From positions 58,224 through 122,223 of the forward strand of contig DMXO01000004.1 of assembly GCA_003482855.1 (NCBI GenBank): a DNA stretch of 64,000 bases, written 5' to 3'. This document shows, in pieces, positions 1 through 64,000 of the stretch (positions within the stretch are counted from its first letter, which is position 1; each line of letters opens with the position of its first letter). The notes under the pieces were generated by a model. The model worked only from the letters and a program-made list of their open reading frames with translations. It did not search any database and was not told the DNA's origin. The translations under genes and the position numbers were made by a program. The DNA is from Candidatus Magasanikiibacteriota bacterium (GTDB taxonomy: Bacteria; Patescibacteriota; Patescibacteriia; Magasanikbacterales; UBA922).

Positions 1-66
1 TATCGCAACCACTATGAAGAGTATTTGGAAGATGGTGTGGAAGACGTTGGAATAGAGGAAAAATAG
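1..66 (+). CDS. 3' end of an upstream gene (partial; ...YRNHYEEYLEDGVEDVGIEEK*)
   Basis: Open frame runs from the window edge to TAG at 64-66; no start in window. Confidence 0.3.
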   Translation, partial: YRNHYEEYLEDGVEDVGIEEK

Positions 67-109
67 GTAATGTGGTATACTAATAGAGTTCATAAAGTAA
101 AAAGTCCAT

Positions 110-165
110 AAAGTTTATAAAGTAGAGAATTTAACTTTACGGACTTTATGAACTTTATAAACTTT
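110..165. promoter_or_regulatory. Perfect 14-bp inverted repeat (AAAGTTTATAAAGT ... ACTTTATAAACTTT) with extra ATAAAGT heptamer copies, upstream of the first membrane-protein gene
   Basis: Read directly: 110-123 is the exact reverse complement of 152-165, spacer 28 nt; ATG at 178. Confidence 0.5.
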
Positions 166-177
166 TAAACTATTTTT

Positions 178-1170
178 ATGCGCGAACCAACATATCGTGA
201 CGCTATAAAAGCAGGCTGGCAACTTGCGTGGCATCACAAATCTCTGTGGATCTTTGGTATGTTTGCTGCCTTCCTCGGGCAAATGGGGATTGTCGAATTA
301 CTATCGAAGATGACGTTTGGCGTGAGTTATTTTAGGGCACCATCATTTTTTGTATATGCATGGGATACGTTTTCACAGGCTGGGCTGTCTTCACTTTTGC
401 GTGCACTTGATTTGAGTGTAGACAAGTGGGTATGGCTTATTTGGCTTATTATTATTTTTATAGGATTTGGTATTTTTTTGGCATTTGTCGCCGTTGTATC
501 TCAAGGAGCTATTGTCCATAGTGCCACACGCTTCATAGAAAAGAATGGCAAAAAATTTGAGAGTACAAGTGTTTCTTGGGATCATAGTAGAAAACATTTT
601 TGGAAACTATTTGGCCTCAATGTGCTCAGAAAATGTGTTCTTGCTTTATTTATTTCATTTGTAGTATGGGGCACATTTAATGCACTAATAGAACCGAGTG
701 CAGGAGACATCGTATTATTTTTTGTATTGTTTCTCATGGCTGCTATGGTTGGCATGGTGTTATCATTTTTGTTGGTATATGCTGTTGGCTATGTGGTAGT
801 AGAGGAATTTTCTTTTATAAAAGCTATACGATCAGCATGGAGATTGTTTACGAGACATTGGTTTGTATCATTTGAAATAGGATTTATATTTATTATTCTC
901 AACATCGTGTTTGTTGTCATTATGCTTTTGGGCATGTATCTCTTGTTTTTACCAAGTCTTGCGCTTTTTGCCGCTGCGTTTCTCATACAGAGTACAGGAT
1001 TGTATACGGCAGGGATTATTTTGGGGTTTGTATTGTTTATTCCTTTTATTGTTGTCCTTGGTTCAGTATTTACCGTGTTTGGTACTGCGACATGGACATA
1101 TTTATTTACCAAGATGCATAGAGAGGGAATCATAAGCCATCTCGTACATTTATTTCACGGGGGAAAATAA
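178..1170 (+). CDS. Polytopic integral membrane protein, function unknown
   Basis: 330-aa ORF with many hydrophobic helix-length segments; no catalytic motif recognised; precedes pilB-like ATPase. Confidence 0.6.
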   Translation: MREPTYRDAIKAGWQLAWHHKSLWIFGMFAAFLGQMGIVELLSKMTFGVSYFRAPSFFVYAWDTFSQAGLSSLLRALDLSVDKWVWLIWLIIIFIGFGIFLAFVAVVSQGAIVHSATRFIEKNGKKFESTSVSWDHSRKHFWKLFGLNVLRKCVLALFISFVVWGTFNALIEPSAGDIVLFFVLFLMAAMVGMVLSFLLVYAVGYVVVEEFSFIKAIRSAWRLFTRHWFVSFEIGFIFIILNIVFVVIMLLGMYLLFLPSLALFAAAFLIQSTGLYTAGIILGFVLFIPFIVVLGSVFTVFGTATWTYLFTKMHREGIISHLVHLFHGGK

Positions 1171-1196
1171 TTTAGAACAGAAGCAAAGAATATCGT

Positions 1197-2945
1197 ATGT
1201 CAGGATTTGGCAATTCAATTGATGATCTTCTCAAAGGGAATGCAGCTTCTTCAGGTGGTGGGCAACCGCAACAATTACACGTTTCAACACCTGAGACAGA
1301 GGAAAAATTTGGGAAAAAAATGAGCGAAATAAAAAAGAAAGAACTTGAAACAGAGGCCGAGCGTTTTGCTATGGAAGTAGGATACCCCCATATAGATCTC
1401 AAAAAATTTCCTGTGACGCACGAAGCTTTGAGACAGGTAAGCCGGGAAGTGGCGGAGCAGATTGGCGCTGTATGTTTTTATGCAGACGTAGATGAAATAC
1501 GCGTGGGAGCCCTTGATCCTACACACAAAGATGTCCAAGATCTTTTTATACAAATTAAACAAAAGCATCATGCTGAAGGAGTGGTGTATGTCATTTCTCA
1601 AGTAAGTTTTGATCGTGTTCTTGATCTTTACAAGACAATGCCAAATATCAAACCCATTACCAAAGATATTGAAGTCAAAGCAGAAGATCTCGAACGCGTG
1701 CAAGCAAATGTAAATGATTTTAGAAGTGTTCAGAAGCTCCTCATAGATGCAAATACATCTGATCTCATCACCGTGCTTCTTGGCGCCAGTCTAAAAGTAG
1801 ATTCTTCAGATATCCATGTGGAGGCAGAGGAGACGCGTATTGTGGTGCGTTTCCGTCTCGATGGTATTTTGCATGATGTTGCTGAGTTACCAAAGGAATT
1901 ATTCCAAAAGCTGTTGTCTCGTATCAAGCTCGTAGCATCTCTCAAAATAAATATTACTGATAAACCGCAGGATGGACGTTTCACTATAAAATTTCCTACG
2001 GGTGATGTCGATGTGCGTGTATCTACTATTCCGACTGTTTTTGGTGAGAGTATTGTGTTGCGTCTTTTGAAACAAGATCAAGAAGGAATCACGCTCGAAA
2101 AATTGGGTATGTCTTCACGAGATTATGAAGTCCTCAAACAAGAGATCACTCGGCCCAATGGCATGATTATAACAACTGGTCCTACAGGTAGTGGTAAGAC
2201 AACTACTTTGTATGCTATTTTGAAAATTCTTAATCAACCAGGCGTAAAGATAATTACTCTTGAAGATCCAGTTGAGTATCGTATGGAAGGTGTGAACCAA
2301 AGTCAGATTGATCATAGCAAAAATTATACTTTTGCCAAAGGGCTCCGCTCTATTCTCCGTCAAGATCCAGATATCGTGATGGTGGGAGAAATTCGAGATC
2401 TTGAAACAGCAGAAATAGCTATACAGGCAGCTTTGACTGGGCATCTCATGCTATCTACTATCCATACCAATAGTGGTGCTGGTGCTGTTCCTCGTTTTTT
2501 GTCTATGGGTGCAAAGCCTTTCTTGTTGGCTCCAGCGCTCAATTGTGTGATGGGACAACGTCTTGTGCGTCGTGTTTGTCAGGCATGTTCACAACAAGTA
2601 GAGGCGACACAATTGCCAATTGCAGTGCAAGAGCGATTGAAGATTCAGCTTGAAATGATGCCTGAGAAACAAAAGCAAGAATTGGTCAATAAACAACTAA
2701 CATTTCGTACAGCAAAAGGATGTGAAGCATGTAATAATATAGGTTACAAAGGACGCGTTGGTATTTATGAGATTTTTCAAGTACAAGAAAAGATAGAGCA
2801 ACAAATACTTTCGGGAGATATATCTGAGCATGTCATAGAAGATGTTGCACGTGCTCAAGGTATGACAACTATGTTGCAAGATGGTATACTAAAGGCGCTT
2901 GATGGTGTCACTACGCTCGATGAAGTGTTTAGAGTGATAGATTAA
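1197..2945 (+). CDS. pilB: Type IV pilus / type II secretion assembly ATPase (PilB/GspE family)
   Basis: Walker A GPTGSGKTT, Asp/His boxes and C-terminal CxxC...CxxC tetracysteine (CQAC...CEAC) typical of GspE/PilB; 582 aa. Confidence 0.85.
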   Translation: MSGFGNSIDDLLKGNAASSGGGQPQQLHVSTPETEEKFGKKMSEIKKKELETEAERFAMEVGYPHIDLKKFPVTHEALRQVSREVAEQIGAVCFYADVDEIRVGALDPTHKDVQDLFIQIKQKHHAEGVVYVISQVSFDRVLDLYKTMPNIKPITKDIEVKAEDLERVQANVNDFRSVQKLLIDANTSDLITVLLGASLKVDSSDIHVEAEETRIVVRFRLDGILHDVAELPKELFQKLLSRIKLVASLKINITDKPQDGRFTIKFPTGDVDVRVSTIPTVFGESIVLRLLKQDQEGITLEKLGMSSRDYEVLKQEITRPNGMIITTGPTGSGKTTTLYAILKILNQPGVKIITLEDPVEYRMEGVNQSQIDHSKNYTFAKGLRSILRQDPDIVMVGEIRDLETAEIAIQAALTGHLMLSTIHTNSGAGAVPRFLSMGAKPFLLAPALNCVMGQRLVRRVCQACSQQVEATQLPIAVQERLKIQLEMMPEKQKQELVNKQLTFRTAKGCEACNNIGYKGRVGIYEIFQVQEKIEQQILSGDISEHVIEDVARAQGMTTMLQDGILKALDGVTTLDEVFRVID

Positions 2946-2993
2946 TTGATTGTTTATTATATTATTTTTTATCTTAGATTATAAAATATTTCT

Positions 2994-4130
2994 ATGGTAA
3001 GTACTCGTTCAAATGGGACACAGCCGACTGGCCAACCCGTAAGATTTTATAAATTTGTTGCTCTTAGTTTTTTGGTTATTACTATAGTGTTGCTTGGTGT
3101 AGTCATATTCATGTCATCCAAGCGTGCTGACATCACCATAATCACACGTGCTGAACCTGTAGACGCGACAATGTCTGTAGATCTCGGGAGTACCAATGCA
3201 GTAGTATCTGGATTTGTCACGAGTACCTTTGTCGAGATGACCAAGAATTTTAGTCCAGAAGGGACAAAGACCGAAGAAGGCACAGCAGAAGGAGTGGTGA
3301 CGCTTTATAATGATACTGATGTCGCGCAACCGCTTGTTGCAACAACTCGACTTTTGACCTCAGATGGTGTTTTGTTTAGATTGAAGAGCGCAATCACTGT
3401 ACCTGCACAAGGTACAATACAGGCAAATGTATATGCAGATAAGGCTGGTACAGGTAGTGATATCGGACCTGCGAGTTTCACTTTGCCTGGTTTGCGAGAA
3501 GACAAACAGACATTGATATACGCAAAAAGTGAGATGACTATGAGTGGTGGCACCAGGAGTATAGGCGTGTTGAGCCAAGATGATGTATCAAAAGCAGAAA
3601 AAATATTGCTTGAAGAATTAAAGAAGAAAGCATCAGAAGATATGACAGCTCTGTATCCTGATAAGGGCGCCTTGTTTGAGGTTGCACAGTATGCATTTGA
3701 ACATGATGCAGAACTTGGTGTAGAGACGAGCCTTTTCAATCTGACAGGCAAGGCAACTGTGGTTGGCGTTTTTTATGACAAAGATAAAATTAATACCTAT
3801 GCTCAAGGTATATTGGAAAAGCAGGTAGTGAGCAATAGCGAGGTACTTCAATCTGTCCAAGATGCGCCCACAGCAGTCATAGCCAATTATGATATGGAGC
3901 GTGGGCAAGCCACATTGACGGTCACACATACAGGCTTCGTAGATATAGATCCCAATAGCAAAGAATTACAAAAGATAATGTTTTTTGGGAAAACAGAAGA
4001 TGAGGTACGTAGATACGTGATGTCACTCAATCATGTACAGGGCGTAGAAATGCATTTTAGACCATTGTGGAATAGGAGTGTTCCTCATGTGGCTAGTCAT
4101 GTAAATATTGTTGTGAGGCAGGTTGAATAG
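2994..4130 (+). CDS. Membrane-anchored hypothetical protein (N-terminal TM helix, large extracytoplasmic domain)
   Basis: 378-aa ORF; single N-terminal hydrophobic segment; directly downstream of pilB. Confidence 0.5.
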   Translation: MVSTRSNGTQPTGQPVRFYKFVALSFLVITIVLLGVVIFMSSKRADITIITRAEPVDATMSVDLGSTNAVVSGFVTSTFVEMTKNFSPEGTKTEEGTAEGVVTLYNDTDVAQPLVATTRLLTSDGVLFRLKSAITVPAQGTIQANVYADKAGTGSDIGPASFTLPGLREDKQTLIYAKSEMTMSGGTRSIGVLSQDDVSKAEKILLEELKKKASEDMTALYPDKGALFEVAQYAFEHDAELGVETSLFNLTGKATVVGVFYDKDKINTYAQGILEKQVVSNSEVLQSVQDAPTAVIANYDMERGQATLTVTHTGFVDIDPNSKELQKIMFFGKTEDEVRRYVMSLNHVQGVEMHFRPLWNRSVPHVASHVNIVVRQVE

Positions 4131-4417
4131 ATTTTAAGCACTTGAGCACTGTAGCACCAAAGCATGTGAGTAATTTGACATAAATTATCTTGTATTATAA
4201 GATGTACATATCAGCGATTGATGCGTCTACCAAACGCATGCCCACATAAGGTTTCTCTTGAACTAAGCTGATAGACATTTAATGAGTTAAACATCTGGGT
4301 GGAAACGTCCCCAAGGACCCCGGTGCATGATTTTGAACGATGAGTTTGAAGTTGTGCATCGGGGCTTTTGATTTAATTTAGAATTTTAAATTAAGAATTA
4401 AAAATTAATTTATTTAT
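4131..4417 (+). promoter_or_regulatory. Long structured leader of thrS; candidate T-box-like riboswitch with intrinsic terminator
   Basis: 287-nt non-coding leader; GGGTGGAAAC motif resembles T-box core (AGGGUGGNACCGCG); 10-bp stem CCCCGGTGCA/TGCATCGGGG (one G-U) followed by CTTTTGATTT just before thrS ATG. Confidence 0.4.
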
Positions 4418-6199
4418 ATGAAAGAAAATAATAACTTGGAAGCAATGCGCCATTCATGCGAACACGTGCTGACGATGGCCATGTTGCGTATATGGGGGAA
4501 CAAAATTGATGCGGCAATGGGTCCTGCGACGGATGATGGCTTTTATTTTGACTTTGATTCTGACATCAAAATAACTGAAGAGGATTTTTCTAGAGTTGAA
4601 AAGGAAATGGCAAACATTATCAAAGAAAATTTGCCTATTGTTAAAGATGAAATGACCGTATCAGAAGCGAGAGAATTTTTTAATAAAAATATATATAAAG
4701 GGAATGCATATAAACATGAATGGCTTGATGAAATTGAAGGACGCGGGGAAAAAGTGAGTGTGTATTGGATGGGTAAGAAAGATGGAGATATCCCCGATAC
4801 GTTTGTTGATATTTGTGCTGGTCCTCACCTGGAGTCGACGGGTAAAATTGGTGCATTTAAATTGCTAAAAACTGCCGGTGCATACTGGCATGGTGATGAA
4901 AAAAATAAAATGTTGACTAGAATTTATGGTACGGCGTTTGAAAATCAAGAAGAATTGGATAGTTACTTGAATATGCTTGAAGAGGCCAAGAAACGGGATC
5001 ACAAAAAATTAGGCAAAGAACTCGATCTATTTACTTTTTCTGATTTGGTGGGAGGAGGTTTACCTTTGTGGACGCCAAAAGGAACCCTGCTTCGAAATAC
5101 GTTGGATAATTTTGTATGGGAACTGCGCCAAGCTAAAGGTTACCAAAAAGTGACGATTCCACATATTACAAAAAAGGATTTGTACGAAACAAGCGGACAT
5201 TGGGCAAAGTTTTCAAATGACTTATTTAAAATTCAAACAAGAGAAGGTCATGAATTTGCGATGAAGCCCATGAATTGCCCGCATCATACGCAAATTTATG
5301 CACATGTTCCTCGCAGTTATCGCGATTTACCACAGCGTTATGCAGAGACAACCATGGTGTATAGAGATGAACAGACAGGCGAATTGAATGGACTGTCTCG
5401 GGTACGGTGTATTACTCAAGATGACGCCCATGTGTTTTGTCGTGAGTCACAATTGAAGGACGAATTCTATGCAATTTGGGATATTATCGAGACATTCTAT
5501 GCTGCGTGTGGTTTCCCTGCTCTAAAGATTCGGTTATCTTTGTCTGATCCCGAACATATGGAGAAATATATGGGAAGTAGAGAGCAGTGGGATAAAGCGG
5601 AAAGTCAATTGCGAGAGTTTATTTCTGATAGAGGAGCTGCATTTTTTGAGGCAAAAGGTGAGGCTGCTTTTTATGGCCCAAAAATTGACTTCATGGCAAA
5701 AGATTCCCTTGGTCGAGAATGGCAAGTCGCTACTATTCAGGCAGACAGAAGCATGCCAAAGAGTTTTGATTTATTTTGTAACAATGAACAGGGAGAACAA
5801 GAACGAATTGTGATGATACACGCAGCAATCATGGGTTCGATTGAACGCTTTTTGTCGATTTTGATTGAACATTATGGTGGGGCATTTCCTTTGTGGATCT
5901 CTCCGGTTCAAGTTCATTTTGCTCCGGTATCTGCAAAACATGTTGAAGGGACGAAAAAGTTAGCCGAAGAGTTTTCCCAGCTTGGTATTCGCATTGCAGT
6001 TGACGACGCAGATGAGACGGTCGGTAATAAAGTCCGTAAAGCTGTAGCACAAAAAGTTCCATACATTGTTGTCGTGGGCGACAAAGAAATTGCAGGAGAG
6101 GACTGGATGATACGCGTTCGTGGGGTTGAGAAACAAGAGAAGATGAGTAAGGACGAATTTGTGAAGAAAGTAATGGAAGAAATTAAAGAGAGAAAGTAG
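4418..6199 (+). CDS. thrS: Threonine--tRNA ligase
   Basis: 593 aa; class II aaRS motifs, MNCPHH zinc site, TGS/second-additional-domain and anticodon-binding C-terminus. Confidence 0.9.
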   Translation: MKENNNLEAMRHSCEHVLTMAMLRIWGNKIDAAMGPATDDGFYFDFDSDIKITEEDFSRVEKEMANIIKENLPIVKDEMTVSEAREFFNKNIYKGNAYKHEWLDEIEGRGEKVSVYWMGKKDGDIPDTFVDICAGPHLESTGKIGAFKLLKTAGAYWHGDEKNKMLTRIYGTAFENQEELDSYLNMLEEAKKRDHKKLGKELDLFTFSDLVGGGLPLWTPKGTLLRNTLDNFVWELRQAKGYQKVTIPHITKKDLYETSGHWAKFSNDLFKIQTREGHEFAMKPMNCPHHTQIYAHVPRSYRDLPQRYAETTMVYRDEQTGELNGLSRVRCITQDDAHVFCRESQLKDEFYAIWDIIETFYAACGFPALKIRLSLSDPEHMEKYMGSREQWDKAESQLREFISDRGAAFFEAKGEAAFYGPKIDFMAKDSLGREWQVATIQADRSMPKSFDLFCNNEQGEQERIVMIHAAIMGSIERFLSILIEHYGGAFPLWISPVQVHFAPVSAKHVEGTKKLAEEFSQLGIRIAVDDADETVGNKVRKAVAQKVPYIVVVGDKEIAGEDWMIRVRGVEKQEKMSKDEFVKKVMEEIKERK

Positions 6200-6264
6200 A
6201 AATTGGGGATATTGGATATTAAAGATATTAAGATATTGTTGAATTGTTATATTGTTAAATTGTT

Positions 6265-7089
6265 ATGATACATAAGAAAATTGTCTGGTTTGCAATATTG
6301 ATCACACTTGCTTGTGCAGGTATTATAGTTTTGTCTGTAAAAGAAAAATCGATAGAAAGAATAGAAAAACCAGTTGAAAAAGTCATATACTTTCTTCCTC
6401 ACCAAGACGATGAAATGGTCTTGCTTGGTTCAATTTTCCAAAATCTTGAACAGGGCAAAGATGTATATACCGTGATGGTGACCGACGGTGGCAAGTCGAT
6501 CATTCATGATACTGTAAATGGCGTTGCATTTTGTACATATCATGATCAATATCATAACCCAGATGAGGAGGGCTATTACGAATTAAGTCGAGAAGATTTT
6601 GTACGCGCGCGTAATGACGAATATTTCCGCGCCATGCAATCAATAGGTGTTTCGGAAGATCATATTTTGTTTGCAAATCCAGGTGGCAAAGAAGGAAGCA
6701 CAGAGCTAACATATCGAGACAGCGAACTTACCCAAGCGCAAGCACTTGAAGTTATTCAAACTTTCTATCATATGCTCGGGGATGGGACATATATCACGCT
6801 CGCAAGTGAAGCTATTGAATCTGATTACCCACATAGTGATCACATTGCTATTGAACGTGCTTTGAAAGAGTTTAATGGAATTCAAACCAAGTTATTTTTT
6901 GCTGACCGAGAAAATCCTGCGTTTGTCATAGAATTATCTGGAGACGCGCAAAAAGCAAAAGCGCGTGCTTTACAAGAATATACTGTATGGAAACCAGAAG
7001 AAGGGAAATTTATGATTGGAGGGCATTCGATTTTGGACCGGTTGAAATTGTGGGGAGAAAGTAAGAGGGAGTATATGATTGGAAATTAA
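6265..7089 (+). CDS. PIG-L/LmbE-family N-acetylglucosaminyl deacetylase
   Basis: N-terminal TM helix then LPHQDDE motif (PIG-L HxDDE) and conserved His/Asp downstream; 274 aa. Confidence 0.6.
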   Translation: MIHKKIVWFAILITLACAGIIVLSVKEKSIERIEKPVEKVIYFLPHQDDEMVLLGSIFQNLEQGKDVYTVMVTDGGKSIIHDTVNGVAFCTYHDQYHNPDEEGYYELSREDFVRARNDEYFRAMQSIGVSEDHILFANPGGKEGSTELTYRDSELTQAQALEVIQTFYHMLGDGTYITLASEAIESDYPHSDHIAIERALKEFNGIQTKLFFADRENPAFVIELSGDAQKAKARALQEYTVWKPEEGKFMIGGHSILDRLKLWGESKREYMIGN

Positions 7090-7171
7090 GATATTGGATA
7101 TCAAAATTGTTCTATTGTTAAATTGTTATACTGTTGACGACGCAGCTCGGAAGGGCTGTTTTTTGTTTTTG

Positions 7172-7215
7172 ACAAGTGACACTTGACTAATACGGATTTT
7201 TATAGTATATTATGC
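7172..7215 (+). promoter_or_regulatory. Sigma70-like promoter (TTGACA/TTGACT ... TATATT) for GC-rich gene 1
   Basis: TTGACT at 7187, 17-nt spacer, TATATT; AT-rich, unlike the GC-rich CDS it drives. Confidence 0.5.
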
Positions 7216-7220
7216 CATTA

Positions 7221-7268
7221 AAAAAGAACGAAATAGTCTTATTTTTTGTAGTACTATTTCGCTCTTTT
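7221..7268. promoter_or_regulatory. Imperfect 16-bp inverted repeat AAAAGAACGAAATAGT / ACTATTTCGCTCTTTT (operator-like), followed by a short GC hairpin and strong SD
   Basis: Read directly; one mismatch; motif AAAAAGAACGAAA recurs at 8153 upstream of GC-rich gene 2. Confidence 0.45.
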
Positions 7269-7344
7269 TACAGTCTACCTGACAAACAGTAATTTCCCCT
7301 TCACCTATGAAAGGTGACGGGCTCAAGAGAAGGGGGTTTCGTAG

Positions 7345-8001
7345 ATGCTTCAGATCCACGACAGAAAGATCTCCGCGGTTCGCGCGGGGATGCTCCAGGG
7401 TCACTGTGGGGCCATGACCCCACTGTTCTTGACCACACATGATGGTCTTCGTGTGGTGGAGTACCTCCAAGGCATCGCGCGTTCGTTTTCGTGGTCGGAG
7501 GTGCCGTCGCTCCTGGATCAGATCACGGCTCTTCGTCTGCCCGCGGACGACGAGATGTTCGGTCGCTGGCTCGACCAGATCGAGCCGACCGGGCGCTCGG
7601 AGATCACGATCGCACGTGGTCAGATCAGAGGCGACGTTTACGTCGCCGCGTTCCCTGTGCGTGAGGGTCGTCCGATGACCGACGCGCCGATCTACTCCTT
7701 GACCCAGGCCATAGAGTTCGCCCGGGTTTGGTTCTCGGAGGGGAGGATCACCACGGCCGAAGTCATCCACATGATCAAGGGTCTGCACGCCCTCGGGCTT
7801 GGCACGCAGGCCCCGCAGGCGGTCCTTCGGGTGTTCAACACCGACGAGATCATCTCTCGTGCCCAGCTGGGCCTCCGGGTCTTCGCGGCGCGGGAGTTCA
7901 CCGGTGACGATCTCGCGCTCATGGAGCAGATCGCGGTTCGGAAGCGGTGCTTCAAGACCGCATTCCCGGGCCGGGAGTACGAGGCATTTCCTGGGCTGTA
8001 G
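7345..8001 (+). CDS. Hypothetical protein, GC-rich cassette 1 gene A (218 aa)
   Basis: Strong G/C bias at third codon positions on + strand, SD AGAAGGGGG 6 nt upstream of ATG; opposite-strand ORFs are GC artefacts; no recognised motif. Confidence 0.6.
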   Translation: MLQIHDRKISAVRAGMLQGHCGAMTPLFLTTHDGLRVVEYLQGIARSFSWSEVPSLLDQITALRLPADDEMFGRWLDQIEPTGRSEITIARGQIRGDVYVAAFPVREGRPMTDAPIYSLTQAIEFARVWFSEGRITTAEVIHMIKGLHALGLGTQAPQAVLRVFNTDEIISRAQLGLRVFAAREFTGDDLALMEQIAVRKRCFKTAFPGREYEAFPGL

Positions 8002-8124
8002 TCAGGCGAGAGTCTCGCGCTAGATGTCGTACCTGCTGAAGAGTGGGTATGGTAGAGGCGCGTGGCTTGGCGTGGCTGGCGATGTGCGATTCTGTCGCGC
8101 GTCGTCGGCCGGGCCTGACTCTTG

Positions 8125-8141
8125 TGCACATTTAAAAATGT
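8125..8141. promoter_or_regulatory. Perfect palindrome CACATTT-aa-AAATGTG upstream of GC-rich gene 2, followed by AAAAAGAACGAAA motif
   Basis: Read directly; 7-bp arms, 2-nt spacer; lies in an AT-rich intergenic segment between two GC-rich CDSs. Confidence 0.4.
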
Positions 8142-8253
8142 GTAGAAGAGTCAAAAAGAACGAAACGAGTTCATCAAAGTGGATTATTTTGGTTCTTTTG
8201 TGTTTTGTGTCATTCGCTAACTTCCTGCCCGTGGGCAGGTGAGAGGAGGACTC

Positions 8254-8796
8254 GTGAAGAAGAAGCTGTATCTCCAGACCGAGTACAACCCGCGTGGTAT
8301 CGTGGGGTGGTTCGAGGTCTGGAGCGAGAGGGGGCAACTCCTCTCGAAGACCCTCAAGTTCGGGGATATCGCGGCGGCGCGTCTCATCGCCCTGCCCATG
8401 CTCGTCGATGAGGGTCACGAAGACCTCGTCGCCGAGGGGTCACGGATCATCGACGTGCTCATCGAGTGGCTCCGAACGAACCAGATGGGGGGGACCGTCA
8501 CCTTCTCGTTTCAGGACGGCCGTCCGAAGATCGAGGAGAAGTACGTCCCTAACCGTCGACCGGAGCCTTCTCCGTCGAGATTCTCGGCCGTGATCGGCGG
8601 TCGAGACGGTCTTCGGTTCCGACCAGTCGGCAGCGGCGTCCCTGAGCTCACGCTCGGTGGGCTTTTCCGCTACCTCCGCCAGGCCGGCGTGGCCACTGAG
8701 GTCGACGAGAGGCGGTGGCGGGTTGCCGTCGGCGACGGGGACCCGGAGGACGAGGACATGTCCGGGGGCGGCGACGACCCGGCGTGTGGCGACTAA
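8254..8796 (+). CDS. Hypothetical protein, GC-rich cassette 1 gene B (about 180 aa)
   Basis: SD GAGAGGAGGA at 8241-8250 then GTG at 8254 (ORF track starts at alternative GTG 8239); GC3-biased; hairpin CCTGCCCGTGGGCAGG just upstream; acidic Gly/Asp-rich C-terminus. Confidence 0.55.
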   Translation: MKKKLYLQTEYNPRGIVGWFEVWSERGQLLSKTLKFGDIAAARLIALPMLVDEGHEDLVAEGSRIIDVLIEWLRTNQMGGTVTFSFQDGRPKIEEKYVPNRRPEPSPSRFSAVIGGRDGLRFRPVGSGVPELTLGGLFRYLRQAGVATEVDERRWRVAVGDGDPEDEDMSGGGDDPACGD

Positions 8797-8931
8797 GTGT
8801 CTCTTGTCGCGTCTGCTACGGCGGACGCGACGGAGCATGAGACTACCACAACAATGGCCGGCGCGTGTGATTCATTCGCACGTCGCCGGCCAAGGAGTTC
8901 AGTATATATTTGGGATAAAAATATATAGTGA

Positions 8932-8963
8932 ACTAAAAACAACCGCTTTGTTGGTTGTTTTTT
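8932..8963. terminator. Bidirectional rho-independent terminator (AACAACC...GGTTGTT flanked by A and T runs)
   Basis: Hairpin with T7 run on + strand and T-rich run on - strand; sits between the end of GC-rich gene B and the end of ahcY. Confidence 0.6.
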
Positions 8964-8989
8964 TGTAACGTGTTTTGTATTACATGAAT

Positions 8990-10402
8990 TTAATACCGAT
9001 ACCACTCGCTCTTAAACGGCCCTTTTTCATCTATACCAATATAATTTGCTTGTGATTTTGTGAGTTTGGTAAGTTTTACTCCAATTTTTTCCAAATGCAA
9101 TCGCGCCACTTCTTCATCCAAATGTTTTGGTAATCTGTATACACCGATTTCGTACTTATTTTTCCATAAATCAAGTTGAGCAAGCACTTGATTGGTAAAA
9201 CTATTGCTCATGACAAAACTTGGATGACCAGTTGCACAGCCAAGATTCATGAGACGGCCTTCCGCGAGCATATAAATTGCTTTACCATTTGGCATGATAT
9301 ATTTATCGACTTGAGGTTTTATATTTATTTTTTTCACGCCTTTTGTTTTATTCAATTTTTCAACTTGGATTTCATTGTCAAAATGTCCAATGTTTGACAC
9401 GACTGCTTGATCTTTCATTTTTTTCATGTGTTCGACCGTAATAACTTCTTTATTTCCTGTCGCAGTAACATAAATATCTGCTTCGCCAAGTGTATCTTCT
9501 ACTGTTTTTACTTCATATCCTTCCATAGCAGCTTGCAATGCACAAATAGGATCAATTTCAGTGACAATGACACGCGCACCTTGCCCGCGTAGAGCTTGGG
9601 CGCATCCTTTACCAACCTCGCCAAACCCGCATACAACTGCGACCTTGCCGCCGATCATGACATCCATTGCGCGATTGAGTCCATCGATGACTGAATGACG
9701 GCAACCATAGATATTATCAAATTTTGATTTGGTAACAGAATCATTCACGTTAATTGAAGGGAAAAGAAGTTTTCCTTCTTTTTCCATTTGATACAAGCGA
9801 TGCACGCCGGTTGTTGTTTCTTCGCTCACGCCTTTTACTTGTTTGGCAACTGCAGTCCAGCGAGTTTTATTTTTTGCATATTCTGTTTTCAATAATTTCA
9901 TCAATTCTCTAAAATCCTCTTGCTCTTTTGAATAATTTTTTTGCAATAATTTTGGATCTGATTCTACCTCAACGCCTTTATGGATCATCATAGTAGCATC
10001 TCCTCCATCGTCAACAATCATGTTAGGACCTTTGCCATTAAAATCCAATGCTCTCTCTGTGCACCACCAATATTCTGCAAGCGTTTCACCTTTCCACGCA
10101 AACACGGGGACTTTTGAATCGCGAACCACTGCTGCGGCTGCATGATCTTGCGTAGAAAAAATATTGCAACTTGCCCATCGTACATTGGCACCAAGCGCTT
10201 TCAATGTTTCAATTAAAACAGCTGTTTGGATAGTCATGTGCAAACTACCCATGATATTTACATTTTTTAGTGGTTTTTGTTTCGCATATTTTTTGCGAAT
10301 TGTCATAAGACCTGGCATTTCTTGTTCTGCGATGTCTATTTCTTTTCTACCCCAGTCGGCGAGTTTGATGTCTTTTATTTTAAATTCAAATTTTTTTGTC
10401 AT
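8990..10402 (-). CDS. ahcY: Adenosylhomocysteinase (S-adenosyl-L-homocysteine hydrolase)
   Basis: NAD-binding [15 protein letters not shown], conserved DDGGD and catalytic regions; start taken at MTKKFEF (ATG 10402) rather than the upstream in-frame extension. Confidence 0.9.
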
Positions 10403-10410
10403 AAAAATAG

Positions 10411-11364
10411 TTAACCACGTTGAATAAGATACATTGTATATATAATATATAATGTGACAAATGTAATGCCTTGCCAACGGTCTACTTTATTTCTTCTGCC
10501 AATAAACATAAATACAAAGAGTAATACGGTCGCTCCAACGCCTACCAAGACATCAATATTTGCTGTAGGATTGAAAGGTAATTGGAGCATGGTGCCTGTA
10601 AGACCAAGTATCCAAAATACATTGAATATATTTGACCCAACGATATTACCGACAGCAATGTCATCGTGATGATGCATTGCGGCGATGATAGATGTAGCTA
10701 GCTCAGGTAGTGATGTACCTACGGCAACTATGGTAAGACCGATAAGCGCTTCAGACATTCCGGCAATTCGTGCAAGTATAATAGCGTTGTCAACCAGCAA
10801 TTTTCCTCCAAGGAATAAACACACAAGCCCGCCGACGGTCATGATAATTGATAATCTCCATGAGTATGTGGTGATGTGTTCAGGCTTTCCTTCTGCTTTT
10901 GATAAGGCAAAAATATAAAACATGAAAATGATAAATATGGCAATAAGAGAAAAACCATCTGTTCTTGTAATGGCGCTGTGGGAGACACCGTCAAATAGCA
11001 TGTCATTTCCCATGGTATAGACAAGCACTATAGCCAGAATTGCAAATGGAATTTCTTTCCACACTGTGTTTCCTTTCACATTGAGTGGGTATATGATAGA
11101 TGCAATACCGAGTATGAGGAGTATATTTGCTATATTGCTTCCAACAATATTGCCGATGGCTATGTCAGCAGAACCTTTTACTGCTGATATGATATTTACA
11201 ATAAGCTCTGGGGCGGATGTACCAAAGGCGACCACAGTAAGACCTATGACAATAGAAGATATGCCCCATTTTTTTGCCATGGATGCTGAACCGCGAACCA
11301 AAATTTCTGCCCCGAAAATCAGTACGCCGAGGCCTAAGATAAGAAATATAATTGCCAGAGTCAT
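10411..11364 (-). CDS. Ca2+/Na+ antiporter (CaCA / YrbG family)
   Basis: Two alpha-repeat motifs GTSAPEL and GTSLPEL, about 10 TM segments; start chosen at MTLAIIF (ATG 11364). Confidence 0.8.
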
Positions 11365-11425
11365 AAGAAAATTTAAAAATAAAACACGCGTAGTATAGCG
11401 TGTTTTTGGTTTGAAATCAAGCAAT

Positions 11426-12373
11426 TTACATTTTTAAACTCATAGGTTCACCATACGTCTCTACGTACCTTTTTTCAAATTCTTCTGTTGTATAACTGTG
11501 GTTTACGGTGCCATAGTTTTCTACTGCATACGTTGCTGCAACACTTGCCATCTGCCCACAAGTCTTGAGATCAAGACCACGTGTATACCCCGTGAAAAAT
11601 CCCCCTCGGTATGCGTCGCCTGCTCCAGTTGGGTCATCTACTGATAGAGCAGGACAGGGTTTTATTTCAATTGATGTATCCTTTGTAATAATCACAGATC
11701 CTCTGTCTCCAAGTGTAATGATGAGTACTTCTACATGGTTGAGGAGTTCATTGGTATTCCAGCCAGTTTTTTCTTCTACAAGTTTTATCTCATAATCATT
11801 GCCAATAAAGAATTTTGCTTGTCCGATAACAGCTGCGAGTTCTTGATTTGAAAAAGCAGTAATCTGTTGGCCTGGGTCAAAACAAAAGGGGATACGTGCA
11901 TCATAACATTCTTTTGCATGTTGTATCATGGCTTCTTTTTTTGTTGGTGAGATAAGCGCGAAGTCAACTTTTTCTTTTATATTGGCGATATGCAAATCTG
12001 TTGCTTCGCTTAAGGCACCATTGTAGAATGCAGTGATTTGGTTGTCGTCTTTGTCTGTTGTGATATGAGCGCCCGCGGTGAGTAAATTTTTTGACATAGA
12101 GATACCAGAAGTTTTTATATCATGTGAGGCCAAGAAATCAAGAAGTTCTTGTCCGTCTTTGCCAAGTGGAGCAAGAACAACTGGTTCGCCACCGAGTAAT
12201 TTTGTAGTATACGCGATATTTGTTGCTACGCCGCCAATGTTTTTTTGTAATTTTTCTACAACAAAACATACATTTAGGATATGCAGTTGGTCTGGTAAGA
12301 TATGATTTTTGAAACTATCAGGGAAATCCATGATGTAATCGTAGGCCAATGAACCTGAAATTAAAATGTTCAT
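11426..12373 (-). CDS. PfkB-family carbohydrate/nucleoside kinase (likely adenosine kinase)
   Basis: Ribokinase-fold motifs GGVATN and DPTGAGDAYRGG; genomic context next to ahcY suggests adenosine kinase (inference). Confidence 0.7.
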   Translation of the reverse strand: MNILISGSLAYDYIMDFPDSFKNHILPDQLHILNVCFVVEKLQKNIGGVATNIAYTTKLLGGEPVVLAPLGKDGQELLDFLASHDIKTSGISMSKNLLTAGAHITTDKDDNQITAFYNGALSEATDLHIANIKEKVDFALISPTKKEAMIQHAKECYDARIPFCFDPGQQITAFSNQELAAVIGQAKFFIGNDYEIKLVEEKTGWNTNELLNHVEVLIITLGDRGSVIITKDTSIEIKPCPALSVDDPTGAGDAYRGGFFTGYTRGLDLKTCGQMASVAATYAVENYGTVNHSYTTEEFEKRYVETYGEPMSLKM

Positions 12374-12429
12374 AATTGAGGTAGTTAGATTTTAGGTATT
12401 AGGTTTTAGAATATATTATATGTTATAGA

Positions 12430-13710
12430 CTACACGTTACAAGATAAAACCACAAGCCCTTCGATATGCGGTGTGCGTGGAAAAAAATTATAGAGCCTAG
12501 AAAATGTTATATGGTATTTGGAGGAAAGCATCTGTATATCGCGCGCTTGAGTAGAAAGATTGCAAGAGAGATAAATGATTTTTGGTGGCGTTGCTTCAAG
12601 TAATTTTTTTATGACGTCTTCATGCAATCCTGCACGCGGTGGGTCAAGAATAATTGTTTTGTTAGAGGTAATGATGTCAGTTATTTTTTCAGCAGGCACA
12701 CAATATGCTTCGCAATTTTTTAGATTATTGAGTTTGATATTTTCATTTGCATAGTGTATTGCTTCATCATTGTTATCCACAAGTGTTATATGCGTGTGTT
12801 TTTTTGCAAGTGGCAGGCCGATACTTCCGACACCAGAATAAAAATCAATGAGATCAGTATTATTGTCTGTATGTTCTGAAATATCTGCAAGTGCGTGTTC
12901 AAAGATGGGGGCGTGTACTTGGAAGAAAGAGAGAAGACCGAGTTTCAGCTTTGTATTGTGCAGTGTTTCTATAAGATAATCTTGTCCTATAGAATAGAGG
13001 AGTCTCGTTGGAACGCTTGCTGGAGATTTGTGTGTAGAATAATAAAGTTGGAAGCCTATGAGCGTATCATCGAGCACCGGATAATCTTTGAAGTTAAGTT
13101 CATCTTTTATAAATAATGCAGCGATTGTTTTTCCCTCAGTATCACTTCTCACGATGAGTGTTTTTAAATTTTTACGCTCAAGATTTTGTTTATTTACCCA
13201 ATTTAAAATTTTTTGGGCAGTAGTATTGATACAGTCTTGCGCTAGTTCTGATTTTTGAATAGGAAATTTTTGTTTGCCTCCGCGATTGAAAAAAGCCAAG
13301 GAAAAGGTGCTGTCTTCTTTTTGAAAAAAACTAAATTCCATTTTATTTCTGTACCTATATTCTTCTGTAGGAAAGATAATGTCTGGATTGATATTTTCAA
13401 AAATATTGCCACCAATTTTTTTGTATGTTTCCATTGCTATTTCCTTTTTCCATTGATTTTCTTTGTCGTATGATACTATTTGCCATGGACTTGTAGAGAG
13501 GAAATGTGCGTCTTTTGGTTCTCTACGTTCGGGAGACGATCGTATGATTTTTGTTGCAATCGCTTCTGCATAATCTTTTTTATTCTTTATATATTCAATT
13601 TCTACTTCTTCGTCTGGTAGCGCATTCCATACAAAAATAGCTTTGCCATTGAGACGGGCAAAACCTTGTCCACCAAATACTAGTTTTTCTATAGTTACTA
13701 TAGGTGACAT
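12430..13710 (-). CDS. TRAM-domain 23S rRNA (uracil-5)-methyltransferase (RumA/RlmD/TrmA family)
   Basis: N-terminal TRAM beta-barrel region, SAM-MTase motifs incl. DPPRAGL and C-terminal catalytic Cys; start chosen at MSPIVT (ATG 13710). Confidence 0.75.
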   Translation of the reverse strand: MSPIVTIEKLVFGGQGFARLNGKAIFVWNALPDEEVEIEYIKNKKDYAEAIATKIIRSSPERREPKDAHFLSTSPWQIVSYDKENQWKKEIAMETYKKIGGNIFENINPDIIFPTEEYRYRNKMEFSFFQKEDSTFSLAFFNRGGKQKFPIQKSELAQDCINTTAQKILNWVNKQNLERKNLKTLIVRSDTEGKTIAALFIKDELNFKDYPVLDDTLIGFQLYYSTHKSPASVPTRLLYSIGQDYLIETLHNTKLKLGLLSFFQVHAPIFEHALADISEHTDNNTDLIDFYSGVGSIGLPLAKKHTHITLVDNNDEAIHYANENIKLNNLKNCEAYCVPAEKITDIITSNKTIILDPPRAGLHEDVIKKLLEATPPKIIYLSCNLSTQARDIQMLSSKYHITFSRLYNFFPRTPHIEGLVVLSCNV

Positions 13711-13743
13711 AGTGGGGATATCATAGCAAAAAAACATTCTTTG

Positions 13744-13832
13744 TACAAAAAAACTACCTGGCAGTCCTACAGCGTCTCCCATGCCAAGCCTCCTTGGAGC
13801 AAATGGGTGCTATTCTGAACGTCAGGTAGTTT
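13744..13832 (-). terminator. Complex intrinsic terminator / structured leader element (13-bp outer stem with nested hairpins, followed by U7 on the - strand)
   Basis: 13751-13763 pairs with 13820-13832 (12/13); nested CCCAT...ATGGG and CCAAG-CCTC-CTTGG hairpins; rc of 13744-13750 gives TTTTTTT immediately 3'. Confidence 0.45.
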
Positions 13833-14058
13833 CTAGGCATTCGCTTTCCATAGCTACTCGCCTTATCCCGCCTTTTTGTTTTTGCACGTAGACGGGTTTA
13901 GTACGTGCAAAGTCTAGTGTACTAGGTACACAGACTCGTATAGGTACTATAAAATGCATGTGTATACAGGTCAATGTCAAAAAGTGGACATGTTGTGGTT
14001 ATCGTGTGGATATTATAGTAATATTGTATTATTTTACGTACATAAGAGATTAATTTTT

Positions 14059-14682
14059 TTAGGAATTGAGTTTTTTGTATATAGGGCAACTGTCGTGTTT
14101 ACACCGAGCAGGACAATACATCCTACCATAGGATATCATACGATTGGTAAGATGGAACCATTCTCTTTTGGGAAAGAGCTTTTGAAGATCTTGTTCAATT
14201 TGTTCTGGTTTGTCGTAGTTTGTGAGACCAAATACGCGTGAAAGTCTTTGGACATGGGTGTCTACAGCTATACCTTCAACAATATTATATGCATTGCCAA
14301 GAACTACCAGCGCAGTTTTTCTGCCGACTCCAGGGAATTGCATTATATCTTTTACCGTTTTTGGTAGTATGCCATTGTATCTTGTATGTAGTAGTTTCGC
14401 TGTAGCACAGATATGCTTTGCTTTTGTTTTGTAATAATTGATACTGCGTATATCACGCGCAAATACAGAAGGTTTTGTATGTACGTAATCTATGAATTTT
14501 GGGTATTTTTTGAAAAGTGTATGAGTTGTCTTGTTTACTTGTTCGTCAGTTGTTTGTGCAGACAACATCACAGCGACGAGAAGTTCCCAATTATTTGAAA
14601 AATTAAGAATAGTTTCTGGTATGGGGAAAAGTTTTTTGAGCTCCTCTAAAACTATCTGTGCACGTCTTATGTGGCTATACAT
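14059..14682 (-). CDS. nth: Endonuclease III (DNA-(apurinic or apyrimidinic site) lyase)
   Basis: HhH-GPD motif and C-terminal 4Fe-4S cluster loop CPARCKHDSCPIYKK. Confidence 0.85.
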   Translation of the reverse strand: MYSHIRRAQIVLEELKKLFPIPETILNFSNNWELLVAVMLSAQTTDEQVNKTTHTLFKKYPKFIDYVHTKPSVFARDIRSINYYKTKAKHICATAKLLHTRYNGILPKTVKDIMQFPGVGRKTALVVLGNAYNIVEGIAVDTHVQRLSRVFGLTNYDKPEQIEQDLQKLFPKREWFHLTNRMISYGRMYCPARCKHDSCPIYKKLNS

Positions 14683-14790
14683 ACATACTTTTATAGTGTA
14701 TACTTATGTCATAATTATCTACGTTGTATGGGCATGAAACATCATTATAATCCATCATATATACATCATCAAGCCACGAGGATTACTTCC

Positions 14791-15459
14791 ATGATTCGTG
14801 AAGTTGTCTTTGGTATGGAAGATGGTATGGTATCTACACTCGGTGCTATTACGGGTATAGCTACGGCGACCAACAGTCATTTTGTTGTTGTACTATCTGG
14901 GCTTGTTGTAATTTCTGTGGAATCTATTTCTATGGGTGTAGGTTCTTATCTTTCCAATAAGTCTGAAGATGATGTTGAGAAACGTAAATTATTTGAAGAA
15001 AAGCAAGAGTTGAAACATTTTCCTGATGAAGAACGGGAAGAGTTGGAAGACATTTATACCAAAGATGGGTGGCCTCGAGATTTAGCTCGTACTATGGCGC
15101 AGACAGCTTCTGAAAACAAACAATTATTTTTGCACGAGATGGCTTGTCATGAGCTCTCCATCTTTCCGCAGGTGGAAGACAGGCCAGTCAAAAAGGGAAT
15201 CGCTATGTTTTTTTCATATATCATCGGGGGGATGATACCACTTATACCCTATATATTATTTAGTATACGTACGGGTATTATTGTGTCGATAAGTGCCACA
15301 TTCGTTGGGCTTTTTTTGCTTGGTGTGGGTACGACTCGGCTCACCAAACGGAAATGGTGGCGTGCTGGTCTCGAGATGTTGGTACTCGCAAGTACTGCAG
15401 CAATTGTTGGATATGTGGTGGGGCAACTCGTTGATATATTTGTATTGAAGGCATTATGA
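14791..15459 (+). CDS. VIT1/CCC1-family iron/manganese transporter
   Basis: MEDGMVSTLGAITG motif characteristic of VIT family, central acidic segment, C-terminal TM helices; start placed at MIREVV to avoid overlap with divergent nth. Confidence 0.65.
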   Translation: MIREVVFGMEDGMVSTLGAITGIATATNSHFVVVLSGLVVISVESISMGVGSYLSNKSEDDVEKRKLFEEKQELKHFPDEEREELEDIYTKDGWPRDLARTMAQTASENKQLFLHEMACHELSIFPQVEDRPVKKGIAMFFSYIIGGMIPLIPYILFSIRTGIIVSISATFVGLFLLGVGTTRLTKRKWWRAGLEMLVLASTAAIVGYVVGQLVDIFVLKAL

Positions 15460-15462
15460 AAA

Positions 15463-16293
15463 TTAGTAGATAATGATTTTTTTGTCTTTGCAGTCTACCA
15501 ATTTCTCATGTATTAGCAAATGTAGTATATGTGTAATTCGATCTGGGTCTTCTCCCAGTTTTTTTATTATTTGGTTTTTTGTTAGAGTGTTGTATTTGGT
15601 AAGAAGTTTGATTATCTTACCACGAATTTCTCTGTCTGATCCTTTAAATTTTGATTGCTTTGTATAATGTTTGCTTTTTTTATTTGGATTTCCATAGGTT
15701 TCCTTTATCATGGTGCCATAATCCATGAGAGCGCTGTACCATTCTCGTGGGTTTTGTTTATCCAGTGTCTCAGCAACAAGGGCTAGGATATCTTTGTCTA
15801 GTACGTCTTTTTGGGTTGAAAAGAATTCATGTATGAAAACACTTCTTATATTTGTTTCGATGAAGACTACGGGTATGTTGAATGCAAAAGCACAAATTGA
15901 ATTTGCCGTGTTTGGCCCTATTCCTGGTAAAGTCCTGAGGATATCTGGTTTTTGGGGAAGCCTACCGTTATATTTTTGCGTAATTATTTCTGCAGTAGTT
16001 TTTAGATATTTTGCTCGTCGATTATAGCCCATGCCTCGCCATGTTGTGAGTACATCTTTGAGTGGAGCTTTTGCCAATGATTTGAAATGAGGGAATATAT
16101 TGATAAATTCTTTGAATTTTTTTTCTACTCGAGACACTTGGGTCTGCTGGAGCATGACTTCTGAAATAAAAACTCTGTATGGATTAATAGACTTCCGCCA
16201 AGGGAAGTCTCGTTTGTTATTTTTGTAATAAGAGTATATTTTGTTTTGGAATTGTTTGATTTGTCTCTGGGTCAGTGTCGTGGTCGTTGGCAT
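15463..16293 (-). CDS. HhH-GPD superfamily DNA glycosylase (endonuclease III / MutY-like, no Fe-S loop)
   Basis: LMLQQTQVSRV and PGIGPNTA helix-hairpin-helix Gly/Pro-Asp motifs; lacks the Cys4 cluster. Confidence 0.7.
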   Translation of the reverse strand: MPTTTTLTQRQIKQFQNKIYSYYKNNKRDFPWRKSINPYRVFISEVMLQQTQVSRVEKKFKEFINIFPHFKSLAKAPLKDVLTTWRGMGYNRRAKYLKTTAEIITQKYNGRLPQKPDILRTLPGIGPNTANSICAFAFNIPVVFIETNIRSVFIHEFFSTQKDVLDKDILALVAETLDKQNPREWYSALMDYGTMIKETYGNPNKKSKHYTKQSKFKGSDREIRGKIIKLLTKYNTLTKNQIIKKLGEDPDRITHILHLLIHEKLVDCKDKKIIIY

Positions 16294-16314
16294 ATGAGAC
16301 GCAGATAAACAGAT

Positions 16315-16947
16315 TTAGTGAGTTGGAGATGGTTCTGTCTGGAGTTTTTTGTGTTCTTTTTGGTGCATTTTTATATCAAGTCCGATCTTGAGTAGAATGA
16401 GGACAATTAAAGCAAATAGTGGTTCTCCCAAGATGAATGTTGCCCCACCTCCTATGAGAATAACAACATGGATAAGGACGATACGTTTGTATGGCTCGAA
16501 CATGAGTTGTTGTACGGTCGTGTGAGTATATTCTTTTTTTTCAATGAAATTTTGGAAAAAAGAAATTCCGTGGCTTGCAAATAGCGATAATGCGGCTACT
16601 ATAAATGGCCATGTACCTATCTCGCCATAAGATATTTTGTACAATAAATAGACAAATACACCATGTCCTGCACAAAATCCACCATAATGTAGAACAAAGA
16701 AGCCTATGAGTGACCATTTCAAGGTTGTATCAGTGACATACTGCGGTTCCTCTTTTCCAAGTGGCGACATAGCCATTTTGACAGCGTTATAAACACCGAT
16801 GACAATATTTTCGAACCAATACATGAGCAAGATGCTTCCCACGTTCCAATCCCAAAATAATACGCCAATGAGTGGTACTATGTTTGATGCCACGAGAAAC
16901 GATACTGATATTTTATCTCGCGTAGATGGTGCAGAGATAGTTGTCAT
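16315..16947 (-). CDS. Hypothetical integral membrane protein
   Basis: 210 aa, 5-6 hydrophobic segments, no recognised motif. Confidence 0.5.
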   Translation of the reverse strand: MTTISAPSTRDKISVSFLVASNIVPLIGVLFWDWNVGSILLMYWFENIVIGVYNAVKMAMSPLGKEEPQYVTDTTLKWSLIGFFVLHYGGFCAGHGVFVYLLYKISYGEIGTWPFIVAALSLFASHGISFFQNFIEKKEYTHTTVQQLMFEPYKRIVLIHVVILIGGGATFILGEPLFALIVLILLKIGLDIKMHQKEHKKLQTEPSPTH

Positions 16948-17740
16948 ACAGATGTATTAGATTTTTTATTTCTGGTGTGATAGATGGATATGACGTATCA
17001 TCTACAGTTTGTATGGGAACAATTTTCCCTGATGTGTTGGTAAAAAATGCACCATCATATTCAAACATATTTTTGAATAAGATATCTTGTTCTATTATCT
17101 CGTATTCATTTTTTTGTGCACAATCTATCACTGTTCGTCGAGTGACTCCATCTAAAACTTGCGCGATTGGGGGAGTATAGAGTGTCTTATTTTTTATCAC
17201 AAAAAAATTTGATCGCGTTCCTTCTGTCACATTACCTTTGTGATCAATGAGAATTGCGTCAAACGCTTTCTGTTTTTGTGCTTTTTTGAAAATAATATAG
17301 CTAGGGAACATATTGAGTGTTTTTGCCTGTGGCAAAAAACGTTCATAGCTATAGCTAATTGCTTTGACTCCGTCTCTATATTCTTTTTTTTCTACAAATT
17401 TTGGTGCGAGAATAAAAATATAGAGCAAAGCATCTAATGCTGTTTTGCCTCCAATCAAAATTATTTTGATATTGGAATCTTGTGTTTCATTTTTTTCAAT
17501 AAGCGTATGAATCCATTGTTTTATCTCATCTTTTTTTAGTTCATGTCCAAGACCAATTATTTTTGCAGAATAAAAAAGGCGATCTATGTGGTCATCAATA
17601 AAATACACAATGCCTTTTCGTATTTTCAAATTTTCATATACGCCAAAGCCGTAGGCAAATTCTATATGATCTACGGGGAGTTTTGCTTCATCATGAGGGA
17701 TAAGTTGTCCATTGAGAGAGGAATATTGCATAGTAGACAA
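16913..17740 (-). CDS. Class IV aminotransferase (branched-chain or D-amino-acid aminotransferase)
   Basis: Fold-type IV PLP enzyme similarity (EFAYGFGVYE..., catalytic Lys region); 275 aa. Confidence 0.7.
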   Translation of the reverse strand: MSTMQYSSLNGQLIPHDEAKLPVDHIEFAYGFGVYENLKIRKGIVYFIDDHIDRLFYSAKIIGLGHELKKDEIKQWIHTLIEKNETQDSNIKIILIGGKTALDALLYIFILAPKFVEKKEYRDGVKAISYSYERFLPQAKTLNMFPSYIIFKKAQKQKAFDAILIDHKGNVTEGTRSNFFVIKNKTLYTPPIAQVLDGVTRRTVIDCAQKNEYEIIEQDILFKNMFEYDGAFFTNTSGKIVPIQTVDDTSYPSITPEIKNLIHLYDNYLCTIYAR

Positions 17741-17811
17741 AATGTACCATATCTAGCGTTTTTCGACAATAATGATATACTACTGTAGGTTTAATATATC
17801 AATTTATTCAT

Positions 17812-18489
17812 ATGAAAAAAAACTATATTATTCATGGAGCTTTAGCATTAATGGGAGTTATTTTTGTCGGAGTCGGTGGTTATTCTTTTTTAGATTCACA
17901 AAAGGTAATCAAGACATTTGCGTCAGCCCAAGGTACGGTCGTAGAGCTTGTTCGTTCATCTACTTCTAATGAGAGTAATACATATTCACCCTTAGTATCT
18001 TTCGTAGCGAACGAGACAGAATACCAATTTAAATCAAATTTTAGTTCTGATCCTCCTGCCTATGATGTGGGAGAACAGGTAAATGTCTTGTACAATCCAG
18101 AAAGTCCTCAGGATGCGCGGATTAATTCTTTTCTGTCTCTGTATCTCATCTCTTTGATATTTGGTGTTACTGGTCTCATTCTTTTGGGTATAGGCGCAGG
18201 GTATATTGCTTATAGAGTGATAAAGAATAAATCAAACCAACAATTGAAGATGACTGGTAGAAAAATTGATGCAGTCGTAAAATTAACTGAACAAAATACA
18301 TCTGTGCGAGTGAATCGCAAATCACCCTACGTTGTCTATGCAGAGGGGAAAGATCCACAATCGGGTGCACCTATGACGTATAAGAGTGAGAATATATGGG
18401 ATGCTTCGAAAGTTCCTGCTCTTGGAATCCAGGTAAGTGTGTATGTAGATCAGACAGATTTGAAGAAGTATTATGTAGATATTGAGTAA
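17812..18489 (+). CDS. Hypothetical membrane protein (two TM segments flanking beta-rich domains; DUF3592-like)
   Basis: 225 aa; N-terminal TM and a central TM; no catalytic motif. Confidence 0.5.
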   Translation: MKKNYIIHGALALMGVIFVGVGGYSFLDSQKVIKTFASAQGTVVELVRSSTSNESNTYSPLVSFVANETEYQFKSNFSSDPPAYDVGEQVNVLYNPESPQDARINSFLSLYLISLIFGVTGLILLGIGAGYIAYRVIKNKSNQQLKMTGRKIDAVVKLTEQNTSVRVNRKSPYVVYAEGKDPQSGAPMTYKSENIWDASKVPALGIQVSVYVDQTDLKKYYVDIE

Positions 18490-18536
18490 AAAACATACAA
18501 TAGGAAGTGGAAAAGAAATCCCCTTAATAGGGGATT

Positions 18537-19358
18537 TTAAATATCTATTTCTATTCCTATAGGACAGTGGTCGGCACCAGTTTGTTGGTCCCAGATGAAA
18601 GCCTTTTTAATTTTAGGTAAAAGTCGTTTGCTGATAAGGATATAATCAATGCGCCAGCCAATATTTCGTGCGCGCACATTAAAGCGAAAACTCCACCAGG
18701 TATATTGCACTTTTTTTGGATTGAGACTGCGATATGAATCCACAAATCCGGCTTTGAGAAATTGCGTCATCCATGCTCGTTCTTGCGGAGTAAAACCGGC
18801 ATTCTCTTCATTATCTTTTGGACGCGCGATATCTATTTCTTCATGCGCAACATTGAAGTCTCCCACGGCAATGACTGGTTTTTTCTTGTCTAATTTTTTT
18901 ATGTATTTCAAAAAAAGATCATTGAATTTTTCTTTGAAATCAAGTCGCGATAAATCATGTCGTGTATTGGGAAAATAAGCATTCACGAGATAAAATGTGT
19001 CGAATTCAATTGTTTGGACACGTCCCTCATTATCAAATTCTTCGCACCCAATACCAGCCCAATGTTTGATAACGCGTTTTTGTAGGGGTGTTTTTTCTTT
19101 TATAAGTGTCATCGTTCCTGCATACCCGGGGCGTTTTGCAGAGTTCCAGTATTCAGTATAATTTGAAAAATCGAATGTTTCTTTTTCTTTGTGCCCATCA
19201 GCTATTTTTACTTCTTGTAATCCTAGTATGTCGGGTTTTTTTGTTTGCAAAAAATCCACAAACCCTTTTTTTATTGCCGCGCGGATGCCGTTGATGTTCC
19301 ATGATAGGATCGTGATTTTCATAGAGTCGGTGATTTCAAAAGTTTTAATTATCTTCAA
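18537..19358 (-). CDS. xthA: Exodeoxyribonuclease III (AP endonuclease, Xth family)
   Basis: LSWNINGIRA N-terminus, conserved QE/DH catalytic residues of EEP fold; 273 aa. Confidence 0.85.
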   Translation of the reverse strand: MKIIKTFEITDSMKITILSWNINGIRAAIKKGFVDFLQTKKPDILGLQEVKIADGHKEKETFDFSNYTEYWNSAKRPGYAGTMTLIKEKTPLQKRVIKHWAGIGCEEFDNEGRVQTIEFDTFYLVNAYFPNTRHDLSRLDFKEKFNDLFLKYIKKLDKKKPVIAVGDFNVAHEEIDIARPKDNEENAGFTPQERAWMTQFLKAGFVDSYRSLNPKKVQYTWWSFRFNVRARNIGWRIDYILISKRLLPKIKKAFIWDQQTGADHCPIGIEIDI

Positions 19359-19758
19359 ACGCTCTCATGTATACTACATTTTCTATACGTTTAATATAAT
19401 TATATTCTTCACCAGAAAGACATTGATCATACTTTGAACAATACGTCGTGACCACATCCCCTCTCATTTCTACTGTTTTTCCTTCCAAATCTTCGGAGGA
19501 TAGAGAAATTAAGTGTACTTGCTCGTCACTTAATAAAATATCAGTTACCATAATTTGTCCGCCCTTGGTTATGCGAGCTGTGCCAGTAACTGTGTTGTCT
19601 ATATCAATTTTGTTTTCGGGAAGGATTTCGCTAGTGGTTGTCTCAGAATTGCTGTGTGTGTTTGTCGTGGAAGATTTCGGAGGTTGAGTTAAACTACAGC
19701 CAGCTGTAAATATGAAGACGAGGATGACGTATAATGGTATTTTACTCATATGTATCAA
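19345..19758 (-). CDS. Putative lipoprotein, function unknown
   Basis: Signal peptide with lipobox-like AGCS, Ser/Thr-rich linker; 137 aa. Confidence 0.5.
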   Translation of the reverse strand: MIHMSKIPLYVILVFIFTAGCSLTQPPKSSTTNTHSNSETTTSEILPENKIDIDNTVTGTARITKGGQIMVTDILLSDEQVHLISLSSEDLEGKTVEMRGDVVTTYCSKYDQCLSGEEYNYIKRIENVVYMRAFEDN

Positions 19759-19759
19759 A

Positions 19760-20485
19760 TTATTTTTTAAGGTACCGTGCCCGTTTTAGAGGATCAAATT
19801 TTTCAATCGCATATCGGAGCATTGTTCTTGGCATAATTTTATAATACTTCTTTAAAAATGTTTCTTCAACTTTTTGATTTCTATTCCCAATTTCCCGCAG
19901 CATCCAGCCAACTGCTTTGTGTATAAGATCGTGCGTGTCGTAGAGTAATACCTCAGAGATGTTGAGTGCATCGTAAAAATCGTTATCGCGGATAAAAGTA
20001 AATGTTGAAATGATTGCAATCCTTTTTTTCCATAGGTCTTTTGACTTGGCAAATGTATAGAGAATTTTTCTGTGGGCAGGTTTATCAAGTAAATATTGGC
20101 CGACGACATGTGGAGCAGAGATATCTACCAAATCCCAGTTGTTTATATTTTTGTAGTTTTTTATATATAGATTAAATATTTGTTTGCGTGCTGTATCATC
20201 TGCCTTGGGGTATTTGTATACCAGTATCAAAACTCCCATTTGTCGGAATTCATGAATAGAACTTTTTAATAATTTTTGTATGGCATCAAAATTTGCATCT
20301 TTATATTTTTTTGCAATTGTACGCATCTGAGAGCTCGTAATACCTATAAATTTGTCTCCCTCGCCATATTCACCCGGTCCGGTCTTAAAAAACCACAGAC
20401 AATTTTTGGCGCGTATAGGATCTGCATGTTTTTTGAGTTCTTTTGTTATTAGTGAGAAAGACATAGTGCTGCTATTTGATAACAT
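19760..20485 (-). CDS. DNA alkylation repair protein (AlkC/AlkD-like HEAT-repeat glycosylase family)
   Basis: N-terminus and overall helical repeat pattern match the 'DNA alkylation repair enzyme' family; 241 aa. Confidence 0.65.
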   Translation of the reverse strand: MLSNSSTMSFSLITKELKKHADPIRAKNCLWFFKTGPGEYGEGDKFIGITSSQMRTIAKKYKDANFDAIQKLLKSSIHEFRQMGVLILVYKYPKADDTARKQIFNLYIKNYKNINNWDLVDISAPHVVGQYLLDKPAHRKILYTFAKSKDLWKKRIAIISTFTFIRDNDFYDALNISEVLLYDTHDLIHKAVGWMLREIGNRNQKVEETFLKKYYKIMPRTMLRYAIEKFDPLKRARYLKK

Positions 20486-21725
20486 TCAATTTAATTTTTC
20501 GTGGTGTCACCTTGAGTAATATCATAGCAATAATCGCGCTACTTATGCCAAGCAATGCAAGTGTTTCAATATGACCTAAATGTTCTGATGCAAAGCCTGC
20601 GAGTATAGGGCCTACTACATATCCAAGATTAGTTGATGAATCTTCGAGAGTCTCTATCTCTTTTTCTATCTGAGGTGCTTCGGAGATGTAGTCAGCATAG
20701 ACACCATTGATAGCTGGCCATGCAAGCGAGACACAGAATGAAGCACAAAAATTGACTAAAATTAAAATGATAGGTTGATTTCTGAATAAGAAAAATAGTG
20801 TCATAAGAAGTGACCCGGTGAGTAGTGATATAAAGGCTGTTCTCTTTTTTCCTAGTTTGTTTGTCATCGTGCCAGCAAGCCATCCCACGAGTAATGGTGG
20901 TAGAGTATAGGCAACCATGAATAAACCGCCAAATTTTCCTAATGTACCGAGACTTTCGGCGATAAGCGGCCCGATAAGCCAAAAGAATCCGTCAATTGTG
21001 TTCAAGACAAAGGTAAGAACAAGGACTGGTAGTATTATATTGCCTACCTTTTTCCATAGTCTGAATTCTTGCGTGAGGCTAATCTTTTTTTCTACATCAT
21101 TTGAAATAAATTCTTTTTTCTTCGACTCCCGCTTGTGTACTATGAGTAATAACAAATAAAAAAGTATTGAAATGAAAAGTAAAATCCACGCCATGATGAA
21201 TGGTTTGTATCCCACGTGCTCTTCTATGAGCATTCCTGCGAGAAGTGGTGACAGCATGTAAGCCAATGATACAAATACGCGTAATACCCCAAATCCGGAT
21301 GAGTGCTCGGCCGACGGAAGATGCCTGCCAACGAAATCAAAATTACTCCAATTGAGTAAGTCATAATAAAGTCCCCAAATGGCCATTGCCAATAGGAATA
21401 GCCAGATGGTGTGTGCATATGTAAGTGTGAGAATATACATCGCACTGAGTATAAGCATGGCTAAATATAATCTTCTAAAATTAACTTTTTTTAGCAGGCG
21501 GCAGAGCATGAAGTCGAAGATCATACCAGCTACAGAAGAAGATCCAATAATAATACCCATGGTGGATTCAGAAAAGCCAAGATCTTCGATCAAGAGAGGC
21601 AAGATGAACATGAGGATACCATCGAACATTGCCCAAAATAAAATCATGAACGAAATGACATACAACATGCGATGTTTTGTCTGGTATGTCTTCATGTGTC
21701 TGACGAGGTGATGAAATGTGGGCAT
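20472..21725 (-). CDS. MFS-family transporter
   Basis: 12 predicted TM helices in 6+6 arrangement with central loop; 417 aa. Confidence 0.7.
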   Translation of the reverse strand: MPTFHHLVRHMKTYQTKHRMLYVISFMILFWAMFDGILMFILPLLIEDLGFSESTMGIIIGSSSVAGMIFDFMLCRLLKKVNFRRLYLAMLILSAMYILTLTYAHTIWLFLLAMAIWGLYYDLLNWSNFDFVGRHLPSAEHSSGFGVLRVFVSLAYMLSPLLAGMLIEEHVGYKPFIMAWILLFISILFYLLLLIVHKRESKKKEFISNDVEKKISLTQEFRLWKKVGNIILPVLVLTFVLNTIDGFFWLIGPLIAESLGTLGKFGGLFMVAYTLPPLLVGWLAGTMTNKLGKKRTAFISLLTGSLLMTLFFLFRNQPIILILVNFCASFCVSLAWPAINGVYADYISEAPQIEKEIETLEDSSTNLGYVVGPILAGFASEHLGHIETLALLGISSAIIAMILLKVTPRKIKLNVIK

Positions 21726-21754
21726 ATTAATTCAATTTTGTAAAAAATATAAAT

Positions 21755-21845
21755 TGGCGGAGAAGGCGGGGTTCGAACCCGCGGTACGGTTTCCCGCACA
21801 CCACTTTTCGAGAGTGGCACCTTAAACCAGCTCAGACACTTCTCC
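21755..21845 (-). tRNA. tRNA-Ser (anticodon CGA), CCA encoded
   Basis: rc reads GGAGAAG..D arm..CCACT-CTCGAAA-AGTGG anticodon stem-loop (CGA), long variable arm, T arm GGTTCGAACCC, 3' CCA; 91 nt. Confidence 0.85.
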
Positions 21846-21865
21846 ATGTTAGTATATACTAGTAT

Positions 21866-21897
21866 ACATTACTTGTAGAATCAAGGGTAATAAAAAA
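21866..21897 (-). terminator. Rho-independent terminator downstream of the 169-aa gene (ACAGC-loop-GCTGT then T7 on the - strand)
   Basis: Read directly; also A-run/T-run symmetric (bidirectional). Confidence 0.55.
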
Positions 21898-21916
21898 ACA
21901 GCTTGAGGGCTGTTTC

Positions 21917-22423
21917 TTATTTTTGAATGTAGTTGAGAATTATTTTTTTTCTTGGATCTTCCATTTTTTCCAATACTTTTTGTATAATATCTTCTCTGAA
22001 TTTTTCTTTGGTTTGTTTGGGGTTTTTGTTTTTCGTATAAATAAATTCTACATTGAATATCAAATCTAGTTCTTCTTCTATCTTTTTTTGTGTTTTAGCT
22101 TTTTGAAGCAAAAATTCTATAAAGCAGTTTTTGTATTGTTCTAGTGTTTTACAATTTAAGAAATTTTGTGGACCAAAAAGTACTTTGTCTTCATTGCTTG
22201 CTTTGTAGAGTCCAGCAGAAAAATTGTTTTTCTTTCGTTCATCTTTTACCAGATTATAAAGAGGACAGTTTGGACAATCATTGTTACATTTTCTCACATC
22301 ATCTGTGTCAAATATAAATCTAAATCCGCGCCAATCGTCTATAATAATATTAATAAAATTGTTATATTCTTTTGAAAATTTATTGAATTTATTTTGTGCA
22401 ATCGTAAGGATTTTTTTGTTCAT
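21917..22423 (-). CDS. Hypothetical AT-rich 169-aa protein with CNNDCPNCP cysteine motif, directly downstream of the rSAM-SPASM gene
   Basis: ATG at 22423 (MNKKILTIAQ...); the ORF-track extension into the GC-rich region is spurious read-through of the open frame. Confidence 0.55.
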   Translation of the reverse strand: MNKKILTIAQNKFNKFSKEYNNFINIIIDDWRGFRFIFDTDDVRKCNNDCPNCPLYNLVKDERKKNNFSAGLYKASNEDKVLFGPQNFLNCKTLEQYKNCFIEFLLQKAKTQKKIEEELDLIFNVEFIYTKNKNPKQTKEKFREDIIQKVLEKMEDPRKKIILNYIQK

Positions 22424-22440
22424 ATATTTATGGTTGGAAT

Positions 22441-22475
22441 GGTAGTCGGGTACGCGAGGTGCGTACCCGACTACC
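22441..22475. terminator. Perfect 15-bp stem hairpin GGTAGTCGGGTACGC-gaggt-GCGTACCCGACTACC just 3' of the rSAM gene
   Basis: Read directly; no strong U-run follows, so possibly an attenuating or processing hairpin rather than a full terminator. Confidence 0.5.
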
Positions 22476-22478
22476 TGC

Positions 22479-23576
22479 TTAATCCTCCTTGAGGTGGGGT
22501 AGCGGGCACAGGGTGTATCCGCCACAGGGGTCACCCATACCCTCGACCGTCGCGCGGCAACCACCGCGGCACTTGTCCCAGCGGTCGCACGAGCCACATG
22601 GCTCGCCGACGGTCTCCTGGGTCAGGGCGAGGCGCGAGCAGATCAGGTCGGACTCGTACGCCGCCCGGATGGGGTCTGGGTCGTCGACGTGACCGAGCGG
22701 GACCGTGGAGTTCGAGCACGCACGGATGCTTCCGTCGACTGCGAAGTATAGCCCCTTGTCGTAGAAGGGACATGAGCCGAACAGGTGGGGCATGAGTACT
22801 GCGGCTCGTGGGTTTTTGAATTCCGGCCAGAGGCCGTCGTCCATGGCCGAGGCGGAGGACTGCATGTAGTCGCGTCCCTGGTGCTCGAGCGTGCGGATCA
22901 AATCCGCAAGCTCCTCGGGCGTCGGCGCGACCTCGAAGTACTCCGGTCCGACCGGCTCGCCCGAGCCCATGAGCTCGAGATCCACACCGATTCCCCTCAT
23001 CCTGCAGAACCGGATGTAGTCGGGCACGAGCGCGATGTTGTCTTTGCGGATCAGATTCTGGAGCCGGAACAGCGGATCGCGATATCCGACCCCGCAGAAC
23101 ACGTCGATCGCCGTGCGCATCTTGCGCGCCATGTCGACGGTCGATCCAATCATCTGTACCTGGAGGCGTATTTGGTCGGGGTCGTTCGAGTCGGCGATGT
23201 TCCACTTGCCGGTGATGTGCACGCGGCGCTCGTAGAGCCAGGCGGCGAGTTCGGGCGTGATCGAGATCATGTTGGTGAACACCCACGGTTTGATGCCACG
23301 GGAGATGAGGATCTCGATGTATTCCTTGAGGTGGGGCCACAGGAGTGGCTCTCCGCCGAGGATGTCCATGGTCTCGAGCTCAGCGCCACGGTATTCGCGA
23401 CAGAGGTCGAGAATCCGAACCGCCTGGTTGAGTGTCATTGATCCGTTGCCCAGCTTGTCACGGCGCACCATATAGCAACCAGGGCATCGGAGTTGACAGC
23501 GCGAGGTCACTTCGATGATGCCGTAGCGTAGGCCGGCCCCGGTCTTCTCTTCGTAGCGCTTGCTGATGTCAGTCAT
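22479..23576 (-). CDS. Radical SAM enzyme with C-terminal SPASM/twitch domain (peptide/protein-modifying rSAM maturase-like), GC-rich
   Basis: CxxxCxxC (CQLRCPGC) near N-terminus; C-terminal CGSCDRWDKCRGGC Cys cluster; start at MTDISKRYEE (ATG 23576) overlapping the stop of the upstream 119-aa gene. Confidence 0.8.
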   Translation of the reverse strand: MTDISKRYEEKTGAGLRYGIIEVTSRCQLRCPGCYMVRRDKLGNGSMTLNQAVRILDLCREYRGAELETMDILGGEPLLWPHLKEYIEILISRGIKPWVFTNMISITPELAAWLYERRVHITGKWNIADSNDPDQIRLQVQMIGSTVDMARKMRTAIDVFCGVGYRDPLFRLQNLIRKDNIALVPDYIRFCRMRGIGVDLELMGSGEPVGPEYFEVAPTPEELADLIRTLEHQGRDYMQSSASAMDDGLWPEFKNPRAAVLMPHLFGSCPFYDKGLYFAVDGSIRACSNSTVPLGHVDDPDPIRAAYESDLICSRLALTQETVGEPCGSCDRWDKCRGGCRATVEGMGDPCGGYTLCPLPHLKED

Positions 23577-23928
23577 GTCGTTCTCCTTGGTTTTGGCACC
23601 ATGCTTCCATTTCGTGCATGATGCGATTCCATTCCTCTTCGTTTCCTGAGCGGTGGATGTACTGGTAGTTGGGAGTATCTTCGACAATTTCTATTTTTTT
23701 CCGTATGTTCTCCCTTCTTTCTCGAGGTCGTTTGTCGTCCACAGAAGGCCAACATCGGTTGAACCATGTAGCGAATACCACTTCGCCGTCCTGTTTGAGG
23801 ACAACGATGTCGTCGCCGTGTCCATAAAAGAGTACATTGACCTCAGTGGTCGGATCCTCTTTGATCAGACTAGCTACGGTTTGCCATGTCTTATTCAAGC
23901 TTGGCAGATCCCAGATGCTTTTCTTCAT
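23569..23928 (-). CDS. Hypothetical 119-aa protein, translationally coupled to the rSAM-SPASM gene
   Basis: SD AAGAGG 6 nt upstream of ATG 23928 (MKKSIWDL...); stop overlaps rSAM start (ATGACTGA); intermediate GC. Confidence 0.55.
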   Translation of the reverse strand: MKKSIWDLPSLNKTWQTVASLIKEDPTTEVNVLFYGHGDDIVVLKQDGEVVFATWFNRCWPSVDDKRPRERRENIRKKIEIVEDTPNYQYIHRSGNEEEWNRIMHEMEAWCQNQGERHD

Positions 23929-23958
23929 GTCGTACCTCTTGGGTTGTGAAATGAACAA

Positions 23959-24240
23959 GAATGGCCGCAGCTTTCTAAGCTATTGCCGTGCGGCACTTGT
24001 AGGTTCTGCCCCTGCAACTCGTTGGTTCACTACCACGTGTGATATCTTTTCACCAAAGTACCTTTTGTAAATAAAAAATCGCCTTTCAGCGATTGGACGA
24101 CCTCAAAGTAAACTAACCCATTGGCTGTTTACCCGAGGCCTTTTGTGTGATGTAAATTATTTAAAAATATATAGTTCATAGTGTTATAATGTATTAACAC
24201 ATTAATACATATTTTATCTTATGTCAAATAAAGACTGTGG
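23959..24240 (-). promoter_or_regulatory. Promoter (TTGACA ... TAATGT) plus ~290-nt structured leader with intrinsic terminator (ATCGC-tgaaag-GCGAT-TTTTTT); candidate attenuator/riboswitch
   Basis: Read on - strand: -35/-10 near 24215-24185, leader hairpin CCUCGGGUAAAC/GUUUACUUUGAGG, then terminator hairpin + U6 at about 24075-24098, then 140 nt to the ATG. Confidence 0.4.
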
Positions 24241-24245
24241 ATAAA

Positions 24246-24262
24246 AAAGCGGCCATGTTGGC
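24246..24262 (-). terminator. Rho-independent terminator CGGCCA-tgt-TGGCCG + U-run after the TrpR-like gene
   Basis: Perfect 6-bp GC stem followed by TTTTTTAT on the - strand. Confidence 0.6.
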
Positions 24263-24268
24263 CGTAAT

Positions 24269-24550
24269 TTATTTCTCGGAATCTAATGCTTTGGGATATC
24301 CTCCTTCTCCATGATGTAACCAATGTGCGATACGTGTCACTGTCGTGGTGCTCAGTCCTGTTTTTTGTGCAATATCTCTGTAAGGCACGCCTTTGTGTAT
24401 CAGGTGTACTGCTTCCCAGCGTCGAGACATTTCTTCCAATTCTTCGAGCGTACATAGATCGCGCAAAAAATTAAGGATGTCTTCTTCTTTTTTCAACGAA
24501 AGAAAAGCCCGCGAAAGTTTTTTAAGTTGTGGTGTTTTCCAGGTTTTCAT
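24269..24550 (-). CDS. TrpR-like YerC/YecD-family small DNA-binding protein
   Basis: 93 aa; motif ...PYRDIAQKTGLSTTTVTRIAHWL... typical of YerC/YecD Trp-repressor-like family. Confidence 0.7.
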   Translation of the reverse strand: MKTWKTPQLKKLSRAFLSLKKEEDILNFLRDLCTLEELEEMSRRWEAVHLIHKGVPYRDIAQKTGLSTTTVTRIAHWLHHGEGGYPKALDSEK

Positions 24551-25871
24551 AGGGTGAAATTAAAAGTAATCCAATAATTCCCCAAAATAAAATTGCTAGG
24601 TCATTTTTCATGTATGGTGTGTCGACAAGACCCATGACTACTATAATTAGTATGCTGCTTATAAGAAAATAATTCAATGTTGGAATTTTTTTATGTTGTT
24701 TGAATATCACATATTGGATACCAGATATTGAAACCAGAATCCAGACAAAACCAAATAATCCAATTACACCAATATTTACCCAGAGTGAAATAAAAAGATT
24801 ATGCTGGAGATGAAATATTTCAATATTTTCTCCATTCACTTGCGTGTGGTAAGGAACTATACGATCCACATACGACTGTAGTCCTGCACCGAGTATAGGT
24901 CTATCAGATAATAAGGCAAGCGCTTCACCCCACATAGCAATACGGATTTGGCCAGAACGATCTTGGGCAAGAACTTCTTGTTTTATAGGGTTTGATCCTG
25001 GAAGACTTACCAGACTTACAAAGCCCACAAGGCCTATTATCAGAGTTGGCCAGCGGGTTTTTTTGTATACGAGTAAAAGGATCCCGATTCCTGCGGCAAG
25101 ACCTATGAGGCCGCCGGTGGATTTGGCGTAAAGAATTGCAAATATAAAGGAAAAAGTAGAAAGTAGAAAGAATAGAGTGTATGTATATTTTTTTACTTTA
25201 TACTTTATACTTTCTACTCCTTTTATTTTATAAAAAAACTGTACTGCAAAATATAGCGTGAACGGCACAAGTGGTGTCACAAACAACGCGACCGCATTTG
25301 GATATCCATACCATCCTGTTACACGAAATGTATTTCTATTTTGCCAAAAAGCATAGGGGACCATCCATCCGGTGGAATGTTGGTAAATGGCTAAAATGCT
25401 TGTAGCAAGTCCGCAGAGAATTAATGCGAATAGAATATTATTAACATTGAGACATTGAGATATTGAGATATTTTTATTTAATTTATTTTTGGCCGTTGTA
25501 ATAAGTATAAGAAATAACAAAAACGGTTCTACATAAAACGCTTTCCATTCACCGGCTGCTTCTTTTATATGTAGGGAAGAGAATACGGCGATTGTAGCCC
25601 CGAGCAAAAATACCGTGGATGCAATAAAAAGTGATTTATGACGCAAGAATAAAGATTTGAGATTAAAGATTATAGAACGATTATATTTTATTATCCATAT
25701 AATACTTAAAATCCAAATCATTATTTCTAAGAGTGTTGTTGGTAATGGTCCAATATTAAATCGTATGAGATATGTTGGTAAGAAGAGAAATAATAAAAAT
25801 AGACCATAGTGAAAGCGGTACCATGTGGTGAAGGTAAATAAGAGACAATATATGAGGATGAATATGTTCAT
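24522..25871 (-). CDS. O-antigen ligase/polymerase-like (Wzy/WaaL family) polytopic membrane protein
   Basis: 449 aa, >10 TM helices with large periplasmic loop pattern typical of Wzy_C family. Confidence 0.55.
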   Translation of the reverse strand: MNIFILIYCLLFTFTTWYRFHYGLFLLFLFLPTYLIRFNIGPLPTTLLEIMIWILSIIWIIKYNRSIIFNLKSLFLRHKSLFIASTVFLLGATIAVFSSLHIKEAAGEWKAFYVEPFLLFLILITTAKNKLNKNISISQCLNVNNILFALILCGLATSILAIYQHSTGWMVPYAFWQNRNTFRVTGWYGYPNAVALFVTPLVPFTLYFAVQFFYKIKGVESIKYKVKKYTYTLFFLLSTFSFIFAILYAKSTGGLIGLAAGIGILLLVYKKTRWPTLIIGLVGFVSLVSLPGSNPIKQEVLAQDRSGQIRIAMWGEALALLSDRPILGAGLQSYVDRIVPYHTQVNGENIEIFHLQHNLFISLWVNIGVIGLFGFVWILVSISGIQYVIFKQHKKIPTLNYFLISSILIIVVMGLVDTPYMKNDLAILFWGIIGLLLISPYENLENTTT

Positions 25872-25877
25872 ATATAT

Positions 25878-26768
25878 TTATGTCGCATACTTGGTAAGTG
25901 CTGGGTTAACTGATTTTCTTTTGATAGAAAAATATACCCCAATCATCATAACAATAATCCCTATCCATTGATATATGGAGATTGTTTCTTCACCAATAAA
26001 GAGAATTATAACCAAGCTAAATAGCGGGAAAGTCATGAGCAATGATATTGATTTTGAAATGTCTAGGTACTTGAATCCTTCATACCAAACGATTTTTGTT
26101 GCACCCATGAAGATAAGGCCAAATAATATTATATGTCCAAAATTGTTGTATATAGATGATATATGAAAAGGTTCTATACATAAACTAAGGATACACAAGA
26201 ATAATCCTGCAAGTAAAAAGCGTATAAATAACACTGCGCCCGGAGCTATGTAGTTGAACGCCTTTTTTACATAAAAATTTCCGACAGGATATGTAATAGT
26301 GCTGAGTATAATTAATATATCGCCGTTATTTATTTTTACACCGTCATTGAATAATAGGAATGCTGCCCCAATCAATATCCCAATAACACCTATTACCTTA
26401 TATAGATCATTTTTTTCACCAAAAAATGGAGTAAATAAGAGTGTAAAAATTAGTTCAGAAAGAAGAAGAAATGATGTGTTTGTCCCAGATGTTTCACGGG
26501 TACCTATAAATAGGAGGAGCATGGGTAATACAGAGACACATAGAGCGACCATGGCCATAGGAAACCACCCACGTTTGTCTCTGAGAGTGTGCAGCGTACG
26601 AGTGACTGCCGCATATATGAAAGCTACCGATGACCCTAACAATATGGTTAGCCCTGCAAATAGTATAGGAGGTATTGTAGCACCGTTTTTGTTGAGAATG
26701 ACGGGGAAAGCACCATCCAATGCTGCGTAGGTGAGTGCGAGGGTGACGCCAATATTTTCTTTTTTCAT
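25878..26768 (-). CDS. EamA/DMT-family transporter
   Basis: 296 aa, 10 TM helices in 5+5 duplication. Confidence 0.6.
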   Translation of the reverse strand: MKKENIGVTLALTYAALDGAFPVILNKNGATIPPILFAGLTILLGSSVAFIYAAVTRTLHTLRDKRGWFPMAMVALCVSVLPMLLLFIGTRETSGTNTSFLLLSELIFTLLFTPFFGEKNDLYKVIGVIGILIGAAFLLFNDGVKINNGDILIILSTITYPVGNFYVKKAFNYIAPGAVLFIRFLLAGLFLCILSLCIEPFHISSIYNNFGHIILFGLIFMGATKIVWYEGFKYLDISKSISLLMTFPLFSLVIILFIGEETISIYQWIGIIVMMIGVYFSIKRKSVNPALTKYAT

Positions 26769-26774
26769 AATGTG

Positions 26775-28220
26775 TTACTGACGTATGGAAATAATTTCCC
26801 TGATTGTTTTTCGGGAAATGGCCTGTGTTCCAATGATAGCAAGGCTATAAGATATCATACCTACAATGATAAGCAGGATTATATGTATATGTTGAAAAAG
26901 AAATAAAATTGACCCCATACATATTCCAGAAAGTATAATTTTTCCAAATGTTTTTATTTCTAATTTAATTTTTATATAATGGCGGATGACAAAGAACAAA
27001 AGAATGCCCGCATATAATTCTGAAAATACGGTCATCCACGCCGCGCCATACATTCCAAATTTTGGAATGAAGATGAGGTATCCTATGAGCGTGATAATGG
27101 CATCTGAGATATAAATCCACATAGTTTGTTTTTGTTTGTCTATGGCTACGGCGACATGACCGAATATACCTCCAACAAATACACCAAATACTGCAAGCGC
27201 AAGTATTTGTAATGGCTTTCCAGAAGTCGCAAATTCTTCACCAGCTATGAGTATCATAATTTTTTGGGCGAGCATGATCGTACCTACCATCATGGGGATA
27301 GCGAGTAACATCATGGCATCAAATGACATCTGATATCTGTGTCTAAATTCATCTTGCATGTGTCGTGACCATGCATATGCAAGCAATGGGAGCATGACGC
27401 CCATGATCATCATTGCAGTTTGAGCAAGTATATCTATAACACGGTATGCAGCCCCGTACATGCCGACCTCTGTCTGGGTTGTGAATAATGTCAAAAGTAA
27501 CGTGTCTCCTTTTAGGTAGACGACATTAAAAATAATGGAGACAGTAATTGGCCACATTTTTGTCATTATTTTTTTCCAAATATCCCAATCAAAGCCAAGT
27601 TTAACCGGAGATTCTCTGTGTGCTCTGAGTATAAGCACGAGCATGTATGACACACTTGCGAGTGTGACAATCCCCATGATAGGCAAAAATGTTTCTCCAT
27701 TTTTTATGAGTAACCACAATCCAACAACAAGTACGATACGCCCCACGACTTCACCTATTGCTTGTATATGCATTTTGAGTTTATGTTGATAAAAACCAAC
27801 AAGCACCTGATTCATCGCAATTGCTATAAAAGAGATACTGGTAAATGTAATGGCAATTTTTACTTCTGGCGGGTAAGGGAATAAGAGCGCTGTGAATGGC
27901 ATGATGCCAAGGAATACAACTGCGGTAGCAAATCGAAATCCGAGTAAATTTTTGAAGAGCTTCTGTTCTTCTATTTGATTTTCACCGAGCATAGAGGCAG
28001 TCACTGGCGTGAGACCGAAGTCTACGAGAATGCCGATAAATTGTAGAAATGTAATGGTCGTAATGTACCATCCAAATTGTTCCTGGCCTAGATAACGAGT
28101 CATCATACCAATAGCAACCAAACCAAAAAAAGTAGAAATAATTTTTCCTACAATTTGGTACGCAGTATTGTGGGCTATTTTTCGTGTGAGACTCACAAAA
28201 GCATTTAAGCACAAAAGCAT
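26775..28220 (-). CDS. MOP-superfamily polysaccharide/lipid II flippase (Wzx/MurJ-like)
   Basis: 481 aa, 12-14 TM helices, polysaccharide biosynthesis protein architecture. Confidence 0.6.
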   Translation of the reverse strand: MLLCLNAFVSLTRKIAHNTAYQIVGKIISTFFGLVAIGMMTRYLGQEQFGWYITTITFLQFIGILVDFGLTPVTASMLGENQIEEQKLFKNLLGFRFATAVVFLGIMPFTALLFPYPPEVKIAITFTSISFIAIAMNQVLVGFYQHKLKMHIQAIGEVVGRIVLVVGLWLLIKNGETFLPIMGIVTLASVSYMLVLILRAHRESPVKLGFDWDIWKKIMTKMWPITVSIIFNVVYLKGDTLLLTLFTTQTEVGMYGAAYRVIDILAQTAMMIMGVMLPLLAYAWSRHMQDEFRHRYQMSFDAMMLLAIPMMVGTIMLAQKIMILIAGEEFATSGKPLQILALAVFGVFVGGIFGHVAVAIDKQKQTMWIYISDAIITLIGYLIFIPKFGMYGAAWMTVFSELYAGILLFFVIRHYIKIKLEIKTFGKIILSGICMGSILFLFQHIHIILLIIVGMISYSLAIIGTQAISRKTIREIISIRQ

Positions 28221-28380
28221 TTAAGCATCCCTGTCTATGTTTGTTGGTGCCCAAATGCTGTAGTGCTTGCGTGCTACAGAGTAGTGATACTGTAGCATTT
28301 TTTGCTAAAATAAGCAATCCATTTTGAGATTGGAAGATGTATGTATTTGTGGTATACTTATCATATATTATTTTACCATT

Positions 28381-30279
28381 ATGTTTAGAAAAACAATATT
28401 AATTTTGGGAACTGTATTTGTTGGAGCCGGTTTTTTATTATCCACGAATTCAGTTTATGCTGCACCGGACTATGCAAAGATTAAAGATGAAGGTTTCCAC
28501 GCACAGTATATAAGCCAGTCTGTGTCTGATCCTGTAGCTGTTGAAGCCGGGGAGACCATTTCAGTCGTATTTCGATTCAAAAATATAGGTACAAAGACTT
28601 GGGATAGTAATAGCACGCATTTTGTCTCAGCATATACTATGAATCCACGATATCGCACTTCAGATTTTCGTGCAGACAACTGGCTTGATTATCGTCAGAC
28701 CGCAAAAATTCCTGGTGTTGTCCGCCCAGGAGAGGTGGGAGAGCTTACTGTTCAATTCAAGGCTCCAGAGAAAGTAGGTACATACAAAGAAGAATTTTGG
28801 CTTGCGTCAGATGGGTGGTCGTGGGTAAAGGGTGGTTATTTTTTTGCTGAGATTAATGTAATTGCCAAACAAGAGGTCGGCACTGCACCAGATGTAGTTG
28901 AACAGCCTACCCAGATAGAAAATTCAGAAGAGATACAGACCAATTCTCTATATCAAGCAAAGAAGATAATGCAAAGCAAAAAAGAAATTTCTGCGGCTGG
29001 TGGTGAACGTGTCAAACTCGTAATTGGCTATCAAAATGTCGGAGCACAAGTATGGGATACTTATGCATTTGTCGTATCTGATGAGACGTCTCTAGCTGCT
29101 TCAGGAGATATTGTTAGTTTTGTAGATGAAAGTTGGAAAGATAATATAACGATAATACAAGTAGACGAGCCAGTGCCCCAGTGGGAGGCTGCACGTGGTA
29201 AATTTTATGTAAAAATGCCTTCTCAAAAAGGGTCATATACACTTACACTTGTGCTTCAAGTGGCAGGTGAAAAATTAGAAGATACGGTATTGCATATCCC
29301 CGTGAATGTAACAGATAGCGCGCCTTCTTATTTTTCTAATTCACAAACATCTGAATCAGTAGATAGACCTCGTCTTGAACAAGAACCAACTATTCGTGTT
29401 GGTGTATGGCGTGAACCAGAACAGGGTGTAGAATTTATATCTCATGACGATACATATATTGTATATGCAGGTACTGAACGCAAAGGTACTCTACCTCCTG
29501 GTATGCGTGCGAGTATGTTTTTTGGAGGAGGTACGTATCATTTTCAAAGTGACGGTCTCAATTTCATGTCTACACAATATATTCGATTGGAACCAGAATA
29601 CAATAAACATGCGGTGTTTACGCTACCTAATTATGAGAGGAAAGTTTCGTGGAAAGGACCTCAAAATTTCAATGCATATCGTGGTGTCGCAGAATATCGT
29701 CGCACACAGGATGACGCCATTATGTATCTTATCAATGAATTACCATTTGAAGACTACGTGGCTGGTATTGCCGAGACATCAAATGCTTCACCTATAGAAT
29801 ATATAAAAGCGCTTCTAACTGCTGCGCGGACGTATGCTTATTATGTACAACAGACAACCAAACATGATGCGCGCAATTTTGATGTCGTTGCACACACTGG
29901 TGACCAACTATATTTGGGATATGAAAGTGAAAAACTTATGCCGCGTGTAAAAGAAGCCCAAGAAGCCACAAGAGGCTACATGATAACGTATGATACAGAC
30001 AAAAATTTTGATACACAAAATGATATTGTTATCACGCCATATTATGCCAATAGCGATGGTCGAACTAGAAGTTGGACAGAAGTATGGGGTGGTAGTGCAA
30101 AACCATGGCTTGTATCAGTACCTGCTAAGTATGATGCGCGTGATGGCAAAAGTATGTACGGACATGGCGTAGGTATGAGTGCACGTGATGCCGCATATAA
30201 GGCAGAAGAAGAAAAAATAGATTATCAAACAATTTTGAAATATTATTATACAGGGGTTGGGGTAGAACGAATATACTAA
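28381..30279 (+). CDS. SpoIID/LytB-domain protein with long N-terminal Ig-like extension (secreted)
   Basis: Signal peptide MFRKTILILGTVFVGAGFLLSTNSVYA; C-terminal SpoIID/LytB amidase-enhancer domain (...ARDAAYKAEEE...YYYTGVGVERIY). Confidence 0.7.
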   Translation: MFRKTILILGTVFVGAGFLLSTNSVYAAPDYAKIKDEGFHAQYISQSVSDPVAVEAGETISVVFRFKNIGTKTWDSNSTHFVSAYTMNPRYRTSDFRADNWLDYRQTAKIPGVVRPGEVGELTVQFKAPEKVGTYKEEFWLASDGWSWVKGGYFFAEINVIAKQEVGTAPDVVEQPTQIENSEEIQTNSLYQAKKIMQSKKEISAAGGERVKLVIGYQNVGAQVWDTYAFVVSDETSLAASGDIVSFVDESWKDNITIIQVDEPVPQWEAARGKFYVKMPSQKGSYTLTLVLQVAGEKLEDTVLHIPVNVTDSAPSYFSNSQTSESVDRPRLEQEPTIRVGVWREPEQGVEFISHDDTYIVYAGTERKGTLPPGMRASMFFGGGTYHFQSDGLNFMSTQYIRLEPEYNKHAVFTLPNYERKVSWKGPQNFNAYRGVAEYRRTQDDAIMYLINELPFEDYVAGIAETSNASPIEYIKALLTAARTYAYYVQQTTKHDARNFDVVAHTGDQLYLGYESEKLMPRVKEAQEATRGYMITYDTDKNFDTQNDIVITPYYANSDGRTRSWTEVWGGSAKPWLVSVPAKYDARDGKSMYGHGVGMSARDAAYKAEEEKIDYQTILKYYYTGVGVERIY

Positions 30280-30313
30280 TTTGTGCCTAATTATTTGAAC
30301 ACCTAATCAAAAA

Positions 30314-30338
30314 AACCGGCTCGCGTGAGCCGGTTTTT
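30314..30338. terminator. Bidirectional terminator AAAAAACCGGCTC-gcgt-GAGCCGGTTTTTT
   Basis: Perfect 7-bp stem flanked by A6 and T6 between convergent genes. Confidence 0.8.
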
Positions 30339-31192
30339 TATGCTGCTTTTTTTTCATCTAGATCCGCATGTGTGCGGGTTTGTTCAGTGTATGTCGTATT
30401 AATGAGAATTTTTATCATGCTTATTATATCATTGTACAACTCGCCATCTTCCCTTTTTAAATCATCGAGTGTGCCTGTGAAATTATCCTCCTCGAGTATC
30501 TCTAGGCTACTTTGGAATAATTGAAGTGCCTCATTGATTAATTGTTCGTGAATTTTATCTCTTACTTTTTTTATATCATAGACCTTTTTCCCGCCTTCTA
30601 TTTTTTTGATCCATTCTTGCAATATAATAGTTACTGGTCGGTTGTGTTTTGTTTCCATTTCTCTTAGCTCTGCTTCTATTTGAGCGATATATTCATCTGA
30701 CGGCGATGTCTTTTCTTGTATATGGGTATCGTCTTCTGTTATATACCTTTCTGTTTTTGCATGTCGTATATATCTCTTAGTTTTTTTGATGAATTTAGCA
30801 ATCGCTTGGATGATATCTTCATAGAGTTCAATATCTCTTTGTGATAGCTCACGCATTGTTATGTCGGGGTAATCCGATTCTATTATTTCCAACACACCGG
30901 TAAGACCACCCAAAATATTTGATTTTAGATGTATATCGAGATCTGACATATTAACTTCATTCAGCCAATATACCACTATAGTTTGTGCGTCGTACCCATC
31001 ATGGTCATATTGCTCTTTCAATGTATGTTTGATAGCGCGTGTTATTTCATTTTCTAATTGTCGTTCAAATTCTTTTTTTTGTCTGAAATCTTCCTGCTTT
31101 TCTGTTTTAGTTTTGAATTTTTTATAATACAAATCATCGGGGTTGTATCCAGACTCATCTGGCTCATGGTAGTCTCCCCACTCTGTTGGCAT
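30338..31192 (-). CDS. Hypothetical acidic, Glu/Asp/Tyr-rich protein
   Basis: 284 aa, highly charged, no recognised motif; downstream of recA. Confidence 0.45.
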   Translation of the reverse strand: MPTEWGDYHEPDESGYNPDDLYYKKFKTKTEKQEDFRQKKEFERQLENEITRAIKHTLKEQYDHDGYDAQTIVVYWLNEVNMSDLDIHLKSNILGGLTGVLEIIESDYPDITMRELSQRDIELYEDIIQAIAKFIKKTKRYIRHAKTERYITEDDTHIQEKTSPSDEYIAQIEAELREMETKHNRPVTIILQEWIKKIEGGKKVYDIKKVRDKIHEQLINEALQLFQSSLEILEEDNFTGTLDDLKREDGELYNDIISMIKILINTTYTEQTRTHADLDEKKAA

Positions 31193-31227
31193 ATCAAAAT
31201 AATTTAAGAGTTATGGAGATAAAGTTA

Positions 31228-32280
31228 CTATTCTTCTACGTTTTCTTTTTCTCCCTCCATACCCTTTTCTTCTTCTGGCGCTTCACCGCGTTCTACTGCT
31301 TCCCAAATTTTATCGTTAATCTGTTTCATGAGTTTGGGATTTTCACGCAAGTATTGCTTTGCTTTTTCACGCCCTACACCAAGTTTTTCTTCATTGAACG
31401 TATAACTATTTCCAGATTTTTGTACTACTCTATGCAGTACACCGGTATCAAGCAAATCTCCAGATGTAGAGATACCCTCATTATACATAATATCAAATTC
31501 AGTAGTACGGAATGGAGCTGCTACTTTATTTTTTACCACTTTTGCTTTTACTCTGTTGCCGATTATTTTGTCTCCCTGTTTTATTTGTGCTGCGCGACGT
31601 ACCTCAATACGAACAGATGAATAAAATTTGAGAGCATTGCCACCCGTTGTCGTTTCTGGGTTGCCAAAGAAGACCCCAATCTTCATGCGTGTTTGATTAA
31701 TAAATACGACAACTGTTTTGGTTTTGCTGATAATGCCGGTTAATTTTCGCAATGCTTGTGACATGAGGCGTGCTTGGAGACCCATGTGACTTTCTCCCAT
31801 TTCACCTTCTATTTCAGCTTTTGGTACAAGTGCTGCTACTGAGTCTACGACTACGACATCTACTGCATTTGATCGGACAAGTGTCTCCATAATTTCGAGA
31901 GCTTGTTCTCCAGTATCTGGCTGAGAAATATATAGATCTTTTACATTGACCCCAATTTTTTTTGCATAATCTGGGTCAAGTGCATGTTCAGCGTCAATGA
32001 ATGCCGCGATGCCACCTTGTTTTTGGACTTCAGCAATAATGTGTTGAGCAAGCGTTGTCTTGCCACTTGCCTCAGGGCCGTATACTTCGATGATACGTCC
32101 TCGAGGAACACCTTTGACTCCAAGCGCGATATCAAGAGATACAGACCCTGTAGATACTACGTCTACATTGCTTGCCTTCGCCTCGCCAAATCGCATGATG
32201 GAGTTGTCGCCGTACTTTTGTTTTATTTGTTCTATAGCAGTTTGGGCCGCTTGAATTTTTGGATTTTCTTCTTTTGGCAT
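31228..32280 (-). CDS. recA: Recombinase A
   Basis: Walker [11 protein letters not shown]1/L2 loops, strongly conserved RecA sequence throughout; 350 aa. Confidence 0.95.
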
Positions 32281-32373
32281 ATATTTTTAAGTTTGATTTT
32301 AAGATGGATTAGGGGTTTAATTTTTGTTTAAAAAAGAGAGGTTATCCTCTCCGTACACTCAATTGTACAAGGA

Positions 32374-33087
32374 TTATCTAGAGGTGTCAAACTGTTCTCT
32401 CAGAGAGAATTGTTTATTTGTTTTATAAATAACATGCATAGTTTCCTCTGTAGTTTTTCCGTGTTTATTTTGGGCAGTTATCACGAGCGTGTTTATTCCG
32501 GGGGACAAATCTATTGTCTGGTTGAAATTGCCTTTTTCATCATTTTGTATGGGTTCGCCGTTTATAGTTATTTTGGTTTCTGGGGGCGTCTTGCCGGTCA
32601 CTGCCACACTATTTTCTACAGTAATGAGTCCATTGCTCGGTGATATAATAGATAATTCAGGGGCTTGTAGAATATGACGTATATGGTTGCCGAGATATAT
32701 GAACACGCTGAGTACAGCAGTACCTACGAGCAAAAATCGTATAATGTTAGGCAGATTACTAAAATGTGTTTTTTTGCATCCTACGCCAGGATGTTTGTTG
32801 CACGCATGCTTTAGTGTTGATTCTTCCTCAGTGAATTGTTGCAAGAAAGATTCGGGATTTTGACCGAGCGCTTGGACGTATTTTTTTATAAAATTTTTTT
32901 GATATACAAAAGCCTGTCCTACCTCATCAAAACGACATTCTTCCAGAGCTTGTAAATATTTTTTTTGTATGCGTGTGCGTGTTTCAAGCTGACACAAAGA
33001 AATACCTGCAGCTTCGCGCGCGGCTTTGAGTCGTAGACATACACGTTTGTTTGGGACCAAACACTTCTTTTTGAAGACAGCAACCAT
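32374..33087 (-). CDS. HTH (XRE-type) domain - TM - C-terminal domain protein (RodZ-like)
   Basis: N-terminal helix-turn-helix, single TM IIRFLLVGTAVLSVFIYL, beta-rich C-terminal domain; 237 aa. Confidence 0.55.
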   Translation of the reverse strand: MVAVFKKKCLVPNKRVCLRLKAAREAAGISLCQLETRTRIQKKYLQALEECRFDEVGQAFVYQKNFIKKYVQALGQNPESFLQQFTEEESTLKHACNKHPGVGCKKTHFSNLPNIIRFLLVGTAVLSVFIYLGNHIRHILQAPELSIISPSNGLITVENSVAVTGKTPPETKITINGEPIQNDEKGNFNQTIDLSPGINTLVITAQNKHGKTTEETMHVIYKTNKQFSLREQFDTSR

Positions 33088-33130
33088 ACACGGCTATCTA
33101 ATTATACAATTATTTTTTCAAGTGGATTCA

Positions 33131-35494
33131 TTAGAAAATGGATGTACCAGATGAACTATTTTTTCCTTCTTCATTATCAAGACCCTCTTCATTTTCTTGT
33201 TCCTCATTGGTATCTTCTTCTACTGAGTTTTCTTCATCTACGTTTTCTGGCTCATCAAATGTATTGAGCTCTCCTCCTGCATCCATTGTATCACGTACCT
33301 CTACTTCTGTCACGAGGATTTCACGTGGTTTTGCTCCTTGGGCAGGACCAATAATCCCAGCTTCTTCGAGCTCATCTAGTATACGGGCAGCACGCGCGTA
33401 TCCTATTTTGAGTCTACGTTGCAAAAAAGATGCACTCGCTTTGCCTGCTTTTACCATAGCTTCTTGTGCTTCTTCGAATAAGGGATCTTGGTCATCACTC
33501 GTACCCCCAAACATATTGGCAGTGCCACCACCTTTGTGATGTTCTACGATAGATTCATCATATTCAGGTTCCTCATCGCCTTTGAGATAATCCACTACAT
33601 CCTTGAGTTCTTCTTCGGAAATAAAAGCACCTTGAATACGAATTGGTTTACTCAATTCTGCTGTTTGAAATAGCATGTCGCCACGACCCAAAAGTTTTTC
33701 TGCGCCTGGAGAATCAAGAATAGTGCGTGAGTCAATTTGTGATGCAACAGAAAAAGCAATGCGCGCGGGGATGTTTGCTTTCATGAGTCCGGTAATGACG
33801 TCAACGCTCGGACGTTGTGTTGCTAGAATGAGATGTATGCCAACTGCACGCGCCATTTGAGCAAGTCGGATAATACCTGCCTCGACTTCATTTGCTGCAG
33901 ATGCCATGAGGTCGGCAAGTTCATCAATAATAAATACAATGTGTGGTATCTTGTGGTCTGGATATTTTGTGTTGTATGAACTTATGTCGCGTGACCCGAC
34001 GCTTGCCAAAAGTTCAAACCGTCTATCCATTTCCCCAATAGTCCATTTGAGTGCATTCACTGTTTTTTGTACGTTAGTAATAACGGGCGTTAGCAAATGT
34101 GGAATACCATTGTACAAAGTCAGCTCAACACGTTTTGGGTCAACCATAATCAGGCGCAATATTTCTGCGGTGTTTTGGAATAGTAAACTCATGATGATGG
34201 TATTGACACATACAGTCTTTCCAGATCCTGTTGCACCTGCGATAAGCAGATGTGGCATGCGTGGTAGATCACCAAACCATACTTTTCCTGCGACATCTTT
34301 TCCAAGTGCGATCATCATGCTGTGTTGTCGGTTTCTAAATTCTTTTGATTCAAGCAATTCTTTTACTGATACCAATGCCGCTCGTTCATTTGGTACTTCA
34401 ATACCCACAAGTGGCTTACCAGGAATAGGGGCTTCAATACGGATCGGGTGTGCGGCAAGCGCGAGAGCCAAATCATTTGAAAGTCCGGTAATGCGTGATA
34501 GCTTGATACCCTTGTCAGGTTTGAGTGAGTATTGTGTTACGGTTGGTCCCACGCGTATTTCACCCATAGCCACACCAATGCCAAATTGAGAAAAAGTATC
34601 TTGAATAATTTCCGCGTTCGCAACTATGTCGCCACTTGTTGGTTTTCCTCGTTTGTCTGACAATAGTGTTAATGGAGGTAAATTTTTTATGATAACTCGT
34701 TTTGACCAGACATCACTTGCTTTTTGTTTTTCAGGTTCTTCCTCGCCCCCCTCAGTGTCTTCCCCATCGTCTTCTTCAGATGAACGCAAATGTTTTTTTG
34801 CGAATCTTTCTTCCACAGGTTCTTCGGATGTATCTTCATCCACTTCATCATTCTCATATATTTCTTCATCATTTTCTTCATCACGCGTATCTTTGTTATA
34901 GTCTCCTTTTATCTTGACGTGATTACCTGTAGGCAGGAATAGCTTTTTTATGATAGACACAAGTGATCTCCCAAACCATCCAAGTGCTGCAAAAAATTTT
35001 TTGTGTATGAGTACAAATGCGGCAAGTGTCGTATTGAAAATAAGAAATATAGAAATGATGACAATACCGATGAGTATGACATAACTTGCGACAACACCCA
35101 GGTATTCTTTCATAGGCCATGCAAGCATACCAAAGATGCCACCCCCATGACCTTCAAGTGCCTGGCGCCACATATCTCTCGTTTCAAATCCTAGATGCAT
35201 GACACTTGAAAGTGATAGGAAAAATAATAATGCGCCGATGCCATGTGTAGGACGATAGTCGTAATCAATGTCTTTCAATAGAAACCACGCAAGAATGAGA
35301 ATAATTGCTGGAGTAAAATAGCGAATAGATCCAAATAAAAAGCTCAATATATATTCATCAAGCATGGTACCTACAAATCCAGCTCTGTCAAAAAAACTAA
35401 GTATGATGATGGCTGCGAAAACAGCAAGGAGTACAGCGATGATACCGCGAGAAAGTGTAGGATCGAGGCGGGATGTTTTTTTACGTCTGGTCAT
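33131..35494 (-). CDS. ftsK: DNA translocase FtsK/SpoIIIE
   Basis: N-terminal TM helices, acidic linker, motor domain with Walker A GATGSGKT and C-terminal gamma (winged-helix) domain; 787 aa. Confidence 0.9.
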   Translation of the reverse strand: MTRRKKTSRLDPTLSRGIIAVLLAVFAAIIILSFFDRAGFVGTMLDEYILSFLFGSIRYFTPAIILILAWFLLKDIDYDYRPTHGIGALLFFLSLSSVMHLGFETRDMWRQALEGHGGGIFGMLAWPMKEYLGVVASYVILIGIVIISIFLIFNTTLAAFVLIHKKFFAALGWFGRSLVSIIKKLFLPTGNHVKIKGDYNKDTRDEENDEEIYENDEVDEDTSEEPVEERFAKKHLRSSEEDDGEDTEGGEEEPEKQKASDVWSKRVIIKNLPPLTLLSDKRGKPTSGDIVANAEIIQDTFSQFGIGVAMGEIRVGPTVTQYSLKPDKGIKLSRITGLSNDLALALAAHPIRIEAPIPGKPLVGIEVPNERAALVSVKELLESKEFRNRQHSMMIALGKDVAGKVWFGDLPRMPHLLIAGATGSGKTVCVNTIIMSLLFQNTAEILRLIMVDPKRVELTLYNGIPHLLTPVITNVQKTVNALKWTIGEMDRRFELLASVGSRDISSYNTKYPDHKIPHIVFIIDELADLMASAANEVEAGIIRLAQMARAVGIHLILATQRPSVDVITGLMKANIPARIAFSVASQIDSRTILDSPGAEKLLGRGDMLFQTAELSKPIRIQGAFISEEELKDVVDYLKGDEEPEYDESIVEHHKGGGTANMFGGTSDDQDPLFEEAQEAMVKAGKASASFLQRRLKIGYARAARILDELEEAGIIGPAQGAKPREILVTEVEVRDTMDAGGELNTFDEPENVDEENSVEEDTNEEQENEEGLDNEEGKNSSSGTSIF

Positions 35495-35699
35495 AGATTA
35501 TAGGTCATGCATTGTGAAACATGTAGCAAAAAATAAATACATATCAAATGTAATCATATTGTAACATATTTTTTTGTATTGAGAAATAGAATTTATTTTT
35601 GACTGTTGAACAAAAAATAAGGACAAATTTTTATACATATATTACTGAGATGAAAAATAAGAAGATATTTGGGATATTAAAAAACAATCGCTTTTGAAG

Positions 35700-35725
35700 C
35701 AATTGTTTTAATTATAACTTCCAGA
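35700..35725 (-). terminator. Terminator AACAATcGC-ttttgaa-GCaATTGTT + U6 downstream of the GC-rich 114-aa gene
   Basis: Read directly on the - strand. Confidence 0.5.
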
Positions 35726-35811
35726 CCTTGGTACTCTCTGCAAATAAGTTACCACGTAAAGAAATTTTATTCCCACGTGGTTTACAAAGAATATGCAGGG
35801 GTCTGGAAGTC
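35719..35811. repeat. 11-bp perfect inverted repeat ACTTCCAGACC / GGTCTGGAAGT enclosing 71 bp that contains a CCACGT...ACGTGG sub-palindrome
   Basis: Read directly; lies between the stop of the GC-rich 114-aa gene and its terminator. Confidence 0.5.
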
Positions 35812-35850
35812 GGAACTTCATGCGCGCACCCCCGAGTAGCGCGCATCTCT

Positions 35851-36195
35851 TCAGACGCCGGTCTCTTCGTACCAGTGTTGCGCGACCGAGGCCGCGTGTT
35901 CGAACCGCTTGGCCAGATCCCCGGCCAGCTTCCTGCCCTCTCGGGACAACCCCCGCAGACGGGCGTGCAGCCTGAGCCGACTGGCCATGTTGTGGGTCAG
36001 CCGGAGGATCTCGAGCGATGAACCACTCTCAATCTCCGGCTTGAGCTGTTCACTGTAGAGGTTGTCTGCGTCGTACCAGATCGCTTTTGCGATCTTGTCA
36101 TGACCGGCTTGCTCTACTGCTCGAGCGAGATCCTCTAGCCTCTTACAGGCTCTCTCGAGAGCTCTTGCCCAGCTTTTCACTGCGCCCTGATTCAT
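35851..36195 (-). CDS. Hypothetical GC-rich 114-aa helical protein (cassette 3)
   Basis: GC3-biased coding on - strand, predicted all-helical, own AT-rich promoter (TTGACT...TTATGT) at about 36270-36300. Confidence 0.5.
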   Translation of the reverse strand: MNQGAVKSWARALERACKRLEDLARAVEQAGHDKIAKAIWYDADNLYSEQLKPEIESGSSLEILRLTHNMASRLRLHARLRGLSREGRKLAGDLAKRFEHAASVAQHWYEETGV

Positions 36196-36379
36196 GCTTG
36201 TTCCAATCCACCCCGTCGTGGGGTTGTTGTGGGACTTCTGGGTTTAGTTTCTGAGAACAAAACACGATAACATAAACATAAAGAGAGAGAGAAGTCAATG
36301 CTTATTATTTTAAAAATAAATTGTGGATAACTTTGTTAGTAAAATAAGCCAAATTTTTATTTAGAATTTTAATTTTTGC

Positions 36380-36560
36380 TAGATTAAGCTAAAAAGTAAC
36401 CATGCTTGACAATTACTTATCCACCTGCTCAATGTTTGACATTGTTTTGTTTTTCCTGTATTCTAAACCTGCGTGTAAAACTTCTAGAAAACTGTCAAAA
36501 ATTGCTTAAATAAGCACAATTCTGGTATTATCGTCCTCCATTCGCACTTGCAAGGGCGAA
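36380..36560 (+). promoter_or_regulatory. rpoB upstream region with tandem sigma70-like promoters (TTGACA x2; TTGCTT...TATTAT) and ~200-nt leader
   Basis: 540-nt non-coding stretch before rpoB containing consensus hexamers; no ribosomal-protein genes upstream. Confidence 0.4.
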
Positions 36561-36734
36561 TTATCCGGATCACACATGGCTAGAGATTTCTCCCAAAAAT
36601 AACGTTTTTTCATTATCCTTTTCTTAAAAAGGAATTTTTTGTTATCTAGCTACATATCACTGGTATACAACATACGAAATATACAAAACGCGTTTTTTAT
36701 CTTTCGTATTTTGTCTACATAATCTCTTTGCCCT

Positions 36735-39700
36735 ATGTCTGTATACAAACGTCAACCGCTCAAGACGCTTGAGCGAAAGTTTTTTACTCCTTTGCGTGAT
36801 GCTATCGAGACTCCGGATTTGATTGAAGTACAAAAGTCTTCTTATGCATGGTTTTTTGAAGAGGGTCTTCGTGAACTTTTTGATGAATTGTCTCCTATTA
36901 CAGATTTCACTGGGCGTGACCTTGAGTTGTATTTTGAAGATTATTATTTGGACGAGCCCAAATTTGATGAGGTGGTGTGTCGCAACAAAAATATTACGTA
37001 CGAATCACCATTGCGTGTAAATGTCCGTCTCACCAATAGTCGTACAGGTAAAAGTGAAAAACAGGAAATCTACCTCGGTGATGTGCCTCTCATGACTGAT
37101 CGTGGCACGTTTGTTGTTAATGGTATCGAGCGTGTCGCCGTGTCTCAGCTTATTCGTAGCGCTGGTGCTTTTTTCACAGCAGAAGCTGTACGTGGTAGAC
37201 GTTTTTATGGAGCAAAGATTATCCCTAATCGCGGTGCTTGGATCGAAATTGAAACTGATCAAAATAATGTACTGTGGATCAAGGTAGATAGAAAACGTAA
37301 AGTTGCAGCTACTTCATTATTGCGCGCTTTTGGATACAAGAATGATGAAGATATCAAAAAGTTATTTGAAGATGTTAACACACATCCTAATATTGATTTC
37401 ATAGATAATACGATCAAAAAAGATGCTGCACGTAGTGAAGAGGAAGGTCTCATCGAAGTGTATAGACGTATTCGTCCTGGCGATCTCGCAACTGCAGACA
37501 ATGCAAAAGGTTTGATCCATGCAATGTTTTTCAATTTTGATAGATATGATCTTGGTAAAGTTGGTGTATATAAATTTGCAACAAAATTTAGTTTGAATCT
37601 GACACAAGAACAGTATGACAATAAAGAAGAACGTGTACTTTCACCCGAAAAATTGGTCATGGTGCTCCGAGAAGTTGTGCGTCTCAATGTAACGCAAGAT
37701 GAACCAGATGATATCGACCACTTGGGCAATAGGCGTGTCCGTGGTGTGGGTGAGCTCGTACAAAATCGTTTCCGCATTGGTCTTGCTCGTATGGAGCGTA
37801 TCGTGAAAGATCGCATGAGTACCATGGAAATGGATAGTATTGTTCCGAACAAGCTTATCAACGCACGCCCTGTGATATCAGTCATGCGTGAATTTTTCAT
37901 GAGTTCACAATTGTCTCAGTTCATGGATCAGGTAAATCCTTTGGCAGAATTGGAACACAAGCGTCGTATCTCTGCACTTGGTCCAGGTGGTCTCTCTCGA
38001 GATAGAGCAGGATTTGAAGTGCGTGATGTACACAAGACTCACTACGGTCGTATATGTCCTATTGCGACTCCAGAAGGTCCAAACATTGGACTTGTCGGTC
38101 ATTTATCTACATTTGCAAAAGTGAACCGTTTTGGTTTCCTTGAAACTCCTTATAGAAAGGTAATACACGTGATACCAAATGAAGCTCGTTTTACTGAAGG
38201 AGAAGTTGCGTATGAAGATGTTGTACATATAGTCAAAACAGGCGATGTTATCACGAGTGCTCTTGCGAAAAAACTTGAACAAGAAAAAAAGATTGCACAC
38301 ATAAAAGTAAAGCCACGCGTTACTCATGAGATTATATATCTTAATTCATTTCAAGAAGAGAGAACTACAACTGCAAGTGCAACGGTACCTCTTGATGAAA
38401 AAGGATACTTTGTCGAAGATCGTGTGCCAGCTCGTGTGCATGGTGAAGCACAGGTAATCAAAGCTGAAGAAGTAGAATATGTTGACGTGGCGTCAAACCA
38501 GATATTGTCTCTCGCAACAAGTCTTATTCCATTTCTTGAACATGACGATGCGACCCGTGCACTCATGGGTACCAACATGCAACGTCAATCTGTGCCTTGT
38601 ATTAAACCAGAGCCACCACTTGTAGGTACTGGCGTAGAACGTGCAGCAGCATTGAATAGTGGCTATGTGGCAAGGGCTCCTGGCGCAGGTGAAGTAACAT
38701 ATGTAGACGGTGGTAAAATTGAATTTACTGATACCAAAGGAAAAATATATACCTATCCTATTTCAAAATACGTACGATCTAATGCATCAAGTAGTATAAA
38801 CCAACGCCCGACAGTTGTACCAGGACAGAAACTCAAAAAGGGTGATCCAATGACTGATGGTCCTTCTATCAAGGATGCAGAGCTCGCGCTTGGACAAAAT
38901 GTGCTTGTGGCATATATGGTATGGGATGGATACAACTATGAAGACGCTATTATCATTTCAGATAGACTTGTTAAAGATGATCGCTATACATCAGTACATA
39001 TTGAAGATTACACGACCGATGTACGAGAGACCAAGCTTGGTGAAGAAGTAGTTACGAGTGATATACCAAATGTGGGTGAAGAAAAATTACGCAATCTTGA
39101 TGCAGAAGGCATTGTGCGTATTGGCGCTGAGGTACATTCAGGAGATATATTGGTTGGCAAGATCACACCGAAAGGCGAGACAGAATTGACACCAGAAGAA
39201 CGTCTTCTCCGTGCTATTTTTGGTGAAAAAGCTCGTGATGTGCGTGATTCTTCACTATATCTCGAACATGGTGAAAAAGGAAAAGTTATTGATGTAAAAG
39301 TATTTTCTGCAGAAGCAGGAGACAAACTCCAACCAGGTGTTATCAAGCAAGTACAAGTAACTGTCGCAGACATGCGCAAAATTCAAGTAGGTGACAAGAT
39401 GGCTGGTCGTCACGGAAACAAAGGTGTCATCTCTCGTGTCGTACCTGCAGAAGATATGCCATTTTTGGAAGATGGTACTCCTGTTGATATTATCTTGTCA
39501 CCACTGGGCGTCGTGTCTCGTATGAATTTGGGTCAATTACTTGAGACTCATCTTGGCCTTGCAGCAAATGCGCTTGGTTACAAAGCGGCAACCCCAGTAC
39601 TTAATGGTATACACGAAGAACAGATAGAAGAAGAACTCAAAAAAGCAGGATTCCCTGTAGATGGACAATTGCAGCTCTGTGATGGACGTACGGGTGAGCC

Positions 39701-40187
39701 ATATGATCACAAAACCACAGTGGGGTACAACTACATGCTCAAACTCAATCATATGGTGGAAGACAAGATTCACCAACGTTCTATTGGTCCTTATAGTCTT
39801 ATTACCCAGCAACCACTTGGTGGTAAAGCACAATTCGGTGGACAGAGATTTGGGGAAATGGAAGTGTGGGCACTTCAAGCATATGGAGCAGCACATACAT
39901 TGCAGGAAATTTTGACGATCAAATCAGACGACGTACCAGGACGTGCAAAGGCGTACGAAGCTATTATAAAAGGTGAACCAATTACCAAGATCAATCTCCC
40001 CGAGAGTTTCAATGTATTGGTACGAGAAATGAAAGGTCTTGGCCTTGATGTGGAGCTTCTCAAAGATGTGAATGGCGAATATATACCAGCAGAAGAAGTA
40101 AAGATTAAGATGGAAGAGATACGAAGACAGGATTATGGTACGACACTCGAGACAGAAAGTACCAAACGTGGACAGACTGAAGAATAA
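36735..40187 (+). CDS. rpoB: DNA-directed RNA polymerase subunit beta
   Basis: 1150 aa, highly conserved RpoB blocks throughout. Confidence 0.97.
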   Translation: MSVYKRQPLKTLERKFFTPLRDAIETPDLIEVQKSSYAWFFEEGLRELFDELSPITDFTGRDLELYFEDYYLDEPKFDEVVCRNKNITYESPLRVNVRLTNSRTGKSEKQEIYLGDVPLMTDRGTFVVNGIERVAVSQLIRSAGAFFTAEAVRGRRFYGAKIIPNRGAWIEIETDQNNVLWIKVDRKRKVAATSLLRAFGYKNDEDIKKLFEDVNTHPNIDFIDNTIKKDAARSEEEGLIEVYRRIRPGDLATADNAKGLIHAMFFNFDRYDLGKVGVYKFATKFSLNLTQEQYDNKEERVLSPEKLVMVLREVVRLNVTQDEPDDIDHLGNRRVRGVGELVQNRFRIGLARMERIVKDRMSTMEMDSIVPNKLINARPVISVMREFFMSSQLSQFMDQVNPLAELEHKRRISALGPGGLSRDRAGFEVRDVHKTHYGRICPIATPEGPNIGLVGHLSTFAKVNRFGFLETPYRKVIHVIPNEARFTEGEVAYEDVVHIVKTGDVITSALAKKLEQEKKIAHIKVKPRVTHEIIYLNSFQEERTTTASATVPLDEKGYFVEDRVPARVHGEAQVIKAEEVEYVDVASNQILSLATSLIPFLEHDDATRALMGTNMQRQSVPCIKPEPPLVGTGVERAAALNSGYVARAPGAGEVTYVDGGKIEFTDTKGKIYTYPISKYVRSNASSSINQRPTVVPGQKLKKGDPMTDGPSIKDAELALGQNVLVAYMVWDGYNYEDAIIISDRLVKDDRYTSVHIEDYTTDVRETKLGEEVVTSDIPNVGEEKLRNLDAEGIVRIGAEVHSGDILVGKITPKGETELTPEERLLRAIFGEKARDVRDSSLYLEHGEKGKVIDVKVFSAEAGDKLQPGVIKQVQVTVADMRKIQVGDKMAGRHGNKGVISRVVPAEDMPFLEDGTPVDIILSPLGVVSRMNLGQLLETHLGLAANALGYKAATPVLNGIHEEQIEEELKKAGFPVDGQLQLCDGRTGEPYDHKTTVGYNYMLKLNHMVEDKIHQRSIGPYSLITQQPLGGKAQFGGQRFGEMEVWALQAYGAAHTLQEILTIKSDDVPGRAKAYEAIIKGEPITKINLPESFNVLVREMKGLGLDVELLKDVNGEYIPAEEVKIKMEEIRRQDYGTTLETESTKRGQTEE

Positions 40188-40233
40188 TTCTCCTCATCTT
40201 ATAACCATAACCTAAACATCTAATAATCTACAT

Positions 40234-43200
40234 ATGGCACGTGATTCACTACACACAATGAACTTCGATGCACTCCGGTTGCGGGTTGCATCACCAGAGA
40301 CCATACGCAAGTGGTCATACGGAGAAGTATATAAACCTGAGACGATTAACTATCGTACTCAAAAACCTGAAAAAGGTGGCTTGTTTGCTGAAGAAATTTT
40401 TGGGCCAACCAAAGATTGGGAATGTTATTGTGGCAAATACAAAAAGATTAGATATAAAGGTATTGTCTGTGATAAGTGCGGTGTGGAAGTAACACATTCG
40501 CTTGTTCGTCGTGAACGCATGGGCCATATTGAGCTTGCAACACCAGTATCTCATATTTGGTTTTTGCGTACTATTCCTTCTCGTGTTGGTCTTGTGCTCG
40601 ATTTGTCTATACAAGCACTTGAAAAAGTAATTTATTTTGCATCTTTTATCATCACGCATGTAAATGAAGAAGAACTCAGGATAACTCATGACGCTCTCAA
40701 AAAAGAGTATAAATCAAAGAAAAAACAAATAGAAAATGAATTCAACCAAAAAGTGGCTCAAGCAGCAAAAGGAGACATTGCAGCATGTGAGAAGGAACGT
40801 GATAGAAAATATGAAGCATTGGAAGAAGATTTCAAACAGGCAGATGTAGAGCTCAAAGAAATTGCCATGCTCAATATTATTTCAGAGGCTCATTATCAAG
40901 AATTGTCATTGCGTTATGGCCATCTGTTTGAAGCAAGTATTGGAGCGGAAGCTATCCGTGGTTTGCTTGAGCGATTGAACTTAAGCGAAACAGTAGAGCG
41001 TCTAGAAAAAGAAATCAAAAAGAGTAAAGGAGCAAAGCGTGAACGTCTTTTACGTCGCGTGAAGCTACTCAAGAGTCTTGAAAAAAATGGTTTGCGTCCA
41101 GAGTGGATGATTATGACCAATATTCCTGTTATTCCACCAGATTTGCGTCCTATGGTTGCTCTCGATGGTGGACGATTTGCTACATCTGATTTGAATGACC
41201 TGTATCGCCGTGTGATTAATAGAAATAATCGTTTGAGACGTTTGCAAGAATTGAATGCCCCAGAAGTTATTTGTCGAAATGAAAAGCGCATGTTGCAAGA
41301 GGCAGTAGATGCTCTCATAGACAACAACGCACGTGCCACAAAGACGGTGCGCGCTTCCACTGGACAAAAACGTCAGCTTCGATCACTTGCCGATATTCTC
41401 AAAGGTAAACAAGGTCGTTTCCGACAAAATTTGCTTGGTAAACGTGTCGACTATTCTGGTCGTTCAGTTATCGTTGTCGGACCAAATTTGAAAATAAATG
41501 AATGTGGTTTGCCAAAAACTATTGCCCTCGAACTCTTCAAGCCATTTATCATGTCTGAAATTATCAAACGCGAACTTGCCCACAATGTGCGTAGTGCTTC
41601 TCGATTTATCGAAAGCAATGCACCTGAAGTATGGGATATACTTGAAGCATTGACCAAAAAGACTCGTGTACTTCTCAATCGTGCGCCAACATTGCATCGT
41701 CTTGGTATACAAGCATTTCGTCCAATACTTGTTGAAGGTAAGGCAATTAGACTTCATCCGCTTGTATGTCCTGCTTTCAATGCTGACTTCGACGGAGATC
41801 AAATGGCTGTACACTTGCCACTGTCTGAACAAGCAAAATGGGAAGCTGAAAATCTCATGGCTTCTGAAAAGAATTTGCTCAAGCCAGCTACCGGTAGCCC
41901 TGTGATTACGCCAGCTCAAGATATTGCTCTTGGTTGTTATTATATGACTAAATACAAGGAGTCTGATACGGCTGAGGTCAAGAAATATTTTGCTAATATC
42001 ACTGAAGCAAAATATGCGTACAAGACCCGTTTCATTACACTTAAGGAACGTATCAAAGTGAGATTTTCAGATTTATCTAAATTTGAAGAAGGACAAAGTG
42101 CTATTGTAGAAACATCCATTGGCCGTATATTTTTTAATGAAATTTTGCCAAATAAGTTGGTGTATTTTAATCAGGTGATTACCAAGAAAGATTTGAGTAA
42201 TATAATTCAGTCACTTCTTGAAATTTATGGACAGGAAGTTACTGCACACCATCTCGATAAGATAAAGAGTCTTGGATACAAATATGTAACTAAATCTGGA
42301 TATTCACTTGGTAAAGATGATTTCCCTTCTCTCGATATGAAAGCAGAAGTGCTTGCTGCTGCAGATACCCAAGTACAATTGGTTCAAGAACAATATGGCG
42401 AAGGGTTGCTGACTGATTCAGAGCGTCACAGTAAAATACTTGAGATATGGGCTGAAGCAAAAGATAATTTGCTCGCACATAGTAAAGATGTACTTGATAA
42501 AGACAAATCAGTATTTGCAATGATTGACTCTGGAGCTCGTGGTTCATGGGGTCAGCTCGGTCAGGTGATTGCCATGAAGGGCCTCGTGGCTTCTCCAAGT
42601 GGAGACATTATCGAACTTCCGGTGAAAGGTAATTTTAAAGAAGGTTTTGATGTACTTGAGTTCTTTATTTCAAGTCATGGTACACGTAAAGGTTTGTCTG
42701 ACACGGCTCTTCGTACTGCTAATGCAGGTTATTTGACTCGTCGTCTTGTTGATGTAGCTCAAGAAGTAGTAGTCAAAGAAGAAGATTGCGGAGATACTGT
42801 AGGTGAGCTGTTTACGAGAGAACAATCAGAACAAATGGGTGAAAAATTATCAGAACGTGTGCTTGGTCGTTTTGTCCTTGCAGATGTGAAGGCTGGCAAA
42901 AAGACGATTGTAAAAATGGGTGAAGTAGTGGCTGAAGAAGCGGCACGTATTATAGAAAAAGATAAAATTGACAATATTCATGTACGTTCAGTCTTGCAAT
43001 GCAATTTGCCAAAAGGCGTGTGTTCAAAATGTTATGGATATGATTTGGGCAACAGGCAAGTCGTGAGGGTGGGCACCGCAGTAGGTACAATAGCCGCACA
43101 GTCTATTGGTGAACCTGGTACTCAGCTCACTATGCGTACGTTCCACCTTGGAGGTGTCGCAGGTGGCGATATTACTCAAGGTTTACCTCGTGTAGAAGAA

Positions 43201-44118
43201 TTGTTTGAAGCGCGTAATCCAAAAAGAAAAGCAGTATTGTCTGAAGTAGATGGTGTCGTCGAGATTGAAGATGCTGATGGCAAGGTTATCACAAGTCCTA
43301 CTGGTCGCAAAATATTTGAAGGACGACGTGGACAAAAAATTATCAAAGTATATCATGAGGGTATAGAAGAAGTAGTGTTTGATGTAGAAGAGACTGATGA
43401 TGTGAAAGTAGAAGATGGGCAGAAAGTAAAGAAAGGTGATAAGCTCATCGTGAGAGGTGGTTCTGGCGAAGATATCAAAGCTGGTGATCCGGGTACTATC
43501 CGTCGTGATGGAGAAAAACTTATATTGGTTTATGACGGCAAGACGACCAAAGAATATGTCATCCCTATGGGATATAAACTCTGGGTCAAACATGGTGACA
43601 CGGTGCAAAAAGGTGACCAGCTTACCGAAGGCGCTGTTGATCTTCAAGAATTGTTTGAACTCAAAGGTCAGGATGCTGTCAAGCGATATGTTCTCATTGA
43701 GATTCAGGAAATTTATGCGTCTCAAGGTCAACGTTTGAATGATAAACATATTGAGATCGTTATCAAACAAATGTTCTCTCGTGTCTTTGTTGAAGATCCT
43801 GGTGATACAGATTTGTTGCCCGGTGAGGTAGTAGAGCGCGCACAGCTTATTATCTCCAATAGGCAAGCAGAGAAAGAGGGTAAGAAGAAAGCAAAAGTTC
43901 GTGATATGCTCATGGGTATTAGCAAAGTGTCTCTCACGACACAAAGTTTCTTGTCATCTGCTTCATTTCAAGAAACATCCCGTGTGCTCGTAAATGCAGC
44001 TATCACGGGTAAGATGGATTATCTCGAGGGATTGAAAGAGAATGTCATTATCGGTCGTCTCATACCTGCTGGTACCGGTATATATGGTACTGGCGTACGT
44101 GTACCTGAAGAAGAATAA
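40234..44118 (+). CDS. rpoC: DNA-directed RNA polymerase subunit beta'
   Basis: 1294 aa, zinc-binding CxxC...CxxC N-terminus, NADFDGD catalytic motif. Confidence 0.97.
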   Translation: MARDSLHTMNFDALRLRVASPETIRKWSYGEVYKPETINYRTQKPEKGGLFAEEIFGPTKDWECYCGKYKKIRYKGIVCDKCGVEVTHSLVRRERMGHIELATPVSHIWFLRTIPSRVGLVLDLSIQALEKVIYFASFIITHVNEEELRITHDALKKEYKSKKKQIENEFNQKVAQAAKGDIAACEKERDRKYEALEEDFKQADVELKEIAMLNIISEAHYQELSLRYGHLFEASIGAEAIRGLLERLNLSETVERLEKEIKKSKGAKRERLLRRVKLLKSLEKNGLRPEWMIMTNIPVIPPDLRPMVALDGGRFATSDLNDLYRRVINRNNRLRRLQELNAPEVICRNEKRMLQEAVDALIDNNARATKTVRASTGQKRQLRSLADILKGKQGRFRQNLLGKRVDYSGRSVIVVGPNLKINECGLPKTIALELFKPFIMSEIIKRELAHNVRSASRFIESNAPEVWDILEALTKKTRVLLNRAPTLHRLGIQAFRPILVEGKAIRLHPLVCPAFNADFDGDQMAVHLPLSEQAKWEAENLMASEKNLLKPATGSPVITPAQDIALGCYYMTKYKESDTAEVKKYFANITEAKYAYKTRFITLKERIKVRFSDLSKFEEGQSAIVETSIGRIFFNEILPNKLVYFNQVITKKDLSNIIQSLLEIYGQEVTAHHLDKIKSLGYKYVTKSGYSLGKDDFPSLDMKAEVLAAADTQVQLVQEQYGEGLLTDSERHSKILEIWAEAKDNLLAHSKDVLDKDKSVFAMIDSGARGSWGQLGQVIAMKGLVASPSGDIIELPVKGNFKEGFDVLEFFISSHGTRKGLSDTALRTANAGYLTRRLVDVAQEVVVKEEDCGDTVGELFTREQSEQMGEKLSERVLGRFVLADVKAGKKTIVKMGEVVAEEAARIIEKDKIDNIHVRSVLQCNLPKGVCSKCYGYDLGNRQVVRVGTAVGTIAAQSIGEPGTQLTMRTFHLGGVAGGDITQGLPRVEELFEARNPKRKAVLSEVDGVVEIEDADGKVITSPTGRKIFEGRRGQKIIKVYHEGIEEVVFDVEETDDVKVEDGQKVKKGDKLIVRGGSGEDIKAGDPGTIRRDGEKLILVYDGKTTKEYVIPMGYKLWVKHGDTVQKGDQLTEGAVDLQELFELKGQDAVKRYVLIEIQEIYASQGQRLNDKHIEIVIKQMFSRVFVEDPGDTDLLPGEVVERAQLIISNRQAEKEGKKKAKVRDMLMGISKVSLTTQSFLSSASFQETSRVLVNAAITGKMDYLEGLKENVIIGRLIPAGTGIYGTGVRVPEEE

Positions 44119-44140
44119 TTTTGTAGAAATTTAAAAAACT

Positions 44141-44166
44141 CCCCGTAAAAGCGGGGAGTTTTTTGA
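44141..44166. terminator. Bidirectional terminator AAAAACTCCCCG-taaaa-GCGGGGAGTTTTTT
   Basis: Perfect stem with flanking A/T runs between rpoC end and convergent gene. Confidence 0.8.
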
Positions 44167-44178
44167 TTAAAATGGAAT

Positions 44179-45660
44179 TTAGTGCTTGGAGACTAGAAAA
44201 GGTTTCATTAGGTTTTTTATTTTTATGAAGTTTTGGTTTGCGTTGACCTCGACTATATCACCAGTTTGAAAAAATTTTGTCGCTGAACCAGTACCCACGA
44301 TACAAGGCACTCCGAGTTCACGCGACAGTATAGCAGCATGACACATTATTCCACCTTGATCTGTCACTATTGCCCCAGCCAACCTCATAGCCGGTACATA
44401 TTCAGGGCTAGTCATGGTTGTAATCAACACCTCACCCTTTTTAATGTTTTTAATTTCATTAGCTTCGCGAATGATCCTTACTCTGCCAGTATAAGAACCA
44501 GCTGATGCTGTCACTCCCAAAAGCAAAGATTTTTTATTTTTTATTTCTTTTTTGTGCCCTACTAGGATTTTGTTTGCTTTTACACCTAAGAACATTTCTA
44601 CTTTATTTTTATTAAAAACAAATAAGCTATTTTTGCTTCTATCTTTCAAAACATCTTCTCTCGTTAAGACATTGTTTAATAAGGCTGATTTCAATTCTTC
44701 TGGCAAATGATATTGTATCAATTCGCGCCTAGTATTTAATCTTTTGGAAATTTCTTCAAGCAAACCAATGATATGATAATGTACCAAAGTGAATTTTTCT
44801 TTTTTATAATCCTGTAAGTAAGATGCCAGACGCAAGTTATTAAATAAATTTTTATGTGTCCTGTCAACTTTATGTTTTTTTTCTAAATTTGTTTGCTGTT
44901 TTCGCAATTCCTTAGAATATTTTTTGCTAGTTAGTAAACGATTTTTCATGTCACCTTGTTTTAGAATACGATCTAAAATCACAAAAAAATATTTTTCATC
45001 CCACAAGTCTAAGCCATAATCATAAGGCACCCAAGAATATTTTTTAGTGTGTATTTTTATAGCTTCCGTCTGGTCCTTAATTTTTTTATTTTTTATTTTT
45101 AAAGCAATATTTAACAAATCATCCTCTTCTTCTTTGGCAAAAGATTTTTTTTGTGGTGCTGAAAGAATTGAATAGGTGGCTGTTAATTCTTCAGGATTAA
45201 AAATTTTTTTGCTTAAATATTTTTTTAAATAACTGCCTAATGATTCTTCCAAACCTAAAACCACCGGTTCACTCCACGGGTAAGCAGCCGTGTATAATGT
45301 AAAATACTTAGAAAACACCTGCCAAAGTTCCTGATTGGTCTTTTTACTTAGATTGGTTTTATAAATACTAAAAGCAAATTTATTTAGGTGTAACATTTTT
45401 TGATTATATTTTTTGATTATATTATCCAAAAAATTTTTATCTTTTTTAACTAATAACAAAGTTTGTTTGTTTACTTTATTTACTCTCGCTTCCGATGCGT
45501 ACCAATACATTATGCCATCTACATATTGTACTAGGGTAATACCAAAAGACAAGCCGAGTGAATCTTTCATGTGTTCACTATAAGATTGAGCAATTATATA
45601 AGCATTAGGTATTAAATGAATCCCTTCTTTTTGCTGCATGAAAATATAATCCTTATTCAT
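44179..45660 (-). CDS. Protein with C-terminal PEP-utilising-enzyme mobile (phosphohistidine swivel) domain; N-terminal region unassigned
   Basis: C-terminal GGIMCHAAILSRELGVPCIVGTG matches the PpsA/PPDK/EI mobile-domain His motif; 493 aa. Confidence 0.65.
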   Translation of the reverse strand: MNKDYIFMQQKEGIHLIPNAYIIAQSYSEHMKDSLGLSFGITLVQYVDGIMYWYASEARVNKVNKQTLLLVKKDKNFLDNIIKKYNQKMLHLNKFAFSIYKTNLSKKTNQELWQVFSKYFTLYTAAYPWSEPVVLGLEESLGSYLKKYLSKKIFNPEELTATYSILSAPQKKSFAKEEEDDLLNIALKIKNKKIKDQTEAIKIHTKKYSWVPYDYGLDLWDEKYFFVILDRILKQGDMKNRLLTSKKYSKELRKQQTNLEKKHKVDRTHKNLFNNLRLASYLQDYKKEKFTLVHYHIIGLLEEISKRLNTRRELIQYHLPEELKSALLNNVLTREDVLKDRSKNSLFVFNKNKVEMFLGVKANKILVGHKKEIKNKKSLLLGVTASAGSYTGRVRIIREANEIKNIKKGEVLITTMTSPEYVPAMRLAGAIVTDQGGIMCHAAILSRELGVPCIVGTGSATKFFQTGDIVEVNANQNFIKIKNLMKPFLVSKH

Positions 45661-45665
45661 AAAAT

Positions 45666-47132
45666 CTAATTATTGTTTTGTGGAGTTAAAATTCTAACTG
45701 TGCCATGATTGGCTCGCACGGCCACAATATCACCGGTTTTAATTTGGGTAGTGGCAGTATGAGTATTTATTATACACGGCTTACCAGCCAAGCGAGCGTT
45801 AATAGCTGCATGACAGAGCATGCCTCCAGCATTGGTCACTATAGCTCCGGCTTTTTTTATAATTTCTATCATAGTATCGTCAGTCATTTCTGCAATTAAA
45901 ATTTCTCCAGTTTGAAACTTTTTTATATCTTCTTTTTTTTCTATCACCCGAGCAACTCCCTGAGCATAACCCTGAGCTCCAACTTTTCCCGCTACTGAAT
46001 GCCCCAGTTCACTTTGCTGTAAAATTTCCTGCAATTCTTCATAAACTTTTTTAACCTCTATTCCTTCAATTATTTTATAATCTTTGCCTAATATAGAAAG
46101 CAATAAACCCTGATTAAATCGATTTTTCAAAGTCTGTTTTTTAATTAGACCATGCAACAAATTATCCAATTCTTCAAAAGTTAAAAAATATAAAAAATCT
46201 ATTTCTATTCCAGTAATTTTTTTTAGTCGTTTAAATACTTTATTCCACAATTCTTGAATTTGCAAATTCACTGTTTGTCGATACTCACGCCATTGTCCCA
46301 ATTCTTTAAAAAATTCCAAAGGATTGGCGCTTAATTTATATTTTTTCAAAATCGTTTTAATAAACTGGTGATGTCTCTTGGCGCGCGCCATTGTCTCTTT
46401 GGTACGCTGGCTTTTGTCCAAAATATTTTCACTAGTCAAAAGTTCGGCAATTTCTGCTTGAGTAAAATTATAAATCTTACCAATTCGCGCCACTTCTTTA
46501 TTATCAAATCCCAAATCAAAGCTATCAATAAAAATTGCCGTGGACCAAAATTTTTTCAAAGTATTTTGCCACTGCTCTAAAAAATTCAACAATTCATTAA
46601 CACCCCATTCTAACGGAAAATCAGTTGCGTATTCCTGGCAAAAGGCTTCTACCTTTTTGCCATAATCAAAAAGACTTTCTTTTAACTCAAAATGTCGCCG
46701 ACTTAATTCTCCATATTCTTTATAAACTGCCTCTGCCATTTCTGCAAATGAGGAGGTAGTATGCCAAAAAACTTCACACACGCCATTTTTAAAATAAACA
46801 TCGCAAGTGCCCAAACCCTCATCAAAAAACTTTGGATTAGGATGAATAATGCCTGCAATTCTAGGCCAAAAAATTATAGGACTTAAATTCAGTACTTGGC
46901 GATACATTTTGGGAACACTTCCTTCATTTTGTTTGGATTCAAATTCTACTATATCAGTAATATCAAGGCCATAACGTTCACAGAGCCGGTCTAAGGTAGA
47001 AAACCACACCCCATCGGCTTTGCCATGAAAAAGTGCTGTAACAGTATTGCGATTTATACCAGTTTCTTGGCTAATTTCAGAGATATTTTTACCCAGTTTT
47101 TTCGCTACAGTATGTATTTTTAACTTAATCAT
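45666..47132 (-). CDS. Paralogous PEP-utilising mobile-domain protein with N-terminal HTH (XRE-like)
   Basis: N-terminal HTH KKLGKNISEISQETGINRNTVTALFHGK; C-terminal GGMLCHAAINARLAGKPCIINTH swivel-domain motif; start taken at MIKLKIH. Confidence 0.65.
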   Translation of the reverse strand: MIKLKIHTVAKKLGKNISEISQETGINRNTVTALFHGKADGVWFSTLDRLCERYGLDITDIVEFESKQNEGSVPKMYRQVLNLSPIIFWPRIAGIIHPNPKFFDEGLGTCDVYFKNGVCEVFWHTTSSFAEMAEAVYKEYGELSRRHFELKESLFDYGKKVEAFCQEYATDFPLEWGVNELLNFLEQWQNTLKKFWSTAIFIDSFDLGFDNKEVARIGKIYNFTQAEIAELLTSENILDKSQRTKETMARAKRHHQFIKTILKKYKLSANPLEFFKELGQWREYRQTVNLQIQELWNKVFKRLKKITGIEIDFLYFLTFEELDNLLHGLIKKQTLKNRFNQGLLLSILGKDYKIIEGIEVKKVYEELQEILQQSELGHSVAGKVGAQGYAQGVARVIEKKEDIKKFQTGEILIAEMTDDTMIEIIKKAGAIVTNAGGMLCHAAINARLAGKPCIINTHTATTQIKTGDIVAVRANHGTVRILTPQNNN

Positions 47133-47225
47133 AATGTAAGTATTTATAAGCATATTATAGTATATTTATATAATTTTGTCAATATTTCACAGTTTTTGTA
47201 ATGATTTCATTACAAAAATGTACAT

Positions 47226-47243
47226 AATACCATTGAAAATTAG
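47226..47243. promoter_or_regulatory. Perfect palindrome TGTAATGA-tt-TCATTACA (operator-like) next to promoter TTGAAA-N16-TATTAT and SD AAAGGAGGAGG of the B12-rSAM gene
   Basis: Read directly; 8-bp arms, 2-nt spacer; the whole promoter region is AT-rich while the CDS is GC-rich. Confidence 0.5.
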
Positions 47244-47320
47244 TCATCTTTTGATATTATATGCAGTTCCCTACACAGTGTCTGGGGGAAGATCTTTACA
47301 AAAGGAAAAAGGAGGAGGCC

Positions 47321-48955
47321 ATGAAGGCTTTCATCGTTGCGTTGATCTCGGCGTTTTGGCAGCTGTTCGGGTCGCATGGGGTTCGGGTTGCCTTGATCCA
47401 GCCGGTGCCACGGCTCAGGTCAAAATCTTTGGGAATTTTCAAGTCCCCGGAGAGTATTCAGGCCCTCGCGGGCCAGCTCGAGGCATTCGGATACAACGTG
47501 CGGATGTACCACTCATCCACAGGCTGGGGCATGATGATCAGGCTCCTGTTATTCAACCCTAACGTGGTCGGGGTCAGTACTATGACCCCAAATTTCCTCG
47601 AGGGGAAGCGGATCGCTCAGCTCCTGAAGCTGTGGCGACCTCGTCTTCCCATTGTGCTCGGAGGCTGGCATGCCTCGGGCGCGATCCAGGCTCACCTCCA
47701 TGGGCAGGAGAGCGAGAGTCTTGGGGAGATTCTCAACCCGAACTCGCCATTCGACTACGTCGTGGCGGGCGAAGGGGAAGAGATCTTCCCCAGGCTCATC
47801 GCGAGCCTGCTCGCGGGGAAGGAGGTCGAAGCCGAACCCGGCGTTAGCATCTTCCGCAATGGGGAGATCCAAGTCGGCGGCTCAACCCCGAGGATTACCA
47901 ACCTCAGGGAGATTGCTGAGCCCTCGTGGAGCGGACTCAAGATTAAGCGCTACCGAGACAAACGTTCCGGAGCGCTCGATCTGAGCGTCCACTTTAACCG
48001 ATCGTGTCGGTTTCAGTGTGCGTTCTGCTCAACCCCCACGGTGTACGGCCATGGGGTGAGGGTGACGCCTGCCCTGCAGGCGTTCGCCTACTTGAAAAGT
48101 GTGGTGGTGACCCACCGCCCACAGGTCATTACTTTCACCGACGAGGACTTCTTCGCCCACATGTCGTGGGTAGAGGAGTTGGTCAGCCTCCTCGAAACCG
48201 ACAACCTCGCAAAGCAGTTTGGAGTGTCGTTTGATACTTTTGCGAGCATCAACGACATCCACCGGCTCCGCAAGGCCGGCAAGGGATATTTCCTCGATCG
48301 TATGCGGGCGGTCGGGTTCGGAAGCTTCACGATCGGGGTTGAGAGTTTCAATCCCAACATCCTCCTTGCTTACAACAAGGAGATGATGATCCTCCCGACG
48401 ATGAGCCGGGAAGAGCGTGGGACCTACACGGGACTCGACAACGATCAGAAGAAGCGCGCACTCGTCACTCATTACCGCAAGCGGACCCAGGAAGCGATCA
48501 ACTTCGCTTCCGAACACGGCCTGCTGGTAGTCGGCGACTACATACTCGGCAACCTCGGCGAAAGCGTGGAGGACGTGCGAGCGGGTTTCGAGATTTTCAA
48601 AAACCTCGAAAACCTGCTTCTCGCATACATCCCTGTCTTCACACCGTTCCCGGGCACCAAGATCTGGGGCGACGCCTACTCGTCGGGTCTGCTCCCGCGC
48701 AACCCTGACGGAAACATTGACTGGATGCGCTTCAATGCATCAGCCGGGGCTCTCAACCTCGGTTACGACATCGGAGCGCTCCGCAATGAGCTCGAGATTG
48801 AGTTCTACACGTCCAGCCGCTACCGGCGAGACATGCTGAAAAACTTGGAGAGCACCCCTGCTCTCCGTGGCCTGTTCGTGGGCCGCTTCAGCTATCTCGG
48901 CCGACTGTTTCCCGGCGACGTCCGCGTCCGGGAAATGATCCAGCTACTGGGCTGA
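47321..48955 (+). CDS. B12-binding-domain radical SAM enzyme (class B rSAM, methyltransferase-like), GC-rich
   Basis: N-terminal cobalamin-binding Rossmann-like region (VVGVSTMTP...IVLGGWHAS), radical SAM CxxxCxxC (CRFQCAFC); start at ATG 47321 after SD. Confidence 0.75.
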   Translation: MKAFIVALISAFWQLFGSHGVRVALIQPVPRLRSKSLGIFKSPESIQALAGQLEAFGYNVRMYHSSTGWGMMIRLLLFNPNVVGVSTMTPNFLEGKRIAQLLKLWRPRLPIVLGGWHASGAIQAHLHGQESESLGEILNPNSPFDYVVAGEGEEIFPRLIASLLAGKEVEAEPGVSIFRNGEIQVGGSTPRITNLREIAEPSWSGLKIKRYRDKRSGALDLSVHFNRSCRFQCAFCSTPTVYGHGVRVTPALQAFAYLKSVVVTHRPQVITFTDEDFFAHMSWVEELVSLLETDNLAKQFGVSFDTFASINDIHRLRKAGKGYFLDRMRAVGFGSFTIGVESFNPNILLAYNKEMMILPTMSREERGTYTGLDNDQKKRALVTHYRKRTQEAINFASEHGLLVVGDYILGNLGESVEDVRAGFEIFKNLENLLLAYIPVFTPFPGTKIWGDAYSSGLLPRNPDGNIDWMRFNASAGALNLGYDIGALRNELEIEFYTSSRYRRDMLKNLESTPALRGLFVGRFSYLGRLFPGDVRVREMIQLLG

Positions 48956-49052
48956 GATGCCCAGTTTACATAGTTCTTTTCTCCCACGGGCAATTGTGGG
49001 TATACTCAAACTGGAGGATGATTGCCCCGTCCTCCCACTGATTATCATTTTT

Positions 49053-49082
49053 ATTTGTAGAAGTGATTGAAGTGATAAAAAA
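49053..49082 (-). terminator. Terminator AACACCT-cccaac-AGGTGTT + U-run for the LRR gene
   Basis: Read on the - strand. Confidence 0.55.
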
Positions 49083-49125
49083 CACCTGTTGGGAGGTGTT
49101 GTTTACAGGATTGTTTAGTAGTAAT

Positions 49126-49644
49126 TTACAAAATAATCTCTACGCTTGTAGGCAATTTTTCTTTGATGATGTTTAGGTCAAGTGTTGAGTAATTATTGCC
49201 CGAGATGTTGAGTATTTTTATTTTTTTTAAATTTCCCAGCTCATAAGGTAACCCCGTCAGTTCGTTGTTTGATAGATCAAGTATCTCTAAATTTTGCAAT
49301 TGACCTATTTCTGCAGGAACACCTGTCATGTTATTGTTATTTGCTTTTAATACTTTGAGATTTTGTAAGTGTCTGATTTCAGCTTGTATCGCGCCAGTTA
49401 GTTGGTTATTGGCGACATCGAGTTCTTCTAAATTTGTTTGTTTAAAAACATATTCAGGAATTTTTTTCAATTGTTGATTACTGAGGTTTAGTTTATTTGA
49501 AGGTATCTTATTTTCTGATGTTGATTTGCTGTCAGTAGGTTTCACCCCCTGGTCAGTACTTGTCGTCGGCTTTTGTTGTCCCAACAAAGTACAGCCCCCT
49601 AACCACAGGGTCATAAAAACGACTAAAAAAATTGCGTATTTCAT
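49126..49644 (-). CDS. Leucine-rich-repeat lipoprotein
   Basis: Signal peptide with LGGC lipobox; tandem LxxLxLxxNxLTGxP LRR units; 172 aa. Confidence 0.7.
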   Translation of the reverse strand: MKYAIFLVVFMTLWLGGCTLLGQQKPTTSTDQGVKPTDSKSTSENKIPSNKLNLSNQQLKKIPEYVFKQTNLEELDVANNQLTGAIQAEIRHLQNLKVLKANNNNMTGVPAEIGQLQNLEILDLSNNELTGLPYELGNLKKIKILNISGNNYSTLDLNIIKEKLPTSVEIIL

Positions 49645-49667
49645 ATATTGTTGGGTTAGATATTATT

Positions 49668-50213
49668 TTACTTCAAGAACCATTCGTGTATCCTCGTTTC
49701 ATGGGCAAGTTCAGGGTGAAAGCTTGAAGCCAACATATTTTCTTGTTCAAGGAGTACAGGTTCATTGTCATGTGTCACTAATACTTTAACATCACTACCA
49801 TGAGATGTAAACCGCGGTGCACGGATAAATATTCCTTTGAGATTGGGGAATTGTTTTGATACTAAATCGGCAGAAAATGAGTCAAGTTGGGCGCCATAGC
49901 CATTTCTTTCCACTTTTATATCCATGCCAAATTTGGAAAGTAAAATTGCGCCGGCGCAGGTTCCAAAAACTTTTAATTTTTTATTTTTTCCGCTAGGAAC
50001 GGATATTTTTTCATTGAGAACATCCCACATATCAAAATCTTTGAGAAGTTTTGTCATAGTGGTAGATTCACCGCCAGGGATGATGATGTGCGTGAGATTT
50101 TGTAATTGTTCTTTTGAACGTACCAAAGAATAATCCACGTGTAGTTTTTGTAGGATTTTCTCGTGTTCGATGATGGAGCCTTGGATTGCAAGGATACCGA
50201 TGTTTTGTCCCAT
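49668..50213 (-). CDS. pdxT: Pyridoxal 5'-phosphate synthase glutaminase subunit
   Basis: Class I glutamine amidotransferase with catalytic Cys (GTCAG) and His/Glu; start at MGQNIGILAIQG. Confidence 0.85.
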   Translation of the reverse strand: MGQNIGILAIQGSIIEHEKILQKLHVDYSLVRSKEQLQNLTHIIIPGGESTTMTKLLKDFDMWDVLNEKISVPSGKNKKLKVFGTCAGAILLSKFGMDIKVERNGYGAQLDSFSADLVSKQFPNLKGIFIRAPRFTSHGSDVKVLVTHDNEPVLLEQENMLASSFHPELAHETRIHEWFLK

Positions 50214-50248
50214 ATAAATAATAACTCCATGGTGGCGATACACTGTTT

Positions 50249-51112
50249 TTAACGACCAGCAAATTTTGTTTCAAGTTTATCAATCTCAAGACTTTTCATC
50301 GTGTTGCCAAGTCCTGTGGAAACTTCGGCAATAATTTCAGGTTTGTCAAAGTTCATAGTTGCCTTGACAATCGCGCTCGCCATTTTCTCAGGATTTTCAG
50401 CTCCAAAGATACCTGATCCGACAAATATACCTTCTGCTCCCATTTGCATCATCATAGCAGCATCAGATGGCGTTGCAATACCTCCTGCGACGAACATGAC
50501 AACAGGTAATTTCTTTTGTTCAAAGACTGCTTGTACAATATCTGTGGGTACACGATATTCAGCAGCCTTTTCTTTAATGTTATGTGGAGTTAATTCTGCA
50601 ATTTCGCGTTGTATTTTTCTCAAGTGTCGCACTGCTTCTACCACATTGCCTGTGCCTGCTTCACCCTTTGTTCTGATCATGGCTGCGCCTTCGTGGATCC
50701 TGCGTACAGCTTCCCCCAAATTTCTACATCCACATACGAAGGGGAGTCTAAATTTGTTTTTTTCAATATGAAATTCTTCATCTGCTGGCGTAAGTACTTC
50801 GGATTCATCTATATAGTCAATGTCGAGATTTTCGAGTATCTGCGCCTCGACAAAATGTCCAATACGCACTTTTGCCATAACAGGGATTGTGACAGATTTT
50901 TTGATGTCGAGGATCATTTGTGGGTCAGACATACGGGCTACACCTCCATCCTCTCTAATTTTGGATGGGATACGCTCGAGTGCCATGACAGCCACAGCGC
51001 CGGCAGCCTCGGCTATCCTGGCTTGTTCAGCATTCATAACGTCCATAATGACACCGCCTTTGAGCATTTGGGCTAGCCCAGATTTTAGTTCAAATGTATT
51101 TTTTTGTTCCAT
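50249..51112 (-). CDS. pdxS: Pyridoxal 5'-phosphate synthase lyase subunit
   Basis: Highly conserved PdxS/SNZ sequence (GGVIMDV...AEAAGA...). Confidence 0.92.
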
Positions 51113-51201
51113 ACTTTTGTGTAGTTAAGGCTTGATTTGGTCTCCGAATCATACTATAATTGTTTTGCCTTTTCAAGGGGCATTTATTATATATATCTAG
51201 T

Positions 51202-51936
51202 ATGTCAGGTCATTCTAAGTGGCACAATATTCAAGCAAAAAAGGGGAAAGCTGATAAAGCGCGCAGTAACGTGTTTACCAAAATTGCACGCATGATTACT
51301 GTTGCTGTCCAGCAAGGTGGTGGCGATTCAACTATGAATTTTACTTTACGTTTGGCAATAGACAAGGCAAAAGCTGCAAATATGCCAAAGGAAAATATTG
51401 ATCGGGCTATTAAGCGAGGGACAGGTGAGCTAGATGATGGTACTACTTTGCAAGAGTTATTGTACGAAGGGTTCGGGCCAGGTGGAGTCGCGATACTTGT
51501 CGAAGTGGTGACTGATAATCCAAACAGAAGTGCCTCTGAGGTCAAAAATGTTTTTTCAAAAAAAGGAGGTTCAATGGGTGGCCCGGGGTCAGTGAAGTGG
51601 CAATTTAGTCGCCTTGGTGTGGTACGCCTTGGCACTAATGAAAAGTTGAAAATAGAAAACAAGAAGTCGGATTTTGAATTAGCACTTATTGAGGCTGGCG
51701 CTGATGACATAGAAGAGAGTGAAATGGGAATTGAAATAAGATGTGCTGTTGAAAAGTTTAAAAATGTTTTGGATGTAGTACAATCGTTTGGTTTAGAGCC
51801 TGATGATTCTGGCTTGCAATGGATAGCAAAAGAAGATGTAAGTATAGATGCCGAAACAAGCGCAAAAGTACAACAATTGTATGATGCGTTTGATGAACTG
51901 GATGATGTGCGCGAGGTATATACGAATGAGGCATGA
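51202..51936 (+). CDS. YebC/PmpR-family transcriptional regulatory protein
   Basis: MSGHSKWHNIQ(A)KKG N-terminus is diagnostic; start moved from TTG 51160 to ATG 51202. Confidence 0.9.
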   Translation: MSGHSKWHNIQAKKGKADKARSNVFTKIARMITVAVQQGGGDSTMNFTLRLAIDKAKAANMPKENIDRAIKRGTGELDDGTTLQELLYEGFGPGGVAILVEVVTDNPNRSASEVKNVFSKKGGSMGGPGSVKWQFSRLGVVRLGTNEKLKIENKKSDFELALIEAGADDIEESEMGIEIRCAVEKFKNVLDVVQSFGLEPDDSGLQWIAKEDVSIDAETSAKVQQLYDAFDELDDVREVYTNEA

Positions 51937-51999
51937 TTAAAATTTTGAAATTAATTCATTAAAAATTGTTTCGAAATTAGAAATTAAAAATTCGAAATT

Positions 52000-52512
52000 A
52001 TGCCAGGTAAAATGGTAGGACATAGAATTTTGGGTATTGATCCCGGCTTTGGTCGTACCGGTTTTGGTATTATTGAAAAGGTAGGTGGCGATTGGAAGCT
52101 TGTAGATTATGGATGTATAGAGACATCTACAAAAGATATATTTGTTCAGAGATTAGAGGAATTGAGTATCCAATTGACCAATATAGTAAAGAAATATAAG
52201 CCAACACACGCTGCAGTAGAGGAGTTATTTTTTGCGAAAAATGTTACCACTGCAATCAAAGTGGGGCAGGCACGTGGAGTTATTTTGCTTACCCTGCGTC
52301 AGGCGCGGGTTCCCGTCTTTGAATTTACGCCGTTGCAAGTCAAGCAGAGTGTAACTGGGTATGGACGTGCAGAAAAAGGACAACTACAACGTATGGTGAA
52401 GATGTTGCTTGGTCTCAAAAAACCAATTACACAAGATGATGCAGCAGACGCGCTTGCAGTCGCATTGACATGTGCCTCTTCGCTCAAGATGTCTGCCGTG
52501 TTTAGAAAATGA
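52000..52512 (+). CDS. ruvC: Crossover junction endodeoxyribonuclease RuvC
   Basis: ILGIDPGFGRTGFGII N-terminus with catalytic Asp; true start possibly ATG 52012 (MVGHRILGID). Confidence 0.85.
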   Translation: MPGKMVGHRILGIDPGFGRTGFGIIEKVGGDWKLVDYGCIETSTKDIFVQRLEELSIQLTNIVKKYKPTHAAVEELFFAKNVTTAIKVGQARGVILLTLRQARVPVFEFTPLQVKQSVTGYGRAEKGQLQRMVKMLLGLKKPITQDDAADALAVALTCASSLKMSAVFRK

Positions 52513-52616
52513 ATTTTTGTCCCCATTAAATTTATATGATATACTATATATATCATATTTTTATTATCTATTTTGTTAGATTATTTTTCTATATAATTTA
52601 AATTAATTATATTTTT

Positions 52617-55600
52617 ATGATAAAAAAACATCTGAAAGAAATGAAACTATACTATATAGTTTCATTAGCTTCGTCTTCTTTGCTCGTGGGCATATACACT
52701 GTGCTCATGTTTGGCTATATTTCAGTGCACGCGGGGACAAGTCAAGATGGGTCATTTACTATCACTCCAGTCACCTCGACCTATGACAATCTCATAGGAG
52801 CTGATAACACGCGATGGACATTTACTGCGACGACAACAGCAGATTTGGTCCGGGGTGATGTGGTGCAATTTCAATTTCCAACGGTCATGCAGGCAGAACC
52901 GTTTGAAGTAAGTAGCGCGTCAGTTGTTTCTTCAGACAATATTACCCTTTATGAAAGCCTTGCCAATTCACAAAACACAGAGTTATTGACAAATGGAAAT
53001 TTTGAATCAACAACAACAACATACACGCTGTCTAGCTGGTCAGTCACCACTATGGGACCGCCTCCTGTTTCTGCTGGCGCCTCTACTGGCAGGTCAGTTG
53101 ATCCACGTGGGGGTTCGTATGCTTTTGAATTTACAGTTCCTACCAATCCAGCTGGCACTGGCTATGGATTAATGCAATCATATTCTGGCCTGACAGGCGG
53201 AGGTTCGTATACAGGATCATTGTATGCAAAAAGTGCAGATTCTGGTTCTGTGTGTATATCATATGTCAGCGATGATTTTTCAGAGATATATAACTTTACT
53301 TTGTCTTCCTGGGTTTCTTTTGCAGGCTTAAATGGAGATACCATGTCATGTAGTGGCGTACTCAGTGCGACGTATGCGGCAGTAACATTTAGTGCAGTTA
53401 CTGCGTCGTCAAGCGGCCAGATGGTTGCCGTAGTTGCTGGTAGTGGAACTAGTGGCGGAGAACAGATTATTATTGATGATTTTTCACTTGTGCTCGATGG
53501 CGGGGGCGATGCAGCACAGAATGGCGGGCTTGAAACGTGGACAGGCCAGGATGTACCTACTAGTTGGACAGATGATTCAGAAGACAATTCAAGCCGCAAT
53601 ATATCTACAACTACGGTGCATGGTGGACAGTATTCCTTGGTATTACAAACAGGCCAGACTGGTACTAAAGCGATAACATATCAAGTGCTCACTGGCTTGA
53701 CTCCAGGGGCAACCATTGATGCAAGTGTATATGAATATGATACCAATGGACAAGGTTATTTCATCGTACTCAATAATCAAGTTGAATCACAGACACAAGC
53801 ATGGAATTTCGTCACGAACCAATGGGATGCTAATACAAGCACTATGGGTAATTTGTGGGGCGGTGGTAATTATAGTTTGGCTTTGAGTTCGCGAAATACA
53901 TGGGCGCAGTTTAGCGAAAGTATGACAGCGCCAGCTAATGGCATTATGTACATATATCTCGTAACTGGCACAACAAATGGTTCTGTAGTATATATTGATG
54001 ATGCATCTTTTTTGGTAGGTAGTCAGAGTGGTAGTGATGTTGCGGGAGTTGGTAATAATTATATAAATGACGTACCTATTGTATATGGTATTGTGAGTAG
54101 CACTATTGCTGCGGGAACGCAGATCAGTGTGACTGTAGGTGGCATAGATAACGCGGCTGGGAATTTACAAAATATGCAAGATTTAGAGTTTCAGATTCTT
54201 GCGGGCACACCGAGCAATAGTGAACAGCCATGGAGTACATTGAGTAGTGAAAAATTCAATAAGACAGCGACTCATTCTCTGGTACGTGCAGGGACAGCGA
54301 TTGTTTCAGATTCAAATTCATCTATTATGTCGAGCTCATATGAGACAAGCGCGACGAATGTGGATTATACATTTGGGTTTACCGCATCGAGCAGTCTCGC
54401 AGTAGGGGACAAAATTGTGGTGAATTTTCCCGCAGAATATAGTATGAATGGTCTTACCGTAAGTACGACTGCAGAAATAAATAGCAAGGGGACTACAATT
54501 GGAAGTTTCGCTACATCTACAAGTTTTGGACGTAATCAGATCATCTTGACGCTTGCGGCCACGTCGACAGATCCAGGCGATGCAATCACGGTGACTATTG
54601 GCGATCTCACCAATCCCAGCACCGCAGATGTATATAGGCCATTCTATATATATACTGCAAAAGCAAATGGCGGTCTTGTGGATGGTTCATATTATGGGTT
54701 TGAACAGAGTGATTATGCGACAGTGTCACCAGTCGATACTGTTCATATCGGAGGTACCAATGATATTGTTATAACCGTGCAAAAAACGACGACCACAACT
54801 ACGCGCATATTGGAAGGCGCAGAGCTGGCGCAGGTGCGTGTGGGTGTAGGGTGTCCAGACAAAGGATTTTTTGTGGGAAGCAGATTTTTGGATAGCAATG
54901 CTCAGGTGACATTTAATAATTTACTTGATTGCAATTACATGATAGGCGTTGAACCTTTGGATGGTACTGGTGACGCGTCATTTTTCCAAAATTATTTACC
55001 CCCCTCTTTCAAACAAGTGCCTGCGTTTGGAGATCAATCTGTGTCTACCACGCTTACGTTTGGCACGCCAGATGGGTTCATAGTAGGTGCGCTTACCAAT
55101 GCGGTTGTAGGACAAGAGATAGAGGTACGGGCCTACACAACAGAATATGAATCATGGGGTGAAGTATTTACTGCTACAAATTATGTAACACCTGGTGTAA
55201 ACGGAAGTAATGTTGGCTATTTTAAGATTCCTGTAAAAAGTGGTTCAAATTGGAAATTGAGTGTAGAGAGCCAGTCTCTTGATGGGGGCACATCAAAATT
55301 TTGGCCACCAACCATACCATCGGTATATGTTGCGCAGGCAGGCACAGTCAATATAGGATCCCATGCATATATAGAGGCAAATAAAGATTTGGTAGTGACG
55401 CTCGCAAAAGTTGGCGGTGGATCTGTGCAAGATGCGTGTGTTGGTGTGAAGTCAAATTCAGCAAGTATGTTTATGCCACCGCGTGATGTTGTGTGTCAGC
55501 CAAATGGTACTGGCGGGAACACAGGAAAGTATGTATTTAAGGTTCCCCAAGGTTCAGTGCTCATCAATGTCATGCGTCCGGGTAAAGGAATGCCGGAAGA

Positions 55601-58600
55601 ATATCCTATAGCTGTCGGGGCAAGCGGTGCGACAAAGACAATTTATTTATCAGCTCCAGACACATATATTTCAGTTTCTGTGGTAGATGGAGAGGGCAAT
55701 GCAATATCTGGCGCTCCTATATTTGCTCAAGGGTCTAATGGTTTTTCTCAAGACGTGACCGGCTCTGGTGGTACCACAACGCTCTTCATTGCTGCAGGTA
55801 CTTATCGCCTCGAAGGATTTGCGCCAGGTCTTGGACCGCTTACGTCATGGACAGAAAATTCGGGCACGGCAAATGATGGTACAGTTGTAGTTTCGTCTGG
55901 TGTAAATCCAAGTGTTACCGCTACAGTCAATACAGCAAACTTTAGACAAGTGACAGGTACTGTGACCGCAGGTGGATCTGGTATCGGGGGCGTAAAGATC
56001 GGAGCTCGTGGCATCAATGGTACAAGTGGTGGTAATGGCACAGAGACAAATTCCAATGGCACGTATATGTTGTATTTACCAACAGCAGGTTATTATGAAG
56101 TTGGCGGTTGGTCAGATGAGACAGGCGGCCTGCCTCCACAAAATGTCAATGTGACGAATGGTAATGCAACAGCAAATTGGTCACTCAATGGACAAGGCAC
56201 TCTTCGATTTGAAATTTCAAACGCATCCAACATTACCCCATTGTTTGGAGGAGCTTTTGATCCATCTACTGGTCGTGGCAATGGTACAGAATCATGGACA
56301 ACAAGCGGTACGACCAAGATAGCACAATTTAATTTGTCTGCTGGCTCATATGAGGCGCATGTTGGCTCTCCTATGATAGGTCCTCTTGTTGAGGGAGAGA
56401 CAGTGACTGTGACTCAAGGTGAGACAGTTATTGTTACGGCGGATGTAAGTTCTCTAGGCGAATTGGTCACATTGAGTGGTACAGTGACTGATGGCACTAA
56501 TCCATTGTTAGGGGTCACTGTGTGGGCGTCACGTATCAATGGCCCAGGACATTATGAAACAGAAACAGATGATAACGGAGATTATAGTCTCAATGTGCCC
56601 GATCTTCGTACGTATATGGTTGGGGCTCGTGAGCTCGGCTATATATCTGCAAGCGGTGATGTAGAAGTTTCTGTAGATGGCAATACAACCGAGGATTTTA
56701 CTATGACTGAGGCAGCTTCCACTATCACTGGACAAGTGACTTCAGGTGGCGTTTCAGTATCGTGTGTATGGATAGACGCACGTAAGATAGTTAGTGGTTT
56801 TGATGCATGGGCAGGGGCTCCGACAGACAATGGAGGTAATTATGAGTTGAGTGTGGATAATGGCACATGGATATTGTATGCCAATGGACCAGATGGATAT
56901 AGAAAACAGGTGGGACAGACAACCGTGACTGATGAAAGTCGAACAGTAAATATCAGCCTTAGTGATTTTAATGGGTGTGTATTTAAACAGCCGGATTTAC
57001 ACGCAATTAGTGATGTAAGTGGCGGACAGGTAGCTACAGAAAAAGTTACCTTAGATATACCTGCAAATGCTTTGGGCACAAGCCAGAGTACGGTAAGTGT
57101 CTCTGTGTCAGATGCAGATTTGATAGTGGGTTCTTCAGGAGCTACCCCGCTCGCAACTTCCACAATTACACTCGAAGCTACTGATAGTAATGGACAATCA
57201 GTAAGTTCTTTTAATCAATGTATTAATATTACTCTGTCATACGATGAAACGAGTTTGCCTATAGGATTTGATGAATCAGAATTGCAGTTTGGATATTGGG
57301 ATAGTACTGAAGGACGATGGAAGACAGAAGCAGCTACAGTCAACACAACTCTCGACACTATGACTGCATGTGTAAATCACTTTACTGATTTCGGACCAGT
57401 GTTACCAGGTGTGCCAGACGCACCATCTAGTGTATCTGCCACAGCTGCATCGGCCAGTCAAATCAATCTTACTTGGGATGCAGAAGAGAGTGCTGATTCA
57501 TACATCATTTATCGCAACACAACAGGTAACACGACATTTACCGCAGGTGACCAAATTGGTACTACGTCAGATACGAGCTATAGCGATACTGCGCTTAGTG
57601 CACAAACAACATATTATTATGAAGTCGCAGGAGTCAATGAAAATGGCGAAGGATTCAATTCTGATACTGCCAATGCAACTACTCAAGCGGCCGCTGTAAG
57701 CAATAGTCCTGGTAGTTCGGGGAGCGGGTCTACTCCAGCCAATCCTCCTCAGCTTCCTGCCGGTGAGAAAGGCATTGTGATAAATAATGGTGATGTGCTT
57801 ACTTCATCTCGCAGCGTTACACTCACATTGCATGCGCTCAATGCGACACAAATGGCGATTTCAAATTCGTCAGATTTTACCGGTACATCATTTATTGCAT
57901 ACACCGAAAGTTATGTCTGGTCAGTCACCCATGGCGATGGAGAAAAGATGGTGTATGTGAAATTTAGAGCCGCTGACGGAAGCACTCTCGTTGTGCAGGA
58001 TATGATTGAACTTACAGGTCAGGGATTTGACCAATATTCTGCCAAGGCAAATTGTCCAATTGATACAGAAAAAGCATACAAATATGTAGGTAACTCTGGA
58101 GTTTACTTTATTACGAGCGATTGTACCAAACGTCCATTCAAGGATGAGGCAAAATTTTTCTCTTATTTTAATTCTTGGTCACATGTCAAAATGATATCCA
58201 AAGATACATTGGATGATATACCTCTTGACACGCTCGGCTTCATGCCATGGGGTCCGCTTCATGATCCCAAATATGGCGCAATTGTGAAGACAGTCACGAG
58301 CCCAAATGTGTATTTACTCTTGGGCAATCAGCGCCATCTCATTGTGAGTGATACTATTTTCACAGCACTTGGGTATGCATGGAACTGGATTGAGGATGTA
58401 GCTTCGTCTCTTATAGACAAGTACAGTGACGCAGACCCAATTGGTAGTTCACAGACACATCCAAATTATGTCTTGATCAAATATCCTAATTCACCACATG
58501 TTTATAGATTGGAACCAGATCCTGTAGATGCCACAAAACAGATTAAACGTAAAATTAAAAATGAGCGTGTTTTTGAACAAAACAAGTTTAGGTGGGATCG

Positions 58601-58655
58601 AGTAGTGGAGGTGGATGCTGAAGAAATATATTCAGATGGCGAATCACTAGAATAA
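52617..58655 (+). CDS. Giant (2012-aa) secreted/cell-surface protein with Ig-like/carbohydrate-binding beta domains and a fibronectin type III domain near the C-terminus
   Basis: N-terminal signal/TM anchor; Thr/Ser/Gly-rich beta-repeat composition; FN3 signature (QINLTWDAEESADSYIIYRN...YYYEVAGVNENGEG). Confidence 0.7.
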   Translation: MIKKHLKEMKLYYIVSLASSSLLVGIYTVLMFGYISVHAGTSQDGSFTITPVTSTYDNLIGADNTRWTFTATTTADLVRGDVVQFQFPTVMQAEPFEVSSASVVSSDNITLYESLANSQNTELLTNGNFESTTTTYTLSSWSVTTMGPPPVSAGASTGRSVDPRGGSYAFEFTVPTNPAGTGYGLMQSYSGLTGGGSYTGSLYAKSADSGSVCISYVSDDFSEIYNFTLSSWVSFAGLNGDTMSCSGVLSATYAAVTFSAVTASSSGQMVAVVAGSGTSGGEQIIIDDFSLVLDGGGDAAQNGGLETWTGQDVPTSWTDDSEDNSSRNISTTTVHGGQYSLVLQTGQTGTKAITYQVLTGLTPGATIDASVYEYDTNGQGYFIVLNNQVESQTQAWNFVTNQWDANTSTMGNLWGGGNYSLALSSRNTWAQFSESMTAPANGIMYIYLVTGTTNGSVVYIDDASFLVGSQSGSDVAGVGNNYINDVPIVYGIVSSTIAAGTQISVTVGGIDNAAGNLQNMQDLEFQILAGTPSNSEQPWSTLSSEKFNKTATHSLVRAGTAIVSDSNSSIMSSSYETSATNVDYTFGFTASSSLAVGDKIVVNFPAEYSMNGLTVSTTAEINSKGTTIGSFATSTSFGRNQIILTLAATSTDPGDAITVTIGDLTNPSTADVYRPFYIYTAKANGGLVDGSYYGFEQSDYATVSPVDTVHIGGTNDIVITVQKTTTTTTRILEGAELAQVRVGVGCPDKGFFVGSRFLDSNAQVTFNNLLDCNYMIGVEPLDGTGDASFFQNYLPPSFKQVPAFGDQSVSTTLTFGTPDGFIVGALTNAVVGQEIEVRAYTTEYESWGEVFTATNYVTPGVNGSNVGYFKIPVKSGSNWKLSVESQSLDGGTSKFWPPTIPSVYVAQAGTVNIGSHAYIEANKDLVVTLAKVGGGSVQDACVGVKSNSASMFMPPRDVVCQPNGTGGNTGKYVFKVPQGSVLINVMRPGKGMPEEYPIAVGASGATKTIYLSAPDTYISVSVVDGEGNAISGAPIFAQGSNGFSQDVTGSGGTTTLFIAAGTYRLEGFAPGLGPLTSWTENSGTANDGTVVVSSGVNPSVTATVNTANFRQVTGTVTAGGSGIGGVKIGARGINGTSGGNGTETNSNGTYMLYLPTAGYYEVGGWSDETGGLPPQNVNVTNGNATANWSLNGQGTLRFEISNASNITPLFGGAFDPSTGRGNGTESWTTSGTTKIAQFNLSAGSYEAHVGSPMIGPLVEGETVTVTQGETVIVTADVSSLGELVTLSGTVTDGTNPLLGVTVWASRINGPGHYETETDDNGDYSLNVPDLRTYMVGARELGYISASGDVEVSVDGNTTEDFTMTEAASTITGQVTSGGVSVSCVWIDARKIVSGFDAWAGAPTDNGGNYELSVDNGTWILYANGPDGYRKQVGQTTVTDESRTVNISLSDFNGCVFKQPDLHAISDVSGGQVATEKVTLDIPANALGTSQSTVSVSVSDADLIVGSSGATPLATSTITLEATDSNGQSVSSFNQCINITLSYDETSLPIGFDESELQFGYWDSTEGRWKTEAATVNTTLDTMTACVNHFTDFGPVLPGVPDAPSSVSATAASASQINLTWDAEESADSYIIYRNTTGNTTFTAGDQIGTTSDTSYSDTALSAQTTYYYEVAGVNENGEGFNSDTANATTQAAAVSNSPGSSGSGSTPANPPQLPAGEKGIVINNGDVLTSSRSVTLTLHALNATQMAISNSSDFTGTSFIAYTESYVWSVTHGDGEKMVYVKFRAADGSTLVVQDMIELTGQGFDQYSAKANCPIDTEKAYKYVGNSGVYFITSDCTKRPFKDEAKFFSYFNSWSHVKMISKDTLDDIPLDTLGFMPWGPLHDPKYGAIVKTVTSPNVYLLLGNQRHLIVSDTIFTALGYAWNWIEDVASSLIDKYSDADPIGSSQTHPNYVLIKYPNSPHVYRLEPDPVDATKQIKRKIKNERVFEQNKFRWDRVVEVDAEEIYSDGESLE

Positions 58656-58671
58656 AAATATATATAAAAAA

Positions 58672-58700
58672 AAGGCCCGGCACAGAACCGGGTCTTTTTA
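58672..58700 (+). terminator. Terminator GCCCGG-cacagaa-CCGGGTCTTTTT
   Basis: Read directly after the stop of the 2012-aa gene. Confidence 0.6.
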
Positions 58701-58750
58701 TCCACTTTTTGACTCAACTGAGTCATTTTTTTGTGGTATACTATACATAC

Positions 58751-61700
58751 ATGAAAACAGAGATTTGGGACAAGATTCCTTATCACTTTTATAAGTTAAT
58801 AAGTGTTTTTTTTGTTGCTCTATTATTTGTATTAGGGTCGTTTTATTTTACTGATGCATACACGTGGGGTTCTATCCAGACAGTAGATGCTGGAGTTGGA
58901 GATATGATGTATATGAATCATCGTGGCGGAGTGCTTTTTGATAATAGTTTAGCTGTGATGGTGACTTATCACGATGCAATAGAACATGTACAATATTTCA
59001 AATATGCACCTAACCCTGCCAGTGTTTCATGGACCACTGTTGCTCTAGAGGATTATGCAGGTGGAAGTGGCTATGGATACAATTCGTCCATACAGATGAA
59101 CCCAAATGATGGTTCTATTTTAGTTGTATACAATATCCAGCATGCTGATGCGATCACCTATCTCAAATATGCCAAGTGCAATGCAAATTTTGATGGCTCT
59201 AATTGTACAGACATATCTGATTGGACTATTGGTACATTGGATGATTCTAATCCAGCAATTACCTATTTCCAAGATTTAGAGTATGATGATTTTAATGATC
59301 GATGGGGTATTCTCTATTTTGGAGGGACAAGTTTGACAGAACTGTATTATAAGACTTCGGTAACTGGCACAGAGTCTTTGGATAGCTGGACAACTCAGCG
59401 TACCCTGACATATGACCTTGGAAATTGGCCAGACGGATATCATCGCAATCTTGCTTTTGGGCCAAGTGGGCAGGCAGCCATTGGTGCTTTCAGAGCTTCT
59501 GGGGGAAACACGTGCCCCTTGGTACATCATTACAATGGGTCATCATGGACACAAAAAAGTGATTTTGAAAATTGTGCCGCACAAAATACGCCAGGTACGA
59601 GTGTTGGGTATGATAGTTCTGGCAATCTTCTTGTCGCATACATGAGAAAAGTGGATGGAACACCATATTGGGATTCATGGAAATACAGTGCGAGTACTTG
59701 GACAGACCTTGGTACTATAGAGGAGTCGGTGGATAATGAGGTTAACAATGGAGAAGGTGGTAGTCTAGTTCGTATGGCAAGTGGACATCTGTCTTATGTA
59801 TATTATACGAACTCATTTACTAGTTTTGTTTATACTATTCGCCATGTGGAATGGGATGGTTCCAATTGGGGGACCCCAGAGACAATAAAGGCCTCGGGTG
59901 GCCAAAAGTATAAAAATCCATTTCATGATATGAGTTATAATGATGGATTTGGCGTAGCTTTTTTTGATGATCAGGCGTCAGATATTTTGAATTTTGTATA
60001 TTCAGCCCCTCTCAATGTTGCTCCTACTCTTACAGATTTTTATCCTGCTCAGAATGTAGGATTTAACACGGTCACGGTTACTACCACGATTGCAGATGCA
60101 GATGGCGATATTACGAGTTCCACATTTCAGTATTCTTTGAACGGGACAGATTGGTCAAACGCGACCATCAGTTCTGTGACTCAAGTTGAAGCGGGGGACG
60201 GCGTGGTGACATCGGCAGGATCTTTGACAGATATTGACACAGACACAGATACAGACAATAGTGTGAATTTGACTATTGTATGGAACGCAGGAATTGACGC
60301 GCCAAATACCAATACGACGACTGCATATATACGTATGATACCCTATGATAGTACTACGAACGGAACTACGTATACATCCGCAGCATTTACTTTAGACACA
60401 CTTGATCCTACAGCCCCCGGAGCGCTCACCATGAACACCACGTCCACCAATTCAGTTATACTTAATTTTGGTAGTGCATCGAGTGACACGCATTTTTCTG
60501 AATACAAGATATTTTATAAAATAGGTTCATCGAGCGTGACCGAATCAGACACGGCATTTACTTCAAGTAGTGATATAAATCTCTCTGCTGAAAATTTTAA
60601 TGCCGCACTTACTACCTCTATTTCTTCGCTTGCGTCCAATACGCAATATGTAAACAATATATGGGCGTATGATACATTTGGCAATAGCGCGTCGTCGACT
60701 TCAGAATTAGCATTTTATACGCTTGCACCTACACCGACAAATGTCGCGACTACTTCGCTTGCTACGAGTTCCGCAGCATTTGATGTTGACACATTCAATA
60801 ATCATAACAGCGCGTCTTCAAGTTATTATTTTCGTGTTATTAAAACAGTAGATTTGTCAGAGGCAGGTAATTCTGGATGGCAGGCAGGGGACAATACATG
60901 GAGTATTTCAGGGTTGAGTGAACTGACTGGATATGAAGTATTTGCCCGATATAGAAATGGAGATGGTATCGAGACAGCTGAAGAAAGTCTGGTGTTTACG
61001 ACACTTGAAAGTGCGCCACTCGTACCTGCCATTACATCGGCGACAAGTACGGCATCAAATATCATACATATAATTCTTGACCCAAATGGCAATGCATCGA
61101 CCACGACATATCTCGTGCATGATTCAGTAGACAATGTATATTTGCAAGCAGGTATGACATGGAGCGTGGGAGAAGCATGGCTGTCCTATGAGCAGTTGGG
61201 AGAATTGTCTGGGATTAGTACGACAGGTTTGTCACCAAATACACAACATACTATAGAGGCAAAGGCAAAAAATGTTTCAGAAGAACAGACAGCGTATGGA
61301 TCTTCCCAAGGTGTATACACATTGGCCAACATTCCTCTGGCTCCGACGCTTACGGCCTCGAGTACGAGCATAATACATCTAGCTATTGGCACGAATTCAA
61401 ATCCAGATGCAACAGAATATGTATTGTGTCAGACAGGTGATGGTGCAACATGCGCATCCAATGGATATGTGCAAGCAGACGGGACTTTGGGTGCTTCTGA
61501 AATTTGGCGTTCATACACATTGTGGGGTGGTGCATCAGGGATAGATATTTCCGGACTTGTAGCAAACACGCAATATCAATTTTTGGTAAAAGCGCGGAAT
61601 GGGGATAATACAGAGACATCTTTGGGAACAGGCGCGAGTGCCTATACCTTTGCGTCAGCACCAACCTCAGTGAGTGCTTCAGTAGAAGGAAGCAACGTGA

Positions 61701-64000
61701 TTGTCTCATGGTCAGGGACAGCGAGTGCCTATTATGTAGAAGACAGTGCAAATGCAGGGACAAACTCAGGTTGGATTACTGCGACTTCATATACCTTTTC
61801 AAGTTTGAGTAATGGTTCATATACATTTCATGTAAAAGGAAAGAACGCGGCGGATGTGGATACTAGTTTTGTGAGCGCATCGAGCGTGGTAGTGAATGTA
61901 GGGAACCCATCTACCCCTCCGCCTCCGCCACCTCCTCCACCGCCCCTCTGTGTAGATGATACGTGTGATACATGTGATGACCCACCGTGTGATCCACCAC
62001 CAAGTGGGCTTATGAATATTGATAACAATGCTGCCTATGCCTTGTCAAGGTTTGTTACGTTATATTTTAATACGCAGTTTGTAAATCAATATGCCGTGTC
62101 AGTAGATCCAACATTTGCTGGCGAAAGTTTTCATCCTATTGTTCCATCATTACCCTTTACATTACCTGATGGTTATGGCAAAAAGACTGTCTACGCTCGG
62201 TTTATCAATCAGTACGGTACATATGATACATACGATGATATTGAGTTGGCCAAAGCATCCTGTCAAAATTATCCACCTGATTTTGTATCAGTGACGGATA
62301 TAGATGGTGACAATGTTCCTTTGGATGGTAAGGGGAATCTTCATGTTACCTATAACGTAAGCACATTGGATGTATATTTTGATTATCATGATTGCCCTTA
62401 TGATTATGATAGTTATCGTCTGTATATAAGTGACAAACCATTTTCAGATACGAATGAAGGTATTCTGTGGTCCTCTTGGAGTCTTTTTGGACAGCATGTT
62501 TTTGAAGACAAAAGATTAAATTTCCGGACAAATTTTTTCTACAATACAGTCAATTTGAAATTGGGGAAATTGCCAGAAACATTATATATGAGAATGCTTT
62601 TTACCCTCAAAGGGGAGCTGACATATGGCGATCCCATCTCAGTACATGTGGTTCCGATGTCCAATCAAGAATTTTGTAATTATTTTCCTGGAGAGCAATA
62701 TATTTCAGATAAGATGTATTTATTAGATTATCCTTTTCCTTTCATACCGGCTTTCACGTATAGCAAAATTTGTGTAGGAGACGAAGATACAGACCATGAT
62801 GGCATTATCAATAAATACGATAATTGTCCAACGACGCATAATCCTGATCAGAAAGATAATGATGGTGATGGCATGGGTGATGTCTGTGATTTGGATGAAA
62901 AGGATACTGATCAAGATGGTATTCCAGATAGTCAGGACAACTGTTTTGCTACATATAATCCGAATCAATCGGATGTGGATGGCGATGGTATGGGTGATGT
63001 TTGTGATGAGTGTATGCATGATCCTCAAAATGATTTCGATGGGGATAGGACGTGTGGCGATAAGGATAATTGTCCACTCGTATCAAATTTTGATCAACAA
63101 GATAGTGACACTGATAGTGTCGGTGACGCATGTGATGTGTGTCCAGGTGATGTACTTAATGACATAGATAAAGATGGTATTTGTGGTTTGATAGATATAT
63201 GTCCTTATGATTTAGACAACGACCAAGACAAAGACAGTATTTGTGGTGATGTAGATAACTGTGTTAGTACATATAATCCTGATCAAGCTGACGTCAATGG
63301 CAATGGCGTGGGTGATGTCTGTGATAAGCCACCAGCGGTTTGTGGTAATAATATTGTTGAACAAGGTGAGGATTGTGACGGATTTGCTACAGATAATTTT
63401 TATTGTAGTCTAAGTTGTAGACTTATCCAGATTATTCCAGATCCAATTTGTGGTAATGGGATTGTTGAACAAGGTGAAGTGTGTGATGACAGTAATATCG
63501 CCTCAGGTGATGGTTGTTCGCCTGCGTGCTCTCTCGAACAAACTGACCATATAGACACAACAGGTGATGAAACTACAAGAGACGGCCAATTGTTTTCTTT
63601 CACAGATGGTATCACTCACACGATTGCGCGTATCACACACAATATTGCTGAGTCAATTAAAACATTAGGACGTGCGGTAATTGATGTAGTGCCAGAATCA
63701 GTAAAAGCACTAGCACGCAACGTAGTACAGGCGGTTCAAAAAGTCATAGACAATCCACAAGTCGAAAAAATAAACGAGATATTTGTTGCTCCGACTCTCG
63801 TAGTTGTTGGAGCTGCAAATGTTGCAGTAGGATTCCAGTTGCCCAATATATTCGCATTTTTACGTTATATATTTGGTCAGCCTATTATGGCATTGCGTCG
63901 TCGCAAACAAAAGAAATGGGGTGTGGTGTACGACGCATTCACCAAACAACCTCTTGACTTAGCTACTATTCGTGTAGTTGATGCAGAAAAGGGGAATGTT
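58751..64000 (+). CDS. Second giant surface protein, partial (runs off window; >1740 aa), with FN3-like repeats, poly-Pro linker, thrombospondin type-3-like Ca-binding repeats and Cys-rich CGNGIVEQGE-C-D repeats
   Basis: Open frame from ATG 58751 to the window end with no stop (hence missing from the ORF track); DxDxDGxxDxxDNCP TSP3-like repeats at about 62790-63330; CGNxIVEQGExCD repeats at about 63330-63500. Confidence 0.7.
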   Translation, partial: MKTEIWDKIPYHFYKLISVFFVALLFVLGSFYFTDAYTWGSIQTVDAGVGDMMYMNHRGGVLFDNSLAVMVTYHDAIEHVQYFKYAPNPASVSWTTVALEDYAGGSGYGYNSSIQMNPNDGSILVVYNIQHADAITYLKYAKCNANFDGSNCTDISDWTIGTLDDSNPAITYFQDLEYDDFNDRWGILYFGGTSLTELYYKTSVTGTESLDSWTTQRTLTYDLGNWPDGYHRNLAFGPSGQAAIGAFRASGGNTCPLVHHYNGSSWTQKSDFENCAAQNTPGTSVGYDSSGNLLVAYMRKVDGTPYWDSWKYSASTWTDLGTIEESVDNEVNNGEGGSLVRMASGHLSYVYYTNSFTSFVYTIRHVEWDGSNWGTPETIKASGGQKYKNPFHDMSYNDGFGVAFFDDQASDILNFVYSAPLNVAPTLTDFYPAQNVGFNTVTVTTTIADADGDITSSTFQYSLNGTDWSNATISSVTQVEAGDGVVTSAGSLTDIDTDTDTDNSVNLTIVWNAGIDAPNTNTTTAYIRMIPYDSTTNGTTYTSAAFTLDTLDPTAPGALTMNTTSTNSVILNFGSASSDTHFSEYKIFYKIGSSSVTESDTAFTSSSDINLSAENFNAALTTSISSLASNTQYVNNIWAYDTFGNSASSTSELAFYTLAPTPTNVATTSLATSSAAFDVDTFNNHNSASSSYYFRVIKTVDLSEAGNSGWQAGDNTWSISGLSELTGYEVFARYRNGDGIETAEESLVFTTLESAPLVPAITSATSTASNIIHIILDPNGNASTTTYLVHDSVDNVYLQAGMTWSVGEAWLSYEQLGELSGISTTGLSPNTQHTIEAKAKNVSEEQTAYGSSQGVYTLANIPLAPTLTASSTSIIHLAIGTNSNPDATEYVLCQTGDGATCASNGYVQADGTLGASEIWRSYTLWGGASGIDISGLVANTQYQFLVKARNGDNTETSLGTGASAYTFASAPTSVSASVEGSNVIVSWSGTASAYYVEDSANAGTNSGWITATSYTFSSLSNGSYTFHVKGKNAADVDTSFVSASSVVVNVGNPSTPPPPPPPPPPLCVDDTCDTCDDPPCDPPPSGLMNIDNNAAYALSRFVTLYFNTQFVNQYAVSVDPTFAGESFHPIVPSLPFTLPDGYGKKTVYARFINQYGTYDTYDDIELAKASCQNYPPDFVSVTDIDGDNVPLDGKGNLHVTYNVSTLDVYFDYHDCPYDYDSYRLYISDKPFSDTNEGILWSSWSLFGQHVFEDKRLNFRTNFFYNTVNLKLGKLPETLYMRMLFTLKGELTYGDPISVHVVPMSNQEFCNYFPGEQYISDKMYLLDYPFPFIPAFTYSKICVGDEDTDHDGIINKYDNCPTTHNPDQKDNDGDGMGDVCDLDEKDTDQDGIPDSQDNCFATYNPNQSDVDGDGMGDVCDECMHDPQNDFDGDRTCGDKDNCPLVSNFDQQDSDTDSVGDACDVCPGDVLNDIDKDGICGLIDICPYDLDNDQDKDSICGDVDNCVSTYNPDQADVNGNGVGDVCDKPPAVCGNNIVEQGEDCDGFATDNFYCSLSCRLIQIIPDPICGNGIVEQGEVCDDSNIASGDGCSPACSLEQTDHIDTTGDETTRDGQLFSFTDGITHTIARITHNIAESIKTLGRAVIDVVPESVKALARNVVQAVQKVIDNPQVEKINEIFVAPTLVVVGAANVAVGFQLPNIFAFLRYIFGQPIMALRRRKQKKWGVVYDAFTKQPLDLATIRVVDAEKGNV

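What the first reader, a model, noticed from the sequence alone, without database searches (positions are those of the whole stretch)
4131..4417. Unusually long structured leader before thrS with T-box-like core and terminator
Intergenic spacing is normally tens of bp here, but thrS has a 287-nt leader containing GGGTGGAAAC (T-box-like), several hairpins and a 10-bp terminator stem followed by a U-run abutting the start codon. thrS is a classic T-box-regulated gene in Firmicutes. A T-box in this lineage would be noteworthy.
Basis: partly seen in the sequence, partly recalled or inferred. Interest (0 to 1): 0.5.

Follow-up and report, generated by a model that had tools for sequence, protein, structure and literature searches.

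The report
Minimal threonine T-box riboswitch before thrS
The long spacer in front of the threonyl-tRNA synthetase gene of this ultrasmall (Candidate Phyla Radiation) bacterium is a stripped-down T-box riboswitch, an RNA that most likely reads uncharged threonine tRNA to decide whether transcription continues. Its build is unusual enough that the standard database model misses it.

Summary

**What is there**
- A σ70-type promoter (4175-4203) is followed by a 114-nt module (4210-4323).
- The 5' part is a four-way junction (P1-P4). Its 6-bp hairpin P2 shows the Thr codon ACC plus A in a 7-nt terminal loop, CUACCAA.
- The 3' part is a T-box antiterminator: helix A1, 7-nt bulge UGGAAAC, helix A2.
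- The 3' strand of A1 is also the start of a 21-bp terminator (4318-4364, -30 kcal/mol) followed by a U-tract. thrS starts at 4418.

**Evidence**
- Rfam's T-box model does not hit the window even at E≤10. It hits relatives only below threshold (26-53 bits; cut-off 93).
- A covariance model built from 20 relatives, without the window, finds exactly 4210-4323 (81 bits, E≈1e-15).
- At least 110 related leaders share the architecture, and those with enough downstream sequence are nearly all followed by thrS.
- All six helices covary.

**What is missing compared with canonical T-boxes**
- No tRNA-elbow platform, no recognisable K-turn and no Stem II S-turn or pseudoknot.
- In the window, also no Stem III and no G•U sensor pair.

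**Not tested**
- tRNA binding and charge sensing are inferred.
- The predicted U73 discriminator of tRNA-Thr could not be checked.

I found no report of T-boxes in this lineage. I classify it as a new variant of a known kind.

The parts
4175..4180 (+). -35 promoter hexamer TTGACA
   Evidence: 10 of 12 match with 17-nt spacer. 71 of 94 related leaders have a σ70-type promoter, most ending 4-8 nt before P1.
4198..4203 (+). -10 promoter hexamer TAAGAT. The inferred transcription start is about 4208-4211.
   Evidence: The same TTGACA-17-TAAGAT occurs in L001, L004 and L041.
4210..4215 (+). P1 5' strand (AUCAGC). It pairs with 4267-4272 and closes the four-way junction.
   Evidence: Model R1 alignment. 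All six pairs show compensatory changes. Between the window and L001, A-U becomes G-C.
4216..4220 (+). Junction strand GAUUG, nearly invariant, in the position of the Stem I K-turn
   Evidence: GATTG in 89 of 94 and AATTG in 5 of 94. ATTG was fixed by the search pattern, but it is also present in relatives found through ThrRS homology.
4221..4239 (+). P2 hairpin, an ultrashort Stem I: 6-bp stem (4221-4226/4234-4239) and 7-nt loop CUACCAA (4227-4233)
   Evidence: 97% of cells paired, with up to 6 pair types per position.
4229..4232 (+). Specifier: Thr codon ACC (4229-4231) plus the following purine A4232
   Evidence: Read from the sequence. ACC-A is present in the leader variants I read among thrS loci found by ThrRS homology. 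L024 and L026 carry the synonymous ACU.
4240..4252 (+). P3, a short hairpin (GCC/GGU), weak in the window
   Evidence: Model R1 alignment. 90.5% paired and 3 of 3 pairs compensatory in the family. The single-sequence MFE predicts it only partly.
4253..4262 (+). P4, a short hairpin (UUC/GAA), weak in the window
   Evidence: 81.7% paired and 4 of 4 pairs compensatory in the family.
4263..4266 (+). Junction strand CUAA, conserved
   Evidence: CTAA in 81 of 94, otherwise TTAA, CCAA or TCAA. It was not part of the search pattern, but a [CT][TCA]AA ending was one of the filters used to select these 94.
4267..4272 (+). P1 3' strand (GCUGAU)
4273..4294 (+). Linker with the purine motif GAG (4284-4286) followed by UU and AAA. 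No Stem III.
   Evidence: Relatives read GAGUG-[Stem III]-AA. 48 of 94 family members, including the window, lack the hairpin.
4295..4299 (+). Antiterminator helix A1, 5' strand (CUGGG); pairs with 4319-4323
   Evidence: 97.6% paired.
4300..4306 (+). T-box bulge UGGAAAC. UGGA is predicted to pair with the tRNA 3' end UCCA. The usual ACC is AAC here.
   Evidence: UGGAACC in 92 of 94 relatives; UGGAAAC only in the window and L001. All 150 leader-context T-box cores in the held loci have N = A; the 4 other regex matches are not discriminators.
4307..4318 (+). Antiterminator helix A2 (GUCC/GGAC) with loop CCAA. The closing pair is G4307-C4318, not G•U.
   Evidence: Across the family the closing pair is G-C in 45 and G•U in 37.
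4319..4323 (+). A1 3' strand (CCCGG), shared with the terminator 5' arm
4318..4364 (+). Intrinsic terminator hairpin: 21 pairs, loop GAUGA, -30.1 kcal/mol
   Evidence: 84 of 89 relatives have a terminator whose 5' arm includes the A1 3' strand. The arms differ between the window and L001 but still pair.
4365..4374 (+). U-rich tract CUUUUGAUUU
4418..6199 (+). thrS, the regulated gene: short-form ThrRS, 593 aa
   Evidence: Pfam. 90% identical to the Ca. Magasanikiibacteriota protein in L001.

Best explanation
The leader is a transcription-attenuating T-box riboswitch specific for tRNA-Thr, in a reduced architecture.

**Proposed mechanism**
1. Transcription starts at about 4210 from the promoter at 4175-4203.
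2. The first 63 nt fold into a four-way junction (P1-P4).
3. Hairpin P2 presents the Thr codon ACC plus a purine in a 7-nt loop, CUACCAA. The loop has the layout of an anticodon loop (Y-U-NNN-A-A).
4. This loop is proposed to pair with the GGU anticodon of tRNA-Thr as a loop-loop contact.
5. If the bound tRNA is uncharged, its 3' end (predicted U73-C-C-A) pairs with UGGA of the bulge 4300-4306. That stabilises the weak antiterminator (A1/A2, -9.4 kcal/mol), and RNA polymerase reads into thrS.
6. Otherwise 4318-4323 is captured by the much stronger terminator (4318-4364, -30.1 kcal/mol) and transcription stops at the U-tract.

**Shown**
- The sequence elements, the mutually exclusive pairings and their energies.
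- Conservation and covariation of all helices.
- The link to thrS and the remote homology to T-boxes.

**Inferred**
- tRNA binding, discrimination of charged from uncharged tRNA, the transcription start and the loop-loop geometry.
For: - **Lineage and gene.** ThrRS is directly downstream. The host is CPR / Ca. Magasanikbacteria.
- **Competing structures.** The antiterminator with the 7-nt bulge UGGAAAC and the overlapping terminator are both possible, at -9.4 and -30.1 kcal/mol.
- **Specifier.** ACC-A sits in the loop of a strongly covarying 6-bp hairpin.
- **Independent model.** R1, built from 20 relatives without the window or L001, gives a single full-length hit at 4210-4323: 81.4 bits, E = 1.3e-15.
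- **Link to Rfam T-box.** Relatives of the same architecture hit RF00230 at 26.6-52.8 bits, with E down to 1e-8.
- **Relatives found through ThrRS homology only.** About 30 of 80 loci carry the UGGAACC core upstream of thrS. Nine of them have the full type-A module.
- **Metagenomes.** A pattern scan returned at least 119 loci. 97 of them have thrS right downstream, and most of the rest are cut short.
- **Covariation.** On 84 distinct sequences, 91.8% of cells pair, against at most 48.5% when partners are slid. There are 655 double-change cells against 194 in shuffles, and all six helices are supported.
- **Terminators.** 84 of 89 relatives keep a terminator that overlaps the A1 3' strand.
- **Promoters.** 71 of 94 have a σ70 promoter, most ending 4-8 nt before P1.
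- **Specifier variation.** The only change seen is synonymous, ACC to ACU in L024 and L026.
- **Bulge.** Every leader-context T-box core found in 1.4 Mb of held loci is UGGA (150; the other 4 regex matches are not discriminators), as expected for one tRNA species.
- **Closest species.** Between the window and L001 there are compensatory changes in P1 and in the terminator arms.
Against: - Rfam RF00230 does not hit the window even at E≤10. No relative reaches the gathering score of 93 bits.
- Several modules described as required for T-box function in PMC7583486 are absent or not recognisable:
  - no distal Stem I platform for the tRNA elbow, which is said to be essential in transcriptional T-boxes;
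  - no canonical K-turn;
  - no Stem II S-turn or IIA/B pseudoknot;
  - no Stem III in the window;
  - G-C instead of the G•U charge-sensor pair;
  - bulge AAC instead of ACC.
- P3 and P4 are only 3 bp each in the window.
- No tRNA-Thr gene is in any sequence I hold, so the UGGA/U73 match is untested.
- No leader of this architecture with a different codon was found. The specifier role therefore rests on identity with the regulated gene, not on codon and gene covarying.
- The metagenomic set was collected with a pattern taken from the window, so conservation of ATTG, CTACCA and GGGTGGAAMCG in that set is circular.
Confidence: 0.85

Rival explanations
1. It is a decayed T-box. The element descends from a T-box but no longer senses aminoacylation. 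It acts as a constitutive partial terminator, or responds only to the amount of tRNA-Thr.
For: - In the window, Stem III is missing, the G•U sensor pair is G-C, the bulge reads AAC rather than ACC, and P3 and P4 are minimal.
- Stem III and G•U are described as the two parts of the steric sieve against charged tRNA (PMC7583486).
Against: - The Stem III-less form occurs in 48 of 94 leaders from many lineages, and the G-C form in 45 of 82. Both keep intact covarying helices and terminators.
- The window and L001 differ by compensatory changes.
- The leader is identical in three independent assemblies.
- This pattern indicates purifying selection on the switch.
Confidence: 0.08
2. ThrRS regulates its own gene. 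ThrRS binds the P2 hairpin as a mimic of a tRNA anticodon arm, as in the E. coli thrS operator, and thereby controls expression.
For: - The P2 loop CUACCAA has the general layout of an anticodon loop: pyrimidine, U, three bases, A, A.
- thrS is regulated in this way in E. coli (established knowledge).
Against: - The three central bases are the codon ACC, not a Thr anticodon (GGU, UGU or CGU).
- The hairpin lies 190 nt from the start codon, not at the ribosome-binding site.
- This idea does not explain the conserved UGGAACC discriminator or the terminator that overlaps it.
Confidence: 0.02
3. The parts are unrelated: the hairpin with its U-tract simply terminates the upstream gene (2994..4130), next to a separate thrS promoter, and there is no riboswitch.
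For: The hairpin is a very good intrinsic terminator.
Against: - The promoter-like site lies upstream of the hairpin, not downstream of it.
- The promoter, P1-P4, discriminator and terminator keep the same order and overlap in about 90 leaders.
- In relatives the same module precedes GNAT-thrS operons.
Confidence: 0.02

Closest known systems
Canonical transcriptional (class I) T-box leaders, Rfam RF00230, for example B. subtilis thrS, tyrS and glyQS
   Same: - The gene class regulated is an aminoacyl-tRNA synthetase.
- The specifier codon matches the gene's amino acid and is followed by a purine.
- The T-box sequence has a 7-nt bulge that starts UGGN and lies between helices A1 and A2.
- The A1 3' strand is shared with an intrinsic terminator followed by a U-tract.
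- A purine motif (GAG) lies 5' of the discriminator.
- Relatives give significant but sub-threshold RF00230 hits.
   Different: - The specifier is in a terminal 7-nt loop of a 6-bp hairpin inside a four-way junction, not on the 3' side of an internal loop of a long Stem I.
- There is no AG bulge or distal loop to dock the tRNA elbow.
- No canonical GA-motif K-turn is seen; conserved GAUUG and CUAA strands take its place.
- There is no Stem II, S-turn or IIA/B pseudoknot.
- Stem III is absent in the window and in about half of the family.
- The A2 closing pair is G-C and the bulge is AAC in the window.
- The window scores nothing against RF00230.
Actinobacterial ileS T-boxes with 'ultrashort' Stem I (translational, class II: M. 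tuberculosis, N. farcinica)
   Same: - Stem I is cut down so that there is no elbow-docking platform (PMC7583486).
   Different: - Those T-boxes regulate translation by sequestering the ribosome-binding site. This one has a terminator and U-tract 43 nt before the ATG.
- Those depend on a K-turn, a Stem II S-turn and a IIA/B pseudoknot to hold the anticodon. Here two short variable hairpins (P3, P4) sit inside a closing helix P1, with no S-turn or F-box sequence recognisable.
- The review states that the elbow platform is dispensable in translational T-boxes but essential in transcriptional ones. This family does not fit that rule.
glyQS T-box (lacks the Stem II domain)
   Same: It is compact and transcriptional, with Stem I joined to the discriminator by a single-stranded linker.
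   Different: glyQS keeps the long Stem I with the elbow platform, the K-turn, Stem III and the G•U pair.
E. coli thrS translational operator (tRNA-Thr anticodon-arm mimic bound by ThrRS)
   Same: It regulates the same gene and uses a hairpin whose loop looks like an anticodon loop.
   Different: It is bound by a protein, shows the anticodon rather than the codon, and acts at the ribosome-binding site. It has no T-box sequence and no terminator switch.

Membership tests
T-box leader (RF00230) | Score at or above the Rfam gathering threshold (93 bits) | tested here: not met
   The window gives no hit at gathering score or at E≤10. Relatives score 26.6-52.8 bits, with E from 1e-8 to 0.056.
T-box leader (RF00230) | T-box sequence forming helices A1 and A2 around a 7-nt bulge whose first four bases are UGGN | tested here: met
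   A1 is 4295-4299/4319-4323, the bulge is UGGAAAC (4300-4306) and A2 is 4307-4310/4315-4318. In the family A1 is 97.6% paired and A2 96% paired. The last three bulge bases are AAC in the window and ACC in 92 of 94 relatives.
T-box leader (RF00230) | Antiterminator and terminator (or sequestrator) are mutually exclusive because they share a strand | tested here: met
   Positions 4318-4323 belong to both. Energies are -9.4 and -30.1 kcal/mol. 84 of 89 relatives show the same overlap.
T-box leader (RF00230) | Specifier codon for the amino acid of the regulated gene, followed by a purine, shown in Stem I | tested here: met
   ACC-A at 4229-4232 upstream of thrS. ACC or ACU is present in the variant leaders read among thrS loci found through ThrRS homology. 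It sits in a terminal loop, which is atypical for class I.
T-box leader (RF00230) | The N of UGGN pairs with the discriminator base (N73) of the cognate tRNA | not testable with these tools
   No tRNA-Thr gene is in the window or in any held locus. The prediction is U73.
T-box leader (RF00230) | K-turn (GA motif) at the base of Stem I | tested here: inconclusive
   No tandem G•A / A•G arrangement can be drawn. Conserved GAUUG (4216-4220) and CUAA (4263-4266) occupy that position. Variant leaders (types B and D) do have GA on the 3' strand.
T-box leader (RF00230) | Distal Stem I platform (AG bulge plus distal loop) that docks the tRNA elbow | tested here: not met
   The hairpin that carries the specifier is 6 bp with a 7-nt loop, and the whole decoding module is 63 nt.
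T-box leader (RF00230) | [quoted passage not shown] | tested here: not met
   Between P2 and the P1 3' strand there are only two short hairpins of variable sequence. No S-turn or F-box motif is conserved. I did not search for tertiary pairings.
T-box leader (RF00230) | Stem III flanked by purines (5'-RRRxG-Stem III-AA-3') | tested here: not met
   The window has GAGUU-AAA with no hairpin (4284-4291). 46 of 94 relatives have GAGUG-hairpin-AA and 48 of 94 have no hairpin.
T-box leader (RF00230) | G•U wobble pair closing helix A2 (steric sensor of the aminoacyl group) | tested here: not met
   The pair is G4307-C4318. In the family it is G-C in 45 and G•U in 37.
CPR thrS 'type A' leader family (defined here, model R1) | P1 / GAUUG / P2 with loop CUACCAA / P3 / P4 / CUAA / P1', a linker, a UGGAAMC discriminator, a terminator, and thrS downstream | tested here: met
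   R1, built without the window, gives 81.4 bits and E = 1.3e-15 over the full model length. A leave-out HMM gives E = 2.8e-12, which is partly circular because the pattern came from the window.

The most novel reading that the evidence does not exclude
This may be a previously undescribed class of T-box, widespread in Candidate Phyla Radiation bacteria. It would switch transcription in response to tRNA-Thr using only about 115 nt:
- a codon shown in an anticodon-loop-like hairpin within a four-way junction, giving a loop-loop contact with the tRNA anticodon;
- a bare A1/bulge/A2 discriminator;
- no elbow platform, no Stem II S-turn, often no Stem III and often no G•U sensor.

Those missing modules are currently held to be essential for transcriptional T-boxes. 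If it still distinguishes charged from uncharged tRNA, it must do so by another means.
Probability: 0.45. Interest if true: 0.75.

Novelty: new variant of a known kind. Interest (0 to 1): 0.6.

Why it matters
- **Gene regulation in CPR.** Regulation in CPR/Patescibacteria is largely unexplored (PMC11665869). This would be a defined cis-regulatory RNA in that group, tying ThrRS supply to the charging of tRNA-Thr in organisms thought to obtain their amino acids from a host.
- **T-box mechanism.** The family is a natural minimal design, with at least 90 covarying examples. It lacks modules reported as indispensable (elbow platform, Stem III, G•U sensor). That makes the question of the minimal tRNA-sensing switch directly testable.
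- **Annotation.** The curated Rfam threshold misses this whole clade, so T-boxes are probably undercounted outside Firmicutes and Actinobacteria.
- **Tools.** A short tRNA-responsive switch native to Patescibacteria could help build expression tools for them.

Tried and rejected
- **Rfam.** I scanned the whole window at gathering score and the leader at E≤10. There was no T-box hit, only noise from snoRNA, U6 and RyhB models.
- **Other GGGTGGNA sites.** The copies at 30087, 31638 and 35137 all lie inside long ORFs, and the count equals chance.
- **Second nhmmer hit.** The hit at 11288-11315 (E = 0.32) lies inside the ORF 10411..11424 on the minus strand, which the contig look-up labels Na_Ca_ex. 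I treat it as chance.
- **Other aminoacyl-tRNA synthetase or amino-acid genes with similar leaders in the window.** None of the 21 larger ORFs scanned with Pfam is such a gene, and model R1 gave a single hit.
- **The same architecture with another codon.** Among 1.4 Mb of held loci there were none: 101 had ACC, and one chance AAA hairpin had no T-box.
- **tRNA-Thr, to test U73.** There is none in the window, in the 199 loci, or in the 10-kb extensions of the source contig.
- **Leader-peptide attenuation.** The only short ORF (ATG at 4202, 15 codons, 2 Thr) starts inside the -10 hexamer, so I rejected it (read).
- **RNAalifold on the MAFFT alignment.** It recovered only P2 and part of the bulge region, because the variable hairpins were misaligned. 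I solved this with anchored parsing and alignment to a covariance model.
- **False positives of the pattern scan.** L093, L101, L102, L113, L118, L137, L150 and L186 have no P2 pairing, and those with enough downstream sequence have no thrS. Model R1 did not hit them.
- **Literature.** No paper in the library combines T-box with CPR or Patescibacteria.

Full report
**1. Observation**

The window position is as described.
- ORF 2994..4130 ends with TAG at 4128-4130, and thrS starts with ATG at 4418. The spacer is 287 nt, whereas neighbouring genes are 26, 48 and 65 nt apart.
- The downstream protein is a threonyl-tRNA synthetase: Pfam tRNA_SAD, tRNA-synt_2b and HGTP_anticodon.
- GGGTGGAAAC is at 4297-4306.
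- The leader folds much better than shuffled versions, with z = -4.4.
- The terminator scan finds a hairpin at 4318-4364 followed by CUUUUGAUUU.

Two details of the finding are wrong. The stem has about 21 pairs, not 10. The U-tract ends 43 nt before the ATG, so it does not abut it.

**2. Lineage**

- The closest ThrRS relatives are MAGs of Ca. Magasanikbacteria/Magasanikiibacteriota and other Patescibacteria (L001 is 90% identical).
- The first ORF of the window (178..1170) is encoded on NCBI GCA_001783195.1 (MFQX01000004.1) and on a 358-kb ENA contig. The leader in those assemblies is identical to the window's.

**3. The Rfam test fails, but the element is still a T-box**

- RF00230 gives nothing in the window at gathering score or at E≤10 on 3900-4700.
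- Read by hand, the 3' half is a textbook antiterminator:
  - CUGGG (4295-4299) pairs with CCCGG (4319-4323);
  - these enclose a 7-nt bulge UGGAAAC (4300-4306) and a hairpin GUCC-CCAA-GGAC (4307-4318).
- Positions 4318-4323 are also the first bases of the terminator. The antiterminator is worth -9.4 kcal/mol and the terminator -30.1 kcal/mol. The default state is therefore termination, as in T-boxes.
- The 5' half contains a hairpin AUGCGU-CUACCAA-ACGCAU (4221-4239). Its loop carries the Thr codon ACC followed by A.

**4. Relatives found through the protein alone**

- Among 80 loci retrieved through ThrRS similarity only, about 30 carry GGGUGGAACC upstream of thrS.
- They fall into several decoding-module designs:
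  - the window's 'type A' in L001-L004, L008, L016, L041, L048 and L069;
  - a form with ACC in an internal loop (GGUACCAC);
  - hairpins with 9-nt loops (CUCACCAA and similar);
  - a minimal hairpin in L024 and L026 whose loop AUACUAA carries ACU.
- Every leader I read has a Thr codon plus a purine, and all have UGGA.
- None reaches Rfam's gathering score. Type-A leaders with a Stem III do give significant sub-threshold RF00230 hits: 35.1 bits, E = 4e-4 for L041, and 52.8 bits, E = 1e-8 for L117. The threshold is 93 bits.

**5. A large family**

- 97 of them have thrS immediately downstream. Most of the others are truncated, and about eight are chance matches with no hairpin.
- The ThrRS proteins are 40-77% identical to the window's. 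Most complete ones align from at or near their first residues, so they too are the short form.
- This set is biased at the pattern positions, and I do not count their conservation as evidence. The stems between the pattern positions are free to vary.

**6. Architecture and covariation**

- Anchored parsing of 94 distinct leaders gives this order: P1 (6 bp), GAUUG, P2 (6 bp, loop CUACCAA), P3, P4, CUAA, P1', a linker with or without Stem III, A1, UGGAACC, A2, A1', then the terminator.
- On a 20-sequence MAFFT alignment that excludes the window and L001, my structure has 91.5% of cells paired, against at most 54% when partners are slid. 21 of 28 pairs show compensatory changes.
- The covariance model R1 built from that alignment finds exactly one hit in the 64-kb window: 4210-4323, full length, 81.4 bits, E = 1.3e-15.
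- After aligning 91 hits to the model:
  - 91.8% of cells are paired, against at most 48.5% in slid controls;
  - there are 655 double-change cells, against 194 ± 15 in shuffles;
  - each of the six helices is supported: P1 85%, P2 97%, P3 90%, P4 82%, A1 98%, A2 96%.
- That alignment is fitted to the model, which favours the structure. The MAFFT-based count and the anchored count agree with it.
- 84 of 89 leaders have a terminator that uses the A1 3' strand.
- 71 of 94 have a σ70-type promoter, most ending 4-8 nt before P1. The RNA therefore begins at P1.
- The window and the next species (L001) differ by an A-U to G-C change in P1. Their terminator arms are largely different but still pair.

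**7. Mechanism**

The best explanation is tRNA-Thr-dependent transcription antitermination.
- ACC in the P2 loop pairs with the GGU anticodon.
- UGGA in the bulge pairs with the uncharged 3' end, predicted to be UCCA.
- This holds A1/A2 together against the terminator.

The loop CUACCAA has the same layout as an anticodon loop: pyrimidine, U, triplet, A, A. I therefore propose a loop-loop contact like that between tRNAs with complementary anticodons. That is inference. So are tRNA binding, charge discrimination and the transcription start site.

**8. Differences from known T-boxes**

The features below are those listed in PMC7583486 and PMC11297988.
- The specifier is in a terminal loop inside a four-way junction.
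- There is no distal Stem I platform.
- No canonical K-turn can be drawn.
- There is no Stem II S-turn or IIA/B pseudoknot.
- Stem III is absent in the window and in 48 of 94 relatives, although the 5' purine motif GAG remains.
- The A2 closing pair is G-C in the window and in about half of the family, instead of the G•U 'steric sensor'.
- The window and L001 have AAC instead of ACC in the bulge.

The review states that the elbow platform is essential in transcriptional T-boxes and that Stem III is indispensable. This terminator-type family has neither, yet it is conserved. The nearest precedent is the actinobacterial ileS 'ultrashort Stem I' class. That class acts on translation and relies on a K-turn, a Stem II S-turn and a pseudoknot.

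**9. Rivals**

- **A decayed T-box that no longer senses charging.** This is possible for the window alone. It is disfavoured by the breadth and covariation of the Stem III-less, G-C forms.
- **ThrRS autoregulation through an anticodon-arm mimic.** The loop shows the codon, not the anticodon.
- **An ordinary terminator next to a promoter.** The order of the parts is wrong for this, and the overlap is conserved.

**10. Novelty and limits**

- Full-text searches found no paper that links T-boxes with CPR or Patescibacteria.
- TBDB was assembled from published T-box collections, including Rfam 14.0, RibEX and GeConT3, plus a class II model run on Actinobacteria only. This family scores far below Rfam's current RF00230 threshold.
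- I cannot exclude that individual examples are listed somewhere. I rate the element as a new variant of a known kind.
- The main untested points are the tRNA-Thr discriminator base, any example of the scaffold with another codon, and all of the biochemistry.

Noticed in passing
L003 1809-2357 and 2362-2913; L002 1800-2345 and 2350-2895; L008 2419-2973; L018 2370-2903; L028 1865-2413; L031 1923-2471: In several relatives the same T-box leader is followed by one or two genes of about 180 aa before thrS. The two L003 ORFs are GNAT acetyltransferases (Pfam Acetyltransf_3); the others are of similar size but were not scanned. The riboswitch there would control a GNAT-thrS operon. The window and L001 lack these genes. 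In L020 a 573-aa ORF sits between the T-box and thrS.
   Followed up: partly
L017, L022, L023, L030, L032, L036, L037, L038, L051 (type B); L065, L076, L080 (type C); L024, L026 (type D): Other CPR thrS leaders share the UGGAACC discriminator but have different decoding modules. Type B has ACC in an internal loop (GGUACCAC) of a short Stem I. Type C has 9-nt terminal loops. Type D is a roughly 45-nt hairpin with GA on the 3' strand and loop AUACUAA, which carries the synonymous Thr codon ACU. Together they look like an evolutionary series of Stem I reduction.
   Followed up: partly
window 4227-4233: The specifier loop CUACCAA has the layout of a tRNA anticodon loop: pyrimidine-32, U33, triplet, A37, A38. 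This suggests an anticodon-anticodon-like kissing contact with tRNA-Thr.
   Followed up: no
window 22001-24000: GC content jumps to 0.51 against about 0.38 elsewhere. The region holds a radical-SAM ORF (22479..23687, minus strand) and may have been acquired horizontally.
   Followed up: partly
window 4418-6199 and related loci: This ThrRS is a short form of 593 aa. It starts at the editing (tRNA_SAD) region, and Pfam detects no N-terminal TGS domain. The relatives that carry the T-box share this form.
   Followed up: no
window 2994-4130 and 178-1170: The 378-aa protein directly upstream of the leader is conserved in synteny (L002, L003, L200-L202) but has no Pfam match. ORF 178..1170 also has no match. 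They flank a PilB-like T2SSE ATPase (1197..2945).
   Followed up: no
L201 (GCA_001783195.1, MFQX01000004.1): In the gene calls on this public record, thrS is called as a truncated 445-aa product that starts well inside the gene.
   Followed up: no

Follow-up and report, generated by a model that had tools for sequence, protein, structure and literature searches.

Integron gene cassettes are same-orientation ORFs, each with a structured palindromic element, and clusters of attC elements lacking an integrase are known as CALINs. Replacement-type flexible genomic islands, such as O-antigen or capsule loci, exchange divergent alleles within flanks that are conserved, and phage morons are independent promoter-gene-terminator units of deviant composition lying between phage genes. 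Acquired DNA is usually AT-richer than its host. The stretch of 64,000 nucleotides analysed here (the window) belongs to the chromosome of a Candidatus Magasanikbacteria (CPR/Patescibacteria) from groundwater, with Magasanikbacteria labels on its matches, and carries four GC-rich blocks that are best explained as independent gene-sized cassettes, not as parts of one system (Table 1).

The first block fills a slot between ThrRS and AdoHcyase (slot 1), which recalls integrons and CALINs in its same-orientation orphan ORFs with a palindromic element and a single resident promoter but differs from them in being one locus without IntI or attC core sites; moreover, several cassettes of the window have promoters of their own. 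With flexible islands the window shares conserved flanks, divergent ORF alleles, differences in content between sister species and atypical composition, yet its units are single genes of 0.3-1.6 kb within a scaffold of promoter and 5′/3′ hairpins, and they are GC-richer than the host. Like morons, the cassettes are self-contained, with their own promoter, terminal hairpins and foreign composition, but their neighbours are housekeeping genes of the chromosome and not those of a prophage, and IMG/VR and PHROGs returned no relatives of them besides generic radical SAM (rSAM) matches. Cassette neighbours include ThrRS, PIG-L, AdoHcyase, Wzy, an MFS transporter, FtsK, rpoB and PdxS/T, with RecA and RuvC among the housekeeping genes nearby.

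Table 1. Features of the four cassettes and their surroundings in the window. L-numbers are our handles for other loci and contigs; 5′HP, 5′ hairpin; R1, covariance model.
Feature	Position	Strand	Remarks
Intrinsic terminator of upstream PIG-L gene, slot 1 left edge	7142..7165	+	position conserved in L020, L120, L012
Imperfect palindrome overlapping slot promoter	7165-7193		79% complementary
Slot promoter TTGACT-17-TATATT, 10/12	7183..7211	+	conserved in four species whichever ORF comes next
5′HP A5-GAACGAAATAGT...ACTATTTCGCTC-T5, terminator-shaped, leader of A	7221..7269	+	17-nt arms, 94%; RNA fold -17.3 kcal/mol, z -5.8; counterpart in L020, L120, L012
GC-rich zone start: leader hairpin 7297-7321, SD AAGGGGG 7330-7336	7297..7336	+	
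Gene A, 218 aa, GHCG...P.FLT motif	7345..8001	+	GC3 0.80; CPR-endemic orphan family
3′ module of A: hairpin 1 (~8027-8051), hairpin 2 (8074-8110)	8020..8122	+	alignments A1, A5; R1 95 bits
A/B junction palindrome, 18-nt arms	8116..8153	+	89%
Second 5′HP copy, before B	8154..8199	+	fold z -3.2
Gene B, 180 aa, GTG start, SD GAGGAGG 8243-8249, acidic C-terminal tail	8254..8796	+	GC3 0.82; sole homologue found is L020, same slot
3′ module of B: hairpin 1 8805-8832, hairpin 2 8855-8892	8800..8900	+	R1 79 bits; fold z -5.0 and -5.6
AT-cored palindrome after 3′ module of B	~8897-8934		
Bidirectional host terminator shared with convergent AdoHcyase, slot 1 right edge	8935..8965	.	homologous in L012, L120, L020
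Module gene 3 "DN", 168 aa, CNNDCPNC motif	21917..22423	-	GC 0.26
Perfect 15-bp GC hairpin directly 3′ of rSAM stop, GC-rich zone end	22441..22475	-	-31.3 kcal/mol, z -9.95
rSAM-SPASM enzyme, 365 aa, CQLRCPGC motif (residues 27-34)	22479..23576	-	GC3 0.81
119-aa gene	23569..23928	-	GC 0.47, GC3 0.53; one weak homologue, same position, L057
Leader hairpin and intrinsic terminator (attenuator-like) before 119-aa gene	24077..24140	-	z -4.1
Module promoter and operator palindrome ATGTATTAA-N4-TTAATACAT over -10	24189..24229	-	
TrpR-like HTH gene, 93 aa, PF01371, module gene 1	24269..24550	-	AT-rich; homologues in 53 rSAM loci
Structured 3′ UTR of cassette 3: GC hairpin and long nested hairpin	35702..35850	-	-61.3 kcal/mol, z -7.4
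114-aa gene, predicted four-helix bundle	35851..36195	-	GC3 0.70
Promoter-like site TTGACT-18-TATGTT, 9/12	36269..36298	-	
Palindrome before cassette 3, weak, all A/T	36305-36347		81%
Divergent 12/12 promoter for host gene	47182-47154		
Perfect palindrome, 12-nt arms	47193-47218	+	
Cassette 4 promoter TTGAAA-16-TATTAT, 10/12	47233-47260	+	
B12-binding rSAM enzyme, 544 aa, SD AGGAGGAGG 47310-47318	47321..48955	+	GC3 0.76
3′ UTR of cassette 4	48956..49075	+	homologous to 3′ UTR of L118 gene, other genomic context

An earlier note, made from the sequence alone, had described four GC-rich blocks in AT-rich DNA, and segment GC of 59-67% against a 39% background, together with GC3, confirms them. 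The maximal-scoring GC segments lie at 7373-8891 (62.5% GC), 22447-23542 (63.0%), 35795-36017 (66.8%) and 47349-48932 (58.9%); the host background in 300-nt windows has a mean of 39.1% and a standard deviation of 4.5, with a maximum of 49%, so the segments stand 4.4-6.2 standard deviations above it. GC3 is 0.70-0.82 in five genes of the blocks and 0.23-0.40 in the 38 other ORFs. The 119-aa gene is only intermediate, and what had been taken for a single first cassette consists of two units, A and B, parted by an AT-rich spacer (8126-8220) with its own hairpin. The GC-rich zones extend past the ORFs into a 5′ leader hairpin and a hairpin-rich 3′ UTR of 60-150 nt, and AT-rich sigma70-like promoters, palindromes, SD sequences and terminal hairpins bear out the description of compositionally foreign, discrete and self-contained transcription units. 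A promoter with a palindrome, claimed for every cassette, is present in cassettes 1 and 4; the palindrome of cassette 3 is weak, and cassette 2 combines a perfect TTGACA (24229-24224, minus strand) and a perfect palindrome with 9-nt arms (24189-24210) with a -10 element, TAATGT, that fails the scan rule. In the regions read, GC-rich cassettes occur about once per 5-15 kb.

Slot 1 was compared in four species, which share its promoter, three of them also the 5′ hairpin. The order is P-5′HP-A-3′-5′HP-B-3′ in the window, P-5′HP-B′-3′ in L020, P-5′HP-A-3′ in L120, and P-X-3′-5′HP-A-3′ followed by P-182aa in L012, whose X/A junction has another sequence than the A/B junction of the window and is likewise palindromic. 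A three-hairpin 3′ module follows six slot-1 cassettes; in each of the four species, covariance model R1 detects it behind A, B and X, scoring 63 bits on the L120 copy, which was outside the training set, and has no further match in 0.5 Mb. L012 and L120 share 86-95% identity in their host proteins and 84% nucleotide identity in the flanks, promoter included, while their A proteins are only 32% identical, nucleotide similarity being absent across the gene and returning a few nucleotides past the stop codon, where the 3′ UTRs are 79% identical. The slot scaffold of promoter, 5′ hairpin and 3′ module is conserved between species, and the ORF inside is exchanged or added. The idea that native promoters had been wired to foreign genes holds for this slot, where promoter and host flank are conserved together as the ORF changes. 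Gene A has the codon-position pattern of coding sequence, and its family has four representatives among 1.84 billion proteins; no homologue was found for the 114-aa protein. A, B and the 114-aa protein are likely fast-turnover accessory proteins.

Pfam confirms the two radical SAM enzymes that had been recognised in the window. The enzyme of cassette 2 matches Radical_SAM and Fer4_12 (PF04055 at 40.3 bits, cut-off 29.5) and has the CxxxCxxC motif of the radical SAM superfamily; it reaches 23.7 bits with the SPASM model TIGR04085 (cut-off 27), and its Cys-rich C-terminus CGSCDRWDKCRGGC aligns to the SPASM region of PqqE in a weak PDB match. Its start overlaps the stop of the 119-aa gene by 8 nt (ATGACTGA). 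The family comprises more than 190 clusters over many CPR lineages, and TrpR-like, rSAM and DN genes are found together in 50-60 loci; other CPR loci have a like leader hairpin and terminator architecture between TrpR and rSAM, and in L048 a hairpin lies in the same place after rSAM. A motif related to the cassette 2 palindrome, ACGTATTAATACGT, follows TTGACA in 7 of 52 module loci, a 12-fold enrichment, and the palindrome is the module's own predicted conserved operator. Cassette 2 is probably a module under TrpR-type autoregulation whose rSAM/SPASM enzyme would modify a protein or cofactor. The 119-aa protein and the 168-aa DN protein, the latter conserved as a family together with the enzyme, are candidate RiPP precursors. 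Domains above cut-off and the CxxxCxxC motif are shared with maturases of the PqqE, MftC and anSME types, from which the window enzyme differs in its pairing with a TrpR-like and a small CxxxCxxC protein and in its CPR-restricted family; the literature searched offered no description of such a module.

The enzyme of cassette 4 has the CRFQCAFC motif at residue 229 and the domain pair of class B (cobalamin-binding) radical SAM enzymes, PF02310 (B12-binding, 39.1 bits against 32.1) and PF04055 (37.3 against 29.5). It is probably a cobalamin-dependent enzyme of the rSAM methylase type, alike to TokK-type methylases in domains, motif and a weak PDB match to TokK, but belonging to a CPR-restricted family of about 50 clusters. 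Neither rSAM enzyme matched an NCBIfam equivalog at its cut-off. The L118 homologue is 67% identical, with GC3 of 0.83 in a genome of 38% GC; its neighbours differ, and the homology of the two loci includes about 130 nt of 3′ UTR; judged from these alignments, the gene has moved between genomic contexts on its own, accompanied by its 3′ UTR. The palindrome of cassette 4 is flanked on both sides by promoters that point away from each other, and one of them serves a host gene containing an HTH.

A lateral origin is the best reading of the GC-rich blocks, with atypical composition and discordant history found together for A, rSAM-SPASM and B12-rSAM. When homologues of TrpR, rSAM and DN are ranked by identity to the copies in the window, the ranks show no correlation (Spearman -0.19, 0.15 and -0.14), and by this comparison the genes of the conserved module have discordant histories. 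The window rSAM groups first with the L016 and L098 copies and next with those of Peribacter-like genomes (54-61% GC), GC-rich CPR that carry the nearest outgroup copies, and is 70% identical to the Peribacter-like copies against about 60% to other Parcubacteria. All source-labelled homologues are from CPR, apart from one labelled Woesearchaeota. With moderate confidence, we favour gene-sized lateral replacement in resident slots from a GC-richer CPR pool, followed by gradual loss of the GC excess. An AT-rich expression slot would comprise the terminator of the preceding gene, a promoter of the sigma70 type that often has a palindrome, a leader, an ORF, GC-rich 3′ hairpins and a terminator, the ORF carrying its own leader hairpin and SD. 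Recombination in the conserved flanks would replace ORFs with DNA from other CPR cells; incoming alleles would derive from a pool with a GC content near 60%, so that new arrivals stand out, and would then drift toward host composition. The range of rSAM GC3 in genomes with flanks of at most 41% GC (0.25-0.81) looks like stages of decay, and it implies that high GC is unnecessary for function. For A, B and the 114-aa gene, the searches brought up no GC-rich donor, all known A-family carriers being AT-rich, and cassette codon usage is of a generic high-GC kind, no nearer to that of Peribacter-like genes (r 0.81) than to that of unrelated high-GC bacteria (r up to 0.93). Moreover, four-fold sites are near saturation between syntenic orthologues of which both copies are still GC-rich (GC3 of 0.81 and 0.53 for rSAM in the window and L016; GC of 0.63 and ~0.57-0.59 for A in the window and L012). 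Hence, a plain one-off ancient transfer is insufficient, and the alleles must be either renewed through exchange that recurs or actively maintained.

Active maintenance, in cassette genes that are long-term residents or circulate only among AT-rich Magasanikbacteria and Parcubacteria, is possible but on the whole unlikely. Candidate forces are selection (on mRNA stability, codon-based translation throttling or stop-codon robustness of fast-evolving ORFs) and GC-biased recombination or repair at exchange hot spots. Besides the lasting GC-richness at near-saturated sites, this account draws on the four A-family loci, all in genomes of 39-43% GC with the gene itself at 47-63%, and on an outside donor not being found in 1.84-5.8 billion proteins. 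Within one operon, rSAM exceeds its flanks in GC in 25 of 34 loci (mean GC3 difference +0.10), and DN has a GC3 below that of the genes around it in every one of the 26 scored loci (mean -0.13; a gap above 0.05 in 23), opposite shifts that hint at gene-specific forces. However, rSAM orthologues have GC3 of 0.25-0.38 in equally AT-rich genomes (L090, L084), the copy in L017 exceeds its host, of 51% GC, in AT content, GC3 is just 0.49 in the L119 B12-rSAM and 0.48 in the L121 relative of A, and heteroduplex-based biased conversion is impossible between alleles 32% identical. Also unlikely is a combined form, a hypervariable accessory pool kept GC-rich in AT-rich Magasanikbacteria and perhaps Parcubacteria, with integrase-less cassette exchange in slots, the 5′ hairpin and 3′ module acting as exchange and/or RNA-processing signals, and the contrast actively maintained, in place of ordinary transfer still on its way to host composition.

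We regard as improbable an integron-like site-specific system in which the hairpin modules would be attC-like, the recombinase encoded elsewhere and the slot promoter equivalent to Pc. Its appeal lies in the conserved imperfect-palindrome module after each of the same-orientation orphan ORFs of slot 1, the promoter at the left end and a cassette number that varies by species. Against it, no tyrosine-recombinase Pfam match occurs among genes called in ~56 kb of window and flanks, RYYYAAC and GTTRRRY core sites are absent from all five 3′ regions, and the 3′ module (after A, B and X, by R1) is confined to slot 1, cassettes 2-4 ending in unrelated sequence. The 3′ module also remains at host-like identity after allele replacement, which favours homologous exchange over excision and integration.

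Very improbable is the proposal of the earlier note that the blocks form one horizontally acquired, co-regulated system dispersed over 40 kb, the two rSAM enzymes with their partners. High-GC codon usage common to the blocks, the presence of two radical SAM enzymes and the promoter and palindrome at each block had spoken for it, but phyletic spreads are orders of magnitude apart (four for A, some 50 clusters for B12-rSAM, over 190 for rSAM-SPASM). Slot content turns over independently between sister species, and different genes in the same slot of related species point to separately exchanged genes. In the loci read, A, rSAM-SPASM and B12-rSAM homologues are never neighbours, rSAM-SPASM homologues keep their own three-gene module in varied contexts, and the two rSAM match lists share no large contig besides the window's own. 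The palindromes, too, are unrelated in sequence, that of cassette 2 belonging to its module. Finally, an assembly chimera, or contaminant pieces joined into an AT-rich contig, is rejected for practical purposes as having a negligible chance, since, even if short contigs break at or in cassette 1 (L005 at window position 7337, L010 and L011 at 8206, L004 at 8722), cassettes 1, 2 and 4 recur with their junctions at 99.8-100% identity in independent assemblies (ENA NODE_6 of 358 kb, JGI of 239 kb, GCA_001783195.1, MEGAHIT and Logan contigs), long contigs of different assemblies crossing them at 100%, and related species hold GC-rich cassettes in the same slot with homologous flanks.

The CPR account for a sizeable part of all bacterial diversity, and gene gain and loss in their small genomes are poorly understood. 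The window offers a concrete, testable case in which gene-sized units are swapped in conserved promoter-to-terminator slots, with a GC contrast that runs against the usual AT-richness of acquired DNA. Besides, the analysis defines a CPR-wide module of TrpR-like, rSAM/SPASM and CxxxCxxC proteins with a predicted conserved operator and leader terminator. Simple import of the GC excess could allow GC3 to be used as a clock of recent gene exchange among lineages of the CPR; maintenance of the excess would mean that an unrecognised force acts on synonymous sites.

The G/C-rich blocks that the earlier note described in an otherwise AT-rich window are borne out by a 500-nt profile, by maximal-scoring segments (table below) and by per-gene GC3. 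In the profile GC climbs three times to 57-66%, with a fourth, shorter rise, above a window mean of 40.6%, and host background averages 39.1% (sd 4.5, n=193 windows of 300 nt), with none above 49%. GC3 is 0.80 in gene A, 0.82 in B, 0.81 in the gene for the radical SAM (rSAM)-SPASM enzyme, 0.70 in the 114-aa gene and 0.76 in that for the B12-binding rSAM, is intermediate (0.53) in the 119-aa gene, and lies at 0.23-0.40 in the remaining ORFs, rpoB and rpoC among them. Adenine occupies 5-17% of third codon positions across the five GC-rich genes (5-10% in all but one), a scarcity typical of high-GC codon usage. Cassettes 1, 2 and 4 recur with their junctions at 99.8-100% identity across contigs of separate assemblies (ENA 358 kb, JGI 239 kb, NCBI GCA_001783195.1, MEGAHIT and Logan contigs), which rules out an assembly artefact for these three, and the PIG-L protein and gene A adjoin on at least 14 contigs. 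Source names give the organism as Candidatus Magasanikbacteria, and the genes adjoining the cassettes are chromosomal housekeeping genes.

Positions and arrangement of features (window coordinates unless another locus is named; P, slot promoter; 5'HP, 5' hairpin; 3' module, multi-hairpin 3' element)
Feature	Positions	Composition or arrangement
GC-rich segment, cassette 1	7373-8891	62.5% GC
GC-rich segment, cassette 2	22447-23542	63.0% GC
GC-rich segment, cassette 3	35795-36017	66.8% GC
GC-rich segment, cassette 4	47349-48932	58.9% GC
Palindromes	7165-7193; 7221-7269; 24189-24210; 47193-47218	
ThrRS gene	4418-6199; L012 7448-9238; L120 3988-5778	
PIG-L gene	6265-7089	AT-rich
Direct repeats flanking PIG-L	6226-6266; 7105-7129	25 nt, AATTGTTNTATTGTTAAATTGTTAT, 96% identical
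DN gene (168 aa)	21917-22423 (-)	CNNDCPNC motif
Long hairpin, then intrinsic terminator, ahead of rSAM	24077-24140 (-)	
Paralogous PEP-utilizers-domain genes	44179-47153	GC 0.31-0.34
Tandem coding units, ~100 nt	62796-63486	Asp/Gly/Cys-rich (…NPDQxDxDGDGxGDVCD…)
Split B-like gene, L020	2714-3332	
Repeat near B12-rSAM homologue, L118	about 9830-10030; 10600-10800	~200 nt, GC-rich, two copies
GC-rich orphan genes	L121 2014-3187, 6948-8021, 9074-10123; L012 2356-3042	
Slot 1, window		P-5'HP-A-3' module-5'HP-B-3' module
Slot 1, L020		P-5'HP-B-like gene (split)-3' module, plus extra AT-rich gene
Slot 1, L012		P-X-3' module-5'HP-A homologue-3' module, then second promoter and 70% GC acidic-repeat gene
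Slot 1, L120		P-5'HP-A-like gene-3' module

The note had further proposed that the cassettes form one horizontally acquired, regulated system, each with its own promoter, palindrome, SD and terminator. Local wiring is mostly present: promoter-like sites ahead of cassettes 1, 3 and 4 match at 9-10 of 12 positions, SD sequences and strong terminal hairpins occur (fold z-scores -5 to -10), and the GC-rich zones take in a leader hairpin on the 5' side and, on the 3' side, 60-150 nt of structured UTR. Segment 1 consists of two units, A and B, and cassette 2 pairs a perfect -35 with a weak -10. Foreign, locally wired cassettes stand, but the evidence speaks against a single system: the cassettes are orders of magnitude apart in phyletic spread, between sister species each turns over independently of the rest, homologues of different cassettes are never adjacent in the loci read, and the palindromes are unrelated, that of cassette 4 separating two divergent promoters, of which one drives a host gene with an HTH domain. 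The first of an unusually AT-rich pair of PEP-utilizers-domain genes there has an HTH_26 domain and a perfect 12/12 promoter divergent from cassette 4.

Turnover can be followed most closely in slot 1, the interval between ThrRS/PIG-L and a convergent AdoHcyase gene that holds cassette 1, across the window and the homologous loci L020 (host genes 81-83% identical in nucleotide sequence), L012 and L120. The upstream terminator and promoter are alignable in all four species regardless of the ORF downstream, and the 5' hairpin aligns likewise in the three species that have it immediately after the promoter; in L012 it is displaced downstream, ahead of A. The 3' module comprises two conserved hairpins in which some changes are compensatory, and R1, a covariance model trained on five copies, recovers a sixth, untrained copy (L120) at 63 bits, with no further match in 0.5 Mb of CPR DNA; the module is accordingly rejected as a general cassette boundary, since R1 matches slot 1 alone. 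Scanned genome-wide, the hairpin-2 motif had 23 matches in other phyla, mostly in GC-rich genomes and treated as chance, and one informative match, at the Magasanikbacteria locus L020. The comparison that decides the matter is that of L012 with L120: host proteins are 86-95% identical, slot flanks including the promoter share 84% nucleotide identity and the 3' UTRs of A 79%, yet identity between the A proteins drops to 32%, without nucleotide similarity, and the match picks up again a few nucleotides past the A stop codon, so that ORF and leader must have been replaced between conserved scaffolds. Whole units (X, a 182-aa gene, B) are gained and lost in the slot, where the promoter is part of the resident scaffold and the ORF the mobile part.

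Several other features of this region deserve mention. In the sister species L020 the B-like gene is interrupted by a stop codon, after which comes a perfect hairpin (tagctggacggg...cccgtccagcta); it could be either a pseudogene or a gene in two parts. PIG-L, which L012 and L120 lack at this locus, is flanked by direct repeats, the left copy within a short tandem run and the similarity possibly reaching ~40 nt; it looks like another inserted unit, of host-like composition. ThrRS of the window is only 45% identical to those of L012 and L120, as against 53-81% for syntenic neighbours, and the L012 and L120 enzymes are 95% identical to each other; this suggests a xenologous replacement in one lineage.

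Cassette 2 has a quite different distribution. Its rSAM-SPASM enzyme has homologues in more than 190 clusters at 55-77% identity, with labels that include Peribacter, Peregrinibacteria, Gracilibacteria, Doudna-, Buchanan- and Gribaldobacteria, and in 50-60 loci it stands between a gene for a TrpR-like HTH protein and one for a 150-185-aa CxxxCxxC protein. The window has all three, the last (DN) always following the rSAM, with the 119-aa gene in between, which elsewhere occurs only in L057. The window palindrome, ATGTATTAA-N4-TTAATACAT, covers the -10 and is a version of the motif ACGTATTAATACGT, which is enriched 12-fold after TTGACA (7 of 52 module loci); leader hairpin and terminator are likewise conserved among module loci. 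Hence the promoter and operator belong to the module itself, not to a regulator common to all cassettes, and are probably read by the TrpR-like protein. The leader, a hairpin-terminator arrangement conserved in many CPR genomes and found also between TrpR-like gene and rSAM in L016, L049, L053, L059 and L098, is a candidate attenuator or cis-regulatory RNA without an Rfam match.

Within the module the rSAM is compositionally distinct. Its GC averages 8 points above the flanks over 34 loci (more than 5 points richer in 25, more than 5 poorer in one), with a mean dGC3 of +0.10 (range -0.21 to +0.50, the window being the extreme), and DN falls below its flanking genes in GC3 in every locus scored (mean dGC3 -0.13). 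Where the flanks are at or below 41% GC, the rSAM covers an unbroken range of GC3 from 0.25 to 0.81, and its function therefore does not depend on high GC. When loci are ranked by identity to the window copies, the orders for TrpR, rSAM and DN are uncorrelated: L098 and the Peribacter-like L048 combine high rSAM with low TrpR and DN identity, and L057 the opposite. A neighbour-joining tree joins the window rSAM to that of L016 (syntenic, 77%); L098 comes next, followed by two genomes of 54-61% GC, and the rSAM of one of the two is 88% identical to a Peribacter-labelled protein. This pattern fits an exchange confined to the rSAM ORF, with the incoming allele drawn from a GC-rich CPR lineage.

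The B12-rSAM of cassette 4 belongs to a family of about 50 clusters (35-67% identity), labelled CPR apart from one Woesearchaeota. The homologue in L118 (67% identical, GC 0.61, GC3 0.83) lies in flanks of 38% GC with different neighbours and carries a 3' UTR (about 130 nt) homologous to that of the window, so that ORF and 3' UTR move as a unit between genomes; GC3 of the L119 homologue is just 0.49. A hairpin-laden repeat near the L118 gene might represent either a structured RNA or a miniature mobile element.

The proteins themselves give few clues. Pfam confirms both enzymes as radical SAM proteins, that of cassette 2 with a Cys-rich extension at its C-terminus and that of cassette 4 with a B12-binding domain; no NCBIfam equivalog exceeds its cut-off, and the closest solved structures, PqqE (SPASM part only) and TokK, match weakly. 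A, B and the 119-aa and 114-aa proteins have no match in Pfam, PHROGs, PADLOC or NCBIfam. For gene A a single homologue cluster turned up among 5.8 billion proteins, and a profile search of 1.84 billion representatives gave four family members, labelled Parcubacteria where named; the codon-position pattern and conserved motifs of A show that it is a real protein, and its AlphaFold2 model (pLDDT 49) is unusable. The 114-aa protein is confidently predicted as a four-helix bundle (pLDDT 87) for which Foldseek found only generic bundles in the PDB, none at E <0.001; an Avd-like resemblance (TM about 0.55) lacks significance, and Pfam annotations of the called genes include no reverse transcriptase. 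At the gathering threshold Rfam found tRNA-Ser alone, and sensitive scans of the cassette 1 and 2 leaders for known RNAs gave chance-level matches. Elsewhere, a large ORF at the window end holds tandem units resembling calcium-binding thrombospondin-type-3-like repeats.

A defence system is disfavoured by PADLOC matches that are weak and confined to the viperin-like rSAM core, and a viral origin by the lack of IMG/VR relatives for both rSAMs, the rSAM profile, the 114-aa gene and the A profile and by PHROGs matches limited to generic rSAM. The nearest analogues are replacement-type flexible islands, phage morons and integron cassettes. Membership fails for morons on genomic context and for integron cassettes because attC cores are absent and no integrase occurs in the annotated part of the window; the cassettes differ from all three in single-gene granularity, a dedicated conserved scaffold, reversed compositional polarity and density (six GC-rich genes in the 64-kb window, four within the 20 kb of L012 read). 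Searches of the literature on CPR, GC-rich islands and rSAM yielded nothing relevant, and no description of such slot cassettes.

As to the source of the GC-richness, we lean, if only slightly, towards import: cassette alleles would come from a GC-richer CPR gene pool and later decay toward host composition. This reading draws on the ORF replacements in slot 1 and the cassette 2 rSAM, on the GC3 continuum of rSAM copies, on the GC-rich nearest rSAM outgroup, and on the copy in L017, AT-richer than its GC-rich host; codon usage did not discriminate among donors. That GC-richness is instead actively maintained seems rather unlikely to us, although no GC-rich carrier was found for A, B or the 114-aa gene, the A-family carriers are all AT-rich genomes, DN has an opposite, gene-specific bias, and syntenic orthologues both stay GC-rich with their four-fold sites close to saturated. 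Lateral exchange is part of either reading, and the two could operate together. Orphan genes that are moderately to strongly GC-rich amid AT-rich genes occur in further Parcubacteria loci (L121 and L012), and the mosaic is therefore not peculiar to the window.

What the first reader, a model, noticed from the sequence alone, without database searches (positions are those of the whole stretch)
7140..8970. Cassette 1: two GC-rich hypothetical genes sharing an AAAAAGAACGAAA-containing operator architecture
Genes at 7345-8001 and 8254-8796 have no motif I can assign. Each is preceded by an AT-rich element containing AAAAAGAACGAAA as part of an inverted repeat (7221-7268; 8153-8200 with GTTCTTTT partner). 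A short GC hairpin (TCACCT-atgaa-AGGTGA; CCTGCC-cgtg-GGCAGG) sits immediately before a strong SD. An extra CACATTT-aa-AAATGTG palindrome lies at 8125-8141. Downstream are two 8-bp GC hairpins (GTCGCGTC...GACGCGAC; GGCCGGCG...CGCCGGCC) and a terminator. The shared motif suggests both genes answer to the same DNA-binding regulator or share a leader RNA structure.
Basis: seen in the sequence. Interest (0 to 1): 0.7.

Follow-up and report, generated by a model that had tools for sequence, protein, structure and literature searches.

The report
Hairpin-framed GC-rich gene cassettes
Two very GC-rich orphan genes sit in a variable spot of an AT-rich Magasanikbacteria (CPR) chromosome, and the repeated AAAAAGAACGAAA motif is one arm of a conserved RNA stem-loop that starts each gene's leader rather than a DNA operator; what the proteins do, and why they stay GC-rich, is unknown.

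Summary
The window is a Candidatus Magasanikbacteria chromosome of about 38% GC. Genes A (7345-8001) and B (8254-8796) have GC3 of 0.80-0.82, against about 0.31 in the host genes.

AAAAAGAACGAAA occurs exactly twice in 64 kb. Both copies form the 5' arm of an A-tract/U-tract stem-loop, H0. The first H0 starts 8 nt after the -10 of a good sigma-70 promoter (7183-7211).

Related genomes carry the same locus between thrS (or a PIG-L gene) and ahcY, with different gene content: A only, B only, or A plus other genes. In them H0, an anti-SD/GC-hairpin/SD helix and a 150-nt triple-hairpin 3' UTR are kept through compensatory changes. G.U pairs far outnumber A.C pairs, so these are structures of the sense RNA, not DNA operators. 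No Rfam family matches.

A has only four relatives among 1.8 billion representative proteins, and B has one. No Pfam, PHROG, PADLOC or PDB fold assignment was found.

The A gene tree conflicts with the host tree, which points to allele replacement. GC3 stays at 0.73-0.80 although synonymous sites are saturated, and I cannot explain this.

Best reading: exchangeable accessory genes framed by cis-acting RNA modules that stabilise mRNA ends, attenuate transcription and mask the SD.

The parts
7142..7165 (+). Intrinsic terminator of the upstream PIG-L-family gene (6265-7089)
   Evidence: GC stem followed by a T-run, found by the terminator scan. dG is -10 kcal/mol.
7183..7211 (+). Sigma-70-type promoter P: TTGACT, 17-nt spacer, TATATT
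   Evidence: 10 of 12 matches to consensus, the best site in 6900-9200. Equivalent TTGACA-17-TATGTT/TAGGCT promoters sit at the same place in L079, L009 and L016. Predicted only; no transcript data.
7220..7270 (+). H0-A, the leader stem-loop. The AAAAAGAACGAAA motif (7221-7233) is its 5' arm and 7253-7269 is its 3' arm. It has an A-tract and a U-tract and looks like a terminator.
   Evidence: Fold (dG -17.3). It starts 8 nt after the -10. Covariation. Strand asymmetry.
7294..7336 (+). Anti-SD (TTCCCCTT, 7294-7301), GC hairpin (7301-7317) and SD (AAGGGGG, 7330-7336)
   Evidence: Consensus fold of three orthologous leaders. The anti-SD/SD helix has 6 pairs, 3 of them changed on both sides. The hairpin has 6 pairs, 3 changed on both sides.
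7345..8001 (+). Gene A, 218 aa, GC3 0.80, an orphan family
8002..8152 (+). Structured 3' UTR of A: H1 compound hairpin 8010-8068, H2 conserved GC hairpin 8074-8110, H3 AT palindrome inside an outer stem 8117-8152. The closing helix pairs TCAGG (8002-8006) with CCTGA (8114-8118).
   Evidence: z = -9.3. Across 3 genomes 96% of cells pair. 13 of 59 pairs changed on both sides, against 5.0+-1.6 in shuffles (0 of 500). Slid controls give 31-49%. 31 G.U against 3 A.C.
8153..8200 (+). H0-B, the second copy of the leader stem-loop (motif 8153-8165), directly abutting H3 and followed by TTTTGTGTTTTGTG
   Evidence: dG -14.8. R1 scores 54.8 bits on + against 21.6 on -. No consensus promoter was found between A and B.
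8224..8249 (+). GC hairpin CCTGCCcgtgGGCAGG and the SD GAGAGGAGG of gene B. The 3' side of the stem runs into the SD.
8254..8796 (+). Gene B, 180 aa, GC3 0.82, with an acidic C-terminal tail
   Evidence: There is no homologue at protein-search level. A syntenic relative in L016 is split into two ORFs, 28% and 50% identical. No family hits.
8800..8933 (+). Structured 3' UTR of B: H1 8800-8842, H2 8856-8891, H3 8897-8933
   Evidence: z = -10.2. Across 8 cassette ends, 15 of 29 H2+H3 pairs changed on both sides. R2 scores 80.8 bits.
8935..8964 (+). Intrinsic terminator closing the array
   Evidence: AAAAACAACCGCtttgtTGGTTGTTTTTTT. Orthologous terminators are present in L009, L079 and L016.

Best explanation
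Region 7140-8970 is a small array of two exchangeable accessory genes at a variable spot of a Candidatus Magasanikbacteria chromosome, between thrS/PIG-L and ahcY.

**Proposed working**
- One sigma-70 promoter (7183-7211) starts a transcript whose first nucleotides form H0, an A-tract/U-tract stem-loop. The repeated AAAAAGAACGAAA is H0's 5' arm.
- A CU-rich anti-SD, a short GC hairpin and the SD then form a helix that masks the ribosome-binding site.
- After each ORF come three hairpins: H1, specific to the gene; H2, a GC hairpin with conserved sequence; and H3, an AT palindrome inside an outer stem.
- The second H0 abuts the H3 of gene A, so B is probably reached by read-through or processing at the H3|H0 junction.
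- I infer that these modules act in cis on the RNA. H0 would cap the 5' end against 5'-dependent decay and/or act as a leaky terminator. The H1-H3 hairpins would block 3' exonucleases and define the mRNA ends. The anti-SD helix would limit translation.
- The repeated modules also provide homology for gain, loss and replacement of cassettes.

**Shown versus inferred**
- Shown: the elements themselves, their conservation by covariation, their sense-strand polarity, the variable gene content of the locus, and the conflict between the A tree and the host tree.
- Inferred: the transcription start, co-transcription of B, and every functional role.
- Unknown: what the proteins do.
For: **Host and synteny**
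- Searches place the window in Magasanikbacteria and show the same locus in related genomes.

**Locus variants**
- Window: P-H0-A-3'-H0-B-3'-T.
- L079: P-H0-A-3'-T.
- L016: P-H0-B'-3'-T, without A.
- L009: P-c1-junction-H0-A'-3'-T, plus another cassette.
- L083: x-junction-A-3'-P-y.
- The two 13-nt repeats bracket exactly the segment that L016 lacks. L016's H0 resembles H0-A in its 5' arm and H0-B in its 3' arm.

**Promoter**
- One search finds the promoter. The 8-nt gap between -10 and H0 is the same in the window and in L079.

**RNA structure**
- Leader: 91% of cells pair. 10 pairs changed on both sides, against 4.0+-1.5 in shuffles (1 of 500).
- A 3' UTR: 96% of cells pair. 13 pairs changed on both sides, against 5.0+-1.6 (0 of 500). 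Slid controls give 31-49%.
- H2+H3 across 8 cassette ends: 15 of 29 pairs covary.

**Sense-strand polarity**
- G.U against A.C is 31:3 in the 3' UTR and 17:7 in H0.
- The covariance model scores + well above - at every copy.

**Terminator likeness of H0**
- H0 dG is -11 to -17 kcal/mol, the same range as local terminators.
- The next-best R1 hits are ordinary terminators.

**Genes and exchange**
- The genes are truly coding: GC3 > GC1 > GC2, dN/dS is 0.31-0.40, and the AF2 model is confident.
- Allele exchange: the L009 and L079 hosts are about 95% identical in AhcY and ThrRS, but their A proteins are 34% identical. The divergent block runs from H0 to H1.
Against: - No transcript data exist. 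The TSS, co-transcription of B and any processing are predictions.
- Only 3-8 sequences support each structure, and they are related. The shuffle control does not fully remove phylogenetic signal.
- The stabiliser and attenuator roles for H0 cannot be separated. A 5' cap role needs a new 5' end at 8153, and no promoter or cleavage site is shown there.
- H2 is conserved in sequence, not only in structure (GGYCGGCGCGTG...CGTCGCCGRCC). This hints at a specific binding partner that I cannot name.
- Nothing explains why the ORFs and H1/H2 remain GC-rich while H0, H3 and the terminator remain AT-rich.
Confidence: 0.55

Rival explanations
1. DNA operator. The AAAAAGAACGAAA inverted repeats and the CACATTT/AAATGTG palindrome are binding sites of one dimeric transcription factor that co-regulates A and B.
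For: The motif is sequence-conserved in 4 of 5 H0 copies. It lies next to the promoter. TrmB-family regulators are encoded a few kb upstream.
Against: - The element lies downstream of -10, inside the predicted transcript.
- The inner stem covaries without keeping its sequence.
- Only 71% of cells are Watson-Crick as DNA, against 86% as sense RNA.
- The arms are 17-24 bp with a loop of about 5-15 nt, unlike usual operators.
- The second copy has no promoter to regulate.
- The AT palindrome changes sequence completely between genomes while keeping its pairing.
Confidence: 0.08
2. Site-specific recombination cassettes, integron-like or carried by a hairpin-recognising ssDNA transposon. H0 and/or H2-H3 would be recombination sites folded as ssDNA, and the cassettes would be moved by a recombinase encoded elsewhere.
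For: - Gene content varies between genomes at one head position just behind a fixed promoter.
- 13-nt direct repeats bracket cassette A.
- The same junction (H2-H3-H0) joins different genes in the window (A to B) and in L009 (c1 to A').
- The A tree conflicts with the host tree.
Against: - No integrase, transposase, HUH or RT domain is recorded within about 10 kb on either side (precomputed Pfam).
- There are no GTTRRRY/RYYYAAC cores in the junctions.
- The H2 motif occurs only at this locus in GTDB species representatives and JGI metagenomes.
- The G.U excess favours RNA over ssDNA.
- Homologous recombination between repeated modules explains the variants equally well.
Confidence: 0.12
3. A recent horizontal acquisition from a GC-rich donor, with no special architecture. 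The hairpins would be the donor's own GC-rich terminators and the repeats leftovers of a tandem duplication.
For: - The compositional boundaries are sharp.
- The window holds two further GC-rich islands.
- The B12-radical-SAM family of island 3 is GC-richer than its host in six genomes, each time in a different neighbourhood. This looks like a graded amelioration series.
Against: - The whole unit, including its AT-rich H0 and H3, is conserved at the same site in at least four lineages whose synonymous sites are saturated (dS 1.1-2.9). GC3 nevertheless stays at 0.73-0.80.
- The structures covary, so they are under selection.
- A and the radical SAM family have relatives only in CPR/DPANN, not in GC-rich phyla.
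Confidence: 0.2

Closest known systems
5'-terminal stem-loop mRNA stabilisers (E. coli ompA 5' UTR, B. subtilis aprE and ermC leaders). They block RppH/RNase E or RNase J1 entry at the 5' end. This comparison rests on established knowledge and was not tested here.
   Same: H0-A is a stable hairpin that begins within about 1-3 nt of the predicted 5' end. The spacing to the -10 is conserved, and the stem is kept by covariation.
   Different: H0 also carries a U-tract like a terminator. Its second copy is internal to the presumed A-B transcript, so it would need a processing step that has not been shown.
Leader attenuators and intrinsic terminators with A-tract/U-tract (bidirectional type)
   Same: An A-run, an AU-rich stem with 3-4 G-C pairs, and a U-run. 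dG is -11 to -17 kcal/mol, like the genuine terminators of these genomes. The next-best hits of the H0 model are terminators.
   Different: No upstream sequence is available to form an alternative anti-terminator. No associated antiterminator protein or ligand-binding domain was identified.
REP/BIME elements and phage T7 intercistronic RNase III sites, which act as 3' hairpins that stabilise upstream mRNA segments
   Same: GC-rich hairpins without U-tails follow each ORF. H2 has a conserved sequence that recurs after unrelated genes. One junction separates two cistrons.
   Different: There are only two copies per 64 kb, and both are confined to one locus. No RAYT transposase is present. No conserved GTAG head was seen by eye; this was not searched formally. 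RNase III cleavage is untested.
Phage 'morons' and genomic islets: autonomous promoter-ORF-terminator units whose composition differs from their surroundings
   Same: Sharp GC contrast, each unit's own promoter and terminator (L083 and the c3 cassette of L009 each have their own promoter), and insertion between conserved genes.
   Different: The locus is chromosomal, not in a prophage. There are no viral relatives. The units share conserved UTR scaffolds and persist at one site across lineages.
Integron gene cassettes with attC sites
   Same: A promoter-proximal array of unrelated small ORFs in one orientation, with structured, sequence-variable palindromes at cassette ends and variable content between relatives.
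   Different: There is no IntI nearby, no R''/R' core sites, and the polarity fits sense RNA.
SD-sequestering translational control elements, such as RNA thermometers and simple anti-SD helices
   Same: A CU-rich stretch pairs with the SD across a small hairpin in three orthologous leaders, with compensatory changes.
   Different: No ROSE or fourU sequence signature was noted, and Rfam gives no hit. The trigger is unknown.

Membership tests
   H0-A starts 8 nt after the -10 hexamer. H0-B has no consensus promoter nearby. The promoter itself is a prediction.
   The inner stem changes sequence but keeps its pairing (7 of 23 pairs changed on both sides). G.U exceeds A.C by 17 to 7.
Integron cassette / attC | An IntI tyrosine recombinase adjacent to the array | tested here: not met
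   No recombinase domain appears among the precomputed Pfam hits for genes from -10 kb to +10 kb. The rest of the genome was not examined.
Integron cassette / attC | R'' (RYYYAAC) and R' (GTTRRRY) core sites at the cassette boundaries | tested here: not met
   A regex over 8002-8254 and 8797-8990 finds none.
REP/BIME with RAYT | Tens to hundreds of dispersed copies per genome, and a RAYT gene | tested here: not met
   There are two copies in 64 kb. The H2 pattern matches only this locus in the GTDB representative and in JGI contigs, and R2 finds no further copies. The exact pattern may miss diverged copies.
Any Rfam family (riboswitch, known leader, sRNA) | A score at or above the family's gathering threshold | tested here: not met
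   The whole window at gathering threshold gives only a tRNA. Region 7100-9000 at E<=10 gives hits of at most 24.5 bits against thresholds of 40-211.
Intrinsic terminator / attenuator | A stable stem followed directly by a U-tract | tested here: met
   The core stem of H0-A has dG -11.1 and is followed by UUUUU. That of H0-B has -9.6 and is followed by UUUUGUGUUUUG. The simple scan did not call them, because their loops exceed its 3-8 nt limit and they have few G-C pairs.
Intrinsic terminator / attenuator | Transcripts end at the U-tract, with regulated read-through | not testable with these tools
   This needs Term-seq or in vitro transcription.
Known protein families for A and B (Pfam, PHROG, PADLOC, PDB) | A significant profile or fold match | tested here: not met

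The most novel reading that the evidence does not exclude
These may be an undescribed kind of exchangeable cassette in CPR bacteria. A GC-rich ORF would be bracketed by a conserved 5' stem-loop and a 3' triple-hairpin scaffold. The scaffold would serve two purposes. It would make each mRNA unusually long-lived, with capped ends and a GC-rich body in an AU-rich transcriptome. It would also act as the homology or recognition handle through which alleles and whole cassettes are swapped between lineages. The GC-richness would be actively maintained, either by GC-biased conversion at a recombination hotspot or by selection for RNA stability, rather than being a fading trace of transfer.
Probability: 0.2. 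Interest if true: 0.75.

Novelty: new variant of a known kind. Interest (0 to 1): 0.5.

Why it matters
**What is new**
- The finding defines two RNA structures supported by covariation that match no Rfam family: a leader stem-loop with an SD-masking helix, and a 150-nt triple-hairpin 3' UTR.
- It also defines two orphan protein families restricted to a few Magasanikbacteria.

**The open question**
- Genes with GC3 of about 0.8 persist at one locus of genomes with GC3 of about 0.3, across lineages whose synonymous sites are saturated.
- At the same time, alleles are exchanged in blocks bounded by RNA-structure modules.
- If the GC-richness is maintained rather than transient, the locus becomes a compact natural test case. 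It could be used to study GC-biased conversion or selection on mRNA stability in uncultivated, reduced-genome bacteria.

**If it is simply repeated import**
- The locus then points to an unsampled GC-rich gene pool that feeds CPR genomes.

**Practical use**
- The scaffold motifs give a handle for finding more such cassettes.

Tried and rejected
- **Motif as a regulon marker.** There is no other copy in the window. The H0 covariance model finds no further copy in 185 kb of window plus related loci.
- **H2 as a dispersed repeat.** Scans of GTDB species representatives and JGI metagenomes returned only this locus (L016/L075, the L009-type contigs and L054). The other roughly 55 hits were chance matches in genomes of 55-72% GC.
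- **Known RNA families.** None matched.
- **A and B as diverged paralogues.** BLASTP shows no similarity.
- **Strain variation as the cause of contig breaks near 8206.** All contigs are identical to the window, so the breaks are assembly artefacts at the hairpins.
- **Within-cluster variants for polarising substitutions.** There are only 1-2 amino-acid differences, too few to use.
- **Long non-coding RNA instead of genes.** Rejected on codon-position GC, dN/dS below 1, an indel-free 218-codon alignment and a confident fold.
- **Transfer from a GC-rich phylum, such as a CPR host bacterium.** Relatives of A and of the island-3 radical SAM enzyme are found only in CPR/DPANN.
- **Literature.** Two full-text searches found nothing on GC-rich cassettes in CPR.
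Full report

Yes. Reading 6900-9300 and listing ORFs shows gene A at 7345-8001 (218 aa) and gene B at 8254-8796 (180 aa). B starts with GTG, 4 nt after the SD GAGAGGAGG (8241-8249).

The composition profile shows a host background of about 38% GC with three sharp islands of 58-63%. They lie at 7.3-8.9 kb (this finding), 22.4-23.9 kb and 47.3-49.0 kb.

By codon position, A and B have GC3 of 0.80 and 0.82. ThrRS, the PIG-L-family gene and AhcY next door have 0.31-0.35. GC3 > GC1 > GC2 is the signature of real coding sequence shaped by GC pressure.

AAAAAGAACGAAA is exact at 7221 and 8153. With one mismatch allowed there are 4 hits against 0.31 expected. One of these is the motif's own hairpin partner at 7257-7269.

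Only the coordinates of the AT palindrome are slightly off: it lies at 8127-8142.

**2. Where the window comes from, and what lies at this site elsewhere**

Exact-protein look-ups place the window in Candidatus Magasanikbacteria, a CPR/Patescibacteria lineage from groundwater. Identical contigs occur in several samples.

Gene A has only one relative by indexed search (52% identity). A full HMMER pass over 1.84 billion representatives with an A+A' profile adds three more. B has no relative by protein search.

Every Magasanikbacteria relative of A whose flanks are on record lies at the same chromosomal site, between thrS (or a PIG-L gene) and ahcY. The gene content there differs:

| Genome | Arrangement |
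|---|---|
| Window | P-H0-A-[H1 H2 H3]-H0-B-[H1 H2 H3]-T |
| L079 (GCA_002869205.1) | P-H0-A-[H1 H2 H3]-T |
| L016 (JBAYJP01) | P-H0-B'-[H1 H2 H3]-T; no A; B' split into two ORFs |
| L009 | P-c1 (94 aa)-[H1 H2 H3]-H0-A'-[H1 H2 H3]-T, then a further promoter and an acidic-repeat gene c3 |
| L083 (flanks unknown) | gene x-[H2 H3 terminator]-P-H0-A-[H2 H3]-terminator-P-gene y |

All of these ORFs are GC-rich, and all of the junctions are AT-rich.

**3. What the repeated motif is**

The best sigma-70-like site in the region is TTGACT-17-TATATT at 7183-7211. Equivalent promoters stand in the same position in L079, L009 and L016.

The A-run that opens the motif begins 8 nt after the -10 in both the window and L079. 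The stem-loop H0 (7220-7270) is therefore predicted to start at about +1 of the transcript.

H0 has these properties:
- It is 17-24 bp long and rich in A-U pairs, with dG of -11 to -17 kcal/mol.
- An A-tract forms the 5' side of its base and a U-tract forms the 3' side.
- Genuine terminators in these genomes have dG of -10 to -17.
- A covariance model of five H0 copies picks ordinary terminators as its next-best hits.

Across the five copies, 7 of 23 pairs changed on both sides. The imperfections are mostly G.U in the sense strand (17 G.U against 7 A.C). Only 71% of cells are Watson-Crick pairs, against 86% allowed as sense RNA. The model scores the + strand 17-33 bits above the - strand at each copy.

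This is what a transcribed RNA hairpin looks like. It is not what a protein-binding DNA palindrome looks like.

**4. The rest of the leader**

In the three orthologous A leaders the consensus fold contains H0 and a second element.

For the whole leader:
- 91% of cells pair.
- 10 pairs changed on both sides, against 4.0+-1.5 in shuffles (1 of 500).
- Slid controls give about 50-55%.
- The anti-SD/SD helix has 3 of 6 pairs with double changes.

B's hairpin (8224-8239) likewise extends into its SD. The 'GC hairpin before a strong SD' is therefore best read as part of an SD-masking structure. With three sequences, and a purine-rich SD column set, this part is supported only moderately.

**5. The 3' ends**

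Both 3' regions are exceptionally structured, with z of -9.3 and -10.2 against dinucleotide shuffles. Each holds three domains:
- H1, a long GC hairpin specific to the gene.
- H2, a 16-18 bp GC hairpin with recognisably conserved sequence after unrelated genes: GGYCGGCG(A)YGTGYGATTC..TCGYRCGTCGYCGRCC, with a bulged U in four of the six Magasanikbacteria copies.
- H3, an AT-rich palindrome enclosed by a short outer stem. Its sequence changes completely between genomes while its pairing is kept.

For the A 3' UTR in three genomes:
- 96% of 174 cells pair.
- 13 of 59 pairs changed on both sides, against 5.0+-1.6 in shuffles (0 of 500).
- Slid controls give 31-49%.
- There are 31 G.U against 3 A.C cells, again showing sense-RNA polarity.

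Across eight cassette ends, 15 of 29 H2+H3 pairs covary.

No Rfam family matches. The H2 pattern was scanned through GTDB species representatives and JGI metagenome contigs. It occurs only at this locus, and all other hits are chance matches in GC-rich genomes. The H2+H3 model finds no further copy in 185 kb of window plus related loci. These are locus-specific modules, not a dispersed repeat family.

**6. How the pieces fit**

Three elements are found at the end of the array (window B, L009 A', L016 B', L079 A):
- H2;
- H3;
- the terminator.

At internal junctions the order is H2-H3-H0. The window's A-to-B junction aligns with L009's c1-to-A' junction, although different genes are joined.

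No consensus promoter lies between A and B. B is therefore probably expressed by read-through of H0-B, or after cleavage at the H3|H0 boundary. In the window these two elements abut with no spacer.

The two 13-nt repeats bracket exactly what L016 lacks. L016's single H0 looks A-like in its 5' arm (GAACGAAATAAG) and B-like in its 3' arm (TTATTTTG...). This fits loss or gain of cassette A by recombination between H0 copies. It rests on a few nucleotides and is only suggestive.

**7. The proteins**

- A is under purifying selection (dN/dS 0.31-0.40).
- With five sequences, A gives a confident AlphaFold model (pLDDT 83, pTM 0.82).
- Pfam, PHROGs, PADLOC, a PDB sequence profile, phage tblastn and an IMG/VR scan are all negative for A and B.
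- A and B are not detectably related to each other.
- B has an acidic tail. Its L016 relative is split by a stop codon and an inserted hairpin.

Function is unknown. Fast-evolving, lineage-restricted small proteins at a variable locus in an episymbiont would fit host-interaction, immunity or defence roles. That is conjecture.

**8. Evolution and the unexplained GC contrast**

The L009 and L079 hosts are close. AhcY is 94.9% and ThrRS 95.3% identical at the protein level, and the flanking DNA is 80-95% identical. Their A proteins are nevertheless only 34% identical, while the more distant window genome (AhcY 81%) has an A that is 52% identical to L009's.

A sliding comparison shows that the divergent block runs from H0 to the end of H1. 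High identity resumes at H2-H3-terminator. This pattern indicates block-wise allele replacement rather than drift in place.

Every allele keeps GC3 at 0.73-0.80, although synonymous divergence is saturated (dS 1.2-1.8 for A and 1.1-2.9 for housekeeping genes). The AT-rich H0 and H3 travel inside or beside the GC-rich block.

Island 3's B12-binding radical SAM enzyme offers a parallel:
- Its relatives are found only in CPR and DPANN.
- In six genomes the gene is 6-23 GC points richer than its surroundings.
- It sits in a different neighbourhood each time.

That looks like import from a GC-rich pool internal to CPR/DPANN, with graded amelioration. The donor is not in the databases I could search.

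For locus A, three explanations remain open, and I could not separate them:
- repeated import;
- GC-biased conversion at a recombination hotspot;
- selection for GC-rich, stable mRNA.

Within-population variants are too few to polarise.

**9. Verdict**

The 'operator of a common DNA-binding regulator' and a wider regulon are not.

The most likely mechanism is a set of cis-acting RNA modules:
- a 5' stem-loop that caps the mRNA end and/or attenuates transcription;
- an SD-masking helix;
- a triple-hairpin 3' end.

These modules frame each of two exchangeable GC-rich orphan genes, and their repetition also mediates cassette gain and loss. Integron attC, REP/RAYT and known Rfam families were tested and not met.

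I rate this a new variant of a known kind: moron-like or islet accessory genes with structured UTRs. Interest is moderate. It is raised by the persistent GC contrast and the well-supported new RNA structures, and limited by the unknown function and the narrow distribution.

Noticed in passing
window 22440-23930 (- strand): Second GC-rich island. It holds a radical SAM/SPASM-like enzyme (22479-23576, GC3 0.81) and an overlapping upstream 119-aa ORF (23569-23928, GC3 0.53). A 15-bp GC hairpin follows directly at 22441-22475, only about 16 nt before the start codon of the next host gene. A tRNA gene lies about 600 bp away at 21758-21845 (-).
   Followed up: partly
window 23929-24200 (- strand): The leader of island 2 is about 240 nt long. 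It contains a palindrome that overlaps the predicted -10 (ATGTATTAAtgtgTTAATACAT), a long stem, and a terminator-like hairpin (AATCGCtgaaagGCGATTTTTT, near 24073-24094). The distal part has z = -4.1. It is a candidate attenuator or riboregulator with no Rfam match.
   Followed up: partly
window 47321-48955 (+), with L087-L091: Third GC-rich island, holding a B12-binding radical SAM enzyme. Its relatives occur only in CPR and DPANN. In all six genomes examined the gene is GC-richer than its surroundings (0.46-0.61 against 0.38-0.43), each time in a different neighbourhood.
   Followed up: partly
window 47193-47218: A perfect 12-bp-arm palindrome, TTTTTGTAATGA-tt-TCATTACAAAAA. It lies between the divergently transcribed gene 45666-47153 (whose N-terminus looks like an HTH domain by eye) and the island-3 radical SAM gene. 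This is a more plausible true operator than the element in the finding.
   Followed up: no
L087 about 5790-5860 and L088 about 5880-5940 (upstream of the radical SAM homologues): The leaders share an interlocking pair of complementary segments (CGAGAAA..TCTTGT ... TTTCTCG.TCTTTAACAAGA). This may be a conserved leader RNA. It is absent from the window's island-3 leader.
   Followed up: no
window 4418-6199 compared with L009 7448-9238: ThrRS is only 46.5% identical between the window genome and L009/L079, while the adjacent AhcY is 81% identical. This suggests that thrS was replaced by a distant version in one lineage.
   Followed up: no
window 44500-47000: An unusually AT-rich stretch (GC 0.28-0.34) holding two roughly 495-aa genes on the - strand, immediately upstream of GC-rich island 3. 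It may be another foreign segment, of opposite composition.
   Followed up: no
L009 11046-11594: Third cassette of the L009 array. It encodes a 182-aa protein with a hydrophobic N-terminus and tandem acidic Pro/Glu/Ala-rich repeats, has GC3 of 0.89, and has its own promoter and structured leader.
   Followed up: no
L016 2927-2960: The B homologue is interrupted by a stop codon followed by a perfect hairpin (CTGGACGGGacaaaatCCCCGTCCAG). It therefore encodes two ORFs that correspond to the N- and C-terminal parts of window B.
   Followed up: partly
window 8206 (ends of contigs L005 and L006): Two independent metagenome assemblies break at the same base, just after H0-B, yet match the window up to that point (0 and 2 mismatches, both outside this locus). 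This is probably an assembly artefact caused by the inverted repeats, not strain variation.
   Followed up: yes
L079 531-1397: Another GC-rich island (0.60-0.65) in the related genome. It encodes a 288-aa protein with no Pfam hit, upstream of the pilus-ATPase gene cluster. GC-rich orphan genes therefore recur in these genomes.
   Followed up: no
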